A DNA stretch of 64,000 nt, taken from assembly GCA_965214705.1 (NCBI GenBank), contig OZ243972.1:3424001-3488000 (forward strand). Reading direction: 5' to 3'. This document shows positions 1 through 64,000 of this stretch, one piece after another (position 1 is the stretch's first letter; every line of letters starts with the position of its first letter). The notes beneath the pieces are model-generated. The model did no database searches. It was not told the DNA's origin and worked only from the letters and a program-made list of their open reading frames with translations. This DNA comes from Alphaproteobacteria bacterium (GTDB lineage Bacteria; Pseudomonadota; Alphaproteobacteria; UBA828). The position numbers and the translations under genes were made by a program.

Positions 1-1
1 G

Positions 2-970
2 GAGCGCGGCGAGAGCGTCCAGGACCGGGCGCGGGTGTATTTCGACGAATACCACGCGCACGACGAAGGGCTGCCCCGCCTCAGGCTGGCTCCCCCGGGC
101 CGGCTGGTCCGCCTCCGCGACCTCTATACCGAGGACGAGCGGAAGGCGTCGGTGGCGTACAACGAGGGCCATCGCCTTCTCGGCGGCCGGAACGCCGGCC
201 TGAACGTGCGCTTCGAAGGGCCCGACGGCCTGCGCATCGTCTGGAGCCTCGCCGACCCCGTCGGCAGCCGCGACTGGCAGTCCGCCCGGCTCCGGCTGCT
301 CGAGCGTGTGCTGCCGCATGTCCGCCGGACCGTGCTGATCCGCCAGGCGCTGGCGGCGGCCGGTGCGCTCGGCGCTGGCCTGGCGGGCCTGCTCGACAAC
401 GACCGCATCGGCGTGGTGCAGCTCGACCGCGGCGGGCGGGTGCTGGTGGCCAACGCGCCGGCGCTCGGGATCCTGCGCCGGGGCGACGGGCTGCTCGACC
501 GCGACGGCACCCTGGACGCCGTGCTGCCGGCGGACCGCACCCGCTTGCGGAGACTCCTGGGTCAGGCGCTGCCGGACTTGTGGGGCGAGGCCCCGGGCGG
601 GGGCTCGATGACGATCCAGCGCCCCTCGGGGCGGTCGCGGCTGGGGCTGCACGTCATGCCGGTGGGCGACGCGGGAGCGGACTTCGGCGGGCGCCGGGTG
701 GCGGCGCTGGTGCTGGCGGTCGACCCGGCGCGCCGACCACGCATCGACGCGCAGCGGGTGGCAGTGACGCTCGGGCTGACGCCGTCCGAGGGCCGGATGG
801 CGGCGCTGATGGCCGGGGGGCTGAAGGTGAGCGAGATCGCCGCGGCCCAGGGCTGGCGGGAGAACTACGTGCGCTGGCTGGTCCAGCAGACCTACCGGAA
901 GCTGGACGTGTCGGGGCAGGTCGCGCTGGTGCGCCACGTGCTGGCGGCGGACGCCCTGCCGCGGCGCTGA
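2..970 (+). CDS. LuxR-family HTH transcriptional regulator with PAS-like central region (5'-truncated by window edge)
   Basis: Frame is open to the window start. Central 'GVVQLDRGGRVLVANAPA' is PAS-like; C-terminal 'LGLTPSEGRMAALMAGGLKVSEIAAAQG...YRKLDVSGQVALV' is a LuxR HTH. Confidence 0.85.
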   Translation, partial: ERGESVQDRARVYFDEYHAHDEGLPRLRLAPPGRLVRLRDLYTEDERKASVAYNEGHRLLGGRNAGLNVRFEGPDGLRIVWSLADPVGSRDWQSARLRLLERVLPHVRRTVLIRQALAAAGALGAGLAGLLDNDRIGVVQLDRGGRVLVANAPALGILRRGDGLLDRDGTLDAVLPADRTRLRRLLGQALPDLWGEAPGGGSMTIQRPSGRSRLGLHVMPVGDAGADFGGRRVAALVLAVDPARRPRIDAQRVAVTLGLTPSEGRMAALMAGGLKVSEIAAAQGWRENYVRWLVQQTYRKLDVSGQVALVRHVLAADALPRR

Positions 971-1047
971 GGGACCGCCGGCAGCCGGCGTTTCCTCTCC
1001 TCGCGCCGCCTTGCCCGGCTCTCGAACCGGCGTTCCGATACCTTCAA

Positions 1048-1067
1048 ATTTGCAGGATTTTACAGGT
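1048..1067 (+). promoter_or_regulatory. lux-box-like sequence between the LuxR-type gene and the adhesin
   Basis: ATTTGCAGGATTTTACAGGT matches 15/20 positions of the canonical lux box ACCTGTAGGATCGTACAGGT and is an AT-rich patch in GC-rich DNA. The left half-site is degenerate. Confidence 0.3.
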
Positions 1068-1221
1068 CTTTGGGCCCGTTTACGCTCGCGCGTACAGAAA
1101 ACCGTTGCGGCCACGGGGACCGGCCAGCCCCGGCCCGTGCGGTTGTAATCCAGGGGTGGATCGATTGGCTCGATTCCCGTCGAAAATCCTGCGCTCGCCG
1201 ACGGTTCCCGTTGAGGAATTA

Positions 1222-1275
1222 AGCCGAGCCGAGCCGAGCCGAGCCGAGCCGAGCCGAGCCGAGCCGAGCCGAGCC
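1222..1275 (+). repeat. Pentanucleotide simple sequence repeat (AGCCG)x10 + AGCC
   Basis: Perfect tandem run read directly; ends ~60 bp upstream of the adhesin ATG at 1337. Confidence 0.97.
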
Positions 1276-1336
1276 TATTCCTGCGTCTGCACGCCGGGCG
1301 GTTCTCCGGCAGCCTGCGTAGGGCGCGGCTGACGCC

Positions 1337-4300
1337 ATGGGCCGTGCCGGGAGCAGCCTGCGGGAGCGCCATGGCCGGCTGAGCTTCGGCGCCCGCCGCG
1401 CGGCGCCTCCACCCCCCTCTTCTTCTCCGCCTCCTTCGCGATTCCGACCCGCCCGCCTCGCGCGCGTGAGGCGGGCGGGCGTGTGCGCTCTCGGCACGCT
1501 CGCCGCCGCCCTCGTCCTGCTGCTCGGTGCCGGGGCGGCGCAGGCGCAGACGTCGAAGAAGCTGGTCAGCAACACCGGGCAGGGCGCCAGCACTTTCGGC
1601 CAGTCCGGCGACAGCAGCTATAGCCAGGCGTTCACCACCGGGGACCACGGCGGCGGCTACACGCTGACCAGCGTGAACGTCCAGATGAATCAGAATGGCT
1701 CGACGGCGCCGACCTACACCGTGAGCATCCTCTCGTCCTCGGGCAGCATCCTGGGCACGCTGACGAACCCGGCCAGCCTGCCCGGCACCAAACAAAACGT
1801 TCAGTTCACGGCACCGAAGGGCGGCATCGGCCTGGCTGCCGAGATGACGTACCGCGTGCGGATCGACATTAGCGCCAACGTGAACGCCCTCTCTGTCCAA
1901 CGCACTTTTTCCAACAATGAGGATGCGGGCTCGGAAGAGGGCTGGAGCATCGCGAACGGCGGAGAGCCGGTCCTCGCGACACCAACGAGTTTGATGATCG
2001 CCGTTCACGGCTACGCGGCGGAAGGCGTTTACTTTCGCAGCGCATCGGTGTCCGGGGCCACGCTGAAGCTCGCCTTCACCGAGCCGCTCGACGGCGCCTC
2101 CGTGCCCGCGAAGGGCAACTTCTCGGTGTCGCTGGACGGCGTGGCGCAGGCGCCGCTCGGGGTGTCGGTCGCCGGCAACACCGCGACGCTCACCCTTGCG
2201 AGGGCGGCGGCGCACGGCCAGACGGTCCGGGTCACTTACACCAAGCCCGGCTCGAACCCGCTGCGGAACGCGGTGGGCCACGAGGTGGCGGGGTTCACGG
2301 CGCAGGAGGTCGACAACGTCACCGGGGCGATCGCCTCGGTGGCGTTCACCAACACGCCGGTCGCGGGGCGCCCGATCGGCATCGGCGGCGTCATCGAGGT
2401 GACGGTGACCTTTCACGAGGCCGCGAGGGTGACCGGGGCGCCGCGCATCGCGCTCTCCCCGCCGTTCGGGTCGCGCGGCGAGAGGCGCTACGCAAGCTAC
2501 GACGGGGGCAGCGGCACCACGGCACTAGTATTCCGCTACACGGTGGCGGAAGGGGACAACTCGATCGGTGGGCGCATCAGCGTGGCGGAGGACGCGCTGG
2601 AGCTCAACGAGGGGTCGATCCGCCTGGGGACGGCGAACGCGGTGCTGGACCACGACGCGGTGCAGTCGGCCAATGACGTGATCGGGTACCGGGGCAGGAT
2701 CTCGCAGGTGTACGTTCACGAGAGTCCGGGCGTGGACGCGGATCTGGACGGCACCGCGGAGACCTTCACCGCGGTCGACGGCAATCGGGAAATCGGGGTC
2801 TGGGTGTCGTTCCTGGGCTTGGGTGAACTGCAGGTCGACACCAAGGGCGCGAACGGCAACGTCCAGGTGGTGGTGGACATCGGCGGCCAAGGCTTCGATC
2901 TGGACTACCAGGCGACGTTCTCGAACGCAATCCGGTTCGGCACCCACACAGTCGCGGCGACGCACGTGGACACTGACGGCGTCTCTGTGAAGCGCGACGG
3001 GTCGGGCAACGTGATCCGCCTCTCGAACGGCGCGACGATCAGGGCCGGCGAGTCATCCGGTGGCAACGCGCCGCGCCTGACGGCCGGCGCGGACCCTGGC
3101 GTGGGGGTACTCGATTACGATCCGACCCCGCTGATCCTGGTGCGCGGCGCGAACGCGGCCCCGACGGGCGCGGACTTCACGCGGAACGGGAACAGCGAGC
3201 TGGCCTTCGCGAAGGCGGACTTCGGGTACGCGGACGCCGACGGCGACCCGCAGAAGGCGCTGCGGATCGAGACGCTGCCGGTGGCGGCTAAGGGCGCGCT
3301 GAAGCTCGACGGCGCGGTGATCGCGAGCGCCGACCTGCCGAAGACGGTGACGCCCGCCGAGCTGGACTCGGGCGGCCTGGCGTTCGAGCCGGCCGCCGGG
3401 TTCATCTCCGGGGACACGAGCTTCACCTTCCGGGTGGTGGATTCGTTCGACGCGGCCTCGGCCGCCGCGAACACGGTGACGCTCTCGGTGACAGCAGAGG
3501 ACCAGACCCCGCCGAGCCTCGTCGGCGCGGCGGTGTACGGGGCGACGCTGACGCTGACCTGGGGCGAGGCCCTCGACGAGGCGTCGGAGCCGGCGGCGTC
3601 GGCCTTCACCGTGACCGTGGACGGGAGCGAAGTCTCGCTCGCGGCCACCGGTGCGGTGGCGGTGAACGGCCGGGCCGTGAACCTGACCCTGGCCCAGGCG
3701 GTGACCGCCGGTGAGTCGGTGACGGTGAGCTACACGAAGCCCGACAGCGCCCCCATCCAGGACCTCGCCGGCAACGCCGCCGCCAGACTTCCCGAACGGT
3801 CCGTGACCAACGGGACGGCCACGACGCATGCGGTGACCGCCTCCGCGGGCGAGGACCGGGAGGTGCTGACCGGCGCGGCGGTGACGCTGTCGGGCTCGGG
3901 GTCGTCGACGCGGGCCTATCCCGCCTACAGCTATGCCTGGACGCAGACCGCCGGGGTGACGGTGGCGCTGGACGACGCGGCCTCGGCGGCGCCGTCGTTC
4001 ACCGCGCCCGCGGTACGCACCGACCTGGTGTTCGAGCTCGTGGTGAACGACGGCACGGCCGACAGCGCGGCGGACGAGGTGACGGTGGCGGTGCGCCCGG
4101 GGCCCAACCCGTCGAGCGCGCCGTGCGTGCATCCGAAGCCGGCGGACGCTTCGTTTGCGTCGGGAACTCAGCCGTACGACAGCGTGGCCGTCGCGGACAG
4201 CTCCGTCTCATTCTCGGGCGCGGGGTCCGGCCAGTTCAGCTTCTGGTTCTGCAGCCCGGACGGGGTGCGCGCCGAGCTGGCGCAGAACGTGGGCGCCACC

Positions 4301-7300
4301 CACGTCGTGACCCAGACGGGGCTGCAGCGGTCCACCACCTACTGGGCGGCCGTGAAGCGGACCTGCGCCACCTGCCCGGCCGGCGGGAGCTGGTTCGCGT
4401 GGCGCGCGTTCACCACGACGAATGTCGTGCCGCGCCCGACCAGGGCGGCGGTCTCGGAGACTTCGCTGACCATCGCCTTCGACAAGACCCTGAGCACCGC
4501 CATCGCCCATCGGCCGGCGACGAGCGCCTTCACCGTGACCGTGAACAATGCCGCCAGGGGCGTCACGGTGGTGAACATCTCCGGCGTTGGCGTGTTCACC
4601 GGCGTGCGGCTCGGCCTGGCCTCGGCGGTGAGCTACGGCGACACCGTCACGGTGGCCTACAACGGCACCAAGCTCCGGGGCGCCAACGGGAGCACGGTGG
4701 CGACCTTCAGCGACGTGAAGGTGCAGACCCCCCCGAGCGTCACCGCGGCGACGGTGGACGGGACGGCGTTGACGCTGACCTTCAACGGGACCCTGGACAC
4801 CGGCTCGAAGCCGGCCGCCGGCGCCTTCACGGTGAGCGCGGCGGGCAACGCGCGGACGGTGAGCGGCGTCGCGCTGGACGGCATGACGGCGACGCTGACC
4901 CTGGATACGGCGGTGACCCACGGCCAGACCGTCACGGCGACCTACACCAGGCCGGCCGCGAACCCGCTGCAGGACACCGCCGGCAACGAGGTGTCGAGCT
5001 TCATCGGGCAATCGGTGACCAACTCGACGCCGATGGGCGGGGCGGTCAGGCGGGTGGCGTTCGTCTCTTCGCCGGTCTCCGGTGACACGTACCTGATCGG
5101 CGAGACGATCGCGGCCGAGGTGACGTGGAGCATTCCGGTGACGGTGGCGGGCGAAGGCGCCGACGGAGAGAACGTGGCGCTGCGCCTCGACCTCGGGGCG
5201 GATGACGGTGACCGGTCGAACAGCCGCCGGGCGATGCGCTACGTCTCGAGCACGGGCTCCGACACGCTTCGCTTCGAGTACGCGGTCAAGCCGGGCGACA
5301 TGGACGCCGACGGGGTGTGGGTACAGACCGCCTCGGGGAGCGACGACACGGTGGTGTTCCTCGCGAACGGGGCGACGCTGAGGAACGGCACGACCGACGT
5401 GGTGCGCACTCGCGCCGGGCTGCCGACGACCGGCGACGCGGGCCGCAAGGTGGACGGGACCAGCACCGCGACGGCCAACGCGGGCGTGGACCTGACGGTG
5501 GAGACCGGTTCGTCGGTGACGCTGGACGGCAAGGCCTCGACGTCGACGCGGTCGAACCCGACCTACACCTACGCCTGGACGCAGACCGGCGGTGTGACGG
5601 TGACGCTGAGCGGGGCGGATACGGCGACGCCGTCGTTCACCGCGCCTACGGTGCGGCGAGATCTGGAGTTCTCGCTCGTGGTGAACGACGGGGCGCACTA
5701 CAGCGTGCCGGACACGGTGACGGTGCTGGTGCGTCCGCCGCCCAACCCGACGAGCGCGCCGTGCGTGCATCCGAAGCCGGAGGGGGAGCAATTCCACGCC
5801 CACGTTGCAGGAGTCACCATCTCGGGGCGTACGGACAGCTCCATATCGTTCCAGGGGCATCACGCTACTAGGAGATTCGACCTGTGGTTCTGCTGGACGA
5901 ACGGCGAGGCGCAGAAGCGCGCCACGAGTGTCGAAGGCTCCCACATCGAGACCGTCCCCGGCCTGCGGAGCGGCACCCGCTACTGGGTCGCAGCAAGGCA
6001 GCATTCGTCGGGCGGGTTTGCCGTCCAATGGTCGAGATGGGTGGCGGAGACCACCACCGGCGCCCCGTCGGTGCAGGTGGTGCGGTTCACTTCCTCGCCG
6101 GCCTCCGGTGACACGTACCTGAACGGCGAGACGATCGCGGCCGAGGTCACCTGGAGCAAGCCGGTGACGGTGGCCAACGGCGGCTCGAACGCCAACGTGA
6201 CGCTGCGCCTCGACCTCGGGGCGGACGACGGTGACCGGTCGAACAGCCGGCGGGCGATGCGCTACGTCGCGGGCACCGGCACGGACACGCTGCGCTTCGA
6301 GTACGCGGTCAAGCCGGGCGACACGGACGCCGACGGGGTGTGGGTGCAGACCGCCTCGGGTGGCGACGACACGGTGGTGTTCCTCGCGAACGGGGCGACG
6401 CTCAGGAACGGCGCGACCGACGTGGGCCGGACCCGCGCCGGGCTGCCGACGACGGGCGACGCCGGCCGCAAGGTGGAAGCGGAGACCAGCACCGCGACGG
6501 CCGACGCGGGCGAGGACCGGACGGTGGAGACCGGGTCGTCGGTGACGCTGGACGGCAAGGCCTCGACGTCGACGCGGTTGAACCCGACCTACACCTACGC
6601 CTGGACGCAGACCGGCGGTGTGACGGTGACGCTGAGCGGGGCGGATACGGCGACGCCGACCTTCACCGCGCCGACGGTGCGGCGAGACCTGGAGTTCTCG
6701 CTCGTGGTGAACGACGGGGCGCACTACAGCGTGCCGGACACGGTGACGGTGCTGGTGCGCCCGCCGCCCAACCCGACGAGCGCGCCGTGCGTGCATCCGA
6801 AGCCGGAGGGGGAGCAATTCCACGCCCACGTTGCAGGAGTCACCATCTCGGGGCGTACGGACAGCTCCATATCGTTCCAGGGGCATCACGCTACTAGGAG
6901 ATTCGACCTGTGGTTCTGCTGGACGAACGGCGAGGCGCAGAAGCGCGCCACGAGTGTCGAAGGCTCCCACATCGAGACCGTCCCCGGCCTGCGGAGCGGC
7001 ACCCGCTACTGGGTCGCAGCAAGGCAGCATTCGTCGGGCGGGTTTGCCGTCCAATGGTCGAGATGGGTGGCGGAGACCACCACCGGCGCCCCGTCGGTGC
7101 AGGTGGTGCGGTTCACTTCCTCGCCGGCCTCCGGTGACACGTACCTGAACGGCGAGACGATCGCGGCCGAGGTCACCTGGAGCAAGCCGGTGACGGTGGC
7201 CAACGGCGGCTCGAACGCCAACGTGACGCTGCGCCTCGACCTCGGGGCGGACGACGGTGACCGGTCGAACAGCCGGCGGGCGATGCGCTACGTCGCGGGC

Positions 7301-10300
7301 ACCGGCACGGACACGCTGCGCTTCGAGTACGCGGTCAAGCCGGGCGACACGGACGCCGACGGGGTGTGGGTGCAGACCGCCTCGGGTGGCGACGACACGG
7401 TGGTGTTCCTCGCGAACGGGGCGACGCTCAGGAACGGCGCGACCGACGTGGGCCGGACCCGCGCCGGGCTACCGACGACCGGCGGCGCGGGCCGCAAGGT
7501 GGACGGGACCAGCACCGCGACGGCCGATGCGGGCGACGACCTGACGGCGGAGACCGGCGCAATGGTGACGCTGGACGGCACGGGCTCGACGTCGACGCGG
7601 TTGAACCCGACCTACACCTACGCCTGGACGCAGACCGGCGGCCCGGACGTGACGCTGAGCGGTGCGGATACGGCGACGCCGACCTTCACCGCGCCGACGG
7701 TGCGCACGGAGCTCGAGTTCTCGCTCGTGGTGAACGACGGGATGCACAACAGCGCGCCGGACACGGTGGCGGTGGCGGTGCGCACGCCGATCAACGCGAC
7801 GAGCGTGCCGTGCGTGCAGCCGACGGTGGCGGGCGGGCAGTTGACCGCGGTTGCCCTCTTCGAAGTCACCGCGACGACCGACAGCTCCATCACGTACCGT
7901 TCCGGGCGGCCGGAGAGTCAATCGGACATCGACACCCTGTGGTTCTGCTGGACGAACGGCGAGGTGCAGAAGCGCGCCGAGAATGTCGACGGCACGCACA
8001 GCGAGACCGTCTCCGACCTGGACAGCGGCACCACCTACTGGGTGACCGCGACCCGTGATGAGGTGAACAACAAGTGGTGGAACGCGTGGCGGGCGGTCAC
8101 CACCGCCGGCGGGGCGTCGGTCAGGCGGGCGGCGTTCACCACCTCGCCGGCCTCGGGAGACACATACCTGCCGGGCGAGACGGTCGCGGCCGAGGTGGTC
8201 TTCAGCATGCCGGTGACGGTGGCGGGTGCGGGCGCCGACGGCCGGAACGTGGTGCTGCGCCTCGACCTCGGGCCGGACGACGCGGACCGGTCGAACAGCC
8301 GCCGCGAGATGCGCTACGTCGGGGGTACGGGCACGGACACGCTGCGCTTCGAGTACGCGGTCAAGGCCGGCGACGGGGACCCCGACGGGGTGTGGCTGCA
8401 GACCGGCTCGGAGACCGACCTCACGGTGGTGTTCTTCAACAGCGGGGGCGCGAGCATCAGGAGCGGCGCGGAAAACGTGAGCCGCACCCGGCGCTGGCTG
8501 CCGACGACCGGCGACGGCGGCCGCAAGGTGGACGGGGCGCCGCCGTCGTTCGAGAGCGCGGCGGCGAAGGGCACGACGCTGACGGTGACCTTCGACGAGG
8601 CGCTCGACGACGGCTCGGTGCCGGCGGCGGCCGCGTTCACGGTGATGCGGACCCCGCGGGGGGGCAGCGCGACACGGTCGCGGCTGACCGGCACGCCCGC
8701 CATCGCCGGCGCCAAGGTGACCCTGAACCTGGCCCGGGCGGCGGCGCCCGGCGACGCGCTCACGGTGGGCTACACGGCGCCCGACGGCGACATGCTGCGC
8801 GACATGGCGGGCAACGAGGCGGGGGACTTCGCCGGCAAGCGGGCGATGAACCTCACCGGGGATCCGGGCGACGCGACGGCGCCGACGCTGCTCCAGGGCA
8901 CGGTGCGCCGCGACAAGGTGAAGCTGACGTTCGACGAGCCGCTCGACGAGGGCGTGAAGCCCGCCGCGAGCCAGCTCGGGCTCACCCCCTCCCTGGGCGC
9001 GGTGAGCGAGGTCGCGGTGAGCGGGCGCCAGATCACGTTCACCACCGCGACCGCGGCCACCGCGAGCCAGAGCGTGAGCCTCGCGATCGCCGACACGAGC
9101 GGCATTCAGGACCTCAACGGCAACCGGCTGGCGCCGGTGGACGGCTTCGCCCTGGTCAACACGCTCGGCACGGCGCCGGGCAAGCCGGGGCTTGCGCAGA
9201 CGGACACGACGATGGACGGCGCCCCGGCGGTGGACGGCGCGGCGCTCACGCTGACGTTCGACCAGGTGCTGCACGCGGGCCAGGTGCCGCCTGCGGACGA
9301 GTTCGCGGTGACGGTGGCGAGCGCCGCCCGCGGGGTGGTCGACGTCGAGGTCGCCGGCTCGACGGTGGTGCTGACGCTGGCGTCCCCGGCGGCGTCGGGC
9401 GAGACGGTGACGGTGCGCTACAAGGGGTCGAAGGCGCCCCGGATCCAGAACCCGTGGGGCCAGGTGGTGGACGCGTTCTCCGGGCAGGGCGTGGCCAACG
9501 GCACGTCCAACCGGGCGCCGGCGTTCAGCAGCCCGGCGGGCACGGTCAATGCGGTGCCGGGCAGGCAGGTTTCGCTGCCCGCGGCCGCGAGCGACGCCGA
9601 CGGCGACGCGGTGACCTTCTCGCTGAGCGCGAGCCCCCCGGACTCGCATGTGCCCGGCACATTCATCTACCAGTACACCATCGAGCGCGTGTTCTTCACC
9701 GCGAAGGACGACTGCGACCTGGAGAACCTCGATCCGCGCCCGGCCAACCCGCTCGACACGGTGGTCACCGTGACGGCGAGCGATCCGCACGGCGCGTCGA
9801 GCGAACTCGAGCTGACGTACCGCACGAACTGGGTGTGCGACAAGCCCGGCGTGACCGCGGTGGCGGTGAACGGCAAGGCGATCGCGCTGACCTTCGACGA
9901 GCCCCTGGCGCCGCTCGGCGCGGCGGGGTTGCGGGCGTTGCGCCAGGCGTTCCTGGTCCAGGGCGCGCACTACCGGGGGGCGCCGGTGCGCGACCAGTCG
10001 CCGAGCACGATCGCGATGAGCGGCGCGACGGTGACGCTGACGCTGGGTTCGGGCGTGCTGCCGAACCGGGAGACGACGGTGGAGTACGTCGCGGCGGCGG
10101 CGCGCGGGGCCGGGCTGCGCGACGCGGACGGCAACGCGGTGCCGGACTTCGTGCGCGGGGTGACGAGCATGACGGTGGGCACGGTGGCGCCGCTGCTGGA
10201 GCAGGCGCAGGTGAAGGGGCCGAAGCTGCAGGCGCTGGAGCTGACCTTCGACGCGGCGCTGGACGCGTCCTCGGCGCCGGCCGGGAGCCGGTTCCAGGTG

Positions 10301-13300
10301 TGGGCGAGCACCCGGGATACCCCGAGGTCGAGACTCATCTCCGGCACGGGCACGGCGAGAGTCGACGGGACCAAGGTGCTCGTCACGCTGGCAAAGCCGG
10401 TGCCGCAGGCTGCGTCGGTCAGGATCGACTACCACAAGGGCGGCGAGCCGAAGCCGCTGCGGGCCGCGGGGCGCGGGGCGGAGGTGGCGGACATCGACGG
10501 ATTCAGGGGCGCGGTGCTCGACGGGACGCGTCCGGAGCTGGTGGGCGCGGCGGCGACCGCGCAGGCGGTGACGCTGTACTACTCGGAGACGCTGGACCGG
10601 GGCTCGACGCCGGCGCCCGGGGACTTCGCGGTGACGGCGGGGGGCGGCGCGCGGACGGTGCGCGAGGTGTCGGTGCACGACGACGCGGTGACGCTTGCGC
10701 TGGCCTCGGCGGTGGCGGCGGGCGAGGCCGTGACGGTGACCTGGACGCCCGGCGTGGAGCCCATCCGGGATCCGGCCGGCAACGACGCGAGGGGCTTCTC
10801 GGACCATTCGGCGAACAACTGGGTGGGGGGTAACACGGAGCCGCTGATGCTCGTGACGGCGGAGGTGGACTGGAAGGTGGTGACGCTGACCTACAACCAT
10901 CCGCTGGACCCGGCGAGCGTGCCGGGGCCGGGGGCGTTCTCGTTCGACTTCGAGTGGCGGTCGGTCGAGGACGTCGCGGTGCGCGGCAAGACGGTGGTGC
11001 TGACCGTGAACGAACGGTGGCATCCCTGCGACGGGAACACCGTGATGGGCTACGCGAAGCCGGCGAAGAACGCGCTGCGCAACCTCTGGGGCACGGAGGT
11101 GGACGCCATTCCCGCGCGCGGACAGGCGGTGACGAACGTGCTGGCGGGCAATTGCCTGAACGACACGATGACCGCGACGCTGGGCAGCATCGTCCTGACG
11201 GCCAGCCGGCCGTTCGCGCAGGATGCGCCGCCGCGCAAGGAGTGGTTCACGGTCGCGGCGTCGGGCGGGCCGGTGACGGTGACGGGGGCGGCGTTCTCCC
11301 CGGACGACCCGCACCAGCTGGTGCTGAGCCTGAGCCGCGAGCCCGCGGAGGACGAGACGGTGACGGTGAGCTACCGGCGCCCCCGGGGCGAGGCCGGGCT
11401 GTGGAACGTCGACGGCAGGCAGCTCGCGGACGTCGTGGACGTGCCGGTAACCAGGAAGACGGCGGCGGCGCCGTCAGTCGAGGCGGTGGCGCTGGTCTCG
11501 GACCCGGGCGCGGACGCCACCTACGCGGCGGGCGAGACCGTCCGGGTGCGGGTCACCTTCGGCGGCGAGGTGACCGTGGACACCGAGGGCGGCACGCCGC
11601 GGCTCAGGCTCGACCTCGACCCGGCGGACGGTGGCGAGCGGTGGGCGGCGTACGAGAGCGGCAGCGGCGAGGCGGCGCTCGTCTTCGGCTACGCGGCCTC
11701 GGCCGGCGACGCCTCGGCCGGGGGCGTGGCGGTCGTCGGGAACACGCTGGAGCTGAACGGCGGCGCCATCGGGGCCGCGGCCACGGGGGCGCACGCGGCG
11801 CTGGCCCACGAGGGCCTGGACCCCGACCCGGCCCACAAGGTGGACGGGGTGCGCCCTGAGTTCGACCGTGCCTCGGTCAACGGGGCGGCGCTGACGGTGA
11901 CCTTCGACGAGGCGCTGGACGCGGGCTCGGCGCTGGCGGGGAGCGCCTTCACGGTGACGGCGGCGCCGGCCGGCGGCGAGGCGCGCGCCATCGCCGGGAC
12001 GGGCGCGGCGAGCGTCGAGGGCGCGGCGGTGACGGTGACGCTGGCCGGGCCGGTGCTCGTCGGCGAGGCGGTCACGGTGGCCTACACCCCGCCGAGCGGG
12101 GCGGAGGCCAGGCCGCTCAGGGACGCGGCGGGCAACGAGGCGGCGGCGTTCGCCGGCGAGACGGTCACGAACGGGACGGCGGCGCCGCCGTCGGTGGTGT
12201 CGGCCGGGGTGGTCTCCGAGCCGGGCGCGGACGGCGCGTACACCAGGGGCGAGACGGTCGAGGCGGCGGTGACGTTCGACCGGGCGGTCGCGGTCGATGC
12301 CGAGGGCGGCACGCCGGCGCTCGCGCTCGTCGCGGACGGGACCATCCGGCGCGCGGGCTTCGTTTCGGGCTCGGGCACCGAGCGGCTGGTGTTCGCGTAC
12401 CGGGCGGTCGAGACGGACGGTACGTTGCGCGCAGTGCGGGTGGCGGCCTCGGGGCTCAAGCTCAACGGGGGATCCATCGCGGACGCGGCGGACGGGACGC
12501 CGGCGCAGCTCGGGTTCGGCGAGGCGCCGGGCGTGACGGCGGTGTCGATCGCCGATGAGCCGGACGGGCGCTGGGAGGCGGGCGACACGGTCGAGGCGGA
12601 GGTGCGCTTCGCCGAGCCGGTCGCGGTCGAGGGCGCGCCCTGGGTCACGTTCGTAATGGGGAGCACGGTCATGCGGGGCGCCTACGCCGGCGGCTCGGGG
12701 TCGGACGCGCTGACCTTCCGCTACACGCTCGGCGATGACGACGGGACGTGGACCCGCGCGGTGCTGGTCAGCAACACGCTGGACGCCGGCGACGGGTCGA
12801 TCCGGAGCGCGGGCGGCGGGCTCGCGGCGGCGCTCGGGCACGTGCAGGGGCAGCGCACGCTCGAGCCGCCGCCGGCTCCGCCGCCGTCGGTGAGCGGCGT
12901 GGCGGTCGTCTCGGACGCGGGCGGCGACGCCACCTACGCGCTGGGCGACGTGATTCGCATCAGGCTGACGTTCAGCGAGGCGGTGAGCGTGGATACGGCG
13001 GGCGGTGCGCCGCGGCTGAAGATCAAGATGGATCCGACCTGGGGTGAGTTCTGGGCGGCCTACGAGAGCGGCGGCGGCTCGGCGGCGCTGACCTTCGTCC
13101 ACAAGGTGGCGGAGCCGAACACCTCCCCGCGCGGCATCGCGGTGCTCGCCGATACGCTGGCGGCGAACGGAGCCACGATCCGCTCGGCGGCGACGGGCGC
13201 CGACGCGGCGCTTGAGCACGCCGGGCTCGGCCACGACCCGGCCCACAAGGTCGACTGGCGGCTGTCGCCGCCGGTGGCGGCGCCGCCGCTCACGGCGTCG

Positions 13301-15607
13301 TTCGTCGGCATGCCGGACGAGCACGACGGAAAGAGCCTGTTCACCTTCGAGCTGCGCTTCAGCGAGGACTTCCCCGGGCGGCTTCGCTACACGCTGCTGC
13401 GCGACGAGGCGTTCGAGGTGACCAACGGGCGGGTGCGCAAGGCGAAGCGCGTGGCGCAGGGGCAGAACCGGCGCTGGACCATCTCGGTGCGCCCGGACTC
13501 GCACGAGGACGTGACGGTGATGCTGCCGGCGGCGACGGACTGCGCGGCGCCGGGCGCGGTGTGCACGCAAGCCGGGCGCAAGCTCTCGAACACGGTGAGC
13601 GCGACGGTGCGGGGGCCCGCGCTCCTCTCGGTGGCGGACGCCCGCGCCCGCGAGGGCATCGACCCGGCGGTGGTGTTCCCGGTCACCCTGAGCCGCGCCG
13701 CCTCCGGCGTGGTGACGGTGGAGTACCTGACCCGCGACGGCACGGCGAAGGCGGGCGAGGACTACGAGAGGACGCGCGGCACGCTCACCTTCGAGGTGGG
13801 CGAGACCGGGAAGACGGTGTCGGTGCCGATCCTCGACGACGGGCACGACGAGGGCGAGGAGACGTTCACGCTCAAGCTCCGCAACGCGCAAGGAGCCTGG
13901 ATCGTCGACGGCGAGGCGACGGGCACCATCGAGAACTCGGATCCCATCCCGAAGGCGTGGCTGGCGCGCTTCGGGCGCACGGTGACGGGCCATGTGCTGG
14001 ACGCCGTGGAGGCGCGGCTCACGGCGCCGCGCGCGGCGGGCGCGGAGGCGGCGCTTGCCGGGCAGGCGCTGCCGTCCTGGACCCCCGGATCGGGGTCCGG
14101 GGTAGGACCGGGCGCGGCGAATGACAACGGGTCCGCGGCGGGCGCGGCGCCGGACTGGGCGACCCAGGCCGACTCGGGCGAGCGCGACGTCGCGGACGCG
14201 ATGCGGCGCTGGATGGCCTTTGCCGGCGCGGACGACCGGAACGCCGGCTCCCTGTCCGGGGTGGGCGGTGGGCCGGGCTTCGGCGCGGGAGCGTCCGGCG
14301 ACGGAAGCGGGCCGGACTTCGAATCCCGCGCGGTGACGCAGCGCGACCTCCTCACCGGCACGTCCTTCGCGCTGACGGCGCAGTCCGGCGGGCCCGGCGG
14401 CAGCTTCGCGTCGCTCTGGGGCCGGGGCGCGATCTCCAGCTTTGACGGGCGCGAGGGCAACCTTACGCTGGACGGCGAGGTGACGACGGGGCTGATCGGC
14501 GCCGACTGGTCGTCGGCGCGCGACGGCGCGGGAAGCTGGACGGCGGGCCTGGCGATCGGCCACTCGACCGGTACGGGCGGCTACCGCAGGGGCAACTGCA
14601 CCGAGGGCAACTGCGGCGGCGACATCGAGGCGGTGCTGACCGGCCTCTACCCCTATGCCGGGGTGGACCTCACAGACCGGCTCTCGGTCTGGGCGTCGGC
14701 GGGCCACGGCGCGGGCGATGTGACGGTGCGGCCCGACGGGGTGGCGCCGTTCACGGCCGACCTTTCGATGAGCATGGGCGCGGCCGGTCTGCGCAGCGAG
14801 GTGCTGAAGCCGGAGAACGCCAACGGGCTCAGCCTCGCGCTCAAGGGGGACGGGCGCTTCACGCGGACCTCCTCGGACGCGGCGACGAACGCCGACGGCG
14901 GCAAGCTGGCGGCGGCGGAGGCCGACGTCTGGCTGCTGCGCACCGGGATCGAGGGCTCGCGGCGCTTCGCGCTTGGGGACGGCGGGGACGGCGCGAGCGT
15001 CACGCCGTCCTTCGAGGTGGGCGTGCGGCTCGACGGCGGCGACGCCGAGACCGGGTTCGGCGCGGACCTGGGCGGCGGGGTCGCCATCGCCGATCCGGCG
15101 AACGGACTCAGCCTCGACCTCAAGGCGCGGGCGCTGGTGGCGCACGAGGCATCGGGCTTCCGGGAGTGGGGCGCGAGCGCGTCCTTCGCCTGGGATCCGC
15201 GGCCCGAAACCGACCGGGGCCTGTCGCTGTCGCTCACCCGGACCCTGGGCGCGGCGCCGTCGGGCGGCATGGACGCGCTGCTGTCGCGCGAGACCCTGGC
15301 GGATCTGGCGGCCAACGACGACGGCCAGGGCGGCGGGTTCGAGGCGTCGGGCCGCCTGGAGGGCGAGATCGGCTACGGGCTGCCCGTGTTCGGCGGCGGC
15401 TTCACCGGCACGCCGAACCTGGGCTTCGGGCTGTCGGACAACGGCGCCCGCGAATACCGGCTCGGCTGGCGGCTGACCTCGGCGGTGCCGGGCGATCCGG
15501 GCTTCGAGGTGAGCCTCGACGCGACACGGAGCGAGCCGGCGAACGGCAACGGTGCGGGCGCGCCGGCCGAGCACGGGGTGACGCTGCGCGCCGCGATCCG
15601 GTGGTGA
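1337..15607 (+). CDS. Giant surface adhesin (4756 aa): SwmB-type repeats, PKD/K319L-like and Fn3-like modules, Calx-beta, C-terminal autotransporter-like beta-barrel
   Basis: Extended signal peptide ending AAQA|Q. Many 'LTLTFDEALD...P...AF.V...V.V.YT.P...LRD.AGN' SwmB repeats. 'ADAGED..V..G..VTLDG..S...TYAWTQTGG' PKD-like modules. Calx-beta 'LSVADARAREG...VTVEYLTRDGTAKAGEDY' at ~13620-13930. Amphipathic beta-strand C-terminus ending in W. Confidence 0.9.
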   Translation: MGRAGSSLRERHGRLSFGARRAAPPPPSSSPPPSRFRPARLARVRRAGVCALGTLAAALVLLLGAGAAQAQTSKKLVSNTGQGASTFGQSGDSSYSQAFTTGDHGGGYTLTSVNVQMNQNGSTAPTYTVSILSSSGSILGTLTNPASLPGTKQNVQFTAPKGGIGLAAEMTYRVRIDISANVNALSVQRTFSNNEDAGSEEGWSIANGGEPVLATPTSLMIAVHGYAAEGVYFRSASVSGATLKLAFTEPLDGASVPAKGNFSVSLDGVAQAPLGVSVAGNTATLTLARAAAHGQTVRVTYTKPGSNPLRNAVGHEVAGFTAQEVDNVTGAIASVAFTNTPVAGRPIGIGGVIEVTVTFHEAARVTGAPRIALSPPFGSRGERRYASYDGGSGTTALVFRYTVAEGDNSIGGRISVAEDALELNEGSIRLGTANAVLDHDAVQSANDVIGYRGRISQVYVHESPGVDADLDGTAETFTAVDGNREIGVWVSFLGLGELQVDTKGANGNVQVVVDIGGQGFDLDYQATFSNAIRFGTHTVAATHVDTDGVSVKRDGSGNVIRLSNGATIRAGESSGGNAPRLTAGADPGVGVLDYDPTPLILVRGANAAPTGADFTRNGNSELAFAKADFGYADADGDPQKALRIETLPVAAKGALKLDGAVIASADLPKTVTPAELDSGGLAFEPAAGFISGDTSFTFRVVDSFDAASAAANTVTLSVTAEDQTPPSLVGAAVYGATLTLTWGEALDEASEPAASAFTVTVDGSEVSLAATGAVAVNGRAVNLTLAQAVTAGESVTVSYTKPDSAPIQDLAGNAAARLPERSVTNGTATTHAVTASAGEDREVLTGAAVTLSGSGSSTRAYPAYSYAWTQTAGVTVALDDAASAAPSFTAPAVRTDLVFELVVNDGTADSAADEVTVAVRPGPNPSSAPCVHPKPADASFASGTQPYDSVAVADSSVSFSGAGSGQFSFWFCSPDGVRAELAQNVGATHVVTQTGLQRSTTYWAAVKRTCATCPAGGSWFAWRAFTTTNVVPRPTRAAVSETSLTIAFDKTLSTAIAHRPATSAFTVTVNNAARGVTVVNISGVGVFTGVRLGLASAVSYGDTVTVAYNGTKLRGANGSTVATFSDVKVQTPPSVTAATVDGTALTLTFNGTLDTGSKPAAGAFTVSAAGNARTVSGVALDGMTATLTLDTAVTHGQTVTATYTRPAANPLQDTAGNEVSSFIGQSVTNSTPMGGAVRRVAFVSSPVSGDTYLIGETIAAEVTWSIPVTVAGEGADGENVALRLDLGADDGDRSNSRRAMRYVSSTGSDTLRFEYAVKPGDMDADGVWVQTASGSDDTVVFLANGATLRNGTTDVVRTRAGLPTTGDAGRKVDGTSTATANAGVDLTVETGSSVTLDGKASTSTRSNPTYTYAWTQTGGVTVTLSGADTATPSFTAPTVRRDLEFSLVVNDGAHYSVPDTVTVLVRPPPNPTSAPCVHPKPEGEQFHAHVAGVTISGRTDSSISFQGHHATRRFDLWFCWTNGEAQKRATSVEGSHIETVPGLRSGTRYWVAARQHSSGGFAVQWSRWVAETTTGAPSVQVVRFTSSPASGDTYLNGETIAAEVTWSKPVTVANGGSNANVTLRLDLGADDGDRSNSRRAMRYVAGTGTDTLRFEYAVKPGDTDADGVWVQTASGGDDTVVFLANGATLRNGATDVGRTRAGLPTTGDAGRKVEAETSTATADAGEDRTVETGSSVTLDGKASTSTRLNPTYTYAWTQTGGVTVTLSGADTATPTFTAPTVRRDLEFSLVVNDGAHYSVPDTVTVLVRPPPNPTSAPCVHPKPEGEQFHAHVAGVTISGRTDSSISFQGHHATRRFDLWFCWTNGEAQKRATSVEGSHIETVPGLRSGTRYWVAARQHSSGGFAVQWSRWVAETTTGAPSVQVVRFTSSPASGDTYLNGETIAAEVTWSKPVTVANGGSNANVTLRLDLGADDGDRSNSRRAMRYVAGTGTDTLRFEYAVKPGDTDADGVWVQTASGGDDTVVFLANGATLRNGATDVGRTRAGLPTTGGAGRKVDGTSTATADAGDDLTAETGAMVTLDGTGSTSTRLNPTYTYAWTQTGGPDVTLSGADTATPTFTAPTVRTELEFSLVVNDGMHNSAPDTVAVAVRTPINATSVPCVQPTVAGGQLTAVALFEVTATTDSSITYRSGRPESQSDIDTLWFCWTNGEVQKRAENVDGTHSETVSDLDSGTTYWVTATRDEVNNKWWNAWRAVTTAGGASVRRAAFTTSPASGDTYLPGETVAAEVVFSMPVTVAGAGADGRNVVLRLDLGPDDADRSNSRREMRYVGGTGTDTLRFEYAVKAGDGDPDGVWLQTGSETDLTVVFFNSGGASIRSGAENVSRTRRWLPTTGDGGRKVDGAPPSFESAAAKGTTLTVTFDEALDDGSVPAAAAFTVMRTPRGGSATRSRLTGTPAIAGAKVTLNLARAAAPGDALTVGYTAPDGDMLRDMAGNEAGDFAGKRAMNLTGDPGDATAPTLLQGTVRRDKVKLTFDEPLDEGVKPAASQLGLTPSLGAVSEVAVSGRQITFTTATAATASQSVSLAIADTSGIQDLNGNRLAPVDGFALVNTLGTAPGKPGLAQTDTTMDGAPAVDGAALTLTFDQVLHAGQVPPADEFAVTVASAARGVVDVEVAGSTVVLTLASPAASGETVTVRYKGSKAPRIQNPWGQVVDAFSGQGVANGTSNRAPAFSSPAGTVNAVPGRQVSLPAAASDADGDAVTFSLSASPPDSHVPGTFIYQYTIERVFFTAKDDCDLENLDPRPANPLDTVVTVTASDPHGASSELELTYRTNWVCDKPGVTAVAVNGKAIALTFDEPLAPLGAAGLRALRQAFLVQGAHYRGAPVRDQSPSTIAMSGATVTLTLGSGVLPNRETTVEYVAAAARGAGLRDADGNAVPDFVRGVTSMTVGTVAPLLEQAQVKGPKLQALELTFDAALDASSAPAGSRFQVWASTRDTPRSRLISGTGTARVDGTKVLVTLAKPVPQAASVRIDYHKGGEPKPLRAAGRGAEVADIDGFRGAVLDGTRPELVGAAATAQAVTLYYSETLDRGSTPAPGDFAVTAGGGARTVREVSVHDDAVTLALASAVAAGEAVTVTWTPGVEPIRDPAGNDARGFSDHSANNWVGGNTEPLMLVTAEVDWKVVTLTYNHPLDPASVPGPGAFSFDFEWRSVEDVAVRGKTVVLTVNERWHPCDGNTVMGYAKPAKNALRNLWGTEVDAIPARGQAVTNVLAGNCLNDTMTATLGSIVLTASRPFAQDAPPRKEWFTVAASGGPVTVTGAAFSPDDPHQLVLSLSREPAEDETVTVSYRRPRGEAGLWNVDGRQLADVVDVPVTRKTAAAPSVEAVALVSDPGADATYAAGETVRVRVTFGGEVTVDTEGGTPRLRLDLDPADGGERWAAYESGSGEAALVFGYAASAGDASAGGVAVVGNTLELNGGAIGAAATGAHAALAHEGLDPDPAHKVDGVRPEFDRASVNGAALTVTFDEALDAGSALAGSAFTVTAAPAGGEARAIAGTGAASVEGAAVTVTLAGPVLVGEAVTVAYTPPSGAEARPLRDAAGNEAAAFAGETVTNGTAAPPSVVSAGVVSEPGADGAYTRGETVEAAVTFDRAVAVDAEGGTPALALVADGTIRRAGFVSGSGTERLVFAYRAVETDGTLRAVRVAASGLKLNGGSIADAADGTPAQLGFGEAPGVTAVSIADEPDGRWEAGDTVEAEVRFAEPVAVEGAPWVTFVMGSTVMRGAYAGGSGSDALTFRYTLGDDDGTWTRAVLVSNTLDAGDGSIRSAGGGLAAALGHVQGQRTLEPPPAPPPSVSGVAVVSDAGGDATYALGDVIRIRLTFSEAVSVDTAGGAPRLKIKMDPTWGEFWAAYESGGGSAALTFVHKVAEPNTSPRGIAVLADTLAANGATIRSAATGADAALEHAGLGHDPAHKVDWRLSPPVAAPPLTASFVGMPDEHDGKSLFTFELRFSEDFPGRLRYTLLRDEAFEVTNGRVRKAKRVAQGQNRRWTISVRPDSHEDVTVMLPAATDCAAPGAVCTQAGRKLSNTVSATVRGPALLSVADARAREGIDPAVVFPVTLSRAASGVVTVEYLTRDGTAKAGEDYERTRGTLTFEVGETGKTVSVPILDDGHDEGEETFTLKLRNAQGAWIVDGEATGTIENSDPIPKAWLARFGRTVTGHVLDAVEARLTAPRAAGAEAALAGQALPSWTPGSGSGVGPGAANDNGSAAGAAPDWATQADSGERDVADAMRRWMAFAGADDRNAGSLSGVGGGPGFGAGASGDGSGPDFESRAVTQRDLLTGTSFALTAQSGGPGGSFASLWGRGAISSFDGREGNLTLDGEVTTGLIGADWSSARDGAGSWTAGLAIGHSTGTGGYRRGNCTEGNCGGDIEAVLTGLYPYAGVDLTDRLSVWASAGHGAGDVTVRPDGVAPFTADLSMSMGAAGLRSEVLKPENANGLSLALKGDGRFTRTSSDAATNADGGKLAAAEADVWLLRTGIEGSRRFALGDGGDGASVTPSFEVGVRLDGGDAETGFGADLGGGVAIADPANGLSLDLKARALVAHEASGFREWGASASFAWDPRPETDRGLSLSLTRTLGAAPSGGMDALLSRETLADLAANDDGQGGGFEASGRLEGEIGYGLPVFGGGFTGTPNLGFGLSDNGAREYRLGWRLTSAVPGDPGFEVSLDATRSEPANGNGAGAPAEHGVTLRAAIRW
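5495..7502 (+). repeat. Near-identical intragenic tandem duplication, 1026-bp period (342 aa)
   Basis: About 5495-6476 recurs at about 6521-7502. Identical shadow ORFs are offset by exactly 1026 nt (5805/6831, 5884/6910). More diverged partial copies flank it. Confidence 0.95.
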
Positions 15608-15757
15608 GCGGTGGGCCGGACGCATGGCGGGAATCCATCGGAGCGCCCGCGAGGCAGGGTCCGGCCCGTTGGTGGGCGATCCCGAAGCGAGGCAGGGTAG
15701 GCGGGCGGGGCGCGGCGCTGGTGTCCGCGGCGACAGCGGGCGGCCGGGGGTCCGGCC

Positions 15758-16309
15758 GTGACGGACGGCGAGACGCCTCCCTGGAAGCCTACGCCCCTGT
15801 GGAAGCTGATGGTCGGTCTCCGGCCCTACCGGGCGGCCTACGAGGAACAGGCGGAGCCGCCGGCGTTCGAGGAGGCCGTCTTCCCGGTACGCGTGCAGTC
15901 GGAGGCCGACCTTGCGGCGCGCGAGTCCTGGCGGATCGAGGCTTGGGAGAACCCCTTTGCGCGGGACGGTCCGGCTTCGCCGTTCCTGGCCGGCGAGCCG
16001 ATGCTGGAGGCCGAGGGTTCGGCGGAGGCGACGCCGCTCATGCCGTTTCTCGCGGCCGCGGGCGCGCGCATTGACGGGCTCCGGCTTCTGGACGGAACGC
16101 TGATCGTCAAGATCGAGCAGGACGGGCGCGCGGTCCAGGTCCGGGTGGCGAACGACGGCCCGCTGCTGTCCGGCGGCGGTTTCCGGGTCTGGTGCGATCC
16201 CGGGGCGGATCTGCCGATGACCATGGCCCGGCTGGCCGCGCTGTTGAGCGTCATGGGCGGTCCGGCCCCTCGGCCAGGGTGGGGGCGGTGGGCGAGAAAC
16301 GGGAACTGA
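15758..16309 (+). CDS. N-terminal part of an FseA-like (DUF6499/DUF2285-type) transfer activator
   Basis: 'LWKLMVGLRPYRAAY...FPVRVQSEADLAARESWRIEAWENP' resembles the N-terminal region of DUF2285-associated activators and overlaps the DUF2285-like frame that follows. Confidence 0.55.
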   Translation: MTDGETPPWKPTPLWKLMVGLRPYRAAYEEQAEPPAFEEAVFPVRVQSEADLAARESWRIEAWENPFARDGPASPFLAGEPMLEAEGSAEATPLMPFLAAAGARIDGLRLLDGTLIVKIEQDGRAVQVRVANDGPLLSGGGFRVWCDPGADLPMTMARLAALLSVMGGPAPRPGWGRWARNGN

Positions 16310-16509
16310 CGATGGCGCTGGCGCTGAACCGGGCGAAGGTGGCGTCGCAGCGCGAGCTGGCGATCGGCTGGTGGGGCCTGGACGAGGTCGAGAAGCACTG
16401 GGCCACGAGCGACTGGATGCGCACCCGGGTGCGCTACCGGCTGGAGGCGGCGGCCGGGATCGAACGCAGCCGCCGGGAGGGCGGCTCCTCGGAGAGGGAC
16501 GGCGGCTGA
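16279..16509 (+). CDS. DUF2285-like HTH DNA-binding domain, in the -1 frame relative to the upstream ORF (possible own ATG at 16312)
   Basis: 'RELTMALALNRAKVASQRELAIGWWGLDEVEKHWATSDWMRTRVRYRL' fits the DUF2285 pattern 'AS.REIA...FG...V...W......R.RVR..L'. Confidence 0.6.
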   Translation: MGAVGEKRELTMALALNRAKVASQRELAIGWWGLDEVEKHWATSDWMRTRVRYRLEAAAGIERSRREGGSSERDGG

Positions 16510-16617
16510 CGGCGGCGATCCTTTCCGGGCGGGCACGCGGCGAGGACGGGCCGCCTCGTCGTCCGGGGAGTGCCGGCCGCCTCGACCGTGCCCGGCAGCC
16601 GGCGCCGGGAGCGGCGG

Positions 16618-17241
16618 CTACCGGACAATTCCCTGTTTCCGCGCCGTCTCCATCGCAAGGCTCTCCGAAGCATCGAGGAATGCGAACAGCGCGCTGAGGT
16701 CGTCGATGTAGTGCTGCCATTCACGCCCGGCGGCATGTTCCCAGGCGTACCGCTTTCTCCACAGTTCCACGTCGTCGTCCATATAGGCGAAGACGTCCGC
16801 GAGGCTTTGCAGCGGCCGGTTCACGGGGCCTTCCGGCACGGCGGGATCGTCGGTGCTCAGGAACGCGACCAGGGTGAAGGGATATTCGGCCGCGGCCTGC
16901 CCGTAGAGCCGCTCCAGCCCGGCTCCCGTGGAAACCCCGTGCGCGCCGAACAGTTCGTGGAGCCGGGCGAGGCGATGCCCGTCGCGGCCTGCCGGGGGTG
17001 TGACGCCGTTCAGGCGCAGGAGGCACTTCAGCCGGAGCTCCAGGGCGATCGCGAGATTGAAATGGCTGGCCGTCTTGAGGGACTCCCACACGGTGTGCGA
17101 CGGCCAGCCCGATGCGCCGTCCACCGGGGAGAGGTCTCCGCCCCTCGCCCCGAGCCTGGCGATTTCCCGCTCGGTCAGCGACGCGGACTGCCGGAAGGCC
17201 CGGGCGTCGCCGATCAGCCTGAGGAACTGCACGCCGTTCAT
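16618..17241 (-). CDS. HEPN-like domain protein
   Basis: 'NLAIALELRLKCLL...GHRLARL' (E..LK / H.L..L pattern) and a C-terminal 'RY'. Third gene behind the TA pair. Confidence 0.55.
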   Translation of the reverse strand: MNGVQFLRLIGDARAFRQSASLTEREIARLGARGGDLSPVDGASGWPSHTVWESLKTASHFNLAIALELRLKCLLRLNGVTPPAGRDGHRLARLHELFGAHGVSTGAGLERLYGQAAAEYPFTLVAFLSTDDPAVPEGPVNRPLQSLADVFAYMDDDVELWRKRYAWEHAAGREWQHYIDDLSALFAFLDASESLAMETARKQGIVR

Positions 17242-17271
17242 CGATCCGCCTCGGCCGGTTTCGGGTGAGCG

Positions 17272-17721
17272 CTAGCGATACGCGGACGCGCGCCTGGCCG
17301 GGCGCGCCGCGGCATTCCCGCTCAGCACGTAGAGATCGGGGAGCGGCAGCGCGAAGCCGCCGCTCCAGCCGGCTCCGTCATTGCCGGCCGGCGTGTCCGG
17401 ATCCCGGTCGGCCCCCAGGGGGCGAAGCCGGAGGCCGAGGGCGTTCATGACGCCGACCACGGTCGCGAAGCCGGGATTGCCGTCGCCGGAAAGCGCCTTG
17501 TAGAGACTCTCCCGGCCCAGTCCCGTCTTTGCCGCGACGGCGGTCATCCCTCTGGATCGAGCGACGTCTCCGAGCGCCGCCGCGATGAGGCGCGGATCGC
17601 CGTCCTCGAACGCCGCTTCCAGGTAAGCCACGACGTCGTCGAGGTCCTCGAGATGGTCCGCCGCATCCCAGGGGCGGGTCTTCGCCCGTGCCGCATCCGC
17701 GCGGGTTCGCGACTCCTTCAT
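17272..17721 (-). CDS. Addiction-module antidote (HigA-like HTH antitoxin)
   Basis: 'WDAADHL...AYLEAAFEDGDPRLIAAALGDVARSRGMTAVAAKTGLGRESLYKALSGDGNPGFATV' is the typical motif. ATGA overlap with the toxin gene. Confidence 0.9.
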   Translation of the reverse strand: MKESRTRADAARAKTRPWDAADHLEDLDDVVAYLEAAFEDGDPRLIAAALGDVARSRGMTAVAAKTGLGRESLYKALSGDGNPGFATVVGVMNALGLRLRPLGADRDPDTPAGNDGAGWSGGFALPLPDLYVLSGNAAARPARRASAYR

Positions 17722-18026
17722 CGGTCTTCCCCTTTCACCAGTTCCCGGGCGAGGCCGCGCGCCCGTTCTATGTCGTGGCGCTGGGTCGCCTTGTCGCCGC
17801 CGGCCAGCAGCACGGCCGTTGCGCTGTCGACACGACAGAAATACACGCGGTAGCCCGGCCCGTAGTCGATCCGAAGCTCCGAGACGCCGCCGCCGACCGG
17901 CCGCACATCGCCCGGGTTGCCCAGCGACAACCGGTGGATGCGGATGAGGATCCGCGATCGCGCCTGCCTGTCGCGAAGTTTCCGGAACCAGGTGTCGTAC
18001 GCATCGGTCTGGCGAACTTCGACCAC
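17718..18026 (-). CDS. RelE/HigB-family addiction-module toxin
   Basis: 'VEVRQTDAYDTWFRKLRDRQARSRILIRIHRLSLGNPGDVRPVGGGVSELRIDYGPGYRVYF...LLAGGDKATQRHDI'. GTG start at 18026 inferred. Confidence 0.9.
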   Translation of the reverse strand: MVEVRQTDAYDTWFRKLRDRQARSRILIRIHRLSLGNPGDVRPVGGGVSELRIDYGPGYRVYFCRVDSATAVLLAGGDKATQRHDIERARGLARELVKGEDR

Positions 18027-18032
18027 CGGGCG

Positions 18033-18061
18033 AATGTATCCCACACGATACAATATGGCAA
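18033..18061 (-). promoter_or_regulatory. sigma70 promoter with overlapping operator for the TA operon (probably leaderless mRNA)
   Basis: Minus strand reads TTGCCA-N17-TACATT with 6 nt between the -10 and the GTG start. Palindrome TGTATC-N6-GATACA at 18035-18052. Confidence 0.75.
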
Positions 18062-18301
18062 CGCAGCGCTCATTCGGGAAGGTCCGCGAGCGGCCTTCCG
18101 CCCGGCGTGGCGGCACGATCCTCGGATGAGGCGATCGCGCCGGGTTTGTGCGCCCGGCCTGCCGCGGACGCCCGGCAGGACACCGCCCTCCCCGGTTTCG
18201 CGCGCCCGGCGATTCGGCCCGCAGGAGTCCCGTCCGGGCCGCGGTGGCGTCTCCCCGGACCGTTCGGTGCGCGAATTGGCCGGCCGGCCGGTTCGCAGCT
18301 C

Positions 18302-18376
18302 AGGCGCTCTCAGGCGTCGTGAGGCGTCGTGAGGCGCCATGAGCCGGGGGGAGGATTTTTCGCGAATTTTCCTCCC
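18302..18376. promoter_or_regulatory. Phased direct repeats plus a 28-bp imperfect dyad upstream of the rdfS-like/pil operon
   Basis: AGGCG-headed units recur at a 10-bp period (18302, 18312, 18322, 18332). GGGAGGA-ttt-TTCGCGAA-ttt-TCCTCCC at 18349-18376. Confidence 0.55.
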
Positions 18377-18484
18377 TGCCGCGGCGCGCGCGTCTTCGTT
18401 TCGATGGCCGCGCATGGGCGCCCGGCAGTCGGCGGGCGCCACGGAGTTCGGAGGCCCCGGCAAGGGTCCGGGCGGGAGTGGAAG

Positions 18485-18763
18485 ATGGCGGACGACACGA
18501 AATACCTGTCGACGCGCAAGGCGGCGAAGCATCTCGGCCTGTCGCCGCGCACGCTCGACCGCTTGCGGGTGAGCGGCGGCGGACCGGTCTACCACCTGTT
18601 CGGCACGGCGGTGCGCTACCTGGCCGAGGACCTGGACGAGTGGTCGAGGACGCGGCGGCGGCGCTCGACCTCGGACGACGGCTCGGGCCCGCGGCCCGGG
18701 CCGGCTGCTCCGGCCCCCGGATCCAGTCCGGGGCAGGACTCCGGGCCGGGGGCCGCCCGATGA
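18485..18763 (+). CDS. RdfS/AlpA-like excisionase-type HTH protein (HTH_17)
   Basis: 'KYLSTRKAAKHLGLSPRTLDRLRVSGGGPVYHLFGTAVRYLAEDLDEWSRTRRRRSTSD', including the STSD tail typical of RdfS-like proteins. Confidence 0.85.
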   Translation: MADDTKYLSTRKAAKHLGLSPRTLDRLRVSGGGPVYHLFGTAVRYLAEDLDEWSRTRRRRSTSDDGSGPRPGPAAPAPGSSPGQDSGPGAAR

Positions 18764-18936
18764 GCGGCCGGGAGCGGATGCGGGCGGCCGCCGCCGTGGC
18801 GGCGCTGACGACCGGCGACACCACGTTCGGCGATCGGCTCGACACGGTGGAGAACATCGTCGGCGGCACCGGCGACGGCCGCGCGGCTGAGCTCGCCGTC
18901 GGCGGCGCCGTGGCCGGCACGGCGATCGTCCGATGA
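18760..18936 (+). CDS. Small protein, possibly a degenerate conjugative pilin remnant
   Basis: ATGA overlaps at both ends. 'TTGDTTFGDRLDTVENIVGGTG...LAVGGAVAG' resembles the start of a mature TraA/VirB2-like pilin but lacks full hydrophobic helices. Confidence 0.35.
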   Translation: MSGRERMRAAAAVAALTTGDTTFGDRLDTVENIVGGTGDGRAAELAVGGAVAGTAIVR

Positions 18937-20690
18937 GCGAGACCCGGCGCCAAGCGATCACGGGCCGGATTCCGCGGGGCATTGCCGCGCACCTTCGACG
19001 GTGCGCGGGAGGCGCGGAAGCGATGCCGGCAGGACGATATTCCAAGGTCGTCGAGAGCCGTGCGGCGGGACGCCGGGCACAGGCTCGGCGCTCCCGGCGC
19101 TTCGGCTGGAGCCCGGCGGCGCTCGTCCTTTGCGCGGTTCTGCTCTCGGGCTGCGGCGCGGCGGTGTGGGAGGACGCGCGCAGCGAGACCGACGAGGCGG
19201 CGCACGACGTCGCCGCACTGAAAGAGGCGGCGGAGCGGCCGCGTTTCTCCGCCATCCGGGTGATCGAGCGGCGCCCCTGGCTCGGGCTTGCGCGTCAGGA
19301 CGCACGGGAAGAAGACGTCCTGCCGGCGCGCTTCCTGGAGCCCGGCGCCGTGACCCTGCCGCTGGCCGGGATCGGCGAAGCGTCGATGCTGGCGCGGCGC
19401 GTCGAGGCGGCGACCGGGATCCCGGTGCGCTTCATCGGCAAGGCGCATGCGGGCGAAGACTCCTCCCGCACCGACTCCGCTGCAGGAGTGTCTCCCGCAG
19501 GCTTCGGCATCGACCGTCTCTCGCCCGACGGCGGCGTCTGGACCGGGCCTCTCGATGCGCTGCTCGACGCCTGGACGGAGCCGGCCGGCTACGCCTGGGC
19601 CTACGACGCTGAGGAAGGCGCGATCGGGATCGTGCGCCGCGAGGCGGTGGCGTTCCGCATCCACGCGCTTGCCGGCAGGCAGCGCTACGAGGCGTCCGGG
19701 TCCACCGACGACGGTGTCTCGGGGGGCGACGAGGGCGGCGGCGTGTCGACGCGCCAGTCGATCATGGCCGAGACCGACTACGACCCCTGGCCCGAGATCG
19801 AGGCGCAGGCGGCGGCGCTCGCGGGGCCGGGCGCGTCGGTGACGGCGGCGCCTTCGAGCGCCTCTCTGCTGGTCAGCGGCACGCCCCGCGACGTGGAGCG
19901 GGTGCGGGCCTGGCTCTCGTGGCTCAACCGCGAGGTGCTGCGCCCGGTCACGCTTTCCGTGCACGTCTACGCGGTGCGCATGGAGCGCGAGGCGGACTAC
20001 GGCTTCGGCCTCGCCGCCCTGGTGAAGGAGCTGTTCGGAACCTCCGCCGAGCTGGCGGTGACCCCGGACTCGGTGGCGATCGTGCGGCCGTCGGCTGCGG
20101 TCGGCGACACGCTCGCGGCCACGGTGCGGGCGCTGAGCCGGGCGGGGACGGTCTCGCGGGTGCTGTCGGCGGACATCCCTTCGCTCAACGGCAAGCCCGC
20201 GCAGTTCTTCGAGCTCTACAAGGAAGCCTACGTCAAGGAGCAGCGGACCACGGCGGGCGAGGGCATCGCCCAGACCGAGATCGTGCCGGGCACGGTCTCC
20301 TCGGGGTTCGCGGCGAGCTACGTCCCGCGCATCACCGGGCCGGGCGAGGTGCTGGTGCGGCTGTTCGCGAGCCTGCGCGACCGTCCGGTGTTCCGCGAGG
20401 TCGGCGGATCGGGCACGGCGATCCAGCTTCCGGCCTATGCCAGCCGGGCGGTGCAGGTGACGCAGCGGATCCGGCGGGGAGAGACCCTGCTGGTGACGGG
20501 GTTCTCCACCCGGCGCTCGGAAGCGGACGGCTCGGGGACCTTCTCGGAAGACGTGCCCCTTCCCGGCGGCGCACGCCGGGGCGCGCTGGCGCGGTCCGAG
20601 CAGGTGCTGCTGGTAAAGGCCGAGATCGGCGCGCCGCTGGGCATTGCCGAGTCCAGGGAGCGCACCGATGGCTCGGGAGAGCCTCTGTGA
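18933..20690 (+). CDS. pilN: Type IVb pilus secretin lipoprotein (PilN/BfpB family)
   Basis: Lipobox 'LLSGC' and secretin domain 'SLNGKPAQF...EIVPGTVSSGF...YVPRI...IQLP...QRIRRGETLLVTGF'. The true start may be the ATG at ~19023. Confidence 0.85.
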   Translation: MSETRRQAITGRIPRGIAAHLRRCAGGAEAMPAGRYSKVVESRAAGRRAQARRSRRFGWSPAALVLCAVLLSGCGAAVWEDARSETDEAAHDVAALKEAAERPRFSAIRVIERRPWLGLARQDAREEDVLPARFLEPGAVTLPLAGIGEASMLARRVEAATGIPVRFIGKAHAGEDSSRTDSAAGVSPAGFGIDRLSPDGGVWTGPLDALLDAWTEPAGYAWAYDAEEGAIGIVRREAVAFRIHALAGRQRYEASGSTDDGVSGGDEGGGVSTRQSIMAETDYDPWPEIEAQAAALAGPGASVTAAPSSASLLVSGTPRDVERVRAWLSWLNREVLRPVTLSVHVYAVRMEREADYGFGLAALVKELFGTSAELAVTPDSVAIVRPSAAVGDTLAATVRALSRAGTVSRVLSADIPSLNGKPAQFFELYKEAYVKEQRTTAGEGIAQTEIVPGTVSSGFAASYVPRITGPGEVLVRLFASLRDRPVFREVGGSGTAIQLPAYASRAVQVTQRIRRGETLLVTGFSTRRSEADGSGTFSEDVPLPGGARRGALARSEQVLLVKAEIGAPLGIAESRERTDGSGEPL

Positions 20691-22048
20691 GCGTCATCGA
20701 CGTCGGCGGGCGGGCTTACGCGGCCGGGCTCTACTGGCTGGAGCGCGGCGGCGCGGGGGCCACCGCGCGGACGGCGCGCAGGCTGGACCGGCCGTGGTGC
20801 GTGCATCGCGGCGAGCGCACCGGCTTCGCCGCCGACGATACGGGGGAGAGCCCCGAAGGTCTTCCGGCGCTGGCGCTGGCGCTTCTCGCGTGCATCGAGG
20901 GCGCCTTCTGGATGGCGCTGCTCGAGGGGGATGAGGACCCGTCCGGCGGGCGCCGCTACGCGCTGGTGAAGGCGCGGGGCGGCACGGTGCTGGCCGACGG
21001 GGACGAGGTCTTCGAGGACCGGGCGGCGGCGCTGGCCGCGTTCGAGCGGGCGCGGCCGCTCGGCTGGTCGCTGTTCGCCACGCCGGGATTGCAGGACGAG
21101 GTTGGTGGCGCGGGCCGGGAGGTAGCCGCGCTGGATCCGGCGGCGCTGGCCGAGGCGGCCGCCGCCGCCGGGGATACGATCGCGCTCGCGCGCGCGGTCT
21201 CGCGGCGGCGCTGGCTGCGCCCGGTTGCGGCCGCGGCGGGCGTTGCCGTGCTGGTTGCGATCGCCGTGCTGTGGTTCGAGCGCGACGCGCTGATCGCCTG
21301 GCTGAGGGGGCCCGGGACGGGTGCGGTTGCGCCAACGGTGCGGCCCGATCCCGTAGTGGCGGTGGCGGTGGACGGCGCGGCGCTGATCGCGGCCTGCCGG
21401 GAGGCGCTGATCGCCCATCCCCCCTTCCTGCCGGCATGGCGGATCGAGCGCATCGAGTGCGCGGCGCGGTTTGCCGATCCCGAGCTGAGCGGGTTGGTGC
21501 CGGAGCTGGCGGGCCGGGCGGCGCTGCTGGTGCGCTGGGGGCTGAAGGACGGCCACGCGGAGGCGGTGCAGCGCCGCGTCGCGGAGAAACATCTGGCGCG
21601 CTGGCACGCGGCGGCGGTGGCCGGCGCAAGGGCCTGGGCGGCGGCGCCGCTCGGGCCGGTGCTGCGCGTCATGGGCACTCGTGCCGGCGACGCGCCCGCA
21701 CCGGCATTCGTCGAGCTGCGCCGCGAAGTGGACAGGGCCTTCGGCGCGGGCGGCGCCCGCGTGGGCTACGCCCGGGGCGCGGGCGGCGGATGGACGGTGC
21801 GCATCGACGAATACGGGCCGCTCGGCCGGCTCGGGCCGCTCGCGGGGGGCGTCGATGGCCTGGAGATCGTCGCGCTCGCGCGCGGCGAAAGCGGCCCCTG
21901 GCGGCTGGAAGGGCGGCCGGCGGCGCCGGAGAGGGTCGCGGCCTCGCGGCTGAAGGCCCTCGGGGTGACCGGCAGACCGGCCGCGGCAAGTAGCGGACTG
22001 AACCAACTGGAGAAGGAGGCGGAGGATGGAACGCAGAGGCACGAGTGA
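20687..22048 (+). CDS. pilO: Type IVb pilus accessory protein PilO
   Basis: GTGA overlap with pilN, N-terminal 'VIDVGGRAYAAGLYW', single central TM, canonical position after pilN. Confidence 0.75.
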   Translation: MSVIDVGGRAYAAGLYWLERGGAGATARTARRLDRPWCVHRGERTGFAADDTGESPEGLPALALALLACIEGAFWMALLEGDEDPSGGRRYALVKARGGTVLADGDEVFEDRAAALAAFERARPLGWSLFATPGLQDEVGGAGREVAALDPAALAEAAAAAGDTIALARAVSRRRWLRPVAAAAGVAVLVAIAVLWFERDALIAWLRGPGTGAVAPTVRPDPVVAVAVDGAALIAACREALIAHPPFLPAWRIERIECAARFADPELSGLVPELAGRAALLVRWGLKDGHAEAVQRRVAEKHLARWHAAAVAGARAWAAAPLGPVLRVMGTRAGDAPAPAFVELRREVDRAFGAGGARVGYARGAGGGWTVRIDEYGPLGRLGPLAGGVDGLEIVALARGESGPWRLEGRPAAPERVAASRLKALGVTGRPAAASSGLNQLEKEAEDGTQRHE

Positions 22049-23693
22049 GCCTGGGCGGATGCGCGCCGTGCGCGGGTTCAGGGCCTGGCTGCTCTCGGGG
22101 GCCAGCATGGCGGTGCTGCTGGGGGCGGGTGCCCTCGCGGCGGGGCCGGCGCTTGCGCAGGTGGCGGCGGACGAGCGGGTCTACCGCGCCGAGGCGCTGG
22201 CGCATGCGGGCGCGGTGGAGACGGCGTGGCGCAGGCTGGAGACCTTCATCCTGGAGGAATCGGGCGCGGCCGTGTCGTGGCCGGGCGCGGTGCCGCCGGC
22301 ATCGACGGGCTGGCAGGGGTCATGGACGCAGCGCGGGCTGGAGGCGCGCTACTGCGAGGACACCCTGCTGGTCTACCTGGCGCCGTACGAGCTCAAGGGC
22401 ACGGGCGCCGACCACCGGGCGGTGCACGCGGCGCCGCACGCCTATGGCGGGGGGGAGAAGCCGGTCCTGCACTGGCTCGAGAGCGGCGTGGCGCGGGGCG
22501 GCGCCGGGCGGGCTTCGGTAACGCTGCCGGACTGCCTGTCCGAGGCCGCGCAGGGCGGCCCCCTTCCCTCGGGCCGCGCCGCGCTCGCGGGCGCCGTGCG
22601 CGATCCCTTTCTGCACACGGTGGAGCGGGTGTCCCGCGAGCGGCGCGAGGAGCCGTGTCCGGCGGGAACTCACGGCGACGGCCGCACGCAGGTGCGCGAG
22701 GTGACGCGGACCGAGAACGGCCGGGGCGATCCGGTGGGCGATCCCGTCGAGGGGCCCTGGGAGATGCTGATCGACCTCTGCCGGGCCGACTACAGCCGGT
22801 GGGAACACTACACGCTGGAATGCCACTGGGACGCCGGCCCGCCCCACAACCGGCGCATGGAAGGCCGCGAGGTGTGGCGGCGGATGCGGACGGTGAGTGC
22901 GGCGGGCGAGACCCTGGGCGCGCCCGAGTTCGTCTCGACGAGCTGCTGGACCGGCAATGCGCTGCCGCCCCCGCCCACTCCGGAAATCTCGGAGACCGCG
23001 CGCGAGGAGACGAAGAGTGGGAGCTGCCCTGCGGGCTACACGGGCAGCATCGGCTACCGGCGCACCGTGACGCTGCGCTCCACGCGCTTCCCCTGGGATG
23101 AGGCGCCGGTGATGCAGACGATCTACGGCCCGTGGACCGTGGCGAGCGACGGCTGCGTGGCGGTGCCGGAGCAGGACCATGACGGCCCCGGCGACGGAGG
23201 CCACGGGGACCCCGGCGGCGACGGCGGCACGGGCGGACCGGGCGGCGACAGCTGCGGGGGGACCGACTCGGGCGCGTCGGCTCCCGGCGATGGTGTCTGC
23301 AGCGGCGACGGCATTGGCGGCGGCGACGGGGGCGGAGATGGCGGCGCGGGCGGCTGCTTCCTGACCACGGCGGTCGTGGAGCTGCGCGGCGAGGCGGACG
23401 GCGGGCCGACGCTGACGGCTCTGCGCAGCTTCCGCGACGGCTACATGGCAAGGACGGCCGAACGCCGGGCGCTGGTTGCCGAGTACTACGCCGTCGCGCC
23501 CGCGATCGTGGCGGCGATCCCCGAGGGGCATGCAGAGTGGGAGCGGATCGCGGCGGAGGTCGACACGGCCGCAGACGCGATCGCCGGCGGCTCCGACGAC
23601 GCGGCGTTCGGCATCTACGTTGGGCTGGTGAGCCGGCTGAAAGCGGACTGGTTGCCGGATGCGTCCGGCCGGACCGACGGAGGCCGGCGGTGA
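22026..23693 (+). CDS. Exported Cys-rich protein with 'CPAG' repeats, G/D-rich linker and C-terminal CFI-box-CTERM-like domain (candidate pilus adhesin)
   Basis: Signal peptide; 'CPAGTHG' and 'SCPAGYTGSI' repeats; 'GGCFLTTAVV...LTALRSFRDGYM...YYAVAPAIV'. Confidence 0.7.
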   Translation: MERRGTSEPGRMRAVRGFRAWLLSGASMAVLLGAGALAAGPALAQVAADERVYRAEALAHAGAVETAWRRLETFILEESGAAVSWPGAVPPASTGWQGSWTQRGLEARYCEDTLLVYLAPYELKGTGADHRAVHAAPHAYGGGEKPVLHWLESGVARGGAGRASVTLPDCLSEAAQGGPLPSGRAALAGAVRDPFLHTVERVSRERREEPCPAGTHGDGRTQVREVTRTENGRGDPVGDPVEGPWEMLIDLCRADYSRWEHYTLECHWDAGPPHNRRMEGREVWRRMRTVSAAGETLGAPEFVSTSCWTGNALPPPPTPEISETAREETKSGSCPAGYTGSIGYRRTVTLRSTRFPWDEAPVMQTIYGPWTVASDGCVAVPEQDHDGPGDGGHGDPGGDGGTGGPGGDSCGGTDSGASAPGDGVCSGDGIGGGDGGGDGGAGGCFLTTAVVELRGEADGGPTLTALRSFRDGYMARTAERRALVAEYYAVAPAIVAAIPEGHAEWERIAAEVDTAADAIAGGSDDAAFGIYVGLVSRLKADWLPDASGRTDGGRR

Positions 23694-24907
23694 GGCGGGC
23701 CTCTCACACCCTGTCAGTCAGGGGCGCGGCGCTGATGGGCATGCTCGCGGCGGCGTTCGCGGCGGACGCCGCATGGGGCCAGGCGGCGACGGGCCCGAAC
23801 TTCAGCTCCCATGCCGCGCCGTTCTTCGAGGAGCTGTTGGCGGGACGGGTGTGGGTGCTGGAGCGGCCCAACTCGTCGCGTGCGGACGACCGGGGCGCGG
23901 CCTGGGCGCACTACCACGCGCCGGACGGCACCCTGCTGGCCTGCGCCCATCTGGGCGGCGAATACGCCGGTGCGGAGGCGCGCTGGCGGGTTGTGCCCTC
24001 GCGCGCCTTCCGCGCGCTCTACAACTACCTGGAGCCGGGCGCCGAGCCCGATCCGGGCAGGCGCCGGGGGCACACGCCGATCTTCTACGACCCCGGCACC
24101 GGCGCGCTGCACAACGAGGCCACGGGGGATCAAAGCCGCTGGGCTGTCGCCTCGCGCGGCTGGGTGCAGGAGAGCTGGCCCGCAGTGATGAAGGAGGCCT
24201 GCCCGGACCTCTCCCTGCCCCGCTCCCTTCCGGTCAACCGGCGCCAGACCGCGACGCGCATCGACGAGATGATGGCGCAGGACCCGGACGCCGTGGTGCG
24301 CAACGCGCCGGGCTCGCACCTGCGTGGCCCCGGCGCGATCGGCATCGCTGCCGCACAAGGCCGGGCGCGGCTGCCGGCCACGGACCTCGCGAGGTTTCTG
24401 GCGGAGAACGATGGCTTCGTGCTGACGGACACGGCGGGCGCCCGGCACGTTCTGGTGCTGGGCGCAGACGGCGATGAGCTCTGGCTGCTCGACGCCGACG
24501 GCGGCGTGGTCGACACCGGGCTGCTGTTGCCGGTGGCGGGGGGCGCGGAGATCGCGGTGCACTACGCACGGCTGCCGGTGCGGCCCCGCTACCGGATCGG
24601 CGACGCCCTCCCCTTCCTGCCGACCGGCGAGCGCTTCGCGGCCATGCGGATCACCGACCGGGTGGCGGCGCAGGGGACGCCGGTGGTGCTTCCCGTGTCC
24701 GGCACGAGTGTCCCCGGGCGGTCGGAGACCGTGGTGCGGCTCCGAGCGGACGGGTCTCTCTTCGCGGAGGGCGGCGGCACGGAGACGGTGCCGGGAACCT
24801 GGCGCTGGTCGCGGGGCGAGCTGGCGGTGACGCTGGAAGGCGCGGCGGGCGAGGTGAGCATCCCTTGGCGGGTGCTGGCCGACCAGGCCGGGCCGGGACT
24901 CCGGTGA
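23690..24907 (+). CDS. Hypothetical exported protein
   Basis: GTGA and TGATG coupling with both neighbours and a signal-peptide-like N-terminus. No family recognised. Confidence 0.65.
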   Translation: MRRASHTLSVRGAALMGMLAAAFAADAAWGQAATGPNFSSHAAPFFEELLAGRVWVLERPNSSRADDRGAAWAHYHAPDGTLLACAHLGGEYAGAEARWRVVPSRAFRALYNYLEPGAEPDPGRRRGHTPIFYDPGTGALHNEATGDQSRWAVASRGWVQESWPAVMKEACPDLSLPRSLPVNRRQTATRIDEMMAQDPDAVVRNAPGSHLRGPGAIGIAAAQGRARLPATDLARFLAENDGFVLTDTAGARHVLVLGADGDELWLLDADGGVVDTGLLLPVAGGAEIAVHYARLPVRPRYRIGDALPFLPTGERFAAMRITDRVAAQGTPVVLPVSGTSVPGRSETVVRLRADGSLFAEGGGTETVPGTWRWSRGELAVTLEGAAGEVSIPWRVLADQAGPGLR

Positions 24908-25980
24908 TGGCTGCGGTTCGCATGCCCTGCCGGCTCCCGGTCCTGGTGCTGCTTGCCGCGTTGACGACGGCGGCGGCTTGGGCGGGCGATGCGCCGGTGG
25001 CGCCGTTCCCCGGCACGAGTGTCTCCGGTACGGACGTCGAAGGCAGGCAAGAGAGCCTGCCGGAGCAGGCGCCGGAGGCCTCGGACGAGGCGGCGTCGGA
25101 AGCCGGAGCGGAAGCGGTGGGTGTGGCCGTGCCGGCGGTCGATGCGGGTCCTTCGGAGGCTGCGGTGCCCGACGGCAGCATGGCTGCGGAGAAACCGGCA
25201 GCGCCGGCGGGCGGCAGCCGCCTGCTGCGTGCGCTGGCCGATCTGCCGAAGACAGTCGGTCGGGCGCGGAGCGATGTTCCGGGCGACGTCACCCGCCCCG
25301 GAATCCCCCGGGTGTTTGCGGCCGAGGGATGTCCGCGCGCGCTGCTGCGCCGCCTGCTGGCGGGCGCGGCCGGCGAGGCGGATGCGCTGTCCGCGCTCGG
25401 GATCGAGCGGGAGATCCTCACCCTCTGCCGCGAGCGCCAGGAGATCGTCGCTGGGCTGTTGGAGACCGAGGCGCGGCTGAGCGAGCTGCGCGAGGCCGGG
25501 CGAGGCCCGGAGCCGGAGGCGGCGGCCTCGGCGGCGAGCGCGGTCCCGACGCCCCGGGTGGAAGCGGCTGGCGAGGCGCCAGCTATTGCAAGGGCTGCCG
25601 CGTCGCCCCTGCGTGCGGCGCTCGGCGGCGCGGCAGAGAAAGCGAACGAGGCAGACACTCCTGCCGGAGACACTCGTGCCGGAGGTCCTCAGGGCGGAGA
25701 ACCGCGTGGCACGGAGCCGCGGAGTCCGGCACGCGTGTCCCCGGCACGAGTGCCTCCGCGCTACGCGTGGTTCTCGATCATCGGCACCGCGGGCGCGCTC
25801 CGTGCGGGCGTCACCGACGGGACAGGCGTGTGGTTCGTGCGCGAGGGCGACCCGCTGCCGGGCGGCGCGACGATCGCCGCAATCGCGGGAAGGCCGCCGG
25901 CCGTCCGGGTGACGGGCGCCGGAGAGAGTGGGGAAGCAACCCTGCTGCCCTTCCGCGCGAGGCCGGGAGGAGTCCCGTGA
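24907..25980 (+). CDS. pilP: PilP-like type IVb pilus biogenesis protein
   Basis: C-terminal 'FSIIGTAGALRAGVTDGTGVWFVREGDPLPGGATIAAI', a coiled coil, and position directly before the assembly ATPase. Confidence 0.6.
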   Translation: MAAVRMPCRLPVLVLLAALTTAAAWAGDAPVAPFPGTSVSGTDVEGRQESLPEQAPEASDEAASEAGAEAVGVAVPAVDAGPSEAAVPDGSMAAEKPAAPAGGSRLLRALADLPKTVGRARSDVPGDVTRPGIPRVFAAEGCPRALLRRLLAGAAGEADALSALGIEREILTLCRERQEIVAGLLETEARLSELREAGRGPEPEAAASAASAVPTPRVEAAGEAPAIARAAASPLRAALGGAAEKANEADTPAGDTRAGGPQGGEPRGTEPRSPARVSPARVPPRYAWFSIIGTAGALRAGVTDGTGVWFVREGDPLPGGATIAAIAGRPPAVRVTGAGESGEATLLPFRARPGGVP

Positions 25981-27707
25981 GGAGTCCCGGGCAGTTGGTT
26001 GGCCAGTGGCTCGGGGACTGGCGTGGGCGGGCGCGTGCGGCGGCCGAAGCTGCGATCGGGCGGCTGGACGGAGGCCGCGGCGGAGCCGGGAAGGCGCCGG
26101 CGCCGGGCGGAGACGCTCGCGCCGGTGACGCTCGCGGCGGGGACGCCCGTGCCACCGACCTGCCGATCGACAGCAGCGCGATGGACGCGCGCTTCCGCCG
26201 GCTCTGCGCCGTCTTCGCCGACGGGCGCTGCCTGATCGCCGAAGGCTACGAGCCCGACGACCGGCTGCGCCTCGACCTGGTGAAGCTGCGCGAGGCCGGA
26301 ACGATCCCGGCGGTGCTCACGGAAGAGAGCGTGACGCTGGAGGAGATCGCGGCGCTCTGGCGGGTGCATGAGGGCGGCTCCGCGCCGGACGGCGGCGGCG
26401 CGGCCACGCGCCTGCGCTCGCTGCTGAAGGACGCCGCATCGGCGAAGGCCAGCGACGTGGTGTTCGAGCAGGGCCCGGACGCCTGCAAGGTGTTCTGCAT
26501 CGTCAACGACCGCAAGCTGCCGCTGTGCCCGGCCCTCACCCCCGAGGAGGGCCGCCGGGTCATGGGCTTCCTCTTCCACTGCAAGGACGAGGGGAGCTCG
26601 CAGACCAGCTACCGCCGCGCCTCCTTCCAGGGCTTCTCGATCCGCGCCGGCGGCGCCGTGCCCCTGCCGGGCGGCATCTCGGCGCTCCGTTGCGAGCGCG
26701 GGCCTCACGACCCCGACGCCGACCACCTCTTCGCGCGCCTCTTCTACACCGACCGCCTGGATCCGGACACGACGCTGGAAGGGCTGGGGTTCAGCGAGCA
26801 GGAGGCCGCGCTGTTCGCCGAGATCCGCATGGCGATGCAGGGCGGGGTGTTCATCGGCGGGCGCGCCGGCGACGGCAAGAGCACCACGCTCGCCGTCAAC
26901 CTGGCGCTCCAGATGGCCGAGATGGCGGGCCAGCTCAACCTGGTGACGCTCGAGGACCCGGTCGAGTACCGCATCCCCGGCGCGATCCAGATCGCGGTGC
27001 CCACGTCGGGCGCCGGCGAGACCCGCGCCGGACACTTCAAGGAGGCCCTGATGCACTTCTGCCGGGTGCATCCGGCGTCCGGCATGGTCTCGGAGATCAG
27101 GGACGCCGACGCCGCCCGGCAGGTGCTCCAGTGCGTCGACACCGGGCACCAGATCTGGACCACCATCCACGTCCACAACGCCAACGCGATCCCCTTCCGG
27201 CTGATCGACATGGGGGTGGGCGCGGCCGAGGTGGCGAAGCCCGGCAACGTGGCGCTGCTGATGAAGCAGACGCTGTTGCCGAAGCTGTGCCAGGCCTGCG
27301 CGCTGGACCGCCCGGCGGGCGGGCGTGCGGTGCCGGAGGGGCTGATTTCGCGCCTCGGCGGGATCGAGGGGCTGCGCTTCAGGAACGCAAAGGGGTGCGT
27401 CGAGTGCCGGCGGAAGGGCGGCGGCAAGGTCTCGGCGCGGGCCTGGAACGGCTATCTCGGCCAGACCGCGATCGCGGAGTCCATCCGCCCGGACGCGGGC
27501 TACCTGCGCTTCGTCCGCGCGGGCGATCCCCTCGGCGCCTGGGCGTACTGGCGAAGCGAGATGGGCGGCGTTCCCATCGGGGTGCGCATCCGCGCCATGG
27601 TGAAGCAGGGCGCGGTCGATCCCTTCGACGCGCTGCTCAAGGGCGGAGCGGGAGAGCACGAGGCGCAGGCCGATCCCGTGCCCGACGATCCCGGAGACAC
27701 CGCGTGA
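25977..27707 (+). CDS. pilQ: Type IVb pilus assembly ATPase (PilQ/GspE family)
   Basis: Walker A 'GRAGDGKSTT', 'TLEDPVEY', 'SEIRD', 'TGHQIWTTIH' and CxxC pairs. GTGA overlap. Confidence 0.9.
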   Translation: MRSPGQLVGQWLGDWRGRARAAAEAAIGRLDGGRGGAGKAPAPGGDARAGDARGGDARATDLPIDSSAMDARFRRLCAVFADGRCLIAEGYEPDDRLRLDLVKLREAGTIPAVLTEESVTLEEIAALWRVHEGGSAPDGGGAATRLRSLLKDAASAKASDVVFEQGPDACKVFCIVNDRKLPLCPALTPEEGRRVMGFLFHCKDEGSSQTSYRRASFQGFSIRAGGAVPLPGGISALRCERGPHDPDADHLFARLFYTDRLDPDTTLEGLGFSEQEAALFAEIRMAMQGGVFIGGRAGDGKSTTLAVNLALQMAEMAGQLNLVTLEDPVEYRIPGAIQIAVPTSGAGETRAGHFKEALMHFCRVHPASGMVSEIRDADAARQVLQCVDTGHQIWTTIHVHNANAIPFRLIDMGVGAAEVAKPGNVALLMKQTLLPKLCQACALDRPAGGRAVPEGLISRLGGIEGLRFRNAKGCVECRRKGGGKVSARAWNGYLGQTAIAESIRPDAGYLRFVRAGDPLGAWAYWRSEMGGVPIGVRIRAMVKQGAVDPFDALLKGGAGEHEAQADPVPDDPGDTA

Positions 27708-28756
27708 TCGCCCGGCTCGCCATGCCGCTGCGCCGCGTTCATGCCGCGCTGGTGATGGGGCGGAAGGCGCGCGTCGACTGCTTCCAGACCGTGGCCGACC
27801 TGCTCGCGGCAGGGTTCGAGCTGGAGCGCGCCCTCGGCGTCGCCGCGCGGGCCATGGGTGGGGGCGCCCGGGCCCGCCTGATCGCGTCGTGGCGGGCGGC
27901 GCTGCCGGCCGGAGGCTTCGCGGACGCCATGGCCGCCTCCGTGCCGCCGGCCGAGGCGATGATATTCGAGGCCTACGGAAGGGTGGACGCCGGGCGGCTG
28001 TTCGCCGCCGCTGCGCGCATCGCGGAGCTGCGCGAGCGCCAGATCGCCGCGGTGCGGAAGGCGCTCGCCATGCCGCTCCTGCTGGGAGTGGCGGTGGTCA
28101 CCATGCTGTGGGCCGCCGGCGGCTGGTTCGTGCCCGTGCTCGAAGGGGTGGTTCCGCCCGAGCAGTGGGGCCCGGCGGCAGGCCTCTTCCGGGCCGCCTC
28201 GTCCTGGCTCTACGCGCAGCCGCTGGCCTTTGCGGGGCTCTGCGTGGCCGTCCTCGTGCCGCTCGGGCTCGCCACGGTGCTGTGGACCGGGCCGGGGCGG
28301 ACCGCGCTCGACCGCATCGCGCCCTTCTCGCTCTACCGCACCGTCACCGGCTCGGCCTTCCTGTTCGTGGTGCTCGAGATGCTGGGCGCGGGCCTCGACC
28401 TCAACGACCGCGCCTTCGAGGACCTCAAGCGCCGCGCCGGCCCCTACGCCCGCCACCGCATCGGCGCGATCCAGCGCCACATGGTGCGGGGCGCCGGGCT
28501 GGGCCGCGCCATGGCGCTGGCCGGCCACGGCTTCCCCGACCCCTCGCTGGTGCCGGTGGTGGCGGCCCTCGACGGCGTGCCCGGCTGGGAGGCGAAGCTC
28601 TCCGGCTTCGTCGCGCGCTGGGTGGACCGCTCCGAGGACCTGCTGCGGACCCGCGCCGCCGGGCTCAACGCGGCGCTGCTGATCCTGGTCACGCTGAGCG
28701 TCGCCGCCGGCATCGACGCCATGTTCTCGATCCTGCAACAGGCCGGACGGTCATGA
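27704..28756 (+). CDS. pilR: Type IVb pilus inner-membrane platform protein (PilR/GspF family)
   Basis: Three TM segments, 'LDRIAPFSLYRTVTGSAFL', 'GHGFPD'. Lies between the ATPase and the pilin. Confidence 0.85.
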   Translation: MIARLAMPLRRVHAALVMGRKARVDCFQTVADLLAAGFELERALGVAARAMGGGARARLIASWRAALPAGGFADAMAASVPPAEAMIFEAYGRVDAGRLFAAAARIAELRERQIAAVRKALAMPLLLGVAVVTMLWAAGGWFVPVLEGVVPPEQWGPAAGLFRAASSWLYAQPLAFAGLCVAVLVPLGLATVLWTGPGRTALDRIAPFSLYRTVTGSAFLFVVLEMLGAGLDLNDRAFEDLKRRAGPYARHRIGAIQRHMVRGAGLGRAMALAGHGFPDPSLVPVVAALDGVPGWEAKLSGFVARWVDRSEDLLRTRAAGLNAALLILVTLSVAAGIDAMFSILQQAGRS

Positions 28757-29427
28757 CCCAAGCGAAAGGAGACATCATGAGAGACACTCGTGCCGGAGAA
28801 ACCGCAGGTTTCGGGCCTTCCGGCCTCCCTTCTTCCGGCCTCGCGACAGGCGGCGCCCGGCGATCGATACGGCGTTTCGGCGCCAGGCGCTGGCGGCGCG
28901 GCTTCAGCCTGTTCGGCGTGCTGCTCGGGCTCGGCCTCGCCGCCGTGGTGATCGTCGGCGCCGTCGGCACCTACAACGCGGCCCGGGAGGCCGCCAACCG
29001 GAGCGCCGCGCTGACGCTGCTGAGCCAACTCCGGGCCAACGTCGAGGCGGCCTTCGCCGGCGCACCGAGCTACGGCAACAATGCCGACCTGGTGCCGGCC
29101 ATCGACCGGCGCGGCGGCATCCCCGGCGGCGCCCGCGTGGCGGCCGGCAGCGGCGTCGAGATCCGCCATCCCTTCGGCGGGGAGGTTACGGTCACCGGCG
29201 GGCCGGGCGGGATCACCAACCGCTTCCGCATCACCTTCGAGGACGTGGACGACGCCATCTGCGCGGCGCTGGGCGACGCTTTCGCCGGGCGCAGCCGCGC
29301 CCGCGCCGGCCTCGTGCAGATGACGATCAACGGCACCGGGCTCGCCTCGCCCGTGACCAACGCCCAGGTCACCGCCAACTGCGACGACGGCGATGCCGAC
29401 AACGACATCGGGTTCACTTTCGGATGA
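28753..29427 (+). CDS. pilS: Type IVb major prepilin (PilS family)
   Basis: Long basic leader, 'RRG|FSLFGVLLGLGL', 'IRHPFGGEVTV', and a C-terminal Cys pair. Confidence 0.85.
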   Translation: MTQAKGDIMRDTRAGETAGFGPSGLPSSGLATGGARRSIRRFGARRWRRGFSLFGVLLGLGLAAVVIVGAVGTYNAAREAANRSAALTLLSQLRANVEAAFAGAPSYGNNADLVPAIDRRGGIPGGARVAAGSGVEIRHPFGGEVTVTGGPGGITNRFRITFEDVDDAICAALGDAFAGRSRARAGLVQMTINGTGLASPVTNAQVTANCDDGDADNDIGFTFG

Positions 29428-30782
29428 CGGCCGGAGGCCGAAGACCCTCGGGCTCGGGGTCGAAGGGCATGGATGCGCGGCAGCCGACGTCCAGGCGGAG
29501 ACCCGTGCCGGAGAAACAGCGCAGGCGCGGGGCGTACCAGGGCGTTCCCCTGTACCGGGGCGTTCCCCCGTTCCGGCTTATCCGCCTGCGCCTGATGAAG
29601 CTGAGGCCGCTCCCGTGGCGGGGCCGGGGCACGCGCGGTCGCGACCGGCGCGGTCGCGACCGGTGCGGCGCGGGCGCGCTACTCGGCGTGCTGCTGCTGG
29701 GAGCGCTGGCGGGCGCGGCGCTGGCAGTTCACTACGAGACGCGGGCGGCCGAACGTGTGCAGGCCCTCGACCGCGCCGCGGGCCGCGTGTTCGCAGGCTG
29801 GGTGCATGCGGCGCACCGGGCGACCCAGGCCCACGCCGACGCCTTCGAGACGGCGCTCGAGACCCAGGTGGGTATCGTGCTCACCGTGGCGCGGTTGAGC
29901 GCGCTGGGCGCGGCGCCGCCGGACCTGCCCGCGCGTCCGGGGCGCAACGCCGCCATGACGCTCGGGGTCATCCCGGACGGCACGTCCCGGCGGACTCCGA
30001 TGGCGTTCGGGGTGCTTGAGCCCGCCGCGTCGTCGCGCCCCACGGCGATGCGCGAGGGCGCGCTGGAAGCGGGCCTCGCGGCGGTGGCGCCCGGCGGGGG
30101 CGCGCTCATGGAGGGGCACAGGCCGGCGATCGAGGCGGCGCTCGGCCGGATCCTCGGCGCGGACGCCCTCTGGGTCACCTCGGACCGGGGAATTCGGTAC
30201 CGCGAGCGCGCGCTCCATCGCCGCGCGCAGCCGGGTCGGCCCTGGCTCAACCGCATGGAGACCACGCTGGAGATGGCCCCGCCCGGCGCCGCGGACCCGG
30301 CGCACCCCGCGCGGCGGAACATAACGGATGCGGGTGCGGTGGACGCAGTGTCGGCCGAGGCCGGGACCGACGTGGCCGCGGGCGGGGACGCAACGGCGGG
30401 CGGCCGCGCGGATGCGGCGGGGCTGAGGGCGGAGACGGTCGAGGCGGGCGATCTCGCGGCGTCCGCGTTCGCGGTGACCGCCGATCTCGTGGTGGGCGCC
30501 GCCGTCACCGGGCGCCTCGCGGCCGACCGGGTGACGGCGACCGGGCCTCTGGAGGCCGGCGCTGTTCGCAGCACGGGCGCGCTCGATGCGGCGGCGCTGT
30601 CGGTGGCCGGGGACGCGGCGGTCGAAGGGGCGGCGGGGGCACGGGCGGTTGCCAGCGAGACTCTCGACGTGACGCAGTCGCTGAGCGGATCGCGGACCGC
30701 AGCCGGCGGTGTCTACGGCCCCGACGCCACGATCTCCGGCCTGCTCACCGTCGGCAGCTGCGCCGGCTGCGAGGGGCAGTAG
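29424..30782 (+). CDS. PilV-like minor pilin/adhesin 1
   Basis: Hydrophobic N-terminal helix, 'LHRRAQPGRPWLNRMETTLEM' (PilV shufflon-N-like motif), A/G/T/V-rich beta repeats, C-terminal CAGC. Start uncertain. Confidence 0.65.
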   Translation: MTAGGRRPSGSGSKGMDARQPTSRRRPVPEKQRRRGAYQGVPLYRGVPPFRLIRLRLMKLRPLPWRGRGTRGRDRRGRDRCGAGALLGVLLLGALAGAALAVHYETRAAERVQALDRAAGRVFAGWVHAAHRATQAHADAFETALETQVGIVLTVARLSALGAAPPDLPARPGRNAAMTLGVIPDGTSRRTPMAFGVLEPAASSRPTAMREGALEAGLAAVAPGGGALMEGHRPAIEAALGRILGADALWVTSDRGIRYRERALHRRAQPGRPWLNRMETTLEMAPPGAADPAHPARRNITDAGAVDAVSAEAGTDVAAGGDATAGGRADAAGLRAETVEAGDLAASAFAVTADLVVGAAVTGRLAADRVTATGPLEAGAVRSTGALDAAALSVAGDAAVEGAAGARAVASETLDVTQSLSGSRTAAGGVYGPDATISGLLTVGSCAGCEGQ

Positions 30783-30785
30783 GCG

Positions 30786-31952
30786 ATGAGACGCGCCGCG
30801 GCAAGCACGCGCGACATCCGGGAATGGGCCTTGCGGCCCGGTCGGGGACGGAGCCTGCGGCTCACTCGCGGTCTCGGCCTCTTCGAGGGTCTGCTGGCGC
30901 TGGGGCTGCTCGGGCTGCTGGTGCTGGGGGCCACGGTGTTCTTCGAGACGCAGGCGCTGGAGAAGCGCGGGCGCCTCGCGGCGGTGCAGCTCTCGGTGCT
31001 GGCGGAAGCGGCCGCGTCGTACGCCCACAGCCGCTTCCCCGCCCTGCTGACGCAGGCGCAGGCGGGACCGTCGGAACTCGCGTTGGCGACGCTCAAGGCG
31101 GCGGGATCGCTCACGGACGATTTCTCCGAGGTCGATGCGCTCGGGCGCGCCTACCGGGTGCTGATGCTGGCGGCCGGGCCGGACGCCTTCGACCTGCTGG
31201 CGACGGAGACCGTGGATGCCGGCGACACCGTGCGCCCGGCGGCTGCGCTGCTGGAGGCGGCGGGGCCTCGCGTGGGCCTCGCCGGCCCCTCGCGACTCTC
31301 GGGACCAACGGTGGACGCCGATCTCGCGGCCTTCCGGGCGGCCTTTTCCGGAGCGCCCGTGGAGGGGGCGCTGGCGGCGCTCAGGCGCTTCGACCACGGC
31401 AGCGTCTACGGCGATGCGCTCTACCGCGTCGCGATCCCCGGCTTCGCCGAGGCCAACCGCATGGAGGCCGATCTCGACATGGCGGGCAACGCCATCGAGG
31501 GCGCGGGCACGATCGAGGCGGCGAGCCTGGACGTGGAGAGGGATCTCACTGCGGGCGGCGATTTCACGGTGACCGGCGATCTCGTCGTGGGCCGCGCCGT
31601 GCGCGCCTCGGGCACGGTCGAGGCGGGAGGGGCGATGACGGCCGCGGCGGCGCGCATATCGGGGCCGGCCTCGGCGGCGTCGATGACGGTCACGGGCGCG
31701 GTGCGTGCGCAGACCGTGGAGGCGGTGAACCGGGTCGAGGCCGCGTCCATCGGCGCCGCCGGCGCGGTGGCCGCCGGCAGCGCGCGGCTGGGCGGCCTCG
31801 ACGCCCGGTCGGTGACCGCCCGGACGATGACAGCGGATTCGGTCGCCGCCGCCTCCGTCACGGCCACGCGGGTGCAGGCGGGCACGCGGCTCGATGCGGT
31901 CGACGCCGGCATTTCGCGCTTGGTCGTCGGGCGCTGCCAGGGGTGCCGGTGA
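30786..31952 (+). CDS. pilV: PilV-like minor pilin/adhesin 2
   Basis: 'RG|LGLFEGLLALGLL' with E5, 'LYRVAIPGFAEANRMEADLDMAGNAI' (typical PilV constant region), C-terminal CQGC. Confidence 0.8.
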   Translation: MRRAAASTRDIREWALRPGRGRSLRLTRGLGLFEGLLALGLLGLLVLGATVFFETQALEKRGRLAAVQLSVLAEAAASYAHSRFPALLTQAQAGPSELALATLKAAGSLTDDFSEVDALGRAYRVLMLAAGPDAFDLLATETVDAGDTVRPAAALLEAAGPRVGLAGPSRLSGPTVDADLAAFRAAFSGAPVEGALAALRRFDHGSVYGDALYRVAIPGFAEANRMEADLDMAGNAIEGAGTIEAASLDVERDLTAGGDFTVTGDLVVGRAVRASGTVEAGGAMTAAAARISGPASAASMTVTGAVRAQTVEAVNRVEAASIGAAGAVAAGSARLGGLDARSVTARTMTADSVAAASVTATRVQAGTRLDAVDAGISRLVVGRCQGCR

Positions 31953-32338
31953 TGCGGGGGCCGGCAAGGAAGAGGAAGGGCGGGGCCGCGATGGCGTTGG
32001 CGGCGGCGCTTGTCCTGGTTTCGGCGATGCCGGTCCCGGCAGGGGCGGGCGACGAGGAAGCGTGGGACGCCGAACGCGCTTTCGTCGAGATGGAGCGGCT
32101 GCAGACGGAGATCGGGCTGCTGCGCGCCCTGGCCGGCGCGCAGGCGGCGCTGCTGGCATGGACACTCGTGCCGGAGAACCGCGAGCGGTCGGAGAGCGGC
32201 GGCGCCCTGGAGGTGCTGGCGCCGCATCTCTGCATCGAGGAGGCGCTGCGGCCCTGGTGCCGTGCGCTGCCGGCCACCTTCGGCGCGGAAGCGGCAATGG
32301 CGGCGGACGACGCAAACGGGAAGGACGGGGGACGATGA
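31952..32338 (+). CDS. Small hypothetical exported protein
   Basis: TGATG and ATGA coupling, signal peptide, short coiled coil and a Cys pair. Confidence 0.6.
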   Translation: MRGPARKRKGGAAMALAAALVLVSAMPVPAGAGDEEAWDAERAFVEMERLQTEIGLLRALAGAQAALLAWTLVPENRERSESGGALEVLAPHLCIEEALRPWCRALPATFGAEAAMAADDANGKDGGR

Positions 32339-33633
32339 CGGATACGGTTCTGGCGGGCGCCGTGCTCGTGGCGATGGCGGCGCTGGCCGTCCACGACGCG
32401 CGGCGCGCCCTGGTCGACCCGCGCATGGTCCTGGCGCTGCTCGGAGCGGCGGCGGCGTGGCGCTTCGGCGGCGGCGGACCGGAAGGGGACGGCACCTGGC
32501 CGCGTCTGGCGAGTGGCGTGCTGGGGGCGGCGCTCGGCGTTGCCGCCGTGATGATTCCCATCGCCCTCGCCGCCTGGTGCGGGCGGCGCTGGCCGCTCTA
32601 TCCGGGCGACGCGATGCTGCTGGGGGCCGTGGGGTTCCTGCTGGGGCCGCTCGGCCTCGCCTGGGCCATGGCGCTGGGCGCCGGCGCGGGGCTGCTCTAC
32701 CGCTTCTGCGTGCAGCGCAAGCGCGGCCGGCCCTTCCGCAAGGGGCTGGTGCCGCTGGGTCCCGGCATGTGCGCGGGCGCGGCCGCCGTGTTCCTGTGCA
32801 TGAACTTCGGCGTCGCCCTGGCGGGGAACACTGGTGCCGGAGACCCTCGGGCCGAAGACCCTCGGGCCGAAGACGGCGTGACGATCGCTCCCCTGACACC
32901 CCCGGCCGCGGAACGATCGGCGCAATCGGCGCTTCCGGCGACCGAGCTTGGGCCGGCGCTGGGTTCCCTTCCGGCGGCGCTGGCCGCGCGGGAGATCTCC
33001 GTCGAGTGGGACGGGCGGGTCCCCTTTCCGGCGCTGGTGCGGCGTCTCTCGACGCTTGCCGGCACGGCGATACGGATCGAGGAGCGCCCGGCACGCATCG
33101 AGGACGGGGCGGCGGTGCTTGCCGATCCACCCGCGCTGCGCCTCGCCTGGCAGGGACCGCTCGCCGGCCTCCTCGACCGGGTGGCCGCGCTCAGCGGTTA
33201 CGCCTGGTCCTGGGAGACGCTCGCGCCGGAGACCCTCGTGCCGGAGACACTCGTGCCGGAGAACGGCGCCGTGGTGTTCTTCCGCTACTGGGACGTCGCG
33301 CAGCACGGCCCGGAGCACGGCGGCGAAACCGGCGATGCCGAGGATGGCGATGGCGGCGCGCCGGAAACCGGCGGCGGCTGGACCGTCGATCCGGACGAGC
33401 ACCGCACGCTGAGGGGCGTGCTGGAGGCGTGGGCGGCGCGTGCCGACTGGACGCTGGTCTGGAAGGCGCGCGAGGACTACGGCCTGGGCGCCGCGGCAGT
33501 GTTCGAGGGCGCCTTCCTGGAGGCCGCCGACGTCCTGCTCAGCGGCCCCGCCACGCGCCGGACATTGGACGTCCGCGCCTATGCGGCAAACCGCCACCTG
33601 GTGGTGGACGACGCCGACGGGGCGGGCTGGTGA
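32335..33633 (+). CDS. Prepilin peptidase (A24) fused to a PilL/TcpQ-like domain
   Basis: TM N-terminal half with the catalytic Asp motifs 'AVHDARR' and 'PGDAMLL' plus 'VPLGPGM'. C-terminal 'TLRGVLEAWAARADWTLVW...DY' is TcpQ-like. Confidence 0.75.
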   Translation: MTDTVLAGAVLVAMAALAVHDARRALVDPRMVLALLGAAAAWRFGGGGPEGDGTWPRLASGVLGAALGVAAVMIPIALAAWCGRRWPLYPGDAMLLGAVGFLLGPLGLAWAMALGAGAGLLYRFCVQRKRGRPFRKGLVPLGPGMCAGAAAVFLCMNFGVALAGNTGAGDPRAEDPRAEDGVTIAPLTPPAAERSAQSALPATELGPALGSLPAALAAREISVEWDGRVPFPALVRRLSTLAGTAIRIEERPARIEDGAAVLADPPALRLAWQGPLAGLLDRVAALSGYAWSWETLAPETLVPETLVPENGAVVFFRYWDVAQHGPEHGGETGDAEDGDGGAPETGGGWTVDPDEHRTLRGVLEAWAARADWTLVWKAREDYGLGAAAVFEGAFLEAADVLLSGPATRRTLDVRAYAANRHLVVDDADGAGW

Positions 33634-34163
33634 GCGCGCCGCGCATCATGGCCCTGCTGCGGGCGGCCGCGCTCCCGGTCCTGCTCGCGGGTCCGCTTGC
33701 TGGGTGCGTGTCTTGGACGCCGGAAGCGCCGACGACGGTTGCGCCCGTGCGGACCGATCCCGTGGAGATCCGCCTGGTCGAGGCCGTCGAGCGCGCCGAG
33801 CGGGCGCTGGCTTCGCTCGCCCGGACGGTGCCGGCAACGGATCCGGAGGCGAGGCTGCCGGACGCACGGTCCGTGCCCGCCGCGCTGCGCACGCCCGTGA
33901 CGCTGGACTGGACCGGACCTGTGGACGCGCTGGCGGAGGAGTTCGCGCGGCGGGCGGGCTACCGTTTCGCGGAAGCCGGCCGTCCGCCGGCGCGGCCCCT
34001 GATCGTGTCCGTCGAGGTGGTCGCGCAACCGCTGATCGCGGTGCTCCGCGACGCGGGCCTGCGCGTGGGCGCCGCCGCCACGCTCACCGTCGATGCGGAG
34101 CGGCGGACGATCCTGCTCGACTGGGCCGCGCCGCCGGCGCTCACGCCGGAGAGGGACCGGTGA
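33630..34163 (+). CDS. dotD: DotD/TraH family lipoprotein
   Basis: Lipobox 'LAGC', 'VTLDWTGPVDALAEEFARRAGYRF', and dotD-dotC-dotB order. Confidence 0.85.
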   Translation: MSAPRIMALLRAAALPVLLAGPLAGCVSWTPEAPTTVAPVRTDPVEIRLVEAVERAERALASLARTVPATDPEARLPDARSVPAALRTPVTLDWTGPVDALAEEFARRAGYRFAEAGRPPARPLIVSVEVVAQPLIAVLRDAGLRVGAAATLTVDAERRTILLDWAAPPALTPERDR

Positions 34164-34990
34164 TGCGCATCCCGTGCGTCCTGGCCGTCGCGGCGCTCGG
34201 CATCGCGCTCGCGCCCCTCCCCGTTCCGGCCACGGAACCGCCGCCGAGCCTCGCGGCGCTGCAGGCGTTCGCACCGGAGCCCGGACCGGACGTGCCCTTC
34301 GCGGCGGAGAAACGCGCGTCGGCTGTCCGCCTTGCGGCGCTCGGGTTCGGCGCACGCGCGGGCCTCGCGCGGCGCACGTGGGAGATCGCCGCCATGCTGG
34401 ACCGGCACGGCCCAAAAATCTCCGCGATCTACCGCTTCGGCGATCTCGTGCTGCACGAGGACGGGTTCACGGTGCTGCCGCCGGTACTCGCGGAGACCCG
34501 CCGCGCCTTCCGGCTGGAACCGGCCGGCACGCGCGCGGCGAGCGCCCGGCGGGTGCTCAGGATTCTGGAGCCGGCGCGGCTGGTGAGCGCGGCGCCGGAC
34601 TGGCGCGACTGGCTGGAGCGTTCCTGGCTCCCGGCCGAGCCGCCCGCCTCAGTGCTGTTCCCGCGCGACTCGCGGGAGGACGCCCGCTGGCGGCGCCTGC
34701 TGGCCGAAGGCTGGGCCAAGGGCGTGGCCCTGGCCGACGACATTTTTGCCAGCGACCTCGACCGCCTCAACCGCACGTTCGAAGGGGTGGTTCTCTGGCA
34801 CAGGCTCAACCGCGCCGCGATGCTGACCGCGCCCGGCATCGAGGTGGAATGGGCCGGCGTTTCCGGCCACGAGAGCCTGATGCGGATCGGCGCGGCTTCG
34901 GCCCGCATCGACCGCGCCGCCCGCTTCGAACTGGACGCCGGCCGCTGGACGCCCCCGGCGGGACCCTCGGGCCGTGGAGGAGTCCGATGA
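34163..34990 (+). CDS. dotC: DotC/TraI family protein
   Basis: 'AALGFGARAGL...IYRFGDL...VLPPVL...PARLVSAAPDWRDWL...GWAKGVALADDIF'. Confidence 0.85.
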   Translation: MRIPCVLAVAALGIALAPLPVPATEPPPSLAALQAFAPEPGPDVPFAAEKRASAVRLAALGFGARAGLARRTWEIAAMLDRHGPKISAIYRFGDLVLHEDGFTVLPPVLAETRRAFRLEPAGTRAASARRVLRILEPARLVSAAPDWRDWLERSWLPAEPPASVLFPRDSREDARWRRLLAEGWAKGVALADDIFASDLDRLNRTFEGVVLWHRLNRAAMLTAPGIEVEWAGVSGHESLMRIGAASARIDRAARFELDAGRWTPPAGPSGRGGVR

Positions 34991-36135
34991 GCGCGCATCT
35001 CCATGAGAGGTGGCCCGAGGCTGGACACGGCTTCCCGGCGGAGAGGCTCGACGAATTCCTGCTCTGGGCCGCCGATCGCGGCGCTTCCGACATCGCCTTC
35101 CAGACCGGCTCTCCGGCCTTCGTCGAGATCGACGGCAATCTGCGGCGAGCGACTGCCGCCACGCTGGACGGCGTGGTCATGGGCAGACTCTGCGAGCGCC
35201 TCTACGACGCCACCGGCGAGGGCATCCTGCGCTCGGGCCGCGCCATCGACTGCTCGCACTCGATCGGGCTTGGCCGCGGTCTCACCCGGCGCTTCCGCTG
35301 CAACCTCGCCCCCGTCCAGGGCGCGGCCGGGTTCGCGGTCAACATCACGCTCAGGGTGCTTCCCGGCAGGCCCCCCACGTTCGCGGAACTGGGTATCGAG
35401 GACGGGATCGTGCGCTCGTGGGAGCTCTGCAAGGGGCTCGTCCTGGTCACCGGCGTGCCGGGCTCGGGCAAGTCCACGCTGCTCGCCGCCGGGACGCGCC
35501 ACCTGCTGGAGCGGGGCGCGGGCCGCATCCAGTCCTACGAGGCGCCCATCGAGTACGTCTTCGACGGCATCGCCGCGGACGCGGCGCTGATGTCGTCCGC
35601 CGAGATCCCCCGCCACTTCCCGAGCTTCGCGGACGGGCTGCGGTCAAGCCTGCGGCGGCGGCCTTCGGCCGTGATCGTGGGCGAGGCGCGCGACCGGGAG
35701 ACGGTCGAGGCGGTGGTGAAGGCGGCCGATTACGGCATCGCGGTGTTCTCCACCGCCCACACCATCGGCGTGGCGGCGACGGTGCGCCGCATGCTGGCCG
35801 AGTTCCCCGCGCACGAGCGGGCGGAGCGGGGCGCCGCGCTGATCGACGCCATGACGCTGGTGGTGACGCAGGTGCTGCTTCCCAACCCGCATGGCGGGCG
35901 CACGGCGCTACGCGAGTGGCTTGCCTTCGACGCAGGGCTCAAGGCGGCCCTGCTGGAGAGTCCGCAGGCCGCCTGGCCTGCGACGATCGCGGCGGCGCTG
36001 GCGGAGACCGGCAACGACCTCGCGGCTACCTCGCGGCACGCCCGCCGAGCTGGGCTGATCGAGGACGAGGGGCTCAGACGGATTCTCGCCGGGGGCGAGT
36101 CGCCGGAGATGACCGCAGGAGATGCAGGGGCATGA
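34987..36135 (+). CDS. dotB: DotB/TraJ family ATPase
   Basis: 'ASDIAFQTG', Walker A 'GVPGSGKST', 'YEAPIEYVFD', 'LRRRPSAVIVGEARDRET'. Confidence 0.9.
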   Translation: MSAHLHERWPEAGHGFPAERLDEFLLWAADRGASDIAFQTGSPAFVEIDGNLRRATAATLDGVVMGRLCERLYDATGEGILRSGRAIDCSHSIGLGRGLTRRFRCNLAPVQGAAGFAVNITLRVLPGRPPTFAELGIEDGIVRSWELCKGLVLVTGVPGSGKSTLLAAGTRHLLERGAGRIQSYEAPIEYVFDGIAADAALMSSAEIPRHFPSFADGLRSSLRRRPSAVIVGEARDRETVEAVVKAADYGIAVFSTAHTIGVAATVRRMLAEFPAHERAERGAALIDAMTLVVTQVLLPNPHGGRTALREWLAFDAGLKAALLESPQAAWPATIAAALAETGNDLAATSRHARRAGLIEDEGLRRILAGGESPEMTAGDAGA

Positions 36136-36150
36136 AGGAGAGAGACCGCG

Positions 36151-36441
36151 ATGGAGGCATCGGAGGCGCCGGGGAATTCTCCAGTGGCGTGGCGCGACTC
36201 GATGCGCCCGGTCAGGGCGTGGGCGTTCGACGCGCGCCTGCTGATCCTGGCGCTGCCTTGGCTGTTCCTGCCGACCTGGTGGACGACGGCGCTGGTCGCG
36301 GCGGCGATGCTGGCCTGCCGCGCGGCAGAGGCGCGGGGCTACCGGCTCGCTGCGGCCGTGCGCGCCCTGCGCAGCCTGAGCGCGGGAAGGCGCCGGGCGC
36401 TCCACGCCGCCCGTCTGCGCCGCTTCACGGATTTCGGATGA
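36151..36441 (+). CDS. icmT: IcmT/TraK family protein
   Basis: 'WRDSMRPVRAWAFDAR' N-terminal motif, small membrane protein directly after dotB. Confidence 0.8.
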   Translation: MEASEAPGNSPVAWRDSMRPVRAWAFDARLLILALPWLFLPTWWTTALVAAAMLACRAAEARGYRLAAAVRALRSLSAGRRRALHAARLRRFTDFG

Positions 36442-36899
36442 CGGGCGCGGCGCTGGCGATCGCGCTGCTCGCGCTGTGGGCGGGTCAGACCGAGGCCGGG
36501 TTCCGTTACCTGCCGCCCGAGGCGGAGGAGACCGCGCCGGGAAAGGCGGATATCGGGGCTCCGCCCGGTCCCGGCCCGGCGGTCTCGGACCCGGGGGTCT
36601 CCGGCACCAGGGTCTCCGGCGCGAGCGTCTGGCGGGTGCGCGAGGGCGAGATGCTGCGCGCGGTGCTGGCGCGCTGGGCGGAGCGGGCCGGCACGGACGT
36701 CGTGTTTCTGACCGACCGCCGCTACCGGCTGGACGGCGATGCGGCGTTCGAGGGCGGGTTCGCGGATGCGGCGCAGGCGCTGTTCCGAAGTCTGTCGCAT
36801 CTCCCGCACGCACCGGTGGCCGCACGATCCGAAGGCGGGACGACGCTCGTCGTGAGGCACCGGATGCCGGGCTTCCACGGAACGGAGGCGGTTCCATGA
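36438..36899 (+). CDS. TcpQ-domain exported protein
   Basis: 'WRVREGEMLRAVLARWAERAG...Y...FEGGF..A...LF'. ATGA overlaps on both sides. Confidence 0.7.
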   Translation: MTGAALAIALLALWAGQTEAGFRYLPPEAEETAPGKADIGAPPGPGPAVSDPGVSGTRVSGASVWRVREGEMLRAVLARWAERAGTDVVFLTDRRYRLDGDAAFEGGFADAAQALFRSLSHLPHAPVAARSEGGTTLVVRHRMPGFHGTEAVP

Positions 36900-37798
36900 A
36901 ACGGACATCGGGGCAACTCGTGGCGGCGGCGATGCTGGCCCTGTGCCTGGCGGCGACGGTGCCGCTGGGGACGGAAGCCGGCGAGCCGGACTTGGGGCAC
37001 GAGGCTCTCCGGGCCGAGGGTCTGGTCTCGGCGCTACGGGCCAATGGTGCGGGGGTTCTCCCGCTGGGTGTGCGCGGCGGGCTCGACGGCTTTTTCGTCA
37101 CGCCGGCCAGGGGTGCGGGCTACAGCCTGTACGTCACGGAAGATGGCCATGCGGTTGCAGGCCTGCTCTACGGGCCGGACGGAACGGAGATTACCGGCGC
37201 GCAGCTCGCCGCGGCGCGGCGGCCGGCGGCGGATTTGGCGCAAGGCGCCGGTGGCACGACGCCGGAGACACTCGTGCCGGAGACGGCGGCGCCGGCGATG
37301 ACCGCCCATGCGACGCCGGACACCGGCGGACCGGCGTTCTCCTCGCCCTCCCGGACGGGTCTGTTCGAGCGGAGTGCCGCCGCCTTCGGCTTCACCCTTG
37401 GCGAGCGCGGCCCCCTGGCGGTACTGCTCGGGGACCCCACGTGCTCGTTCTCGCGCTCGGCGGCGGCCAGGCTCGGCCGCGCGGCTCTGGACGGGCGCCT
37501 GCAATTGCGGGTGGTGCCCGTGGCGGTCCTCGGCGCCGACGCCGCGCGCCGCGCTGTCGCCATCGCCGCGCATCCCGAGCCGGCTCGCGCGTGGTTCGAG
37601 GGCAGCGGCGTGGCGCACCCTCGTGCCGCAGATCGCGCTTTCGCCGAACGGATCGCCCGCAACAACGCCCTCTTCGGCGCCTGGGGCGCGACCGCCGTGC
37701 CGCTTATCGCCTGGCAGACGCGCGACGGTGCGGTGGAACACCGGATCGGCGACATCGACGACGTGGACGCCTGGCTCCGGGAGACGGGCCTTGAGTAG
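36896..37798 (+). CDS. DsbG/DsbC-like thioredoxin-fold protein with a CxxS site
   Basis: 'LYVTEDGHAVAGLLY', 'GDPTCSFS', 'LRVVPVAVLG', 'GATAVP'. Confidence 0.7.
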   Translation: MKRTSGQLVAAAMLALCLAATVPLGTEAGEPDLGHEALRAEGLVSALRANGAGVLPLGVRGGLDGFFVTPARGAGYSLYVTEDGHAVAGLLYGPDGTEITGAQLAAARRPAADLAQGAGGTTPETLVPETAAPAMTAHATPDTGGPAFSSPSRTGLFERSAAAFGFTLGERGPLAVLLGDPTCSFSRSAAARLGRAALDGRLQLRVVPVAVLGADAARRAVAIAAHPEPARAWFEGSGVAHPRAADRAFAERIARNNALFGAWGATAVPLIAWQTRDGAVEHRIGDIDDVDAWLRETGLE

Positions 37799-38447
37799 CC
37801 GCCTGCAAGCCGTGCGCGCGGCGGCCCGGAAATTCGCGTTCCACCGCGACCAGCACCACGGCTGGCGCCGGGCGACCGCGTGGCTGCTCGCCTGCAACGT
37901 GCTGACGGCCCTGGCCTTTGCGGGCTACGTCTGGATGCACTCCACCGTCTACATCGCCGTCGCCGCGACCCCGGACGGCAGGCTCGTGCGGCTCACCCCG
38001 CTCGACGAGCCGATCATGTCCGACGCTGCGCTCAGGAACTGGACCGTCTCGGCGGTCACCGAGGCCTTCACGCTCGGCCACCACGACTGGCGGCTCCGGC
38101 TCGCCGGCATCCGCGAGTATTTCACCGACGACGGCTACGAGTCCTTCCTCAAGGGTCTTGAGGAAAGCCTGTTTCTCGACCGTCTCCGCGACAATCTCCA
38201 GGTCGCCTCGGCCGTGGCGCAGGGCGCGCCGGTGATCGTGGACACGCGCTTCTATGGCGCGCGCGTCGGCTGGGCTGTCGAGTTCCCCATCCTGGTCACC
38301 TTCTCGGCCGGCACGCGGCGCGTCAGCCAGGAGCTGGTGGCGCAGGTGCTGGTGATGCGGGTGCCCCTCGACGAGCGCCCCGCCGGCATCGCCATCGAGC
38401 AGCTCATCGCCGGCAAGAACTCCCCGGACCGGAGAGGAAGCACATGA
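37791..38447 (+). CDS. dotI: DotI/IcmL/TraM family protein
   Basis: 'AATPDGRLVRLTPLDEPIMSDAALRNW...YFTDDGYESFLKGL...GIAIEQLI'. TTG start overlapping the previous stop. Confidence 0.9.
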   Translation: MSSRLQAVRAAARKFAFHRDQHHGWRRATAWLLACNVLTALAFAGYVWMHSTVYIAVAATPDGRLVRLTPLDEPIMSDAALRNWTVSAVTEAFTLGHHDWRLRLAGIREYFTDDGYESFLKGLEESLFLDRLRDNLQVASAVAQGAPVIVDTRFYGARVGWAVEFPILVTFSAGTRRVSQELVAQVLVMRVPLDERPAGIAIEQLIAGKNSPDRRGST

Positions 38448-39448
38448 GAGCGTGGACGTATTGGTTCCTGCCGGTTGCGGCAGCGTTGGCAGGCGTCGCG
38501 TCGTTGCCGGTGTCGGCGCAGGACGGCCCGCGGGCCGGCGGCGCGCCGGAGGCCGCGCTGGAGAGGACGGTGGACGTGTGGTCCGCGCACGCGCTCACCG
38601 AGGACGAGGCGGCGCGCCAGGGCCGGGCGGCACTCCCCTTCACGCCGGAGCAGATCGAGGCGCTGGGGCGCATCCTGCGCGAGACGCAGGAAGCCACGGT
38701 CCGAGGAGCGGGTGCGGCACCCAAGGGCCGCGTGCGCCGTATCCGCCTCGATGACGGCACGAGTGTCTCCGGCACGAGTGTCCCGAGGATCGCGCTCCGG
38801 CGCGGCTACGTCACGGCCATCTCGTTCACGGACTCGACCGGCGCGCCCTGGCCCATCGAGGAGGCGCTGGTGGACCGCCGCTTCCTGCCGCCGGGGGCGG
38901 AGAGCGGCGCAGCGGACGAAGAATCGGGGAGCGGCCACCTGCTCTATCTGGCGCCCCAGGCGGCTTACCTGTGCGGCAACGCGGTGGTGAAGCTCCGGGG
39001 CCTGGCCGAGCCCGTGGTGGCCAGCCTGCGCGGCACCGGCGCCGACGCCGACTTCCGGGTCGAGATCCGGCTCGGCCTTCCCGGCCCGAACGCCGATCCG
39101 GGCGCGCTGGCGCAGCCTGCCGCGTTCCATGCCGGCGATGCGGTGCTGCTCGGGCTGCTCGGCGGCGCCGTGCCGCCGGACGCCGAGCGCCTCGCGGTCG
39201 AAGGCGGCGCGAGCGGCGACCGGGCCTGGCGCAGGGGCGGCGAGGTGCTGCTGCTCACCCGCGCCCATGTGCTCTCGCCCGGACCCCTGGCGGCGGAGCG
39301 CGGGCCCGGCGGGCGCTGGGCCTACCGCCTCGCAGCCACCCCCCTCGCGCTGGTCAGCGACGGCGGCCGGGAGACGCGGCTCGGCTTCGCCGATCCGGGC
39401 GGCGACGACCTTTGGCAGGACATCCCAATGGCGGGAGAGCGGCGATGA
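38444..39448 (+). CDS. dotH: DotH/IcmK/TraN family protein
   Basis: 'PFTPEQI', 'GYVTAISFTDSTGAPWPI', 'GNAVVKLRGLAEPV', 'GPNA'. Confidence 0.9.
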   Translation: MRAWTYWFLPVAAALAGVASLPVSAQDGPRAGGAPEAALERTVDVWSAHALTEDEAARQGRAALPFTPEQIEALGRILRETQEATVRGAGAAPKGRVRRIRLDDGTSVSGTSVPRIALRRGYVTAISFTDSTGAPWPIEEALVDRRFLPPGAESGAADEESGSGHLLYLAPQAAYLCGNAVVKLRGLAEPVVASLRGTGADADFRVEIRLGLPGPNADPGALAQPAAFHAGDAVLLGLLGGAVPPDAERLAVEGGASGDRAWRRGGEVLLLTRAHVLSPGPLAAERGPGGRWAYRLAATPLALVSDGGRETRLGFADPGGDDLWQDIPMAGERR

Positions 39449-40027
39449 CGAGGGAGGGCGGGATGGAGGCACGGCGGCGAGGAGTGCCGCAAGCCATATA
39501 CATGGGTGTCCTGGCTGCGGTGCTGTGGGCGAGTGCGGGCGGCACGGCCCTGGCGCAGGTCCCGGACAACCGGGACCTCAGGCTGGACCCCGAGGACAGC
39601 GTGCCGCCGTTCTACCGCTACACGCTCGACGAGCGCGACCAGCAGCGCCTCGATGCGGCGCGCGAGGCCGGCGAGACCTACCTGCCCACGTTCCAGGGTC
39701 CGTCCACGGCGCCGGCCGCCGCAACGGGTGAGCCGACGACGCCGCGGCCTGCCTACGAGGGATACCGGACTCCGGAGCGGCGCGCGGGCCCGGCGCCCGG
39801 CGGGGACCGGCGCCGTGCCGGCGAGCCAAAGCGCGCGGGCCGCAGACACGATGGTCTCGTCGGCGTGCTGATCGAGGCGTGGACGCGCCTGCCCGAGATC
39901 GCGCGCGTGCGCTACCCGGGAGCGGACCGGGCTGCCGGCCCGGTCGAGCACGGGAATGCGGCGCAGGAGGCGGACCGCCAGCCGGGGGCCGCGGCATCGG
40001 GTCTGCGGCCCGAGGGTTTGCCGCATA

Positions 40028-40192
40028 AGGCTTATCCCTCTGGCTCCGGTTCCCCAACATGTTGTACCGGCCACCTCGGCGGCGGTATCCGACACGGTCG
40101 CAGTTCCTTCCGTGTCTCAATGGGTTGCCCGTAAAGTGCCCAGCGATCCGGCACCCCACATATGGAGAAGCCGGATGTAAGGGGATAAGCCT
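40028..40192. mobile_element. 165-bp MITE with IS1595-type ends
   Basis: AGGCTTATCCCTCTGGCTCCGG ... CCGGATGTAAGGGGATAAGCCT with no transposase. Confidence 0.8.
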
Positions 40193-40215
40193 TTGGGAGA
40201 AATATCAGAAAAATG

Positions 40216-41717
40216 GAGCCACTTGCAAAATTCCGCATTTGAGCGGGATTTTGCCGCCGTGGCGGTCAGATTGTCCTGGAAATCGGGACCGCTCTCTGTT
40301 CCTGTCGGGTTTCGGACAACGTCGACGGAGAGGGCGGCCCCATGTCGCTGGGACAGACACTATCCGGATTCTGGCATCACATTCAAGCGGATCTTTTCCC
40401 GTGGCTTGAGGAGGAGCTCGGGCCGCTCGGCGAGAGGTACCGGCGCTTCGTCACCGTGCTTGAGCTTGCGCGGGTCGAGAGCTTCCTTCCCCATTTCCAT
40501 GGCCTGCCCGGTCGGCCGGTCGAGGATCGGGCGGCCTTGGCCCGCGCCTTCATCGCCAAGGCGGTGTTCGACGTACCCACGACGCGCGCCCTGATCGAGC
40601 GCCTTGAGAACGACAAGACGCTACGCCGTCTCTGCGGCTGGACCTATGCCGCAGAGATCCCGAGCGAGGCGACGTTTTCGCGGGCGTTTGCGGAGTTCTC
40701 CGAGAGTGCGTTGCCCGCTCGCGTGCATGAGGCGCTGATCAAGCAGACCCTCGGAGACCATCTGGTCGGGCACGTCTCGCGCGACTCGACGGCGATCGAG
40801 GCGCGCGAGAAGCCTCAGCCCAAGCCCAAGGCGGAGAAGCCGAAGCGCAAGCGCGGCCGCCCGCGCAAGGGCGAGGAGCGGCCCAAGGAGGAGCGCCGCG
40901 TGAAACGCCAGCTCACGATGAGCTTGCCCCAGATGCTCGACGACCTGCCGAAAGCCTGCGACGTCGGCACCAAGCGCAACGCCAGGGGCCATACCACATC
41001 GTGGATCGGTTACAAGCTGCACATCGACGCCGCCGATGGCGGCATTCCGATCAGTTGCATCCTGACGTCCGCCTCGCTGCACGACAGCCAGGCCGCGATC
41101 CCGCTGGCGAGTATGACCGCCGACCGCGTCACCAATCTGTACGACCTCATGGACTCAGCCTATGACGCGCCCGAGATCGGCTGGCACAGCTACCTGCTGG
41201 GCCACGTCCCGATCATCGACGTCAACCCTCGCGACAAGGAGTACAAGGAGGAGCTGGCGCGCGAGGCCAGGGCGCAGAGAGGCGTCGGTCACCGCCACCC
41301 GGCGGACGAGCGCTACAACGAGCGCTCGAACATCGAGCGCATCAACGGTGGGCTGAAGGACAACTGCGGGGGCCGCCATGTCCGCGTGCGCGGCCATGCC
41401 AAGGTTCATTGCCACCTGATGTTCGGCATCCTGGTGCTGACGGTCGACCAGCTGATGCGCCTCCTGGCCTGAGCGGCGCCTCCGTCGCTGTCACGCCGGC
41501 ACGCCTCCCTCCGCGGAGGCGCAAAAAGCCATGTCCGCATCGCGACGGCGGGTCCAAAATGCGCCCGCATGGGCATCGGTTTGCGGCGAATCGGCGCCCC
41601 GGCGGCAGCCAGCGACGTCCGCTCGTCCCGAAGTTCATGTTACGTTCCGACCGTCAATGTCCTCACGCCGGGCTCTCGGGAAAAGCAGACCGCGCCTGGG
41701 AGTTTTGCAAGTGGCTC
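40216..41717 (+). mobile_element. IS5/IS1182-like insertion sequence, 1502 bp
   Basis: IRs GAGCCACTTGCAAAATTCC / GGAGTTTTGCAAGTGGCTC and a 4-bp target duplication AATG at 40212-40215 and 41718-41721. Confidence 0.9.
40342..41472 (+). CDS. DDE transposase (IS5/IS1182-like)
   Basis: 'PSEATFSR', 'SRDSTAI', 'GYKLH', 'MDSAYD', 'YNERSNIERINGGLK'. Confidence 0.9.
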   Translation: MSLGQTLSGFWHHIQADLFPWLEEELGPLGERYRRFVTVLELARVESFLPHFHGLPGRPVEDRAALARAFIAKAVFDVPTTRALIERLENDKTLRRLCGWTYAAEIPSEATFSRAFAEFSESALPARVHEALIKQTLGDHLVGHVSRDSTAIEAREKPQPKPKAEKPKRKRGRPRKGEERPKEERRVKRQLTMSLPQMLDDLPKACDVGTKRNARGHTTSWIGYKLHIDAADGGIPISCILTSASLHDSQAAIPLASMTADRVTNLYDLMDSAYDAPEIGWHSYLLGHVPIIDVNPRDKEYKEELAREARAQRGVGHRHPADERYNERSNIERINGGLKDNCGGRHVRVRGHAKVHCHLMFGILVLTVDQLMRLLA

Positions 41718-41795
41718 AATGGTGATGTGAACTACACCGGAAAATTGGACGAATTCTTGAAAGATCATTCAACAGATTTCGTCGAATTGAGGTAA

Positions 41796-43004
41796 AGGCT
41801 TCTCCCCTTGGTTCCGGTGACGCAAGATGTTGATCGTCGCCGGCATCGGCGCGCGTCGCACGCGTGATATCTTGGACTGGCGAGAGCGCTGCCCGGCCCC
41901 GTCACGCGGTGCCGGAGTTCGGTATAATGACTCCGAGACAGCCGGAATGGCTGGCTGCGGCACGGTGTTGACCGGCCGGTGGGATCAGGCGCGTTGTTCG
42001 ACGAAGTCGCGGTAGCTGGAGGGTTGAAGGCCGGCGCCGATGCCGAGCAGGGTGTCGAAGGCGGCGTCGGTGTGGCGGCGTCGGTTCCTACGGAAGACGA
42101 ACTCGTCGAGGTAACGGCGCAAATGGGCGCGGCGCAGGCCGTGAAAGGTGCCGAGCGCCCAGCGTTTCAGGTTCGAGAAGACGCGATGGGTCCACTTCAG
42201 CACGAGATGGGCGGGCGTGTCGCCGACGATCCTGGCCTCATGGTCGTGCCCGGACAGGCCGGGATAGCCGCTCCAACCGTCGGTGATCACCAGCGCGCCC
42301 GGCGCCGAGGTGGCGGCAACGAAGGCGTGCAGGCTGAGCGCGGAGTAATCCACGATCGGCGCGAGGCGGATGCGGCGCGGCTCACCCTCGGGAGACAGCT
42401 CGACCGCTCCGGCGATGAGCATCTTGCCTTGCGCGCTGCGGCCTTGCCCGCCGGTGGGCGGGTCTTGCGCGGTGCGCTGCGGCAACGAGGCTTCGTCGAT
42501 CTCAACCAGATCCTCAAGCAGGCTGCGGTCGGGATCGACCATGGCGCGACGCAGCTTGTGCAGCAGCAGCCACGCACTCTTGTAGCTGCCGAGCCCGAGC
42601 TGGGCCTGGAGTTGCAGGGCGGAGATGCCGTTCGAATGGCTGGTCACCATATGGATGGCGGTGAACCAGGTCTTCAGCGGCAGGTGGCTGCGATGCATGA
42701 TCGTGCCCGCGGTCACCGACGTCTCCTTGCCGCAGCCCGCACATTCCCAACTCGCCCTGCGACGCTTCAACTCCCAACCCTTGTCATGGCCGCAAGCGGG
42801 GCAAACGAAGCCGTCGGGCCAACGCTTTGCCGCGAGGTGTCTGGCGCAGGCCTCTTCATCGGGGAAGCGCGCCTCGAAGGCAGCGCGGGACATCGGGCGG
42901 TCGTGCTTCCAGCGGCTCGGCATGGCGAGAACATTACACGAACAACTCGTCCCTGCCAACCCAAACACAAGATGTCGTCAAACCGGGGTCAAGGGGATAA
43001 GCCT
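41796..43004 (-). mobile_element. IS1595-family insertion sequence
   Basis: IRs AGGCTTCTCCCCTTGGTTCCGG / CCGGGGTCAAGGGGATAAGCCT enclosing the transposase gene. Confidence 0.88.
41985..42923 (-). CDS. IS1595-family (ISXO2-like) transposase
   Basis: Zn ribbon 'WPDGFVCPACG...CAGC...SVTAGTI', 'VEIDE', 'ITDGWSGY', 'SNLKRWALGTFHG...YLDEFVFR'. Confidence 0.92.
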   Translation of the reverse strand: MPSRWKHDRPMSRAAFEARFPDEEACARHLAAKRWPDGFVCPACGHDKGWELKRRRASWECAGCGKETSVTAGTIMHRSHLPLKTWFTAIHMVTSHSNGISALQLQAQLGLGSYKSAWLLLHKLRRAMVDPDRSLLEDLVEIDEASLPQRTAQDPPTGGQGRSAQGKMLIAGAVELSPEGEPRRIRLAPIVDYSALSLHAFVAATSAPGALVITDGWSGYPGLSGHDHEARIVGDTPAHLVLKWTHRVFSNLKRWALGTFHGLRRAHLRRYLDEFVFRRNRRRHTDAAFDTLLGIGAGLQPSSYRDFVEQRA

Positions 43005-43570
43005 TTGCCGCATATCGCAGCCGGCCGGGGTCTCTACGCGCGGGCCATGTACGCCGTCGACTCCGACTATCCCGGTCCGGTGCTGCTGGAGATCCTGGAG
43101 CCGCCGCTCGCGGGCGCCGTCGCTTCGGGTTCGTTCGCGCTTATCGGCGAGCGGCTGACGCTCCGCCTCACCCGGCTGGAATACAGGGGCCGGAGCTTCG
43201 GCGTCGACGCCTGGGCGGCCGGGCTCGACTGCGCCTGTTACGGCGTGGACGGCGAGGTCGACAGCCACTGGTTCGAACGCGTGCTGCTGCCGGCGTCCGT
43301 GCGCTTCGCCGAGGGCTTCCTGAGCGTCTTCTCGCGGCCGCGCGAGACCGTGATCGTCGGCGACGGGGTGCGCTACGAGCGTCTGGAGACGTCGACCCGC
43401 GAGGCGGTCCATGCGGGGCTCGCCGCGGCGGCGCGCACCGCCGGCGACGTGCTGCTCGAGAACGCGCCGGACGGGCCCGGCGTGCGCATCCCCCGCGACA
43501 CCGAGCTGGTGGTGGTGTTCGCCGCGCCGCCGGACCCGGCGCGGCCGGGCGTGGCCGGGGGATCGCCCCG

Positions 43571-44110
43571 TTGACTGAGTCGAACGACCTCGGCGGAGCC
43601 ATGATCTCGCTGGTCCGCGACCTCGAGCCGAGCCTGCTGATCCTGGTCGCGGTCGTCTGCTATCTGCTCGCGCTGATGGCGCTGGCCCAGGGGCTGCTGC
43701 GGCTGCTCAAGACCTCCGAGGACAAGTTCCACGCGCCGTCCGCCGGCGGCACGGCGCTCTCCTTCCTGATCTGCATCGTCCTCGCCGCGCTCCCTTCGTG
43801 GCTGGATGCCGCGACCGAGAGCCTGTTCGGCACGGCAAGTCCGCCCGGCACGGCGTCGCTTGGCTATGGCGGCCGCGGCGCGGACTACGACGCGCTGCTC
43901 GCCGCCGTGTTCGCCCTCGTCGCCCTGGTCGGCCTCTTCGCCTTCATCCGGGGCGCGTTCGTGCTGCGCGCCGCCGCGGACGCGCGTCCCGGCGCGAGCG
44001 GTGCGCGCGCCTTCGCCCACATGGCCGGCGGCATCGCCGCCTGGCACCTCGGCGCCGTCATCGACGCGCTGCAGACCAGCCTCGGCATCCAGGTGCTGAG
44101 CATCCGCTGA
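43571..44110 (+). CDS. icmC: IcmC/DotE/TraQ-like membrane protein
   Basis: Four TM segments, 'LVGLFAFIRG...AFAHMAGG', and position between dotG and icmD. Confidence 0.7.
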   Translation: MTESNDLGGAMISLVRDLEPSLLILVAVVCYLLALMALAQGLLRLLKTSEDKFHAPSAGGTALSFLICIVLAALPSWLDAATESLFGTASPPGTASLGYGGRGADYDALLAAVFALVALVGLFAFIRGAFVLRAAADARPGASGARAFAHMAGGIAAWHLGAVIDALQTSLGIQVLSIR

Positions 44111-44123
44111 AAGGAATTCTCCC

Positions 44124-44558
44124 ATGAACCCGACAAGCCTCGCGAGAGCCGTCCGGCGCATCCTGCTGGAGTTGAATAGTCCCCGCGCAAGGCACCCGCG
44201 CTCGGCACCGGCGGGTCCGGTGGCCGCCGCCCTTGCGGGGGCGGGTTGGTTCTGGGCCGCCGGGCCCGCGCTGGCGGTTTCGCTGGGCGACATGGCCGAC
44301 GAGGCGGCCGGCGACCTGGAGACCGTGCCGGGGCTGATCGCCATCGCCTTCTACATCATCGGCGCCGCCATCGTCGGCTTCGGTCTGCTCAAGCTGAAGC
44401 GCCACGTCGACCATCCCCAGCAGACCACCATCGGCTCGGGCCTGATCGCGATCCTGATCGGCGTCGCGCTGATCGCCGCGCCCGCGATCATCAACGCGCT
44501 GGGCGCCACGTTCGGGGTCGACGGCGGCAGCCACACCGTCCTCAAGCCGAGGCTGTAG
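44124..44558 (+). CDS. icmD: IcmD/DotP-like pilin-like membrane protein
   Basis: 'FYIIGAAIVGFGLLKLKRHVDHPQQTTIGSGLIAILIGVALIAAP'. Confidence 0.75.
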   Translation: MNPTSLARAVRRILLELNSPRARHPRSAPAGPVAAALAGAGWFWAAGPALAVSLGDMADEAAGDLETVPGLIAIAFYIIGAAIVGFGLLKLKRHVDHPQQTTIGSGLIAILIGVALIAAPAIINALGATFGVDGGSHTVLKPRL

Positions 44559-45260
44559 GACAGGCGGAGCCTGAAGGGACGCTCGCGTCATGCCCCTTTC
44601 CCTCGCCGCAGCCGCCGACGACCTGCAGCGCCTGAGCTGGACCCTGCGCCGCAAGCCGCTGGAGAGTTTTCTGGCGCCCCAGGCGGCCGTGCCGCTGGAA
44701 GGCGGCGGCGGCGTCCTGGTCTGCCACGACGGCTCGCTGGTCTCGCTGCTGGCGCTCGACGGGTCCCGCTCGATGACGGGCGCGGAAGAGCTGGACCGCT
44801 TCGTGGACGTCGCCGCGCTGCGCCTCAACACCGCCTTCGCCCATCCCGGCCATGCGCTCCACGTGGTGTTCGAGCGCGCCCCCGACGAGGCGCACGCGCT
44901 TGCGGCCGGACATGGACAGGCTGTGGGCAGGCAAGCCGCACGCCTCGGCCTCGACCTCGACGACCTGCTGGCCGAGCGGGCACGGCGTCTGACTCCGCTG
45001 ATCGCTGCCGAGACCCTCGTCATGGCCTGCTGGACGCGGCCCTCCGTGCTGCCGCGCGACCGGCTGGAGCGCGACCGCAAGGCGCTCCGCAGGAAGCTCC
45101 GGGACTGGCTGCCCGCCGCCGGCGAGGCGCAGTGCTCCCACCTCGCGCTCGAAGGGCTGTGGGCGCGCCACGAGGCGCTGCTCGACGCTCTCTCGGCCGT
45201 GCTCGTGGAGACGGGGATCGAAGGCCGCAGGCTGCGCGAAGACCGGGCGCTGCGGCTCAT

Positions 45261-47420
45261 CCCAAGTTGGCACTTTTCCGCTGCCTGTGTTCCCTATTGG
45301 TTTGATTCAACGCGATATTTTTCTCGGTCGATTCCAACATGGCCCCACATTTTGTGAGATTCTGTCAGCTCATCAGACGGGTCCTCGTGCGGTGGATGGC
45401 GGGGTCCACGCCCGCCGCCGAGGAGATTGCGGCAACCTCGGCGGCCGGGCGCGTGTCCTGGCGGTTGACGATCAAGGTGCCGTCGGTCTGGCGCAGGCGC
45501 GTGGTGATCCGCACCCAGGTCCGCATGCTCTCGCGGATCGACGCCCAGCACTTGTGGATGCCGCGCGCGGCCAGCCGGGTACGGATCAGATGCACGGCGT
45601 GGTAGGCCAGCACGGCGATCAGCAGGTGGGCCGCGATGCGCCGGTCGAGCTGGTGCCAGATCGGGCGAAGGCCGAGCTCGGATTTCAGGCTCCGGAATGT
45701 CGCCTCGATATCCGTGATCCGCCAGTACGTCCGCAGGACCGTCTCGATGTCCCAGTCGACGTGGCTGGTGCGCAGCACATAGGCACCGGCGCCCTCATCG
45801 GCCTCGTCGTATCGCGGCCTGCGCTTGAAGCGCACGGCGGTGGCATTGGGGCCGGTTTTCGCCCTCTCGACCGTGATCTCGTAGTGCCTGGCGACGGCGG
45901 AGAAGCGCTGCTTGAGGCGGCCTATGCTCTCCAGCACCTTGTCGTAGCGCTTGAGGCGGCCCTTGACCGCAAGGCCGCCGTGGAGCCTTTCCAGCGCCGC
46001 CTCGAAGCGGTTCCGCCTCAGGCCGATGATCGCGTTCTCGGCCTTCTTCTTGCCCTCGCTGACGACGTAGAGCCGCGCCTCGCCGTCCTCGCTGGCAAGC
46101 CGCCAGGCCCGCACCTCGTGGCGCGCGCTGGTGATCAGCAGGGCCTCGGGTCCGCCCTCGGGCGGCGCAGGCCTGGCACCGCGGCTGACCGCGATCCAGT
46201 CGTAGCCCTGCTCGCCCAGCCACGCGATGTTTTTCTCGGTGGCGATGCCCGCGTCCATGACCACCGTGGGCTTCGGCGCCGTGCCGCCGCACACCGCCTC
46301 GAGCCGCGCCAGCGCCTCGTGCAGCGTGCCCGGCTCGCTCACGTTGCCCGGCAGGATCTCGCAACTGCGCGGGAAGCCCGCGCCGTCGAGCGCCAGCGCC
46401 AGCGTGATGAGGGGACAGTCGTCGCGCTTCTGCTTGGAGCGCCCGAACCTGGGAAGCTCGCCGCCCGTGTGGCCGTGGTAGTGGACGTTGGTGAGATCGT
46501 AGAAGGCGATCGTCTCGGGCAGGTCGAGCAGTGCGCGCTCACGGTTGAACAGCTCCCGCTGGATGGCGGCGCGGTGGCGCCAGAGCAGGTCGCCGATGCG
46601 GTAGAGCGTCTTGCGCCGCAGCGCCTTGCGGTCGCCCTCCAGGCCCAGGAGCTCGGCGGCCGCGCTGTCGTGGCGGAGCCAGCGGCTGGTATCACGCTCG
46701 CTGGCGGGATGGACCATCCTGGCGACGATCAGCGCGCTGGCGATGCGCCCGTCGCGGCCCTTGATGTCGAGGCCGTGGAGGATTTCGGCGAAGCCGAGGG
46801 CGTCGAGGGCCTTGAGGCACAGGCGCTCGCAGCCGACCGTGCGCGGGTTCTCGTGCTCCAGGGTATCGAGGTCGACGGTGGCGATGTCGGGCTTGCGCGC
46901 CTCTTCCTGCATCGCCTCGACGCGGAACCCCCTGGCCCTGAGCTTGGCGACGATGTCCTCGGCTGCGGCCCGCACATCCGCCTCGCCCTCGAACAGCGGC
47001 GGCTTGCCGTGAAGCAGCGCCTCGGCGAGTTCGGTGACGGCCTTCCACTTCTCGCGCGGCACCGGATAGTCGGTGCCGAGATTGAGCAGCGTCCTGTGGC
47101 GCACCTTGTCGCCGACGCGCTGGGCGAGCACGAGGCGATGGCTTCGGACCGGCTGGCCGGCCTTGTCGGTGTGTGTCCTGGTTGCCTTGATGTACATGGC
47201 GGCGCCGTTTCTGCGATGCCTGTTTCGCATACACGGCGTTCGCGGCATCTGGCAAGAGGGATATCGACTCAACTCCAAAGTCCTGGCCCCACAATTGGCT
47301 TCCAGGACCACGAATGGCAAATGTGGGTCTCAGGTGTCCTCCAACCCCAACATCTAGTGGTTCAGCGCCGCAAAACTGGCTCGAACAGGCTCGGCTGGTC
47401 GGAAAAAGTGCCAACTTGGG
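45261..47420 (-). mobile_element. IS1634-family insertion sequence, 2160 bp
   Basis: IRs CCCAAGTTGGCACTTTT / AAAAGTGCCAACTTGGG and a TCAT duplication at 45257-45260 and 47421-47424. Confidence 0.9.
45365..47197 (-). CDS. IS1634-family transposase
   Basis: 'MYIK...KVRHRTLLNLG', 'FYDLTN', 'GRSKQKRDDCP', 'VVMDAGI', 'IEATFRSLKSELGLRPIWH'. Confidence 0.9.
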   Translation of the reverse strand: MYIKATRTHTDKAGQPVRSHRLVLAQRVGDKVRHRTLLNLGTDYPVPREKWKAVTELAEALLHGKPPLFEGEADVRAAAEDIVAKLRARGFRVEAMQEEARKPDIATVDLDTLEHENPRTVGCERLCLKALDALGFAEILHGLDIKGRDGRIASALIVARMVHPASERDTSRWLRHDSAAAELLGLEGDRKALRRKTLYRIGDLLWRHRAAIQRELFNRERALLDLPETIAFYDLTNVHYHGHTGGELPRFGRSKQKRDDCPLITLALALDGAGFPRSCEILPGNVSEPGTLHEALARLEAVCGGTAPKPTVVMDAGIATEKNIAWLGEQGYDWIAVSRGARPAPPEGGPEALLITSARHEVRAWRLASEDGEARLYVVSEGKKKAENAIIGLRRNRFEAALERLHGGLAVKGRLKRYDKVLESIGRLKQRFSAVARHYEITVERAKTGPNATAVRFKRRPRYDEADEGAGAYVLRTSHVDWDIETVLRTYWRITDIEATFRSLKSELGLRPIWHQLDRRIAAHLLIAVLAYHAVHLIRTRLAARGIHKCWASIRESMRTWVRITTRLRQTDGTLIVNRQDTRPAAEVAAISSAAGVDPAIHRTRTRLMS

Positions 47421-49811
47421 TCATGCGGCGCATGGTGAACGGCACGGCGTCCACGGCGCCGGACTGGCGCCCGGTCACCGTGGCCAACGATGCGCCGGCG
47501 CGCTTCACGGAGCCACCGGAGGCGGGCGCTTTGCCGCCGCCCCTGGCGCCGCAGCTCCTGGTCCGGGAGCCCGAGCGGAGCGGCGGCGGCGTCCGCATCG
47601 GCGCGCGCCTCTACGGCGCTCTCGACATGAGCCTCGGGCCGAGACGCTCGCGCCCCTTCGCCGAGCTGATGGCGGGGCTCGCCGCCGCCGGTCTTCCCTG
47701 CCGGTTCTCGCTGCTGATCGAGGGCGGCGGGCTGCACCGACTCGACGCCACCGTGGCGCGCGTGGCGTCCTCCTTCCTCGCCTTCTCGTCCTCCGACAGC
47801 CTGCTCGCGCGGAACGCGCTCCGAGACCTCGCGGCGCTCGGCGGCGACGCCCATGCCATCGTGCGCCTCCGCCTCGGGCTCCTCACCTGGGTCGGAGCGG
47901 AGGACGGCGAACAGGCGCTGGCGGCTCGCCTCGGCCGCCTGCAGCAGGTGGCCGAGGGCTGGGGCGAGGCGGTGTTCACCCCGCTCACGGGCGATCCACT
48001 GGAAAGCCTTGCCGCCTCGGTTCCCGGCTTCTGCTGCGGCGCCACCGCGCAACCCGCCCTCGTGCCGATCGCCGAGGCGCTGCGCCTCTTTCCGGTCGGT
48101 CGCCCGGCACCGCTCTCACGTCTCTCGGCCGAGGCAGGGGGTGCCCACCTCTTCCGCTCGCCGGACGGCAAGCCCCTGCCGCTGGCGGCCGGCGAAGGCG
48201 GTGACTACGGCTTCGAGCTGATCTATGGCCTGCCCGGCCAGGGCAAGTCGGTGCTGATGAACGCGCTGGGCCTCGCGTTCTGCCTGCAGGGAGGGCAGAC
48301 GCGCCTGCCGCTGGCCGCCGTGATTGACATCGGCCCGTCGTCTTCCGGGCTTGTCTCGCTGGTGCGCGAGGCGCTGCCGGCAGAGCGCCGGCACGAGGCC
48401 GGCTGGTTCCCGCTCCGCATGACCTCCGAACACGCCATCAATCCCTGCGATACCCAGCTCGGCTGCCGCAGCCCGCTCCCGGCCGAGCGCGCCTTCCTGA
48501 CCAACCTGCTCGGCCTGATGGTGACGCCCGCCGGGGACAGTGGCGTGCCCGACGGCATGCGCGAGCTGCTCGGGCCGACGCTCACCGGCGCCTACGCCAT
48601 GCGCTCGGACAGGATGGCGGGCGCCGAGCCTCACGACTACACGCAAGGCCGCGACGAGCGCGTGGACGCGGCGATCGCGGAAGCCGGCCTCCGGCTGCCC
48701 GAAGCTCCGCTCTGGTGGGACGTGGTCGACCTGCTGTTCGAAGCGGGCGAGATCGAGGCGGCGACCAGGGCTCAGCGCTACGCGGTGCCGACCCTCGTGG
48801 ACCTGCTCGCCTCGGTGCGCGAGCCCGCCGTGCAGGGGCTGGTGGGGGACGCGCGGTACGGCTCGGGCTGCGAGACCGTCACCCAGGCCTTCATCCGCAT
48901 CCTCACGGCTCTCTCCGGCGACTGGCCGGTAATGTTCTCTCCCACCGCCTTCGACGTCGGCGGCGCGCGCCTCGCCGCCATCGACCTCGCCGAGGTGGCG
49001 CCGCAGGGCTCGGCCGAGGCCGACCGCCAGTCGGCCGCCTTCTACCTGCTCGCGCGCCACGCGCTGACCCGCCACTGGTGGATCGGCGAGGACGCACTGG
49101 CGTCCATTCCCGAACCCTACCGGGAATGGCACGCATCCCGGCTCCGCGACATTCGCGAAGCACCCAAGCGGCTCTGCTACGACGAGTTCCACCGCACCGG
49201 CGGCGCGCCGGCCGTGCGCGCCCAGGTCGAGCGTGACGTGCGCGAGGCACGCAAGCTCAGGGTGCGGCTCGCACTGGCCTCCCAGCGCCTCGACGACTTC
49301 GGCGGCGCGCTCGCGGAGTTCGCCAACCGTTACTGGATCCTGGGAAGCGGCGGCAAGGCGAAGGAAGCCGAGGCGCCCGCCGCCACGTTCTCCCTGACGG
49401 ACACGCTCTCGGAGGCGATCCGCTACCGGCTCACCGGACCCGGCCGCGACGGCGCGCCGGCACTGCTGATCGCGAGCGGCCAGGGCGGTCGCTTCGAGCA
49501 GCTGGTCGTCAACACGCCGGGGCCGGTCGAGCTCTGGGCGCTCACCACCAGCCCGGCGGACGTGGCGCTCAGGCGGCGGCTCTACGCGCTGCTGCTGCCG
49601 GCGCAGGCCCGGGCGGCGCTCGCCAGGGCGTTCCCGGAGGGCACGGCGCGAAGCCGTATCGAGCGCGAGCTCGCGCGCATGGATTCGCCGGAGGCCGGAC
49701 GCGCGGCGTCCGAGGAGGCGGTGCTCGACCGCCTGGCGGACGAGGTCGCGCGGGCGGCCGGCAACGAGCAACCCCATTCAGCCGATAACGCAACCTGAGA
49801 GGAGGAAACAC

Positions 49812-50207
49812 ATGTTGCACGTCAACAGGGCGACGGTGCTGGGCTACGCGGGAGGCGACGCCAAGCGCCGAACCATGCAGAGCGGCGAGGTCACGGTCTC
49901 GTTCAGCGTCGCGACCACGCGGCGCTGGAAGGGCGACGACGGGACGCCGCAGGAGGCCACCGAGTGGCACCGGGTCGCGGTCTTCGGCGGCTCGGTCGAG
50001 CCGGCGTCGCAGATGGTCCGCAAGGGCGTCCTCGTGCTGGTCGAGGGCCGGCTCAGGACCCGCGAATTCCAGGACAGGGAGGGCAAGGAACGCACGGTCA
50101 CCGAGATCGTGGTCGCGGGGCCGCAGGGCATGGTCAATGTGCTTTCGCCGAAGCGCGGCGGGGACACCGGCGACGCCGAAGATGGGACGGGCGATGAGGC
50201 GGCGTAG
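49812..50207 (+). CDS. ssb: Single-stranded DNA-binding protein
   Basis: 'VNRATVLG...FSVATTRRWK...TEWHRVAVFG...KGVLVLVEGRLRTR'. GGAGG RBS upstream. Confidence 0.93.
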   Translation: MLHVNRATVLGYAGGDAKRRTMQSGEVTVSFSVATTRRWKGDDGTPQEATEWHRVAVFGGSVEPASQMVRKGVLVLVEGRLRTREFQDREGKERTVTEIVVAGPQGMVNVLSPKRGGDTGDAEDGTGDEAA

Positions 50208-50766
50208 CGCCTTGGCGTTCGCGGCGGTGCTGACGTTCGCGGTGTGGGCGGCGTCGGCGGTGGCGGAGGCGCAGCCTCCGGCTCCCGCCGCGCCCGGAGG
50301 TGGGCCGGGCGATGCGGTCACGCACGACCCCGCGCACGACCCCTCGTGCGATCCGGCGGTGGCGGAGGCGCTGGCCGCGAGCGCGGAGGCCGGCGTCGAG
50401 GCCGACCTCGCGATCATCCGCCATGAGGAGCAGGGTATCCGCAACCCGGACTCGATCCTCGACTTCTCCTGCATCACCGACCTGTTCGACTACCGCTCCT
50501 TCGACATCCACTTCGATCCGGCGGGCGCGCTGGAGTACATCCTGGATCTCGCCCGCCGTCGCATCTGCGCCGCCGCCCGCGACGCCTACCGGCGCTATGT
50601 CGGGCGCGCACTCGACCCCTCGGTCTACGTCTCGGAATACACCCGGCCTCTCGACCGCCTTCCCGGCCTCGATATCGACTGGCCGAGGCGCAACGTCTTC
50701 GACGACCTCGGCGCGGGCGACGCGGGCAGCGAGCTGTTCCGGGGCGTCGTCGGGGGCGGCCAATGA
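50194..50766 (+). CDS. Hypothetical exported protein of the transfer operon
   Basis: Signal peptide, three Cys, and overlaps with both neighbouring genes. Confidence 0.65.
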   Translation: MRRRSALAFAAVLTFAVWAASAVAEAQPPAPAAPGGGPGDAVTHDPAHDPSCDPAVAEALAASAEAGVEADLAIIRHEEQGIRNPDSILDFSCITDLFDYRSFDIHFDPAGALEYILDLARRRICAAARDAYRRYVGRALDPSVYVSEYTRPLDRLPGLDIDWPRRNVFDDLGAGDAGSELFRGVVGGGQ

Positions 50767-51911
50767 TCCCCCGGAAGGCAGGGACGTGGCGGACGGCCGC
50801 TGCCGCGGTGCTGGCCGGCCTCCTGCTCGCGCCGGAAGTGGCGCTCGCCCACAAGTGCGACCGCACCGACAACGACCGCCGCGAGGCGAGCCGCGTCATC
50901 GCGGACCTCACCGGTGAGATCGACGCCATGGAGCGGGCCATCATCGAGGCGCTGCGCCTGCAGACGGGCCAGCTCTCGGGCTACATCGCCCAGAGCGCCA
51001 AGGCCGTGACCGGCGCCCTCGACTCCCAGACGAAGCTGCACGCGCAGACCGCGCGCGAGGTAGCGGAAACCGGGACCATGATGGCGCACCGGCCCAGCCG
51101 GAGCGCCTGCGAGACGGTCACCGGGCTGAGGGGCCTCGCGGCCACCTCCGCGGCCGCAAAGGACGCGCACGGGCGTGCGGCCGCGACCGAAACGGGCCGC
51201 ATCACGGGGGACCGCGCCGTGGTGGACAGGCCGGGGGCCGCCGCCGGCGATGCTGCCCGCTTCGAGAGCGTCACGCGGGAATACTGCAACGCGGGCCGCG
51301 CCGGCGAGGATCCAGATCTGTGCCGGGGAGGTGACGCGCTGCACGGCGCGGACCTGCGCGCCGATACCCTGTTCGACCGGCGCACCTTTGCGAGCGAGGA
51401 CGAGCTGCGCGCGGCCGTCGAGCTCTCGCGCAACCTGGCCGCACCCGTGGTGCACGATCCCCCTCCGCTGGCCTCGGCCGACACCGACCGGGAGCGCCGT
51501 CGCGCACTGCTGGCTCGCGCGGCGGACGCCCGGACGGCGCTCGCCGCCGACTACCTGGCGCAGGTCCGTGCGCTCAGGGCGCCGGGCGCCGCGCTCGGCG
51601 GCTGGGCCGGGGAGATCGCGCGCGATGCCGGGCGCGATCCCGAGACTCCCGTCAGCCGTTACGAGCTGCTGGAGCTGCTGGCGAGCCGCCGTTTCGAGGA
51701 CCCGGACTGGTTCGTGCGCCTCCAGGCGATGTCGGCGGAGAACCTGCTCCGCGAACTGGTCACGCTGCAGGCGGTTTCGCTCATGCTCGACTGGCAGCGC
51801 TGGCGCACCGACGAGCGGCGCGGCGCGATCGACGCGGCATCGCTGGCGCTGGCCACGGAGGAGATGCGCCGCCTCCCCGGCCTCGCCAACCCGCCCGCCG
51901 GGGCCAACTGA
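50763..51911 (+). CDS. IcmX/TraW-like exported protein
   Basis: C-terminal 'SRYELLELLASRRFEDPDWFVRLQAMSAENLLREL', immediately upstream of dotA. Confidence 0.65.
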   Translation: MIPRKAGTWRTAAAAVLAGLLLAPEVALAHKCDRTDNDRREASRVIADLTGEIDAMERAIIEALRLQTGQLSGYIAQSAKAVTGALDSQTKLHAQTAREVAETGTMMAHRPSRSACETVTGLRGLAATSAAAKDAHGRAAATETGRITGDRAVVDRPGAAAGDAARFESVTREYCNAGRAGEDPDLCRGGDALHGADLRADTLFDRRTFASEDELRAAVELSRNLAAPVVHDPPPLASADTDRERRRALLARAADARTALAADYLAQVRALRAPGAALGGWAGEIARDAGRDPETPVSRYELLELLASRRFEDPDWFVRLQAMSAENLLRELVTLQAVSLMLDWQRWRTDERRGAIDAASLALATEEMRRLPGLANPPAGAN

Positions 51912-51915
51912 GGCG

Positions 51916-54192
51916 ATGCGCCCGCTCCGCTTCCTGTTCGCCCCCGAGCTCGGCCGCCCGCTTGCCGAAGCCCTGCAATCGGCAACCGTGCTGCGGTCGC
52001 TGATAGAAGCGGTGCGCCGGCCGGGGACGCCGCGCGCAGGGAGGGACGACGAAGCCCGGGGCGAGGCCGGGAGCGGGTATCGGGCGGAGGACGGCAGAGC
52101 CGCAGGCCGGAATTCCCGCGCGGCCGCCGATGCACCGAGCGCAGGCTACCGCTCCGGCCTCCTCTGGGCGGCACTGCTGCTCGCGGGCGTGGGTCTTGCC
52201 GTGGCTGCGATACCCCCGCCCGATCCGGCCTCGGCGCAGTCGATCGAGCGCGGCCTCTTCGCCGACACCGACAGCGCGACACGTGAGGTCCTGGCTTTCC
52301 TCGGCGGGCTGGGCGCGCACGGTCCCTCGGCCGTCGGCGACATGCTCTTCGCCTTCAACGCCGGCGTCCTTGTGCTCGCCGGGTTCCTGCTGGTCTGGCA
52401 CGCCGCCGCCGGCACCGTGGATACCGCGCGGGAGGGGCGCTTCGGGTTCGGCGCCTGGGCCATCGTGCGCATCGTCACCGCCGTCGCCCTGATGGCGCCG
52501 CTGCCGGGCGGGCTCAACGGGGCGCAGCACGCGGTGGTGGGACTGGCCCATCTCGGCGGGGACTTCGCCAACGCCGTCTGGCGGCCCTTCTCCGAGGAGG
52601 CGCTGGCCGAGAGCCGGCCCATCGTGCCGCGCCCCCGCGAGGCGCTCTGGCGGGCGGCGATCGCGCGCACGCTGATCGCCGAGACCTGCGCCAGGACGGC
52701 CAACGAGAGCGCGGCACAGGCGGGCGACGACCCCTATGTGGAGATCGACGAGGACGACGGCACGCTGACCTTCAGCTACGACGGCGACGGGCGCGGCATG
52801 CCGGACGGGATGTGCGGTTCGATCCGCTTCTCCGGCCTGGAGGCGGACGGCGCGCCCGGCCTCGCGGCCGAAGGCCACCGCCGGGCGCTCACCGGCGTGC
52901 TCCCGGCCGTCCGTGCCATCGCCGCCGGCCTCGCGGCCCACTACGTCCCCGGCACGCCCCTATACGGCCGCCCGCTGCCCGACATCGATGCCCTGCTCAC
53001 CGGGCAGGACTTGGCGGGAATCTATGCGCGGGTGCTCGACAGCGCGCTGACCCAGGCCGCCTCCGAGGAGCGCGAGACCCTCGCGCGTGTGGTGGCCGAG
53101 GACGCGCGGGAGGCGTCCTGGATGGCGGCGGCCTCCTTCTTCAACACCATCGCCCACCGCGTGGGCCTCTTCCAGGCCGCCGCCCACAACGTCCCCTCGG
53201 TGGCGCTGCCCACGCCGAGCCTCGACGAGTGGGTCCCTGCCGCGGACGCAGCCGTGAAGGGGGTCGCGGCGCAGCTCGCCCGTTCGCGGGACTATCACCC
53301 GATGCTGCTGTCGGCTGCCGACGCAGGCGCGGGCGCGCTGCCCGCGTCGGGGGACGGCGACGGCGGCATGGTCTCCGGCCTGCTGGAGTTCATCGACCTG
53401 GACTCGGTCATCGTCGCCGACAGCGGCAACCCCATCGCCGACCTGGCCGCTTTAGGGCATGGACTCCTCAATGCCGCGCTCGCTGCCGTCGCGGCGCTCA
53501 TGGGCGCCGCCACCGGCTCGGGGCTTCTGGAATCGATCCCCTTCATCGGCAAGGGGCTCGACGTCTTCGAATCCGCCTGGCAGGTCTCCGACGCCCTGGT
53601 GTCGACCCTGCTCGGCCTGCTCATCATCGCCGGCGCGGTGCTGGCCTACGTGCTGCCCGCGCTCCCCTTCATCCGCTTCCTGTTCGGCATCCTGGGCTGG
53701 ATCCTGAACGTGGCGATCGCGGTGCTGGCCGTGACCGTGTTCGCCGTCGCCCACGTCACCCGCGAGGACGGGGACCGGCTCACCGTCCAGGCCACCCGCC
53801 AGGGCTGGCTGTTCCTGCCCGCGCTGGTGCTGCGGCCCGCGCTGATGCTGCTGGGCCTCATCCTCGGCTACTTCGTCTTCCTCGCCGCCATCGGGCTCTT
53901 CAACCAGGTGTGGCTGCCGCAGATGCGCGACGCGGGCGCGAGCGGTGGGCTCGGCCCGGTGGGCTTCCTCGCCATGCTCGCGCTCTACGTCATCGTCGCC
54001 TACGGGCTGATGAACGCCTCCTTCAAGCTGATCGACCTGCTGCCCTCGGCCGTCCTCGACTGGATCGGCGGGCGCGCGGGCGCGGGCGAGGACGGGGGCG
54101 AGCGGGCCGGGGGGACGGCGGTGGCGGGGTTCTCGCGCCTGAGCGCCGTGCGGGTCGGCGCCCGCGCCAGGCGCGGCGGGGCCGGAGGCTGA
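51916..54192 (+). CDS. dotA: DotA/TraY family polytopic membrane protein
   Basis: 'FNAGVL...GTVDTAREG', 'NPIADLAALGH', 'LAYVLPALPFIRF', 'LRPALMLLGL', 'LIDLLPSAVLDWIGG'. Confidence 0.88.
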   Translation: MRPLRFLFAPELGRPLAEALQSATVLRSLIEAVRRPGTPRAGRDDEARGEAGSGYRAEDGRAAGRNSRAAADAPSAGYRSGLLWAALLLAGVGLAVAAIPPPDPASAQSIERGLFADTDSATREVLAFLGGLGAHGPSAVGDMLFAFNAGVLVLAGFLLVWHAAAGTVDTAREGRFGFGAWAIVRIVTAVALMAPLPGGLNGAQHAVVGLAHLGGDFANAVWRPFSEEALAESRPIVPRPREALWRAAIARTLIAETCARTANESAAQAGDDPYVEIDEDDGTLTFSYDGDGRGMPDGMCGSIRFSGLEADGAPGLAAEGHRRALTGVLPAVRAIAAGLAAHYVPGTPLYGRPLPDIDALLTGQDLAGIYARVLDSALTQAASEERETLARVVAEDAREASWMAAASFFNTIAHRVGLFQAAAHNVPSVALPTPSLDEWVPAADAAVKGVAAQLARSRDYHPMLLSAADAGAGALPASGDGDGGMVSGLLEFIDLDSVIVADSGNPIADLAALGHGLLNAALAAVAALMGAATGSGLLESIPFIGKGLDVFESAWQVSDALVSTLLGLLIIAGAVLAYVLPALPFIRFLFGILGWILNVAIAVLAVTVFAVAHVTREDGDRLTVQATRQGWLFLPALVLRPALMLLGLILGYFVFLAAIGLFNQVWLPQMRDAGASGGLGPVGFLAMLALYVIVAYGLMNASFKLIDLLPSAVLDWIGGRAGAGEDGGERAGGTAVAGFSRLSAVRVGARARRGGAGG

Positions 54193-54237
54193 CCGGGCCG
54201 CGGCGGGGTCAACGATCGAGGGAGGTCTTCACACGCC

Positions 54238-56226
54238 ATGAGAGTAATCCAACCGGGCCTCTGCGCCCTCCTGCTGGCGGCAGGCGCGGGCTGGGCCGCC
54301 TGGCTGACCGCCGGCGACCGGCCGGAGGAAGTCGCTGCCATCGTGCTCGGCGCGGCCGTGGCGGCATCGTTGCTGGCTTATTTCACGGGGGACCGGAAGG
54401 ACTCCTTCCTCTGGCTCCGCTTCGGCCTCTACGGCGGCGCCCTCGCGGTGGCCTGCGCCTCGCTCTGGACCGGCGCCGTGCGCCCCCTCCAGCACGCGCC
54501 CTCCCTCGGCGCTGTCACGGGCTGGCTCGAGGGGCTCGGCGGCATGCGGCTGGTCATGCTCGTGGCGCCGCTGGCGGCCGCTTGTGTGCTCGGCATGCTC
54601 TGGTTCGAGGTGGCCGCCGCCGGCGTCCGGCATCTGGGCAGAAGCGACCGCCGCCGCCGCGCCGACTCCGACCTGCACGGGCATGCCCGCCTGCTCGGCC
54701 GCCGCTTCCTGCGCCGCCTCGCCAGGCGGAGCGGCATCCTGCTCGGCCAGTGGGGCGGAGGCGGCAGGGCGCCGCTGATCGGCTGGTCGCTCGAAGGGTC
54801 CGCCATCACCGTCGCCCCGCCGCGCACCGGCAAGGGCGCCACCATCGCCCTCAACCTGCTTTCTCCGGACGGGCGCGGCTTCGCGGGCTCGACCGTCACC
54901 ATCGACCCGCGTGGCGAGCTCTGGTGCATCGCCGCCCGGCGGCGGCGCCAGATGGGACGCCGCGCGGTCCTGCTGGACCCCTTCGGAGTGGTGGAGGGCC
55001 ACAGGGCGGCGTTCCCCGAGTGCCATCTGCCGGACGCGGGCAGCGCCGCCTACAACCCTCTGGAGTTCATACGCGAGAAGGAGGACGAGGCGGTCCGCGA
55101 CATCAACGTGCTGCTCGACGCCCTGCTCACACCGCCCCGTCCCGGCGCCCACGACAACAGCCGGCACTTCTACGAGTCGGCCCGCGCCATCGTCGCCGGC
55201 TACCTTGCCTGGGTGCGCTTCAGGAAGCCGTCCGGGGAACGCACTCTCAAGCGCGTGCACGAGCTGCTCTCGCAGACGCCGGAGGAGCGCAAGGCCTTCG
55301 CGGCCGAGGTCGCCGGCGAAAAACCCTTCGCCGGCGGGCTCGCCCATATCGCCGTCGAGCGCCAGGCCCAGGTCGGCGCCGAAGAGGGCGGCTCCAACTT
55401 CACCACCATCGCCAACCAGCTCGCCTTCCTCACCTATCCCGCGCTGGCGGACAACACCGCCCGGTCGAGCTTCGACCCCCTGGTGCTCGCGGACGGCGAG
55501 ACCGACCTGTTCGTCGTCGTGCCGGAAGACGCCATCGAGCACGTCAAGGGCTGGCTCCGCCTCTGGGTCGCCATCCCCAACGCGGTCGCCGGCATCAGGC
55601 CGCTCAAGCGCGACATGCTGATCGTCATCGACGAGATGCCGCGCCTCGGCTTCCTCAAGCCGGTGATGGACGGCTACACCATGGCCGCCGGCAAGGGCGT
55701 GCACTTCTGGTGCTTCGCCCAGTCGATCTCGGCGCTGGACTCGAGCTGGGGCAAGGAGCACCGCAAGACGCTCCTGCACCTCGCCGAGGTGGTGCAGGTG
55801 ATGGGCTTTCCCCGCACCGACGCGGAAGGCGCGGAGGAGCTGTCGAAGGCGATCGGCACCGCCACCTTCGAGGGCCGTACCGAGAGCCGGTCGGGGACGA
55901 TCGCCGAGAACCGCATCGTCACCGCCAACACCCAGTGGCAGGCGGGCGAGTCCCGCAGTCTCGTGCGCGAGCGGCTGGTGACGCCCGACGAGCTGATGAC
56001 GCTGGGGCCGGACCGCCAGTACGTGATCGCCGCGCCTAAGGACATGCCGCGCGACGCGCTGCATCTCCACCACGCGCACTATTGGCGGCGCCCGGACACG
56101 GAATTCCACGCCGATCCCAACCCCTTCGTGATCCGCAAGGAGCGCGCAGCCGACGGCCCGTCCGGGCCGGGCACGCTCCGGCCGTTGCTGCGCGGACGGG
56201 CCCTGTTCGGAAGGAGGACCGCATGA
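54238..56226 (+). CDS. virD4: VirD4/TraG-family type IV coupling protein
   Basis: N-terminal TMs, 'LHGHAR', Walker A 'APPRTGKG', 'IDPRGEL', 'LDPFG', 'YNPL', Walker B 'IVIDEMPRLG', 'RLVTPDEL'. Confidence 0.9.
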   Translation: MRVIQPGLCALLLAAGAGWAAWLTAGDRPEEVAAIVLGAAVAASLLAYFTGDRKDSFLWLRFGLYGGALAVACASLWTGAVRPLQHAPSLGAVTGWLEGLGGMRLVMLVAPLAAACVLGMLWFEVAAAGVRHLGRSDRRRRADSDLHGHARLLGRRFLRRLARRSGILLGQWGGGGRAPLIGWSLEGSAITVAPPRTGKGATIALNLLSPDGRGFAGSTVTIDPRGELWCIAARRRRQMGRRAVLLDPFGVVEGHRAAFPECHLPDAGSAAYNPLEFIREKEDEAVRDINVLLDALLTPPRPGAHDNSRHFYESARAIVAGYLAWVRFRKPSGERTLKRVHELLSQTPEERKAFAAEVAGEKPFAGGLAHIAVERQAQVGAEEGGSNFTTIANQLAFLTYPALADNTARSSFDPLVLADGETDLFVVVPEDAIEHVKGWLRLWVAIPNAVAGIRPLKRDMLIVIDEMPRLGFLKPVMDGYTMAAGKGVHFWCFAQSISALDSSWGKEHRKTLLHLAEVVQVMGFPRTDAEGAEELSKAIGTATFEGRTESRSGTIAENRIVTANTQWQAGESRSLVRERLVTPDELMTLGPDRQYVIAAPKDMPRDALHLHHAHYWRRPDTEFHADPNPFVIRKERAADGPSGPGTLRPLLRGRALFGRRTA

Positions 56227-56876
56227 CGGAGAAGCAGGCGCCGCCCGGAAGCGAGAGGGAGGCGGAGGCCTCCGCGGGACCGCTGTTCGCCGCCGCAGAG
56301 GCCGACGGGACCGGGAGCGATGCCGCAATGGCGGCAAGCCCCCCGGCCGAAAGCGCGGGCGCCGAAGGCGGGCCGGCGCAGGGCGGTGCACCGCAGGACG
56401 GGGACGCGGAGGACGCGGCGGCGCGCGGGGAGGCGCCCGACGATCCTGGCCGGCTGAACCAGAACATGGAGCAGATGCTCGAATCGATGGACGGCCTTCT
56501 CGACGTTCTCCTGAAGACGCAGGCGCGGCTGGGCGCGGCCGGGAGCGAGGGCGAGACGGAAGCGGGTGGCGGGGAAGCCGCCCCGGCCGCGGACGGTGCG
56601 GCGGTGCATGCCGCCGACTTCTATCGCTGGATCGAGACCGACCGGCGGCGCAGGCGCCGGTGGTCCGGCCTCGCCCTGGCGGCCGCGGCGCCGGCCGCGC
56701 TGCTGCTCGGCCTTCTGATCCAGCAGCAGTTCCAGATCGTCCCCGTGCACGATCCGAGCGGGGGCTGGAGCGGCTGGATCTGGGAGACCCACGGGCGCGC
56801 CATCGTCGACTGCGCCGTGGAGGCGAGGCAGACGAACGGCGAGGTCGAGTGCCCGCTGGTCGTTCGACGGCCGTGA
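56223..56876 (+). CDS. Hypothetical single-TM protein
   Basis: ATGA overlap with virD4, acidic low-complexity N-terminus, one TM and a Cys pair. Confidence 0.6.
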   Translation: MTEKQAPPGSEREAEASAGPLFAAAEADGTGSDAAMAASPPAESAGAEGGPAQGGAPQDGDAEDAAARGEAPDDPGRLNQNMEQMLESMDGLLDVLLKTQARLGAAGSEGETEAGGGEAAPAADGAAVHAADFYRWIETDRRRRRRWSGLALAAAAPAALLLGLLIQQQFQIVPVHDPSGGWSGWIWETHGRAIVDCAVEARQTNGEVECPLVVRRP

Positions 56877-57009
56877 CGGCGCCGGAGCCGGCCGGAATAT
56901 CGCGCCCCCGCGCAGCTTTCCTGCGCGCGCCTGCCCCGGATGGAGAGCGCGGCGGGGCACGGCGCCCCGGAGGACACTCGTGCCGGAGATGGCCGGAAAG
57001 GAGCGCTAG

Positions 57010-58689
57010 ATGACCGACAGCGACGGCACCGAGACCGCCGAGACGGCGATGAGCAACGCGTTCGACAGGGCGGGCTATACTAGCCCCGGCGCCGACGCGC
57101 CGTCCGACGATGGGCCGGAGCCCCGGCATTACGCCTCGCCCACCGCCGCCATCTGCGACCACGCCGCCCTCTACGGCGCCACCCCCGAGCCCGGCGAGCC
57201 CGACAACCGCGTCGTCTGGGACGAAGCCGAGGCCGTCGCCGGTATCGAGCAGACCGTCCACACGCTGATCGAGAACGTCGTCCCCGACGGCACCCAGCTC
57301 GCCGACGAGCGCGAGGGCCTGCTGTGGGGGTTTGTGAACATGCTGCACGCGCAGGCGGACCGCATCGACCGGACGGCCGACAAGATCGTTCTCGAGATGC
57401 GCGACCTCGAACGCGCCCAGGACGGCACCGAGGTGAAGGCCCTCGAGCTGGAGCGCCTTACCGAGCGCGCCAGGAACCTCGGCGATCGCCGCGACGCCTT
57501 CGAGACGATGCGCGACTTCGCCGCGGACGCGTACCGCGTCGAGACCGGCCAGGTCTGGCGCCCGCGCCGCGGATCGCATACCAGCCGGACCGGCCAGCTC
57601 ACCTCCGCCGCCATTGACGCCCGCGACTTCCGGCGCGCCCGCAAGGACAGCGAGACCCGCGCGCACCTGCCGCAGGGCACCCTGGTGGCCATCGCCGGCG
57701 GCAAGGAGGTCGCGGACGGCGCCGCCGTCTGGACCACGCTCGACCGCACCCGCGAGAAGTACGGCGACATGGTCCTGCTGCACGGCGGCAGCCCCGGCGT
57801 CGAGAAGATCGCGGCGAGCTGGGCCGAGGCGAGGGGCGTCGACCAGGTGGTGTGCCGCCCGGACTGGAACGCGCACGGCAAGGCCGCGCCCTTCCGCAGG
57901 AATGACGAGCTGCTGAACCTGTTGCCCAAGGGCGTCATCGCGTTCCCCGGATCGGGCATCACCGGAAACCTGGTCGACAAGGCGCGGAAGCTCGGCATCC
58001 CCGTTTACCGAGTTCCCGAGCGCACGGAGGCGACACCCCTGGTGCCGATCTATGCCGGGGTCGGCGCCCGGGCGACGCCCGAGCCGGTGCTCGCCCACAT
58101 GCGGGAGATCGCGGAGCGGCTCGGCGAGCGCGGCTGGCGGCTGCGCACCGGCGGCGCGGACGGGGCCGACAAGGCTTTCGCCGCCGCCGCGCCCGCCGAC
58201 CGGCGCGAGGTCATCGTGCCCTGGCGCGGCTACAACGGCCTGGACACTGGTGCCGGAGACGGGAGCGCCTGCCGCGTGCTCACGCCGGCCGAGATCGAGG
58301 CGATGCGGCCGCTCGCAGAACCTCACCATGCCGCATGGGAGCGCTGCGCGGCGAAGGTGCGGGACCTTCACGCCCGCAACGTCGCCGTCCTGCTGGGAAC
58401 CGATCTGAAACAGCCGGCGCAGGCCGTGGTGTGCTGGACCAGGGACGGCCAGGACTACGGCGGTACGGGACTGGCCATCCGCCTCGCGCAGCATCACCGG
58501 ATCCCGGTTCTCAACCTCGCCGAGATGGATATGCGCACGGCGATGGATCGCCTGGAACGGATCGCACAGACGCTCGACCGCAGGAACGACAAGCAGGAAG
58601 CCGTCGGCGGCCGTTCCGCGGACGCAGACCGGCACGCGTCGGCCGACCGGGTGCAAAAGGCGACCCGGCAGCGCTCCATGCATCTCTGA
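57010..58689 (+). CDS. DUF2493/YspA-like SLOG protein with a second C-terminal SLOG domain
   Basis: SLOG1 'VAIAGG...VLLHGG...AAPFRRNDELL...VIAFPGSGITGNLVDKA'. SLOG2 'YAGVGARATP...LRTGGADGADKAF...ARNV...GGTGLAIRLA..HRIPVLNL'. Confidence 0.8.
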   Translation: MTDSDGTETAETAMSNAFDRAGYTSPGADAPSDDGPEPRHYASPTAAICDHAALYGATPEPGEPDNRVVWDEAEAVAGIEQTVHTLIENVVPDGTQLADEREGLLWGFVNMLHAQADRIDRTADKIVLEMRDLERAQDGTEVKALELERLTERARNLGDRRDAFETMRDFAADAYRVETGQVWRPRRGSHTSRTGQLTSAAIDARDFRRARKDSETRAHLPQGTLVAIAGGKEVADGAAVWTTLDRTREKYGDMVLLHGGSPGVEKIAASWAEARGVDQVVCRPDWNAHGKAAPFRRNDELLNLLPKGVIAFPGSGITGNLVDKARKLGIPVYRVPERTEATPLVPIYAGVGARATPEPVLAHMREIAERLGERGWRLRTGGADGADKAFAAAAPADRREVIVPWRGYNGLDTGAGDGSACRVLTPAEIEAMRPLAEPHHAAWERCAAKVRDLHARNVAVLLGTDLKQPAQAVVCWTRDGQDYGGTGLAIRLAQHHRIPVLNLAEMDMRTAMDRLERIAQTLDRRNDKQEAVGGRSADADRHASADRVQKATRQRSMHL

Positions 58690-59097
58690 ATGTCAATCGG
58701 GTTTGAAGATCGACTCCAGTGTGAAGTCAATTTTCCACGCTTAACAACACTCCGCGGCGTGGAGAGCCTGTGGATCGAGTTGAAGCCAGCGCAGAAGTTC
58801 GCTGCGGCCTGATACCGTGACACCCCGCTGAAGACCTGTTGCGTGCAGCGTCCTTGCACCCACTGCCGGAGCGACCGCTTCAAGCTTGCCGACCGAACAT
58901 TGGAGGGACGGGTTTGCTCACCATCAGCTCGCTGACGCGATCTCGGCCGACGCGCTCTGCGCCGGCGCTATGACGGTGCCCGTCACTGGCATCACGCCGT
59001 GCTCGAGGCTGGGAGTGTCTGCCGACTGGTGTGAGCGGCTGCGGGGCGGTACCGAGTTGCGGCTTCGGTCTGCCGCCACGGCACGGTCTTCAAATCC

Positions 59098-60375
59098 TCA
59101 ACGACCCTGGTTCTCGAACGCCACCACCCGGACCTCCTCGATCCGTTCGTCCCCGGTGAAGCGCCAGATGCCGATATGCCCTCGGTGCAGATCGCCGTTC
59201 CCGTCCCAGTCCATGCTGTTCGAGGCACCTTCGTAATCGATCTCCCCGCCGTCGGCGAGAATGCGAAGCGCATCGGCTACGCCCTGCGGGCCGGCGTTCA
59301 CGACGGTACCCGGCGAACTGCCCACCGCGCGCAGCCGGTCGCGGATCGCAGCGCCGTCCAACCGGCCAGCGGCCTGCGCCGCAAGCGCCAGGGCGATCGT
59401 GGCGTCGTAGGCCTCCTTGACGTAGGCCAGAACCGGCAGCGCGCCGTACTCCGCGACCCAGGCCGCTTCCCAAGCCGCGGACGCGGCGCTCTCCGGCGCC
59501 GACGCCGGCCCTGTGCCGTACATGTTGCCGAGGCGGTCGCCGCCCAGGGACCGGACCAGGCCCGGCCGCTTGGCGCCGTCGCCGAAGACGAAGCTGTCGT
59601 AAAGGCCTTTGTCGATCGCCTCGCGGACCATGGCGAGTGCCGCCGTCTCGAAGGCTATGACCACCAGGGCCTGGGCGCCCCCGCTCGCGGACTCGCGCAG
59701 CGCGGCCAGGAAGTCGGTCTCAGTGCGGTCCACCGGGACGGTCTTGAGGGGACCGTCCCAAGCTGCCTCGAAGGCACCCGCAAGGCCTCGCCCCCATGGG
59801 TCGTCAACATGAAGCAGGCCGACATTGTCGAAGCCCCGCTCGCGCGCGAGGCGGGCGAGGACGGGCCCCTGGGACACGTCGGACAGCGCAACCCGAAACA
59901 GGAAGTCGTCGTCGGCGACGGCGGTCAGCGCCGGCGACGTGGCCGAGAAGCTGACGGTGGGGATGGCGGCCGGGCCGATCACCCGCTCGGCCACCGGCAG
60001 TGCGCTGGCGCTGGCGTTGGGGCCGACGATGGCATGCACGCCCTCGACCTCGACGAGACGCCGCGCCGCCGCGACGGCCTTCTCCGGGTCCGCCGTGGCG
60101 TCGGCAACCGCGACCGCCACCGGCAGACCGAACACGCCGCCGCCGTCGTTGACATGCTTGATCGCGAGTTCGAACGCCCTCTGCCTGTCCCTGTAGACCT
60201 CCGCCGAACCGCTGCTCAAGTCCAACAGCAATCCGATCTTGAGCGCAGTGGAATGTTCCGCCCGGGCTGCTGTCGGCTCGACTGTTCCGCCGATCAGCGC
60301 CATGGCCGCCGCACCCAGCAGCAGCTCGATTGCACGCGCTCGGAGAGATACCCGGTCGCAGAATTTGCGGATCAT
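59098..60375 (-). CDS. Branched-chain amino-acid-type ABC substrate-binding protein (LivK/LivJ-like)
   Basis: 'LKIGLLL...AIKHVNDGGGVFG', 'SATSPALT...FLFRVALSD..QG', 'AYDA', 'IDYEGAS'. Confidence 0.9.
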   Translation of the reverse strand: MIRKFCDRVSLRARAIELLLGAAAMALIGGTVEPTAARAEHSTALKIGLLLDLSSGSAEVYRDRQRAFELAIKHVNDGGGVFGLPVAVAVADATADPEKAVAAARRLVEVEGVHAIVGPNASASALPVAERVIGPAAIPTVSFSATSPALTAVADDDFLFRVALSDVSQGPVLARLARERGFDNVGLLHVDDPWGRGLAGAFEAAWDGPLKTVPVDRTETDFLAALRESASGGAQALVVIAFETAALAMVREAIDKGLYDSFVFGDGAKRPGLVRSLGGDRLGNMYGTGPASAPESAASAAWEAAWVAEYGALPVLAYVKEAYDATIALALAAQAAGRLDGAAIRDRLRAVGSSPGTVVNAGPQGVADALRILADGGEIDYEGASNSMDWDGNGDLHRGHIGIWRFTGDERIEEVRVVAFENQGR

Positions 60376-60859
60376 CGCGAACTACCTCCATCCGAACGCG
60401 CGGCCGAGAGAACCGGCTCGACATGCGCTTCATGATCGATCTTCCGAAGCTCGCGGCCTCCCGCCAATCCGGTCGCAAGCCCTGGCTCGCAGACGATCAT
60501 CGAGCTGGGGAACTTCTGCAAGCCCCGGCGCCATGGACGTCGAAGTGACGCGGCAACGTATCGGCAATCTCCTGGAAGCACTGCATCCACGCCGAGCCCA
60601 ATGGCGCGCATGGGGTCGGGGCCGGTGGAGCGGCATGAGTCCGGCGCGCGGCGCTGGCTGCCATCCGGCTTGGTCGGCCGCCCTCGCTCGGCTAGCGAGT
60701 CCCACCGGTCATCGACGGCGAGGAGCTCCGTCCATGCACGGCTTGCCCCGGCGGGTGCTGCGGTCGGCGTCCCCGTGCTCCTCCGCGCCGTCCAGGAGCG
60801 CGCGGAGGGCTGGGTGGCGCCTCATGTTCACGACGCTCCCCATGCCCCTCTGCGGGCCG

Positions 60860-63800
60860 CTACAGGCCCTGCGTGCGGCCCCGGTCGCGGGACCGGGACT
60901 GCGTGCGGTAGGCGTCCGAGAACCGCTCCATCCTGGACACCTCGCCGCGCAGCCGTTCGCGTCCCGCGCGGTCGAGATGCGCGCCGTAGGTCGCGGAATC
61001 GTCGAGGATCGCGCGTCCCGCCCGCAGAAGGCGCTCGTTGCGCTCCAGCCAGATCGGCCAGGAGCGCAGCTCCCGCGGCCTGACGTCGAGCTGGCGGGCG
61101 CGCTCGGAGATCGCCCTGTAGCGCAGCCAGTGCCGTTGCACGTCCCGCAGATGGCCGCGCACGCGATCGCGCGCTTCAACGTGCGTCCGGTACTGCCCGA
61201 CGATCTCCTCGAGTTGCGCGCGCGGCTCCGCGCCAAGCCCCTCGCTTCCGGCGAAGGCGGCGATGCGCTCGATCAGCGCGGCGGCGCTGTCGAGGTCGAA
61301 GCGGTGCACGCCCTCGCTCTCGGCCAGGAGGAGGTGCGTGCGCCAGTCGCGCCAGAGCCGCCGATAAGCCGCCTGCAAGCGATCCATGGACACTGCGCTC
61401 CGGGCGGTCTCCTCCTCCACCGGCCGGACCGGGGCGGTCTCACTGCCGGCATCCTGCGTCGTCCGCGCGGCGGCGGGTACGCTCTGCCGCACGTCCGCGG
61501 GCGGCCGCTCCGCGTCCTGGGATGGCGCCTCGCGCTGCTGTGCGGCCTCCTGCCGTGCCGCGTGGGCGGTCCTCGCCGTGACGGAGCGCAGGTAGCTGCC
61601 GGCGCGGGCATGGACGTCTCGAAGCTCCCGCAGCTCTCCTTCGCCGATGCCGGCGCGCTCGGAGAGAAGCCTCTCGAATACCTGCGGACGGGCCTTGAAC
61701 GAAGCGGCCTGCTTCATCAGCGCGCCGTGACGGTCGAGGGTCGCGCGGAAGGCGGGGCTGAGCGCGACGGCCTCGCCCTCGTCCCGGACGCGCGCGCGGA
61801 GGTGGTCCCAGGACGCCAGGACCTCGTTGCGCTCGGCCGCGAACGCGTCGACGGCCGCGCCGTGCCGCCAGCCGTTGACCGCGTGGCGGATGTCCTGGGC
61901 GATGCGCACGAGCGCATTGTCGTTGGCCGCCTCGCGCGTCTCCGCGGCGTCTCGATGCGGCTCCCGGCCGCCCCGGTCGTGCCTCGGCGCCTCTTCCCCG
62001 GCTTCCCGCCACATGCCGTCGGAGACGTAGTCGAGCGCCGCCTCCTTGGGCTGCGAGCGCGACCAGCGCTCGGCCAGATACGCCCGGACGTCGCTGTCGG
62101 TGACGGGCATGCCGGCCTCGTCCTCGGGCCTGTGCTCGGCGATGTCCAGGGCGAGCGGCGCACGGTTGACGTAGACGTCGAGCGCCTCGCGGTGCCGCGT
62201 CGCGGCGGGATAGATCGTCTCGCGCGCCGGCCTGTCGTCCACCAGCAGGAACGCCCGGTCCACGGTCAGCCCCTGGGCCGAGGCGATGGTCATGGCATAG
62301 CCGTAGTCGAGGCGGATGTTGTCGTGCCAGTCGCGGATCTCGTCGTGGCGGAACGCGACGCGCCTGCCGTCGTCGGTCCGCGCGGCGATGTGGACGGAGT
62401 ACTCGGGCTCGAAACGGTCCGGATCCGTTCCGCGGCACGCCGCCTCCCCGTTCCGGGCCTTGCGCGATACCGCCGCGTCGTCGGCGCGCCTCACTTCGAA
62501 GTCCTCGACGGTGACCACGGTGCCGTTGAAGAGCTGCTTCTCCCATTGCGTGGCGCCGATGCGGATGCGGTCGCCCACCGCGATCTCCAGCGGCTCCGTC
62601 AGGCGCCCGTCCAGGTCCCGGCTCACCTCGATCACGGCGCGCTTCGCATCGGGCGTCCGCGCGAGCATGCGCTCCCGCATGAGCCACGACAGCGCCCGGC
62701 CCTCGGCCTTCGTGCGTGCGAGCACGACGGTGGACGTGCCGGGCTCTGCGCGCACATGGCGCTCCCAGTCGTCCACCAGCGTCGTGAGCGTCTTCTCCTC
62801 GTCGTGGCAGAGATGGAGGCGGCCCCGCACATGCCAGGCCTCGATGGCCTTCTCCGCCTCGCCGTCCCTGAGCGCCTCCGACACCGCCACCTGCCACGGC
62901 GTGAACACCGGCTTGCGGTCCATCGCCTCGTAGTCCGCGACGATCACGTCTCGCTCTTCGGCGTTGGTGAGACCCGCCCGGAACCGCGCCTGCTCCGGAG
63001 TCTCCTTGTGGACATGGACCAGCACGTCCTCCAGGTCCGCCTTCTGGCGCCGGATCCGGTCCACGCGAATGCTGCCCGCGACGTCCCGAATGAGTCTCAA
63101 GCCCGGCCCCGCCTCGACGGGCTGCTGCTGCCGGGTGTCGCCCGCGAACACCACCTTGGCTCCGTGGCGCTCCGAGAGCTGAAGGACGTGGTGCGCCTGC
63201 CGCGTCGACAGCATGCCCGCCTCGTCCACCACGATCAGCGTGTTGCGGCCGATCTCCACCTGCCCCTTGGCGGCGAGCTTGAGGAGCTTGTCGACGCAAT
63301 AGGCGCGCGCATCGCAGTCGTCGCCGAGCGCGACCGCCGTGCGCCATGCCACCGCCGTCGGCACGATCTCGTAACCGTGCTCCTTGTGAAGGTCGGTGAT
63401 GGGCCTGAGCGTCGTGGTCTTGCCCGAGCCCGCCGCGCCCTCGATGACCGCCACGCGGCCGCCGTTGATGGTGGCGTGGTGGATGGCGAGCGACTGCTCC
63501 TGGCTCAGCGGATAGCCCTGCTCCAGCAGGGTCTTCACCTTCTCCCTGACCGCCTCTTCCGGCAGCTCGTGGCCGGCGCCGGCGGCCATGGAAGCCGCCA
63601 TGTCCTTCACCGCCTGTTCCAGCCCGAGGTTGTGGCGGGTGGAATAGACCTCGGTGTGGACCATCCCGGCCCTGGATTCGGCGGTCGGTTTCTTCGGCTC
63701 CAGCCGCTCGATCTCCGGGTTCCGCCGCAGGCGCTCGATGGCCGTCCCCACCGCCTCCCGGCCCATCAGACCCGCCGCCGCGTTCGCCGCCGCCTCCACC

Positions 63801-64000
63801 ATGTCCGGACGGCGGAACACCGCCTCCTCGCGTGCCAGATGGGCAGGAAGATCGTCGAGCCGGTCCGTCAGCTCACGGATTTGTTCTTGCCCGATCTTGA
63901 CCTCGTGACCGGTGACTGCGGCGATCAGCTCCTCGCGCTCGACGTAATCTTCGGCCTCGCTGCGCCAGCGCCGGTGCCTCACCTCGGGATCGTTGTCGTG
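60860..64000 (-). CDS. traA: Ti-type TraA relaxase-helicase (N-terminal relaxase domain lies beyond the window)
   Basis: RecD-like helicase motifs 'IEGAAGSGKTT', 'VVDEAGML', 'GDTRQQQPVEAG', 'RRQK', 'LDYGYAMTI..AQGLTVD', 'YPAATRHRE'. Frame is open to the window end. Confidence 0.85.
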   Translation of the reverse strand, partial: HDNDPEVRHRRWRSEAEDYVEREELIAAVTGHEVKIGQEQIRELTDRLDDLPAHLAREEAVFRRPDMVEAAANAAAGLMGREAVGTAIERLRRNPEIERLEPKKPTAESRAGMVHTEVYSTRHNLGLEQAVKDMAASMAAGAGHELPEEAVREKVKTLLEQGYPLSQEQSLAIHHATINGGRVAVIEGAAGSGKTTTLRPITDLHKEHGYEIVPTAVAWRTAVALGDDCDARAYCVDKLLKLAAKGQVEIGRNTLIVVDEAGMLSTRQAHHVLQLSERHGAKVVFAGDTRQQQPVEAGPGLRLIRDVAGSIRVDRIRRQKADLEDVLVHVHKETPEQARFRAGLTNAEERDVIVADYEAMDRKPVFTPWQVAVSEALRDGEAEKAIEAWHVRGRLHLCHDEEKTLTTLVDDWERHVRAEPGTSTVVLARTKAEGRALSWLMRERMLARTPDAKRAVIEVSRDLDGRLTEPLEIAVGDRIRIGATQWEKQLFNGTVVTVEDFEVRRADDAAVSRKARNGEAACRGTDPDRFEPEYSVHIAARTDDGRRVAFRHDEIRDWHDNIRLDYGYAMTIASAQGLTVDRAFLLVDDRPARETIYPAATRHREALDVYVNRAPLALDIAEHRPEDEAGMPVTDSDVRAYLAERWSRSQPKEAALDYVSDGMWREAGEEAPRHDRGGREPHRDAAETREAANDNALVRIAQDIRHAVNGWRHGAAVDAFAAERNEVLASWDHLRARVRDEGEAVALSPAFRATLDRHGALMKQAASFKARPQVFERLLSERAGIGEGELRELRDVHARAGSYLRSVTARTAHAARQEAAQQREAPSQDAERPPADVRQSVPAAARTTQDAGSETAPVRPVEEETARSAVSMDRLQAAYRRLWRDWRTHLLLAESEGVHRFDLDSAAALIERIAAFAGSEGLGAEPRAQLEEIVGQYRTHVEARDRVRGHLRDVQRHWLRYRAISERARQLDVRPRELRSWPIWLERNERLLRAGRAILDDSATYGAHLDRAGRERLRGEVSRMERFSDAYRTQSRSRDRGRTQGL

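Follow-up and report, generated by a model that had tools for sequence, protein, structure and literature searches.

A frame-neutral 15-bp unit inserted repeatedly into genes of conjugative elements in an alphaproteobacterial genus

Rickettsia palindromic elements (RPEs) are sequences of ∼150 bp that lie in frame in unrelated genes and fall into several families (PMC10969869). PARCEL, identified by means of a protein HMM, is a domain of 25 residues found in ORFs without known function (PMC2996958), and REP elements are extragenic sequences of 20–40 bp with a GTAG or CGTC head (PMC3733652). In E. coli, transposase-free template switching at imperfect inverted repeats has been described for quasipalindromes and protein blocks, and it is stimulated by replication blocks (PMC7202029, PMC6357072).

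Here, a 15-bp unit (GAGACACTCGTGCCG, termed U15) was analysed in a stretch of 64,000 nt (the window) and in related elements. U15 resembles RPEs in being dispersed at the DNA level, in frame, in many unrelated alphaproteobacterial genes whose proteins apparently tolerate it. Each RPE, however, gives one conserved peptide and the family occupies metabolic genes across the chromosome, whereas U15 is 15 bp long, is read in six frames, forms head-to-tail arrays, does not fold on itself and is found in conjugative elements only; it has neither the stem-loop of 100–150 bp nor the single encoded peptide of RPE-type elements. With PARCEL it has in common coding tandem repeats with dyad-symmetric DNA, association with mobile elements and horizontal spread, but U15 lacks identity at the protein level, and the genes into which it inserts are known and otherwise conserved. 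As in coding minisatellites (VNTRs), array length varies among relatives at a given site (2–4, 2–5 or up to 7 units); a VNTR unit, however, is locally generated and belongs to one locus, whereas U15 occupies about a hundred sites, many of them with private single copies. REP and REPIN sequences are likewise short, GC-rich, partly palindromic and present in many copies in both orientations, and one inverted pair of U15 (25652–25756) forms a REPIN-like hairpin. Unlike REP/RAYT systems, U15 is intragenic, and a Y1_Tnp gene was not found in the genome. In pentapeptide-scanning mutagenesis, engineered transposons leave a 15-bp in-frame insertion, of which 5 bp are target duplication. U15 similarly adds a net 15 bp, or five codons, tolerated at permissive sites, but all of its 15 bp are constant and target duplication was not seen. 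The E. coli template-switching events, for their part, alter sequence locally, and dispersal of a fixed 15-bp sequence to new sites was not found described for them. No earlier description of insertion on this five-codon, DNA-level, dispersed scale was found in the literature.

Most of the unit sites of the window lie in one conjugation operon (Table 1). Its IncI-like thin-pilus genes are a secretin-like g1, an ATPase (g6), a T2SSF-like g7, a PilS-type pilin (g8) and a Shufflon_N PilV-like g10, the secretin and T2SSF matches falling below the Pfam cut-offs. The type IVB genes are DotD (g13), T4SS_TraI (g14), an ATPase (g15), DotI/IcmL (g19) and DotH/IcmK (g20), the last of which also matches IcmK in PDB 6x62 (E 4.6e-27). 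Pilin, PilV, two T2SSE ATPases, DotD, TraI, DotI and DotH together place the operon with the IncI-type thin-pilus plus type IVB systems. No shufflon recombinase was seen with the operon. The R64-style names of the operon genes are provisional.

Table 1. Conjugation operon and repeat-unit sites in the window. P1, P2 and P3 are paralogous elements of the same genome.
Feature	Position	Strand	Basis or comparison
Conjugation operon, 21 genes with overlapping starts and stops	18933..40134	+	GC3 frame plot, start search, Pfam
U15, 2 mismatches, g1, AAGVS	19480..19494	-	clean 15-nt insertion against P1
Decayed U15, g2, GTRAG	21672..21686	+	clean 15-nt insertion; P1, P2 and P3 without it
U15, 1 mismatch, g4, SGTSV	24700..24714	-	15 nt missing in G003, G001 and G008
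Exact U15, g5, GTSVS	25011..25025	-	
Inverted set, g5	25652..25756	.	+ units 25652-25681, - units 25727-25756, 45 nt between
2.6 units, G-C variant (GDARAGDARGGDARA), N-terminal region of ATPase g6	26108..26146	+	
Exact U15, codon 10 of pilin gene g8, DTRAG	28781..28795	+	empty in G003, G008, G001 and G012
Decayed U15 remnant, g9	29495..29513	+	G003 ortholog is a copy with at most 2 mismatches
U18, 2.4 copies (consensus GGGAGTTCCCCTGTACCA), g9	29533..29576	+	
U15, g11, TLVPE	32159..32173	+	15 nt missing in six homologues; TG, GACACTCGTGCCGGA, GAACC
Three units, mostly C-G variant (GNTGAGDPRAEDPRAE), g12	32825..32869	+	partly common to P1 and G003; P2 without it
Three units (ETLAPETLVPETLVP), g12	33214..33258	+	clean 45-nt gap in P2 and P3
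3-mismatch C-G-type match, g14/g15 junction	34960..34974	+	present too in G003 and G020
Decayed array, ∼4 units (VSDPGVSGTRVSGASV), g17	36566..36631	-	
3-mismatch copy, g18	36995..37009	-	P1 has three RPEGL units here
Exact U15, g18, ETLVP	37265..37279	+	CCGGAGAC on either side; two units in G003
Two units, GTSVSGTSV, DotH g20, just N-terminal of conserved strand	38755..38784	-	
2-mismatch copy just upstream of YAcAr/SLOG gene start (57010)	56971..56985	+	
3-mismatch copy inside YAcAr/SLOG gene (57010-58689)	58241..58255	+	

The repeated 15-mer reported in an earlier note on this DNA proved real. Six exact copies were found in the window (25011-, 25667+, 28781+, 33244+, 37265+ and 38755-) and none in 100 shuffles, and with at most three mismatches there were 30 matches against 5.54 expected (sd 2.39, largest 16). 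Twenty-four of the 30 fell between 19480 and 38784, all within the 21-gene operon; the other six lay at 5920, 6946, 14989, 47641, 56971 and 58241. Genome-wide, 22 exact copies, 48 with at most one mismatch and 115 with at most two were counted. All 20-kb bins with at least two matches (at most two mismatches) lay at five mobile-element regions, and the remainder of the 7.9-Mb genome was at background level, so the motif is enriched in the window and clustered at mobile elements but not over-represented genome-wide. The plus-strand sites of the note were recovered within a few bases (21672, 25652/25667, 26110, 28781, 32159, 32825–32869, 33214–33258, 37265, 56971 and 58241), as were those on the minus strand (24700, 25011, 25727/25742, 36602/36617 and 38755/38770). 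Two entries needed amendment. The orthologous G003 site of 29497 reads CGGACACTCGTGCCGGAGAA, which identifies the window's GGAGACCCGTGCCGGAGAA as a decayed copy, although this 13-nt remnant lies outside three substitutions; and the stretch noted at 36582 is periodic over 36566–36631. The absence claimed for the adhesin, the IS elements, the ABC gene and traA holds for good copies, the large ORF having three-mismatch matches only.

The readings ETLVP, DTRAG, GTSVS and ARVSP were confirmed by translation, and tandem U15 has no stop codon in any frame, as had been stated. Nearly all copies are intragenic. Across 11 elements each of the six frames was used by U15 (a frame could be assigned to 118 of 165 copies), and one 15-mer read in six frames supports the view that conservation is at the DNA level, not the protein level. 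An independent origin at each site, as plain coding tandem repeats or through selection at the protein level for flexible linkers, would agree with the variable copy number at the hot sites g12, g17, g18/g19 and g5 and with the mostly N-terminal or linker position of the copies; in DotH, for example, the unit-coded stretch aligns with a variable part of IcmK from Legionella. Frame and strand contradict this explanation: the identical 15-mer gives six peptides, on both strands, in frame in over 20 genes that are unrelated to one another and belong to two unrelated conjugative secretion systems, and local slippage cannot make single copies at private sites. It was rejected as highly improbable.

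The chance that the units are an assembly, adapter or polishing artefact, a concern raised in the earlier note, is practically negligible, and nothing was found in its favour. Contigs independently assembled from runs X1 and X4 (study P1) and X5 (study P2) matched unit-bearing stretches with 0 differences (for example 24595–25787, 32696–33618 and 36803–37424). The unit was also present in the genomes of 11 other species and in 13 metagenome contigs, and its copies show decay and family structure.

The genes were aligned with the three paralogous elements of the same genome (P1, P2 and P3) and with seven elements from other species. Against paralogues and orthologues, U15 copies appeared as clean gaps of 5, 10 or 15 aa in conserved context, both in the type IVB element and in an unrelated F-type conjugation element. 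The alignments thus show the copies to be insertions of 15 nt or its multiples. Clean insertion, as first proposed from the window, was found for g1, g2, g8, g11, g12, g5 and g20; for the g18 copy at 37265 there was no empty homologue among those aligned, so that at 37262 the proposal stands by self-similarity only. The g11 copy (32159..32173) is the cleanest case. Private, shared and decayed copies coexist, which supports the earlier idea of repeated events over time, and to account for the insertions some process must write one short, fixed sequence into DNA. In the assembled contigs that this comparison covered, neither a de novo insertion nor a site with both empty and filled alleles in a single population was seen.

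Between the window and G003, the two closest elements, there were 45 gap events, 16 of them exactly 5 aa and 21 unit-like, so units come and go rapidly; on the reading favoured below, they would be the main source of indels in these operons. Across 21 genes in 11 elements, 115 site clusters were counted, an upper bound given that some were double-counted at gene borders and some are chance matches; the match at 34960..34974 is uncertain in this respect. Head-to-tail copy number differed between relatives at g12, g17, g5, g18/g19 and g9. Across six elements the hot sites held 2–4 units (g12, 33214..33258) and 2–5 units (g17), and the copy number of a dispersed 18-bp unit, U18, at the g9 site was 0 in G003, 2 both in the window and in G001, and 3 in G008. 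A related array stands at the g6 site in P1 and none in P2 or P3; at the DotH g20 site a single unit stands in P1, with P2 and P3 shorter by 5–7 aa. The g5 units at 25652..25756 form part of an insertion of ∼29–35 aa private to the window copy. The L007 homologue of the YAcAr/SLOG gene carries exact U15 copies.

The module is 15 bp long with defined ends, 5'-GAC(A/C)CTCG(T/G)GCCGGA-3', a 12-bp quasi-palindrome followed by GGA. At nine junctions compared with empty homologues and read by eye, the allowed registers all contained position 3 and intersected at position 3 only, for which hand arithmetic gave a probability of ∼1e-5; at one more junction (g4), register 3 tied with registers 4–6. The insert in that single register is GACACTCGTGCCGGA, adjoining a GA. 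A purine precedes it at 9/9 junctions and GA follows at 7/9; its last three bases vary (GGA, GGG, GGC, AAA), and positions 1–2 are most variable in first or single copies (GG, CA, CG, TG, AG). Inserts are whole-number multiples of the unit. Among perfect copies standing alone (17 in number), agreement with the periodic consensus continues for 4.1 nt beyond the unit against ∼1.0 expected (at least 4 nt in 10/17; binomial P 1.7e-10), and the right flank begins with GA in 11/17.

We favour, tentatively and at a probability of about 0.4, the reading that U15 is a self-copying, frame-neutral DNA micro-insertion module, filtered by protein tolerance and spread by replication-coupled copy-paste. The module is placed singly or head-to-tail, in either orientation, adjoining a GA of the target. 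A nascent strand ending at this GA would realign at the GA bordering an existing unit, copy whole units and then return to the target. Such realignment would be favoured in the single-stranded and rolling-circle stages through which the elements pass and would require no dedicated transposase. An element holding one copy would gain further copies in itself, arrays would lengthen and shorten, and selection would retain copies only in tolerant linkers and tolerable frames. At 15 bp in length, an inserted unit always preserves the reading frame. Insertion, the fixed register, microhomology, turnover, the filtering by frame and the host range are shown by the data; we infer both the template switch and the reason why the module stays on mobile elements.

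Several observations run counter to template switching. The register is fixed and the GA constant, whereas DNA of 75% GC should favour GC-rich microhomologies; 2 nt of homology is very few for strand realignment; and the confinement to mobile elements is left unexplained by the model. The fixed register and GA junction fit sequence-specific cleavage as well or better. It is possible, though on balance doubtful, that arrays are cut between units, at GGA^GAC, by a sequence-specific nuclease, strand transferase or recombinase, and that the resulting pieces of unit length are joined into R^GA sites. Such an enzyme might come from the host or from the element; one example would be a relaxase that works at pseudo-nick sites of the single strand being transferred. 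One register fits all nine junctions, the targets resemble the junction between units in their flanking purine and GA, the variable positions 1–2 would be expected if these were target bases, and the inserts are integer units; moreover, the units are limited to conjugative elements, which have a single-stranded stage and relaxases, and to one genus, 74–76% identical relatives elsewhere being without them. On the other hand, the search yielded no candidate enzyme, the genome being without Y1 HUH matches and having its reverse transcriptases elsewhere; four type IVB paralogues have common backbone genes, yet two are without U15; U18 would demand the same or a second enzyme; and the final three insert bases vary. 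To our knowledge, 15 nt is far smaller than any known mobile unit. An unlikely reading is that U15 (GACACTCGTGCCGGA), like the 18-bp units, represents the smallest kind of mobile DNA so far observed: pieces of unit length, their ends defined, that a sequence-specific enzyme cuts and pastes, or copies, on single-stranded intermediates of conjugative transfer, with insertion at R^GA. In this reading, the units would persist since insertions of such a length leave reading frames open, and they would amount to natural pentapeptide scanning, with constant remodelling of mating-pore and pilus protein loops.

A template, master copy or enzyme, looked for along the lines of the earlier note, was not found. 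The longest arrays were 3–4 units in the genome and 7 in a metagenome contig, with no long master array. PF01797 (Y1 HUH transposase/RAYT) had 0 matches in the genome (G000, 98.5% complete), control genomes being matched, and no reverse transcriptase lay near the targets, the 57 matches belonging to multi-copy elements outside the conjugation modules. Telomerase-like addition at breaks, which had been suggested, found no support, and RT-templated systems (DGR, retron, telomerase-like) were rejected because no RT with a template copy stands beside the targets. No part of U15 matched an IS end, the window's two IS types having unrelated ends, and unit words were found neither at IS copies nor elsewhere in the genome. 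No target-site duplication was present at U15 copies, the flanks differing on the two sides; an origin as a MITE or IS excision footprint was rejected for want of a target-site duplication and of a resident IS end match. As a single strand, the inverted set at 25652..25756 forms a long hairpin (-35.9 kcal/mol, z -4.9; 0/200 shuffles as good). A direct three-unit array folds worse than its shuffles (z +2.06; 198/200 at least as good), so a hairpin-stall trigger is unsupported for U15.

Of 20 further species searched within the genus, 11 had U15, as against 0 of 20 outside it; the unit was found only on conjugation or mobile elements, with two exceptions: one hydantoinase gene (L017) and a lone chromosomal copy (C1:1581760). 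At one mismatch or fewer, the controls P2, P3, G035, G220 and G184 had 0 matches, against 7–34 in carriers. U15 characterises the clade of the window and P1 together with F-type elements; U18, dispersed like U15 and variable in copy number, occurs mainly in P2, P3 and G008, and a second 18-bp unit shows the same dispersed pattern in one paralogue. The 18-bp units are probably the same kind of module as U15. P2 and P3 share a cell with five U15-bearing elements and have no U15 at this threshold, yet they carry U18, a pattern that speaks for seeding of copies in cis. The SSB tail carries U15 both in the F-type E1 and in the type IVB element of G003 and is a possible bridge between the element families.

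All three unit families are quasi-palindromic, which suggests recognition by something and counts against the template-switching model. The units might be selected iterons for a putative element-encoded dimeric or ribbon-helix-helix-type protein (silencing, roadblock or partition), with selection for more sites in a costly transfer operon and each lineage having its own unit and protein. By inspection, dyad symmetry is seen in U15 (GACAC-TC-GTGCC) and U18 (GGGGA-AC-TCCCC) and weakly in the third unit (ACCC...GGGT); the arrays are tandem and in both orientations, the unit types are lineage-specific and restricted to transfer operons, and the F-type element encodes an HTH_17 protein to which a protein next to the type IVB operon of G003 is related (49% identity). 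Positions 6 and 11 also covary in complementary fashion (A-T 115, C-G 61 and G-C 5 of 205), but this is also explained by codon removal: the A-T form is scarce (7/69) in the two frames in which it encodes His and Cys, and the C-G form, which removes them, sits in those frames in 16/31. The same figures speak for a filter on copies at the protein level. Orthologous copies were conserved only like their genes (0.78 vs 0.78 for window and P1; 0.877 vs 0.881 for window and G003), in a comparison where 30–70% of unit bases stand opposite gaps in relatives, in gap-rich regions whose alignment quality limits the test, and many copies are lost or decayed. No U15 copies were found in promoter or upstream regions of either operon, one copy lies in the unrelated hydantoinase gene, and a generator of 15-bp insertions would still be needed. 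We consider the iteron explanation quite unlikely. The DUS-, Chi- or parS-like mark of the earlier note is weakened by the absence of genome-wide occurrence, of excess conservation and of a promoter-region cluster, and on the favoured reading U15 is neither a protein motif nor a conserved binding site.

If the favoured reading of a self-copying micro-insertion module is true, selfish or mutational DNA-level insertion in coding sequence works with steps as small as five codons and is able to dominate the indels of an entire operon, at nearly half of those between close relatives. With a fixed register and a GA target, the mechanism is directly testable, as enzyme-free template switching versus a site-specific activity on conjugative single-stranded DNA. 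The units are also a natural experiment on insertion-tolerant loops of type IV secretion and pilus proteins, and a marker with which to trace a conjugative element family within the genus. Finally, they create Shine–Dalgarno-like GGAG, in-frame GTG and repeated peptides, which could mislead gene callers and protein-repeat classifiers.

The 15-bp unit GAGACACTCGTGCCG (U15) was found in six exact copies in the window as against 0 in 100 shuffles, and in 30 copies with up to three mismatches as against 5.5 expected, which bears out the enrichment suspected in the earlier note. Most of the latter (24 of the 30) lay between 19.5 and 38.8 kb. Across the source genome (7.92 Mb, 67% GC, three contigs C1 to C3, with the window, at 70-76% GC, being part of C1), 22 exact copies, 48 copies with up to one mismatch and 115 with up to two were counted, and the 20-kb bins holding at least two copies of the last kind all fell at five places (Table). 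A lone chromosomal match, GWETLVPETVRP, was located at C1:1581760 in a stretch of 70% GC and was followed by a decayed second unit; at C3:2044382, a copy with one mismatch was read as QTLVP. An artefact was discarded as the source of the unit, given that contigs from public runs of two studies matched unit-bearing stretches of the window with 0 differences. No 15-nt indel was seen among the 12 rows listed of 97 from four public runs (Logan contigs, mixed samples), a result that speaks neither for nor against a polymorphism of empty and filled sites; other runs, labelled as sponge or coral metagenomes, had small shares (0.15-0.22) that are no evidence of habitat.

The genes of the window operon (g1 to g21) were called from a GC3 frame plot combined with a start-codon search. 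According to the Pfam matches, they comprise an IncI-like thin-pilus set (secretin-like protein, T2SSE ATPase, T2SSF-like protein, PilS-type pilin and a Shufflon_N/PilV-like protein) and type IVB parts (DotD, T4SS_TraI, a second ATPase, DotI/IcmL and DotH/IcmK), the DotH protein also giving a PDB match to Legionella IcmK. Two IS elements and the genes for SSB, a coupling protein, a YAcAr/SLOG protein and a TraA-like helicase were found 3' of the operon. Three paralogous type IVB elements (P1 to P3) were identified in the same genome, and the remaining three motif clusters were copies (E1 to E3) of an F-type transfer element, unrelated to the type IVB one, with TraE, K, B, V, C, U, N, F, H and G, TrbC, SSB, TraD and a TrwC relaxase. 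U15 is present on these two unrelated conjugation systems and in a few flanking genes (SSB, YAcAr gene). The SSB tail holds U15 in both element families and may have linked the two through homologous exchange. In all, this one genome holds four conjugative elements of type IVB and three of F-type, each at 71-75% GC as against 67% for the genome; E1 and E2 mirror each other at a distance of 1.05 Mb, with an 8-kb core that is 99.96% identical in both.

Table. Locations of the repeat units, their host elements and neighbouring features (window positions unless a contig or locus is named)
Feature	Location	Remarks
Type IVB/thin-pilus operon	18933-40134 (+)	21 genes with overlapping stops and starts
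P1	C1 1.274-1.310 Mb	75-84% nucleotide identity to window
P2	C1 1.615-1.653 Mb	66-75% nucleotide identity to window
P3	C3 337-370 kb	67-75% nucleotide identity to window
U15-rich regions	window; C1 1.26-1.30 Mb; C1 1.94-1.98 Mb; C1 3.02-3.04 Mb; C3 0.22-0.26 Mb	
Type IVB junctions	g11 in window; g11 in G012; pilV/g11 overlap in G001 and G012 (L026:13215-13235, L027); g8; g2; g1	
F-type junctions	TraC-middle and TraC-C-terminal in E3; TraK in E1/E2	
Inverted U15 pair in g5	25652-25756	
U18 sites	29533-29576; C3 ~340.5-367.8 kb; C1 1.630-1.651 Mb	window copy at 29540
Third-unit arrays in P3	C3 ~346.8-347.0 kb and 353.5 kb	~3 and ~5-6 copies, plus single copies
U15 copies in hydantoinase/oxoprolinase gene	L017:1077-1136	metagenome contig
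RVT_1 matches past window end	C1 3.4965 and 3.498 Mb	
IS element, first type	40216-41717	DDE_Tnp_1
IS element, second type	45261-47420	DDE_Tnp_1; 2.16 kb
Disrupted type IVB ORF	45287-49798	
Pentanucleotide microsatellite	1222-1275	(AGCCG) x 10.8, perfect
Giant ORF	1322-15607	4761 aa
YAcAr/SLOG gene	57010-58689	

When the window genes were aligned with P1 to P3 at the protein and DNA levels, the five-residue units proved to be clean insertions relative to paralogues and same-genus homologues. The gaps comprised five residues or multiples thereof in an otherwise conserved context: g2 reads VMGTRAGDAP in the window and I-----ADAP in P1, P2 and P3; g11 has LLAWTLVPENRE in the window versus LLAW-----NRE; and the 15-residue block ETLAPETLVPETLVP of g12, present in the window and P1, is missing from P2 and P3. 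A 29-residue block of g5 was found in the window copy alone. The same gap pattern was observed with seven more elements of congeneric species, the g11 copy being missing in six homologues and the g8 copy in four (the P1 and G019 rows were excluded from the DNA comparison of g8). Among the F-type elements, for which rows with clear gaps were used (TraH, TraC, e13 and TraK columns 556-571; four checked at the DNA level), TraC of E3 carried private 15-nt inserts at two places, and TraK of E1 and E2 carried a private 45-nt insert missing from E3. At the pilV/g11 junction of two same-genus genomes (G001 and G012), one unit lies exactly within the stop/start overlap GGTGATG, where it parts the two genes and leaves GGAGATG ahead of the g11 start; in plus orientation, U15 carries GGAG and, 6 nt on, GTG.

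U15 is a DNA-level module with defined ends. At isolated perfect copies (n = 17), the sequence went on matching the periodic consensus for 4.1 nt past the 15-mer, as compared with ~1.0 nt expected from composition; 10 of these copies extended by at least 4 nt (binomial P 1.7e-10), and in 11 the right flank started with GA. Nine junctions with an empty homologue, that is, a relative without the copy, were read by eye. Because of sliding, two to seven registers (positions in U15 where the insert starts) were possible at each junction; register 3 was allowed at all nine, and two pairs of junctions intersected at register 3 alone. By our arithmetic, the chance of one register common to nine random intervals of such widths is ~1e-5. 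The insert accordingly reads GAC(A/C)CTCG(T/G)GCCGGA, a 12-bp quasi-palindrome followed by GGA, and positions 1-2 are target bases in single or first copies, so that the GG, CA, CG, TG and AG variants concentrate there. A tenth junction, in g4, gave a tie between registers, and the TraH case, which had no clean empty partner, was left out of the count. A purine preceded the insert at nine of nine junctions, GA followed directly at seven of them, and no target duplication was found at the nine. U15 has been inserted repeatedly adjoining GA, singly or in head-to-tail arrays and in both orientations. Models with a 3-bp or 5-bp target duplication were ruled out by eye because the two flanks differ, and cutting and ligation at CCGG because the g11 and g8 targets lack this motif. 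A hairpin within the unit was likewise rejected, given that single-stranded direct arrays of U15 showed no folding (z +2.06). The only U15 arrangement found to fold was an inverted pair in g5, private to the window's copy of the element, in which a forward pair and a reverse pair of units, separated by 45 nt, gave a 105-nt hairpin (-35.9 kcal/mol, z -4.9), a layout resembling that of a REPIN.

As the earlier note had claimed, the conservation is at the DNA level and not at the protein level, the same 15-mer being read in all six frames: 118 of the 165 copies counted across 11 type IVB elements were placed in the frame of a gene, and six of six frames were in use. The common form, with A and T at positions 6 and 11, was read as ETLVP (20), DTRAG (13), GTSVS (25) and ARVSP (4), and was rare in the two frames that give RHSCR (6) and RHECL (1). 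An alternative form, GAGACCCTCGGGCCG, which differs at positions 6 and 11, turns these two into RPSGR and RPEGL and occupied them in 16 of 31 cases. Positions 6 and 11 changed as a complementary pair (A-T in 115, C-G in 61 and G-C in 5 of 205 copies). Elimination of His and Cys codons explains this paired change at least as well as base pairing does; since such a protein-level explanation was available, the covariation was not used as evidence for pairing.

Copies of U15 are gained, lost and decayed rapidly, and they are filtered by reading frame. A comparison of the window with its nearest relative, the same-genus genome G003 (88% identity), gave 45 gap events in the 21 genes, of which 16 were exactly 5 aa, 22 were multiples of 5 and 21 were unit-like. 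The copies in the 11 elements formed at most 115 site clusters, many private to a single element; this is an upper bound, given that neighbouring genes overlapped in the extraction and that the two-mismatch set includes chance matches. Hot sites held two to seven units. At up to one mismatch, 7-34 copies per 20-40 kb were found in the carriers; P2, P3 and the other-family relatives G035, G220 and G184 had none. The similarity of unit bases to the aligned bases of another element was about the gene average, and 30-70% of them stood opposite a gap, so that orthologous copies are without visible extra constraint.

Replication-coupled copy-paste is our preferred reading of how the copies arise, with a probability of roughly 0.4. 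A nascent end would realign on GA at the edge of a unit, and the nascent strand would return after copying whole units. Seeding would be in cis, which would account for P2 and P3 being without U15 despite five carriers in the same cell. A sequence-specific enzyme would account for the fixed register and the constant GA at least as well as copy-paste; such an enzyme was judged a somewhat unlikely generator of the insertions. Possible generators were looked for in the source genome: the longest run was three to four units, so that there is no long master array, no Y1_Tnp or Y1 HUH transposase was found, and the 57 reverse-transcriptase (RVT_1) matches were multi-copy, with none inside the conjugation modules. 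These matches, which make up a small number of near-identical families and have open frames of ~440 and ~560 aa, are probably group II introns, and two of them lie just past the window end. Unit words were not found elsewhere in the genome. An IS footprint was ruled out because the IS ends are unrelated to U15, and the 2.16-kb multi-copy element was ruled out as a group II intron, since it encodes a DDE transposase.

U15 is restricted to one genus in the genomes searched. Of 20 other species of the genus, 11 had the exact 15-mer, always in clusters, and none of 20 genomes from outside the genus had it; a reversed control pattern occurred in none. Among the species representatives scanned, the exact dimer was found at only four loci in three genomes, all labelled as Rhodospirillales or Alphaproteobacteria MAGs. 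It was also found in 13 metagenome contigs, 11 with the same type IVB element, one with an F-type element and one (L017, 64.6% GC) with a hydantoinase/oxoprolinase gene that holds two exact units and a decayed one, the only clear copy outside conjugation genes; no viral contig contained the dimer. Other families have type IVB elements with 74-76% identical TraJ, but without units, and G035, G220 and G184 had no dispersed unit of any kind and local tandem repeats only. The plasmid collection gave no match to a 1.8-kb stretch of the window (32335-34163).

A second, 18-bp unit, GGGAGTTCCCCTGTACCA (U18), was found by a k-mer screen. At up to three mismatches, 13 copies were counted in P3, five in P2, three in P1 and one in the window, the last within a 2.4-copy array. 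U18 was present in all four type IVB paralogues of the source genome and in three same-genus genomes (G008, G001 and G012), whereas the F-type elements and the relatives from outside the genus gave no U18 match. Four elements whose flanks are conserved at the g9 site had 0, 2, 2 and 3 copies there. P3 has a third unit, also of 18 bp (GCACCCCTGCGGGTGGGC, with an APLRVG-like reading), at several sites. The lengths of all three units are multiples of three; by our own reading of the sequence, U15 and U18 are quasi-palindromic and the third unit weakly so. The palindromy and the lineage-specific units would agree with a role as binding sites, a role that we regard as improbable.

Among the nearest described systems, the Rickettsia palindromic elements are in-frame selfish repeats of ~150 bp with one peptide each (PMC10969869), and PARCELs are coding repeats with dyad symmetry that occur on mobile DNA but are defined as a 25-residue domain (PMC2996958). 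Locus-bound coding VNTRs, REP/RAYT systems and quasipalindrome template switching in E. coli are also close. No single one of these systems has a 15-bp unit that is read in six frames, is inserted in a fixed register, has spread to about a hundred sites and is confined to conjugative elements. Neither the U15 string nor a description of such a unit was found in the literature searched. We rate U15 as kin to the in-frame repeats, selfish or mutational, that are already known; an enzyme-driven element of a new kind appears an unlikely reading.

Further features of the window were observed. The pentanucleotide microsatellite lies between an ORF ending at 970 and the giant ORF, for which it may act as a slippage switch. 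The two IS types each have dozens of 99-100% identical copies on all three contigs; one of them disrupts a large type IVB ORF, and split matches suggest that the pilR- and traJ-like genes of P2 may also be interrupted. Moreover, the YAcAr/SLOG gene has more than 25 paralogous segments (70-85% nucleotide identity) on all three contigs, several of which lie beside conjugative elements.
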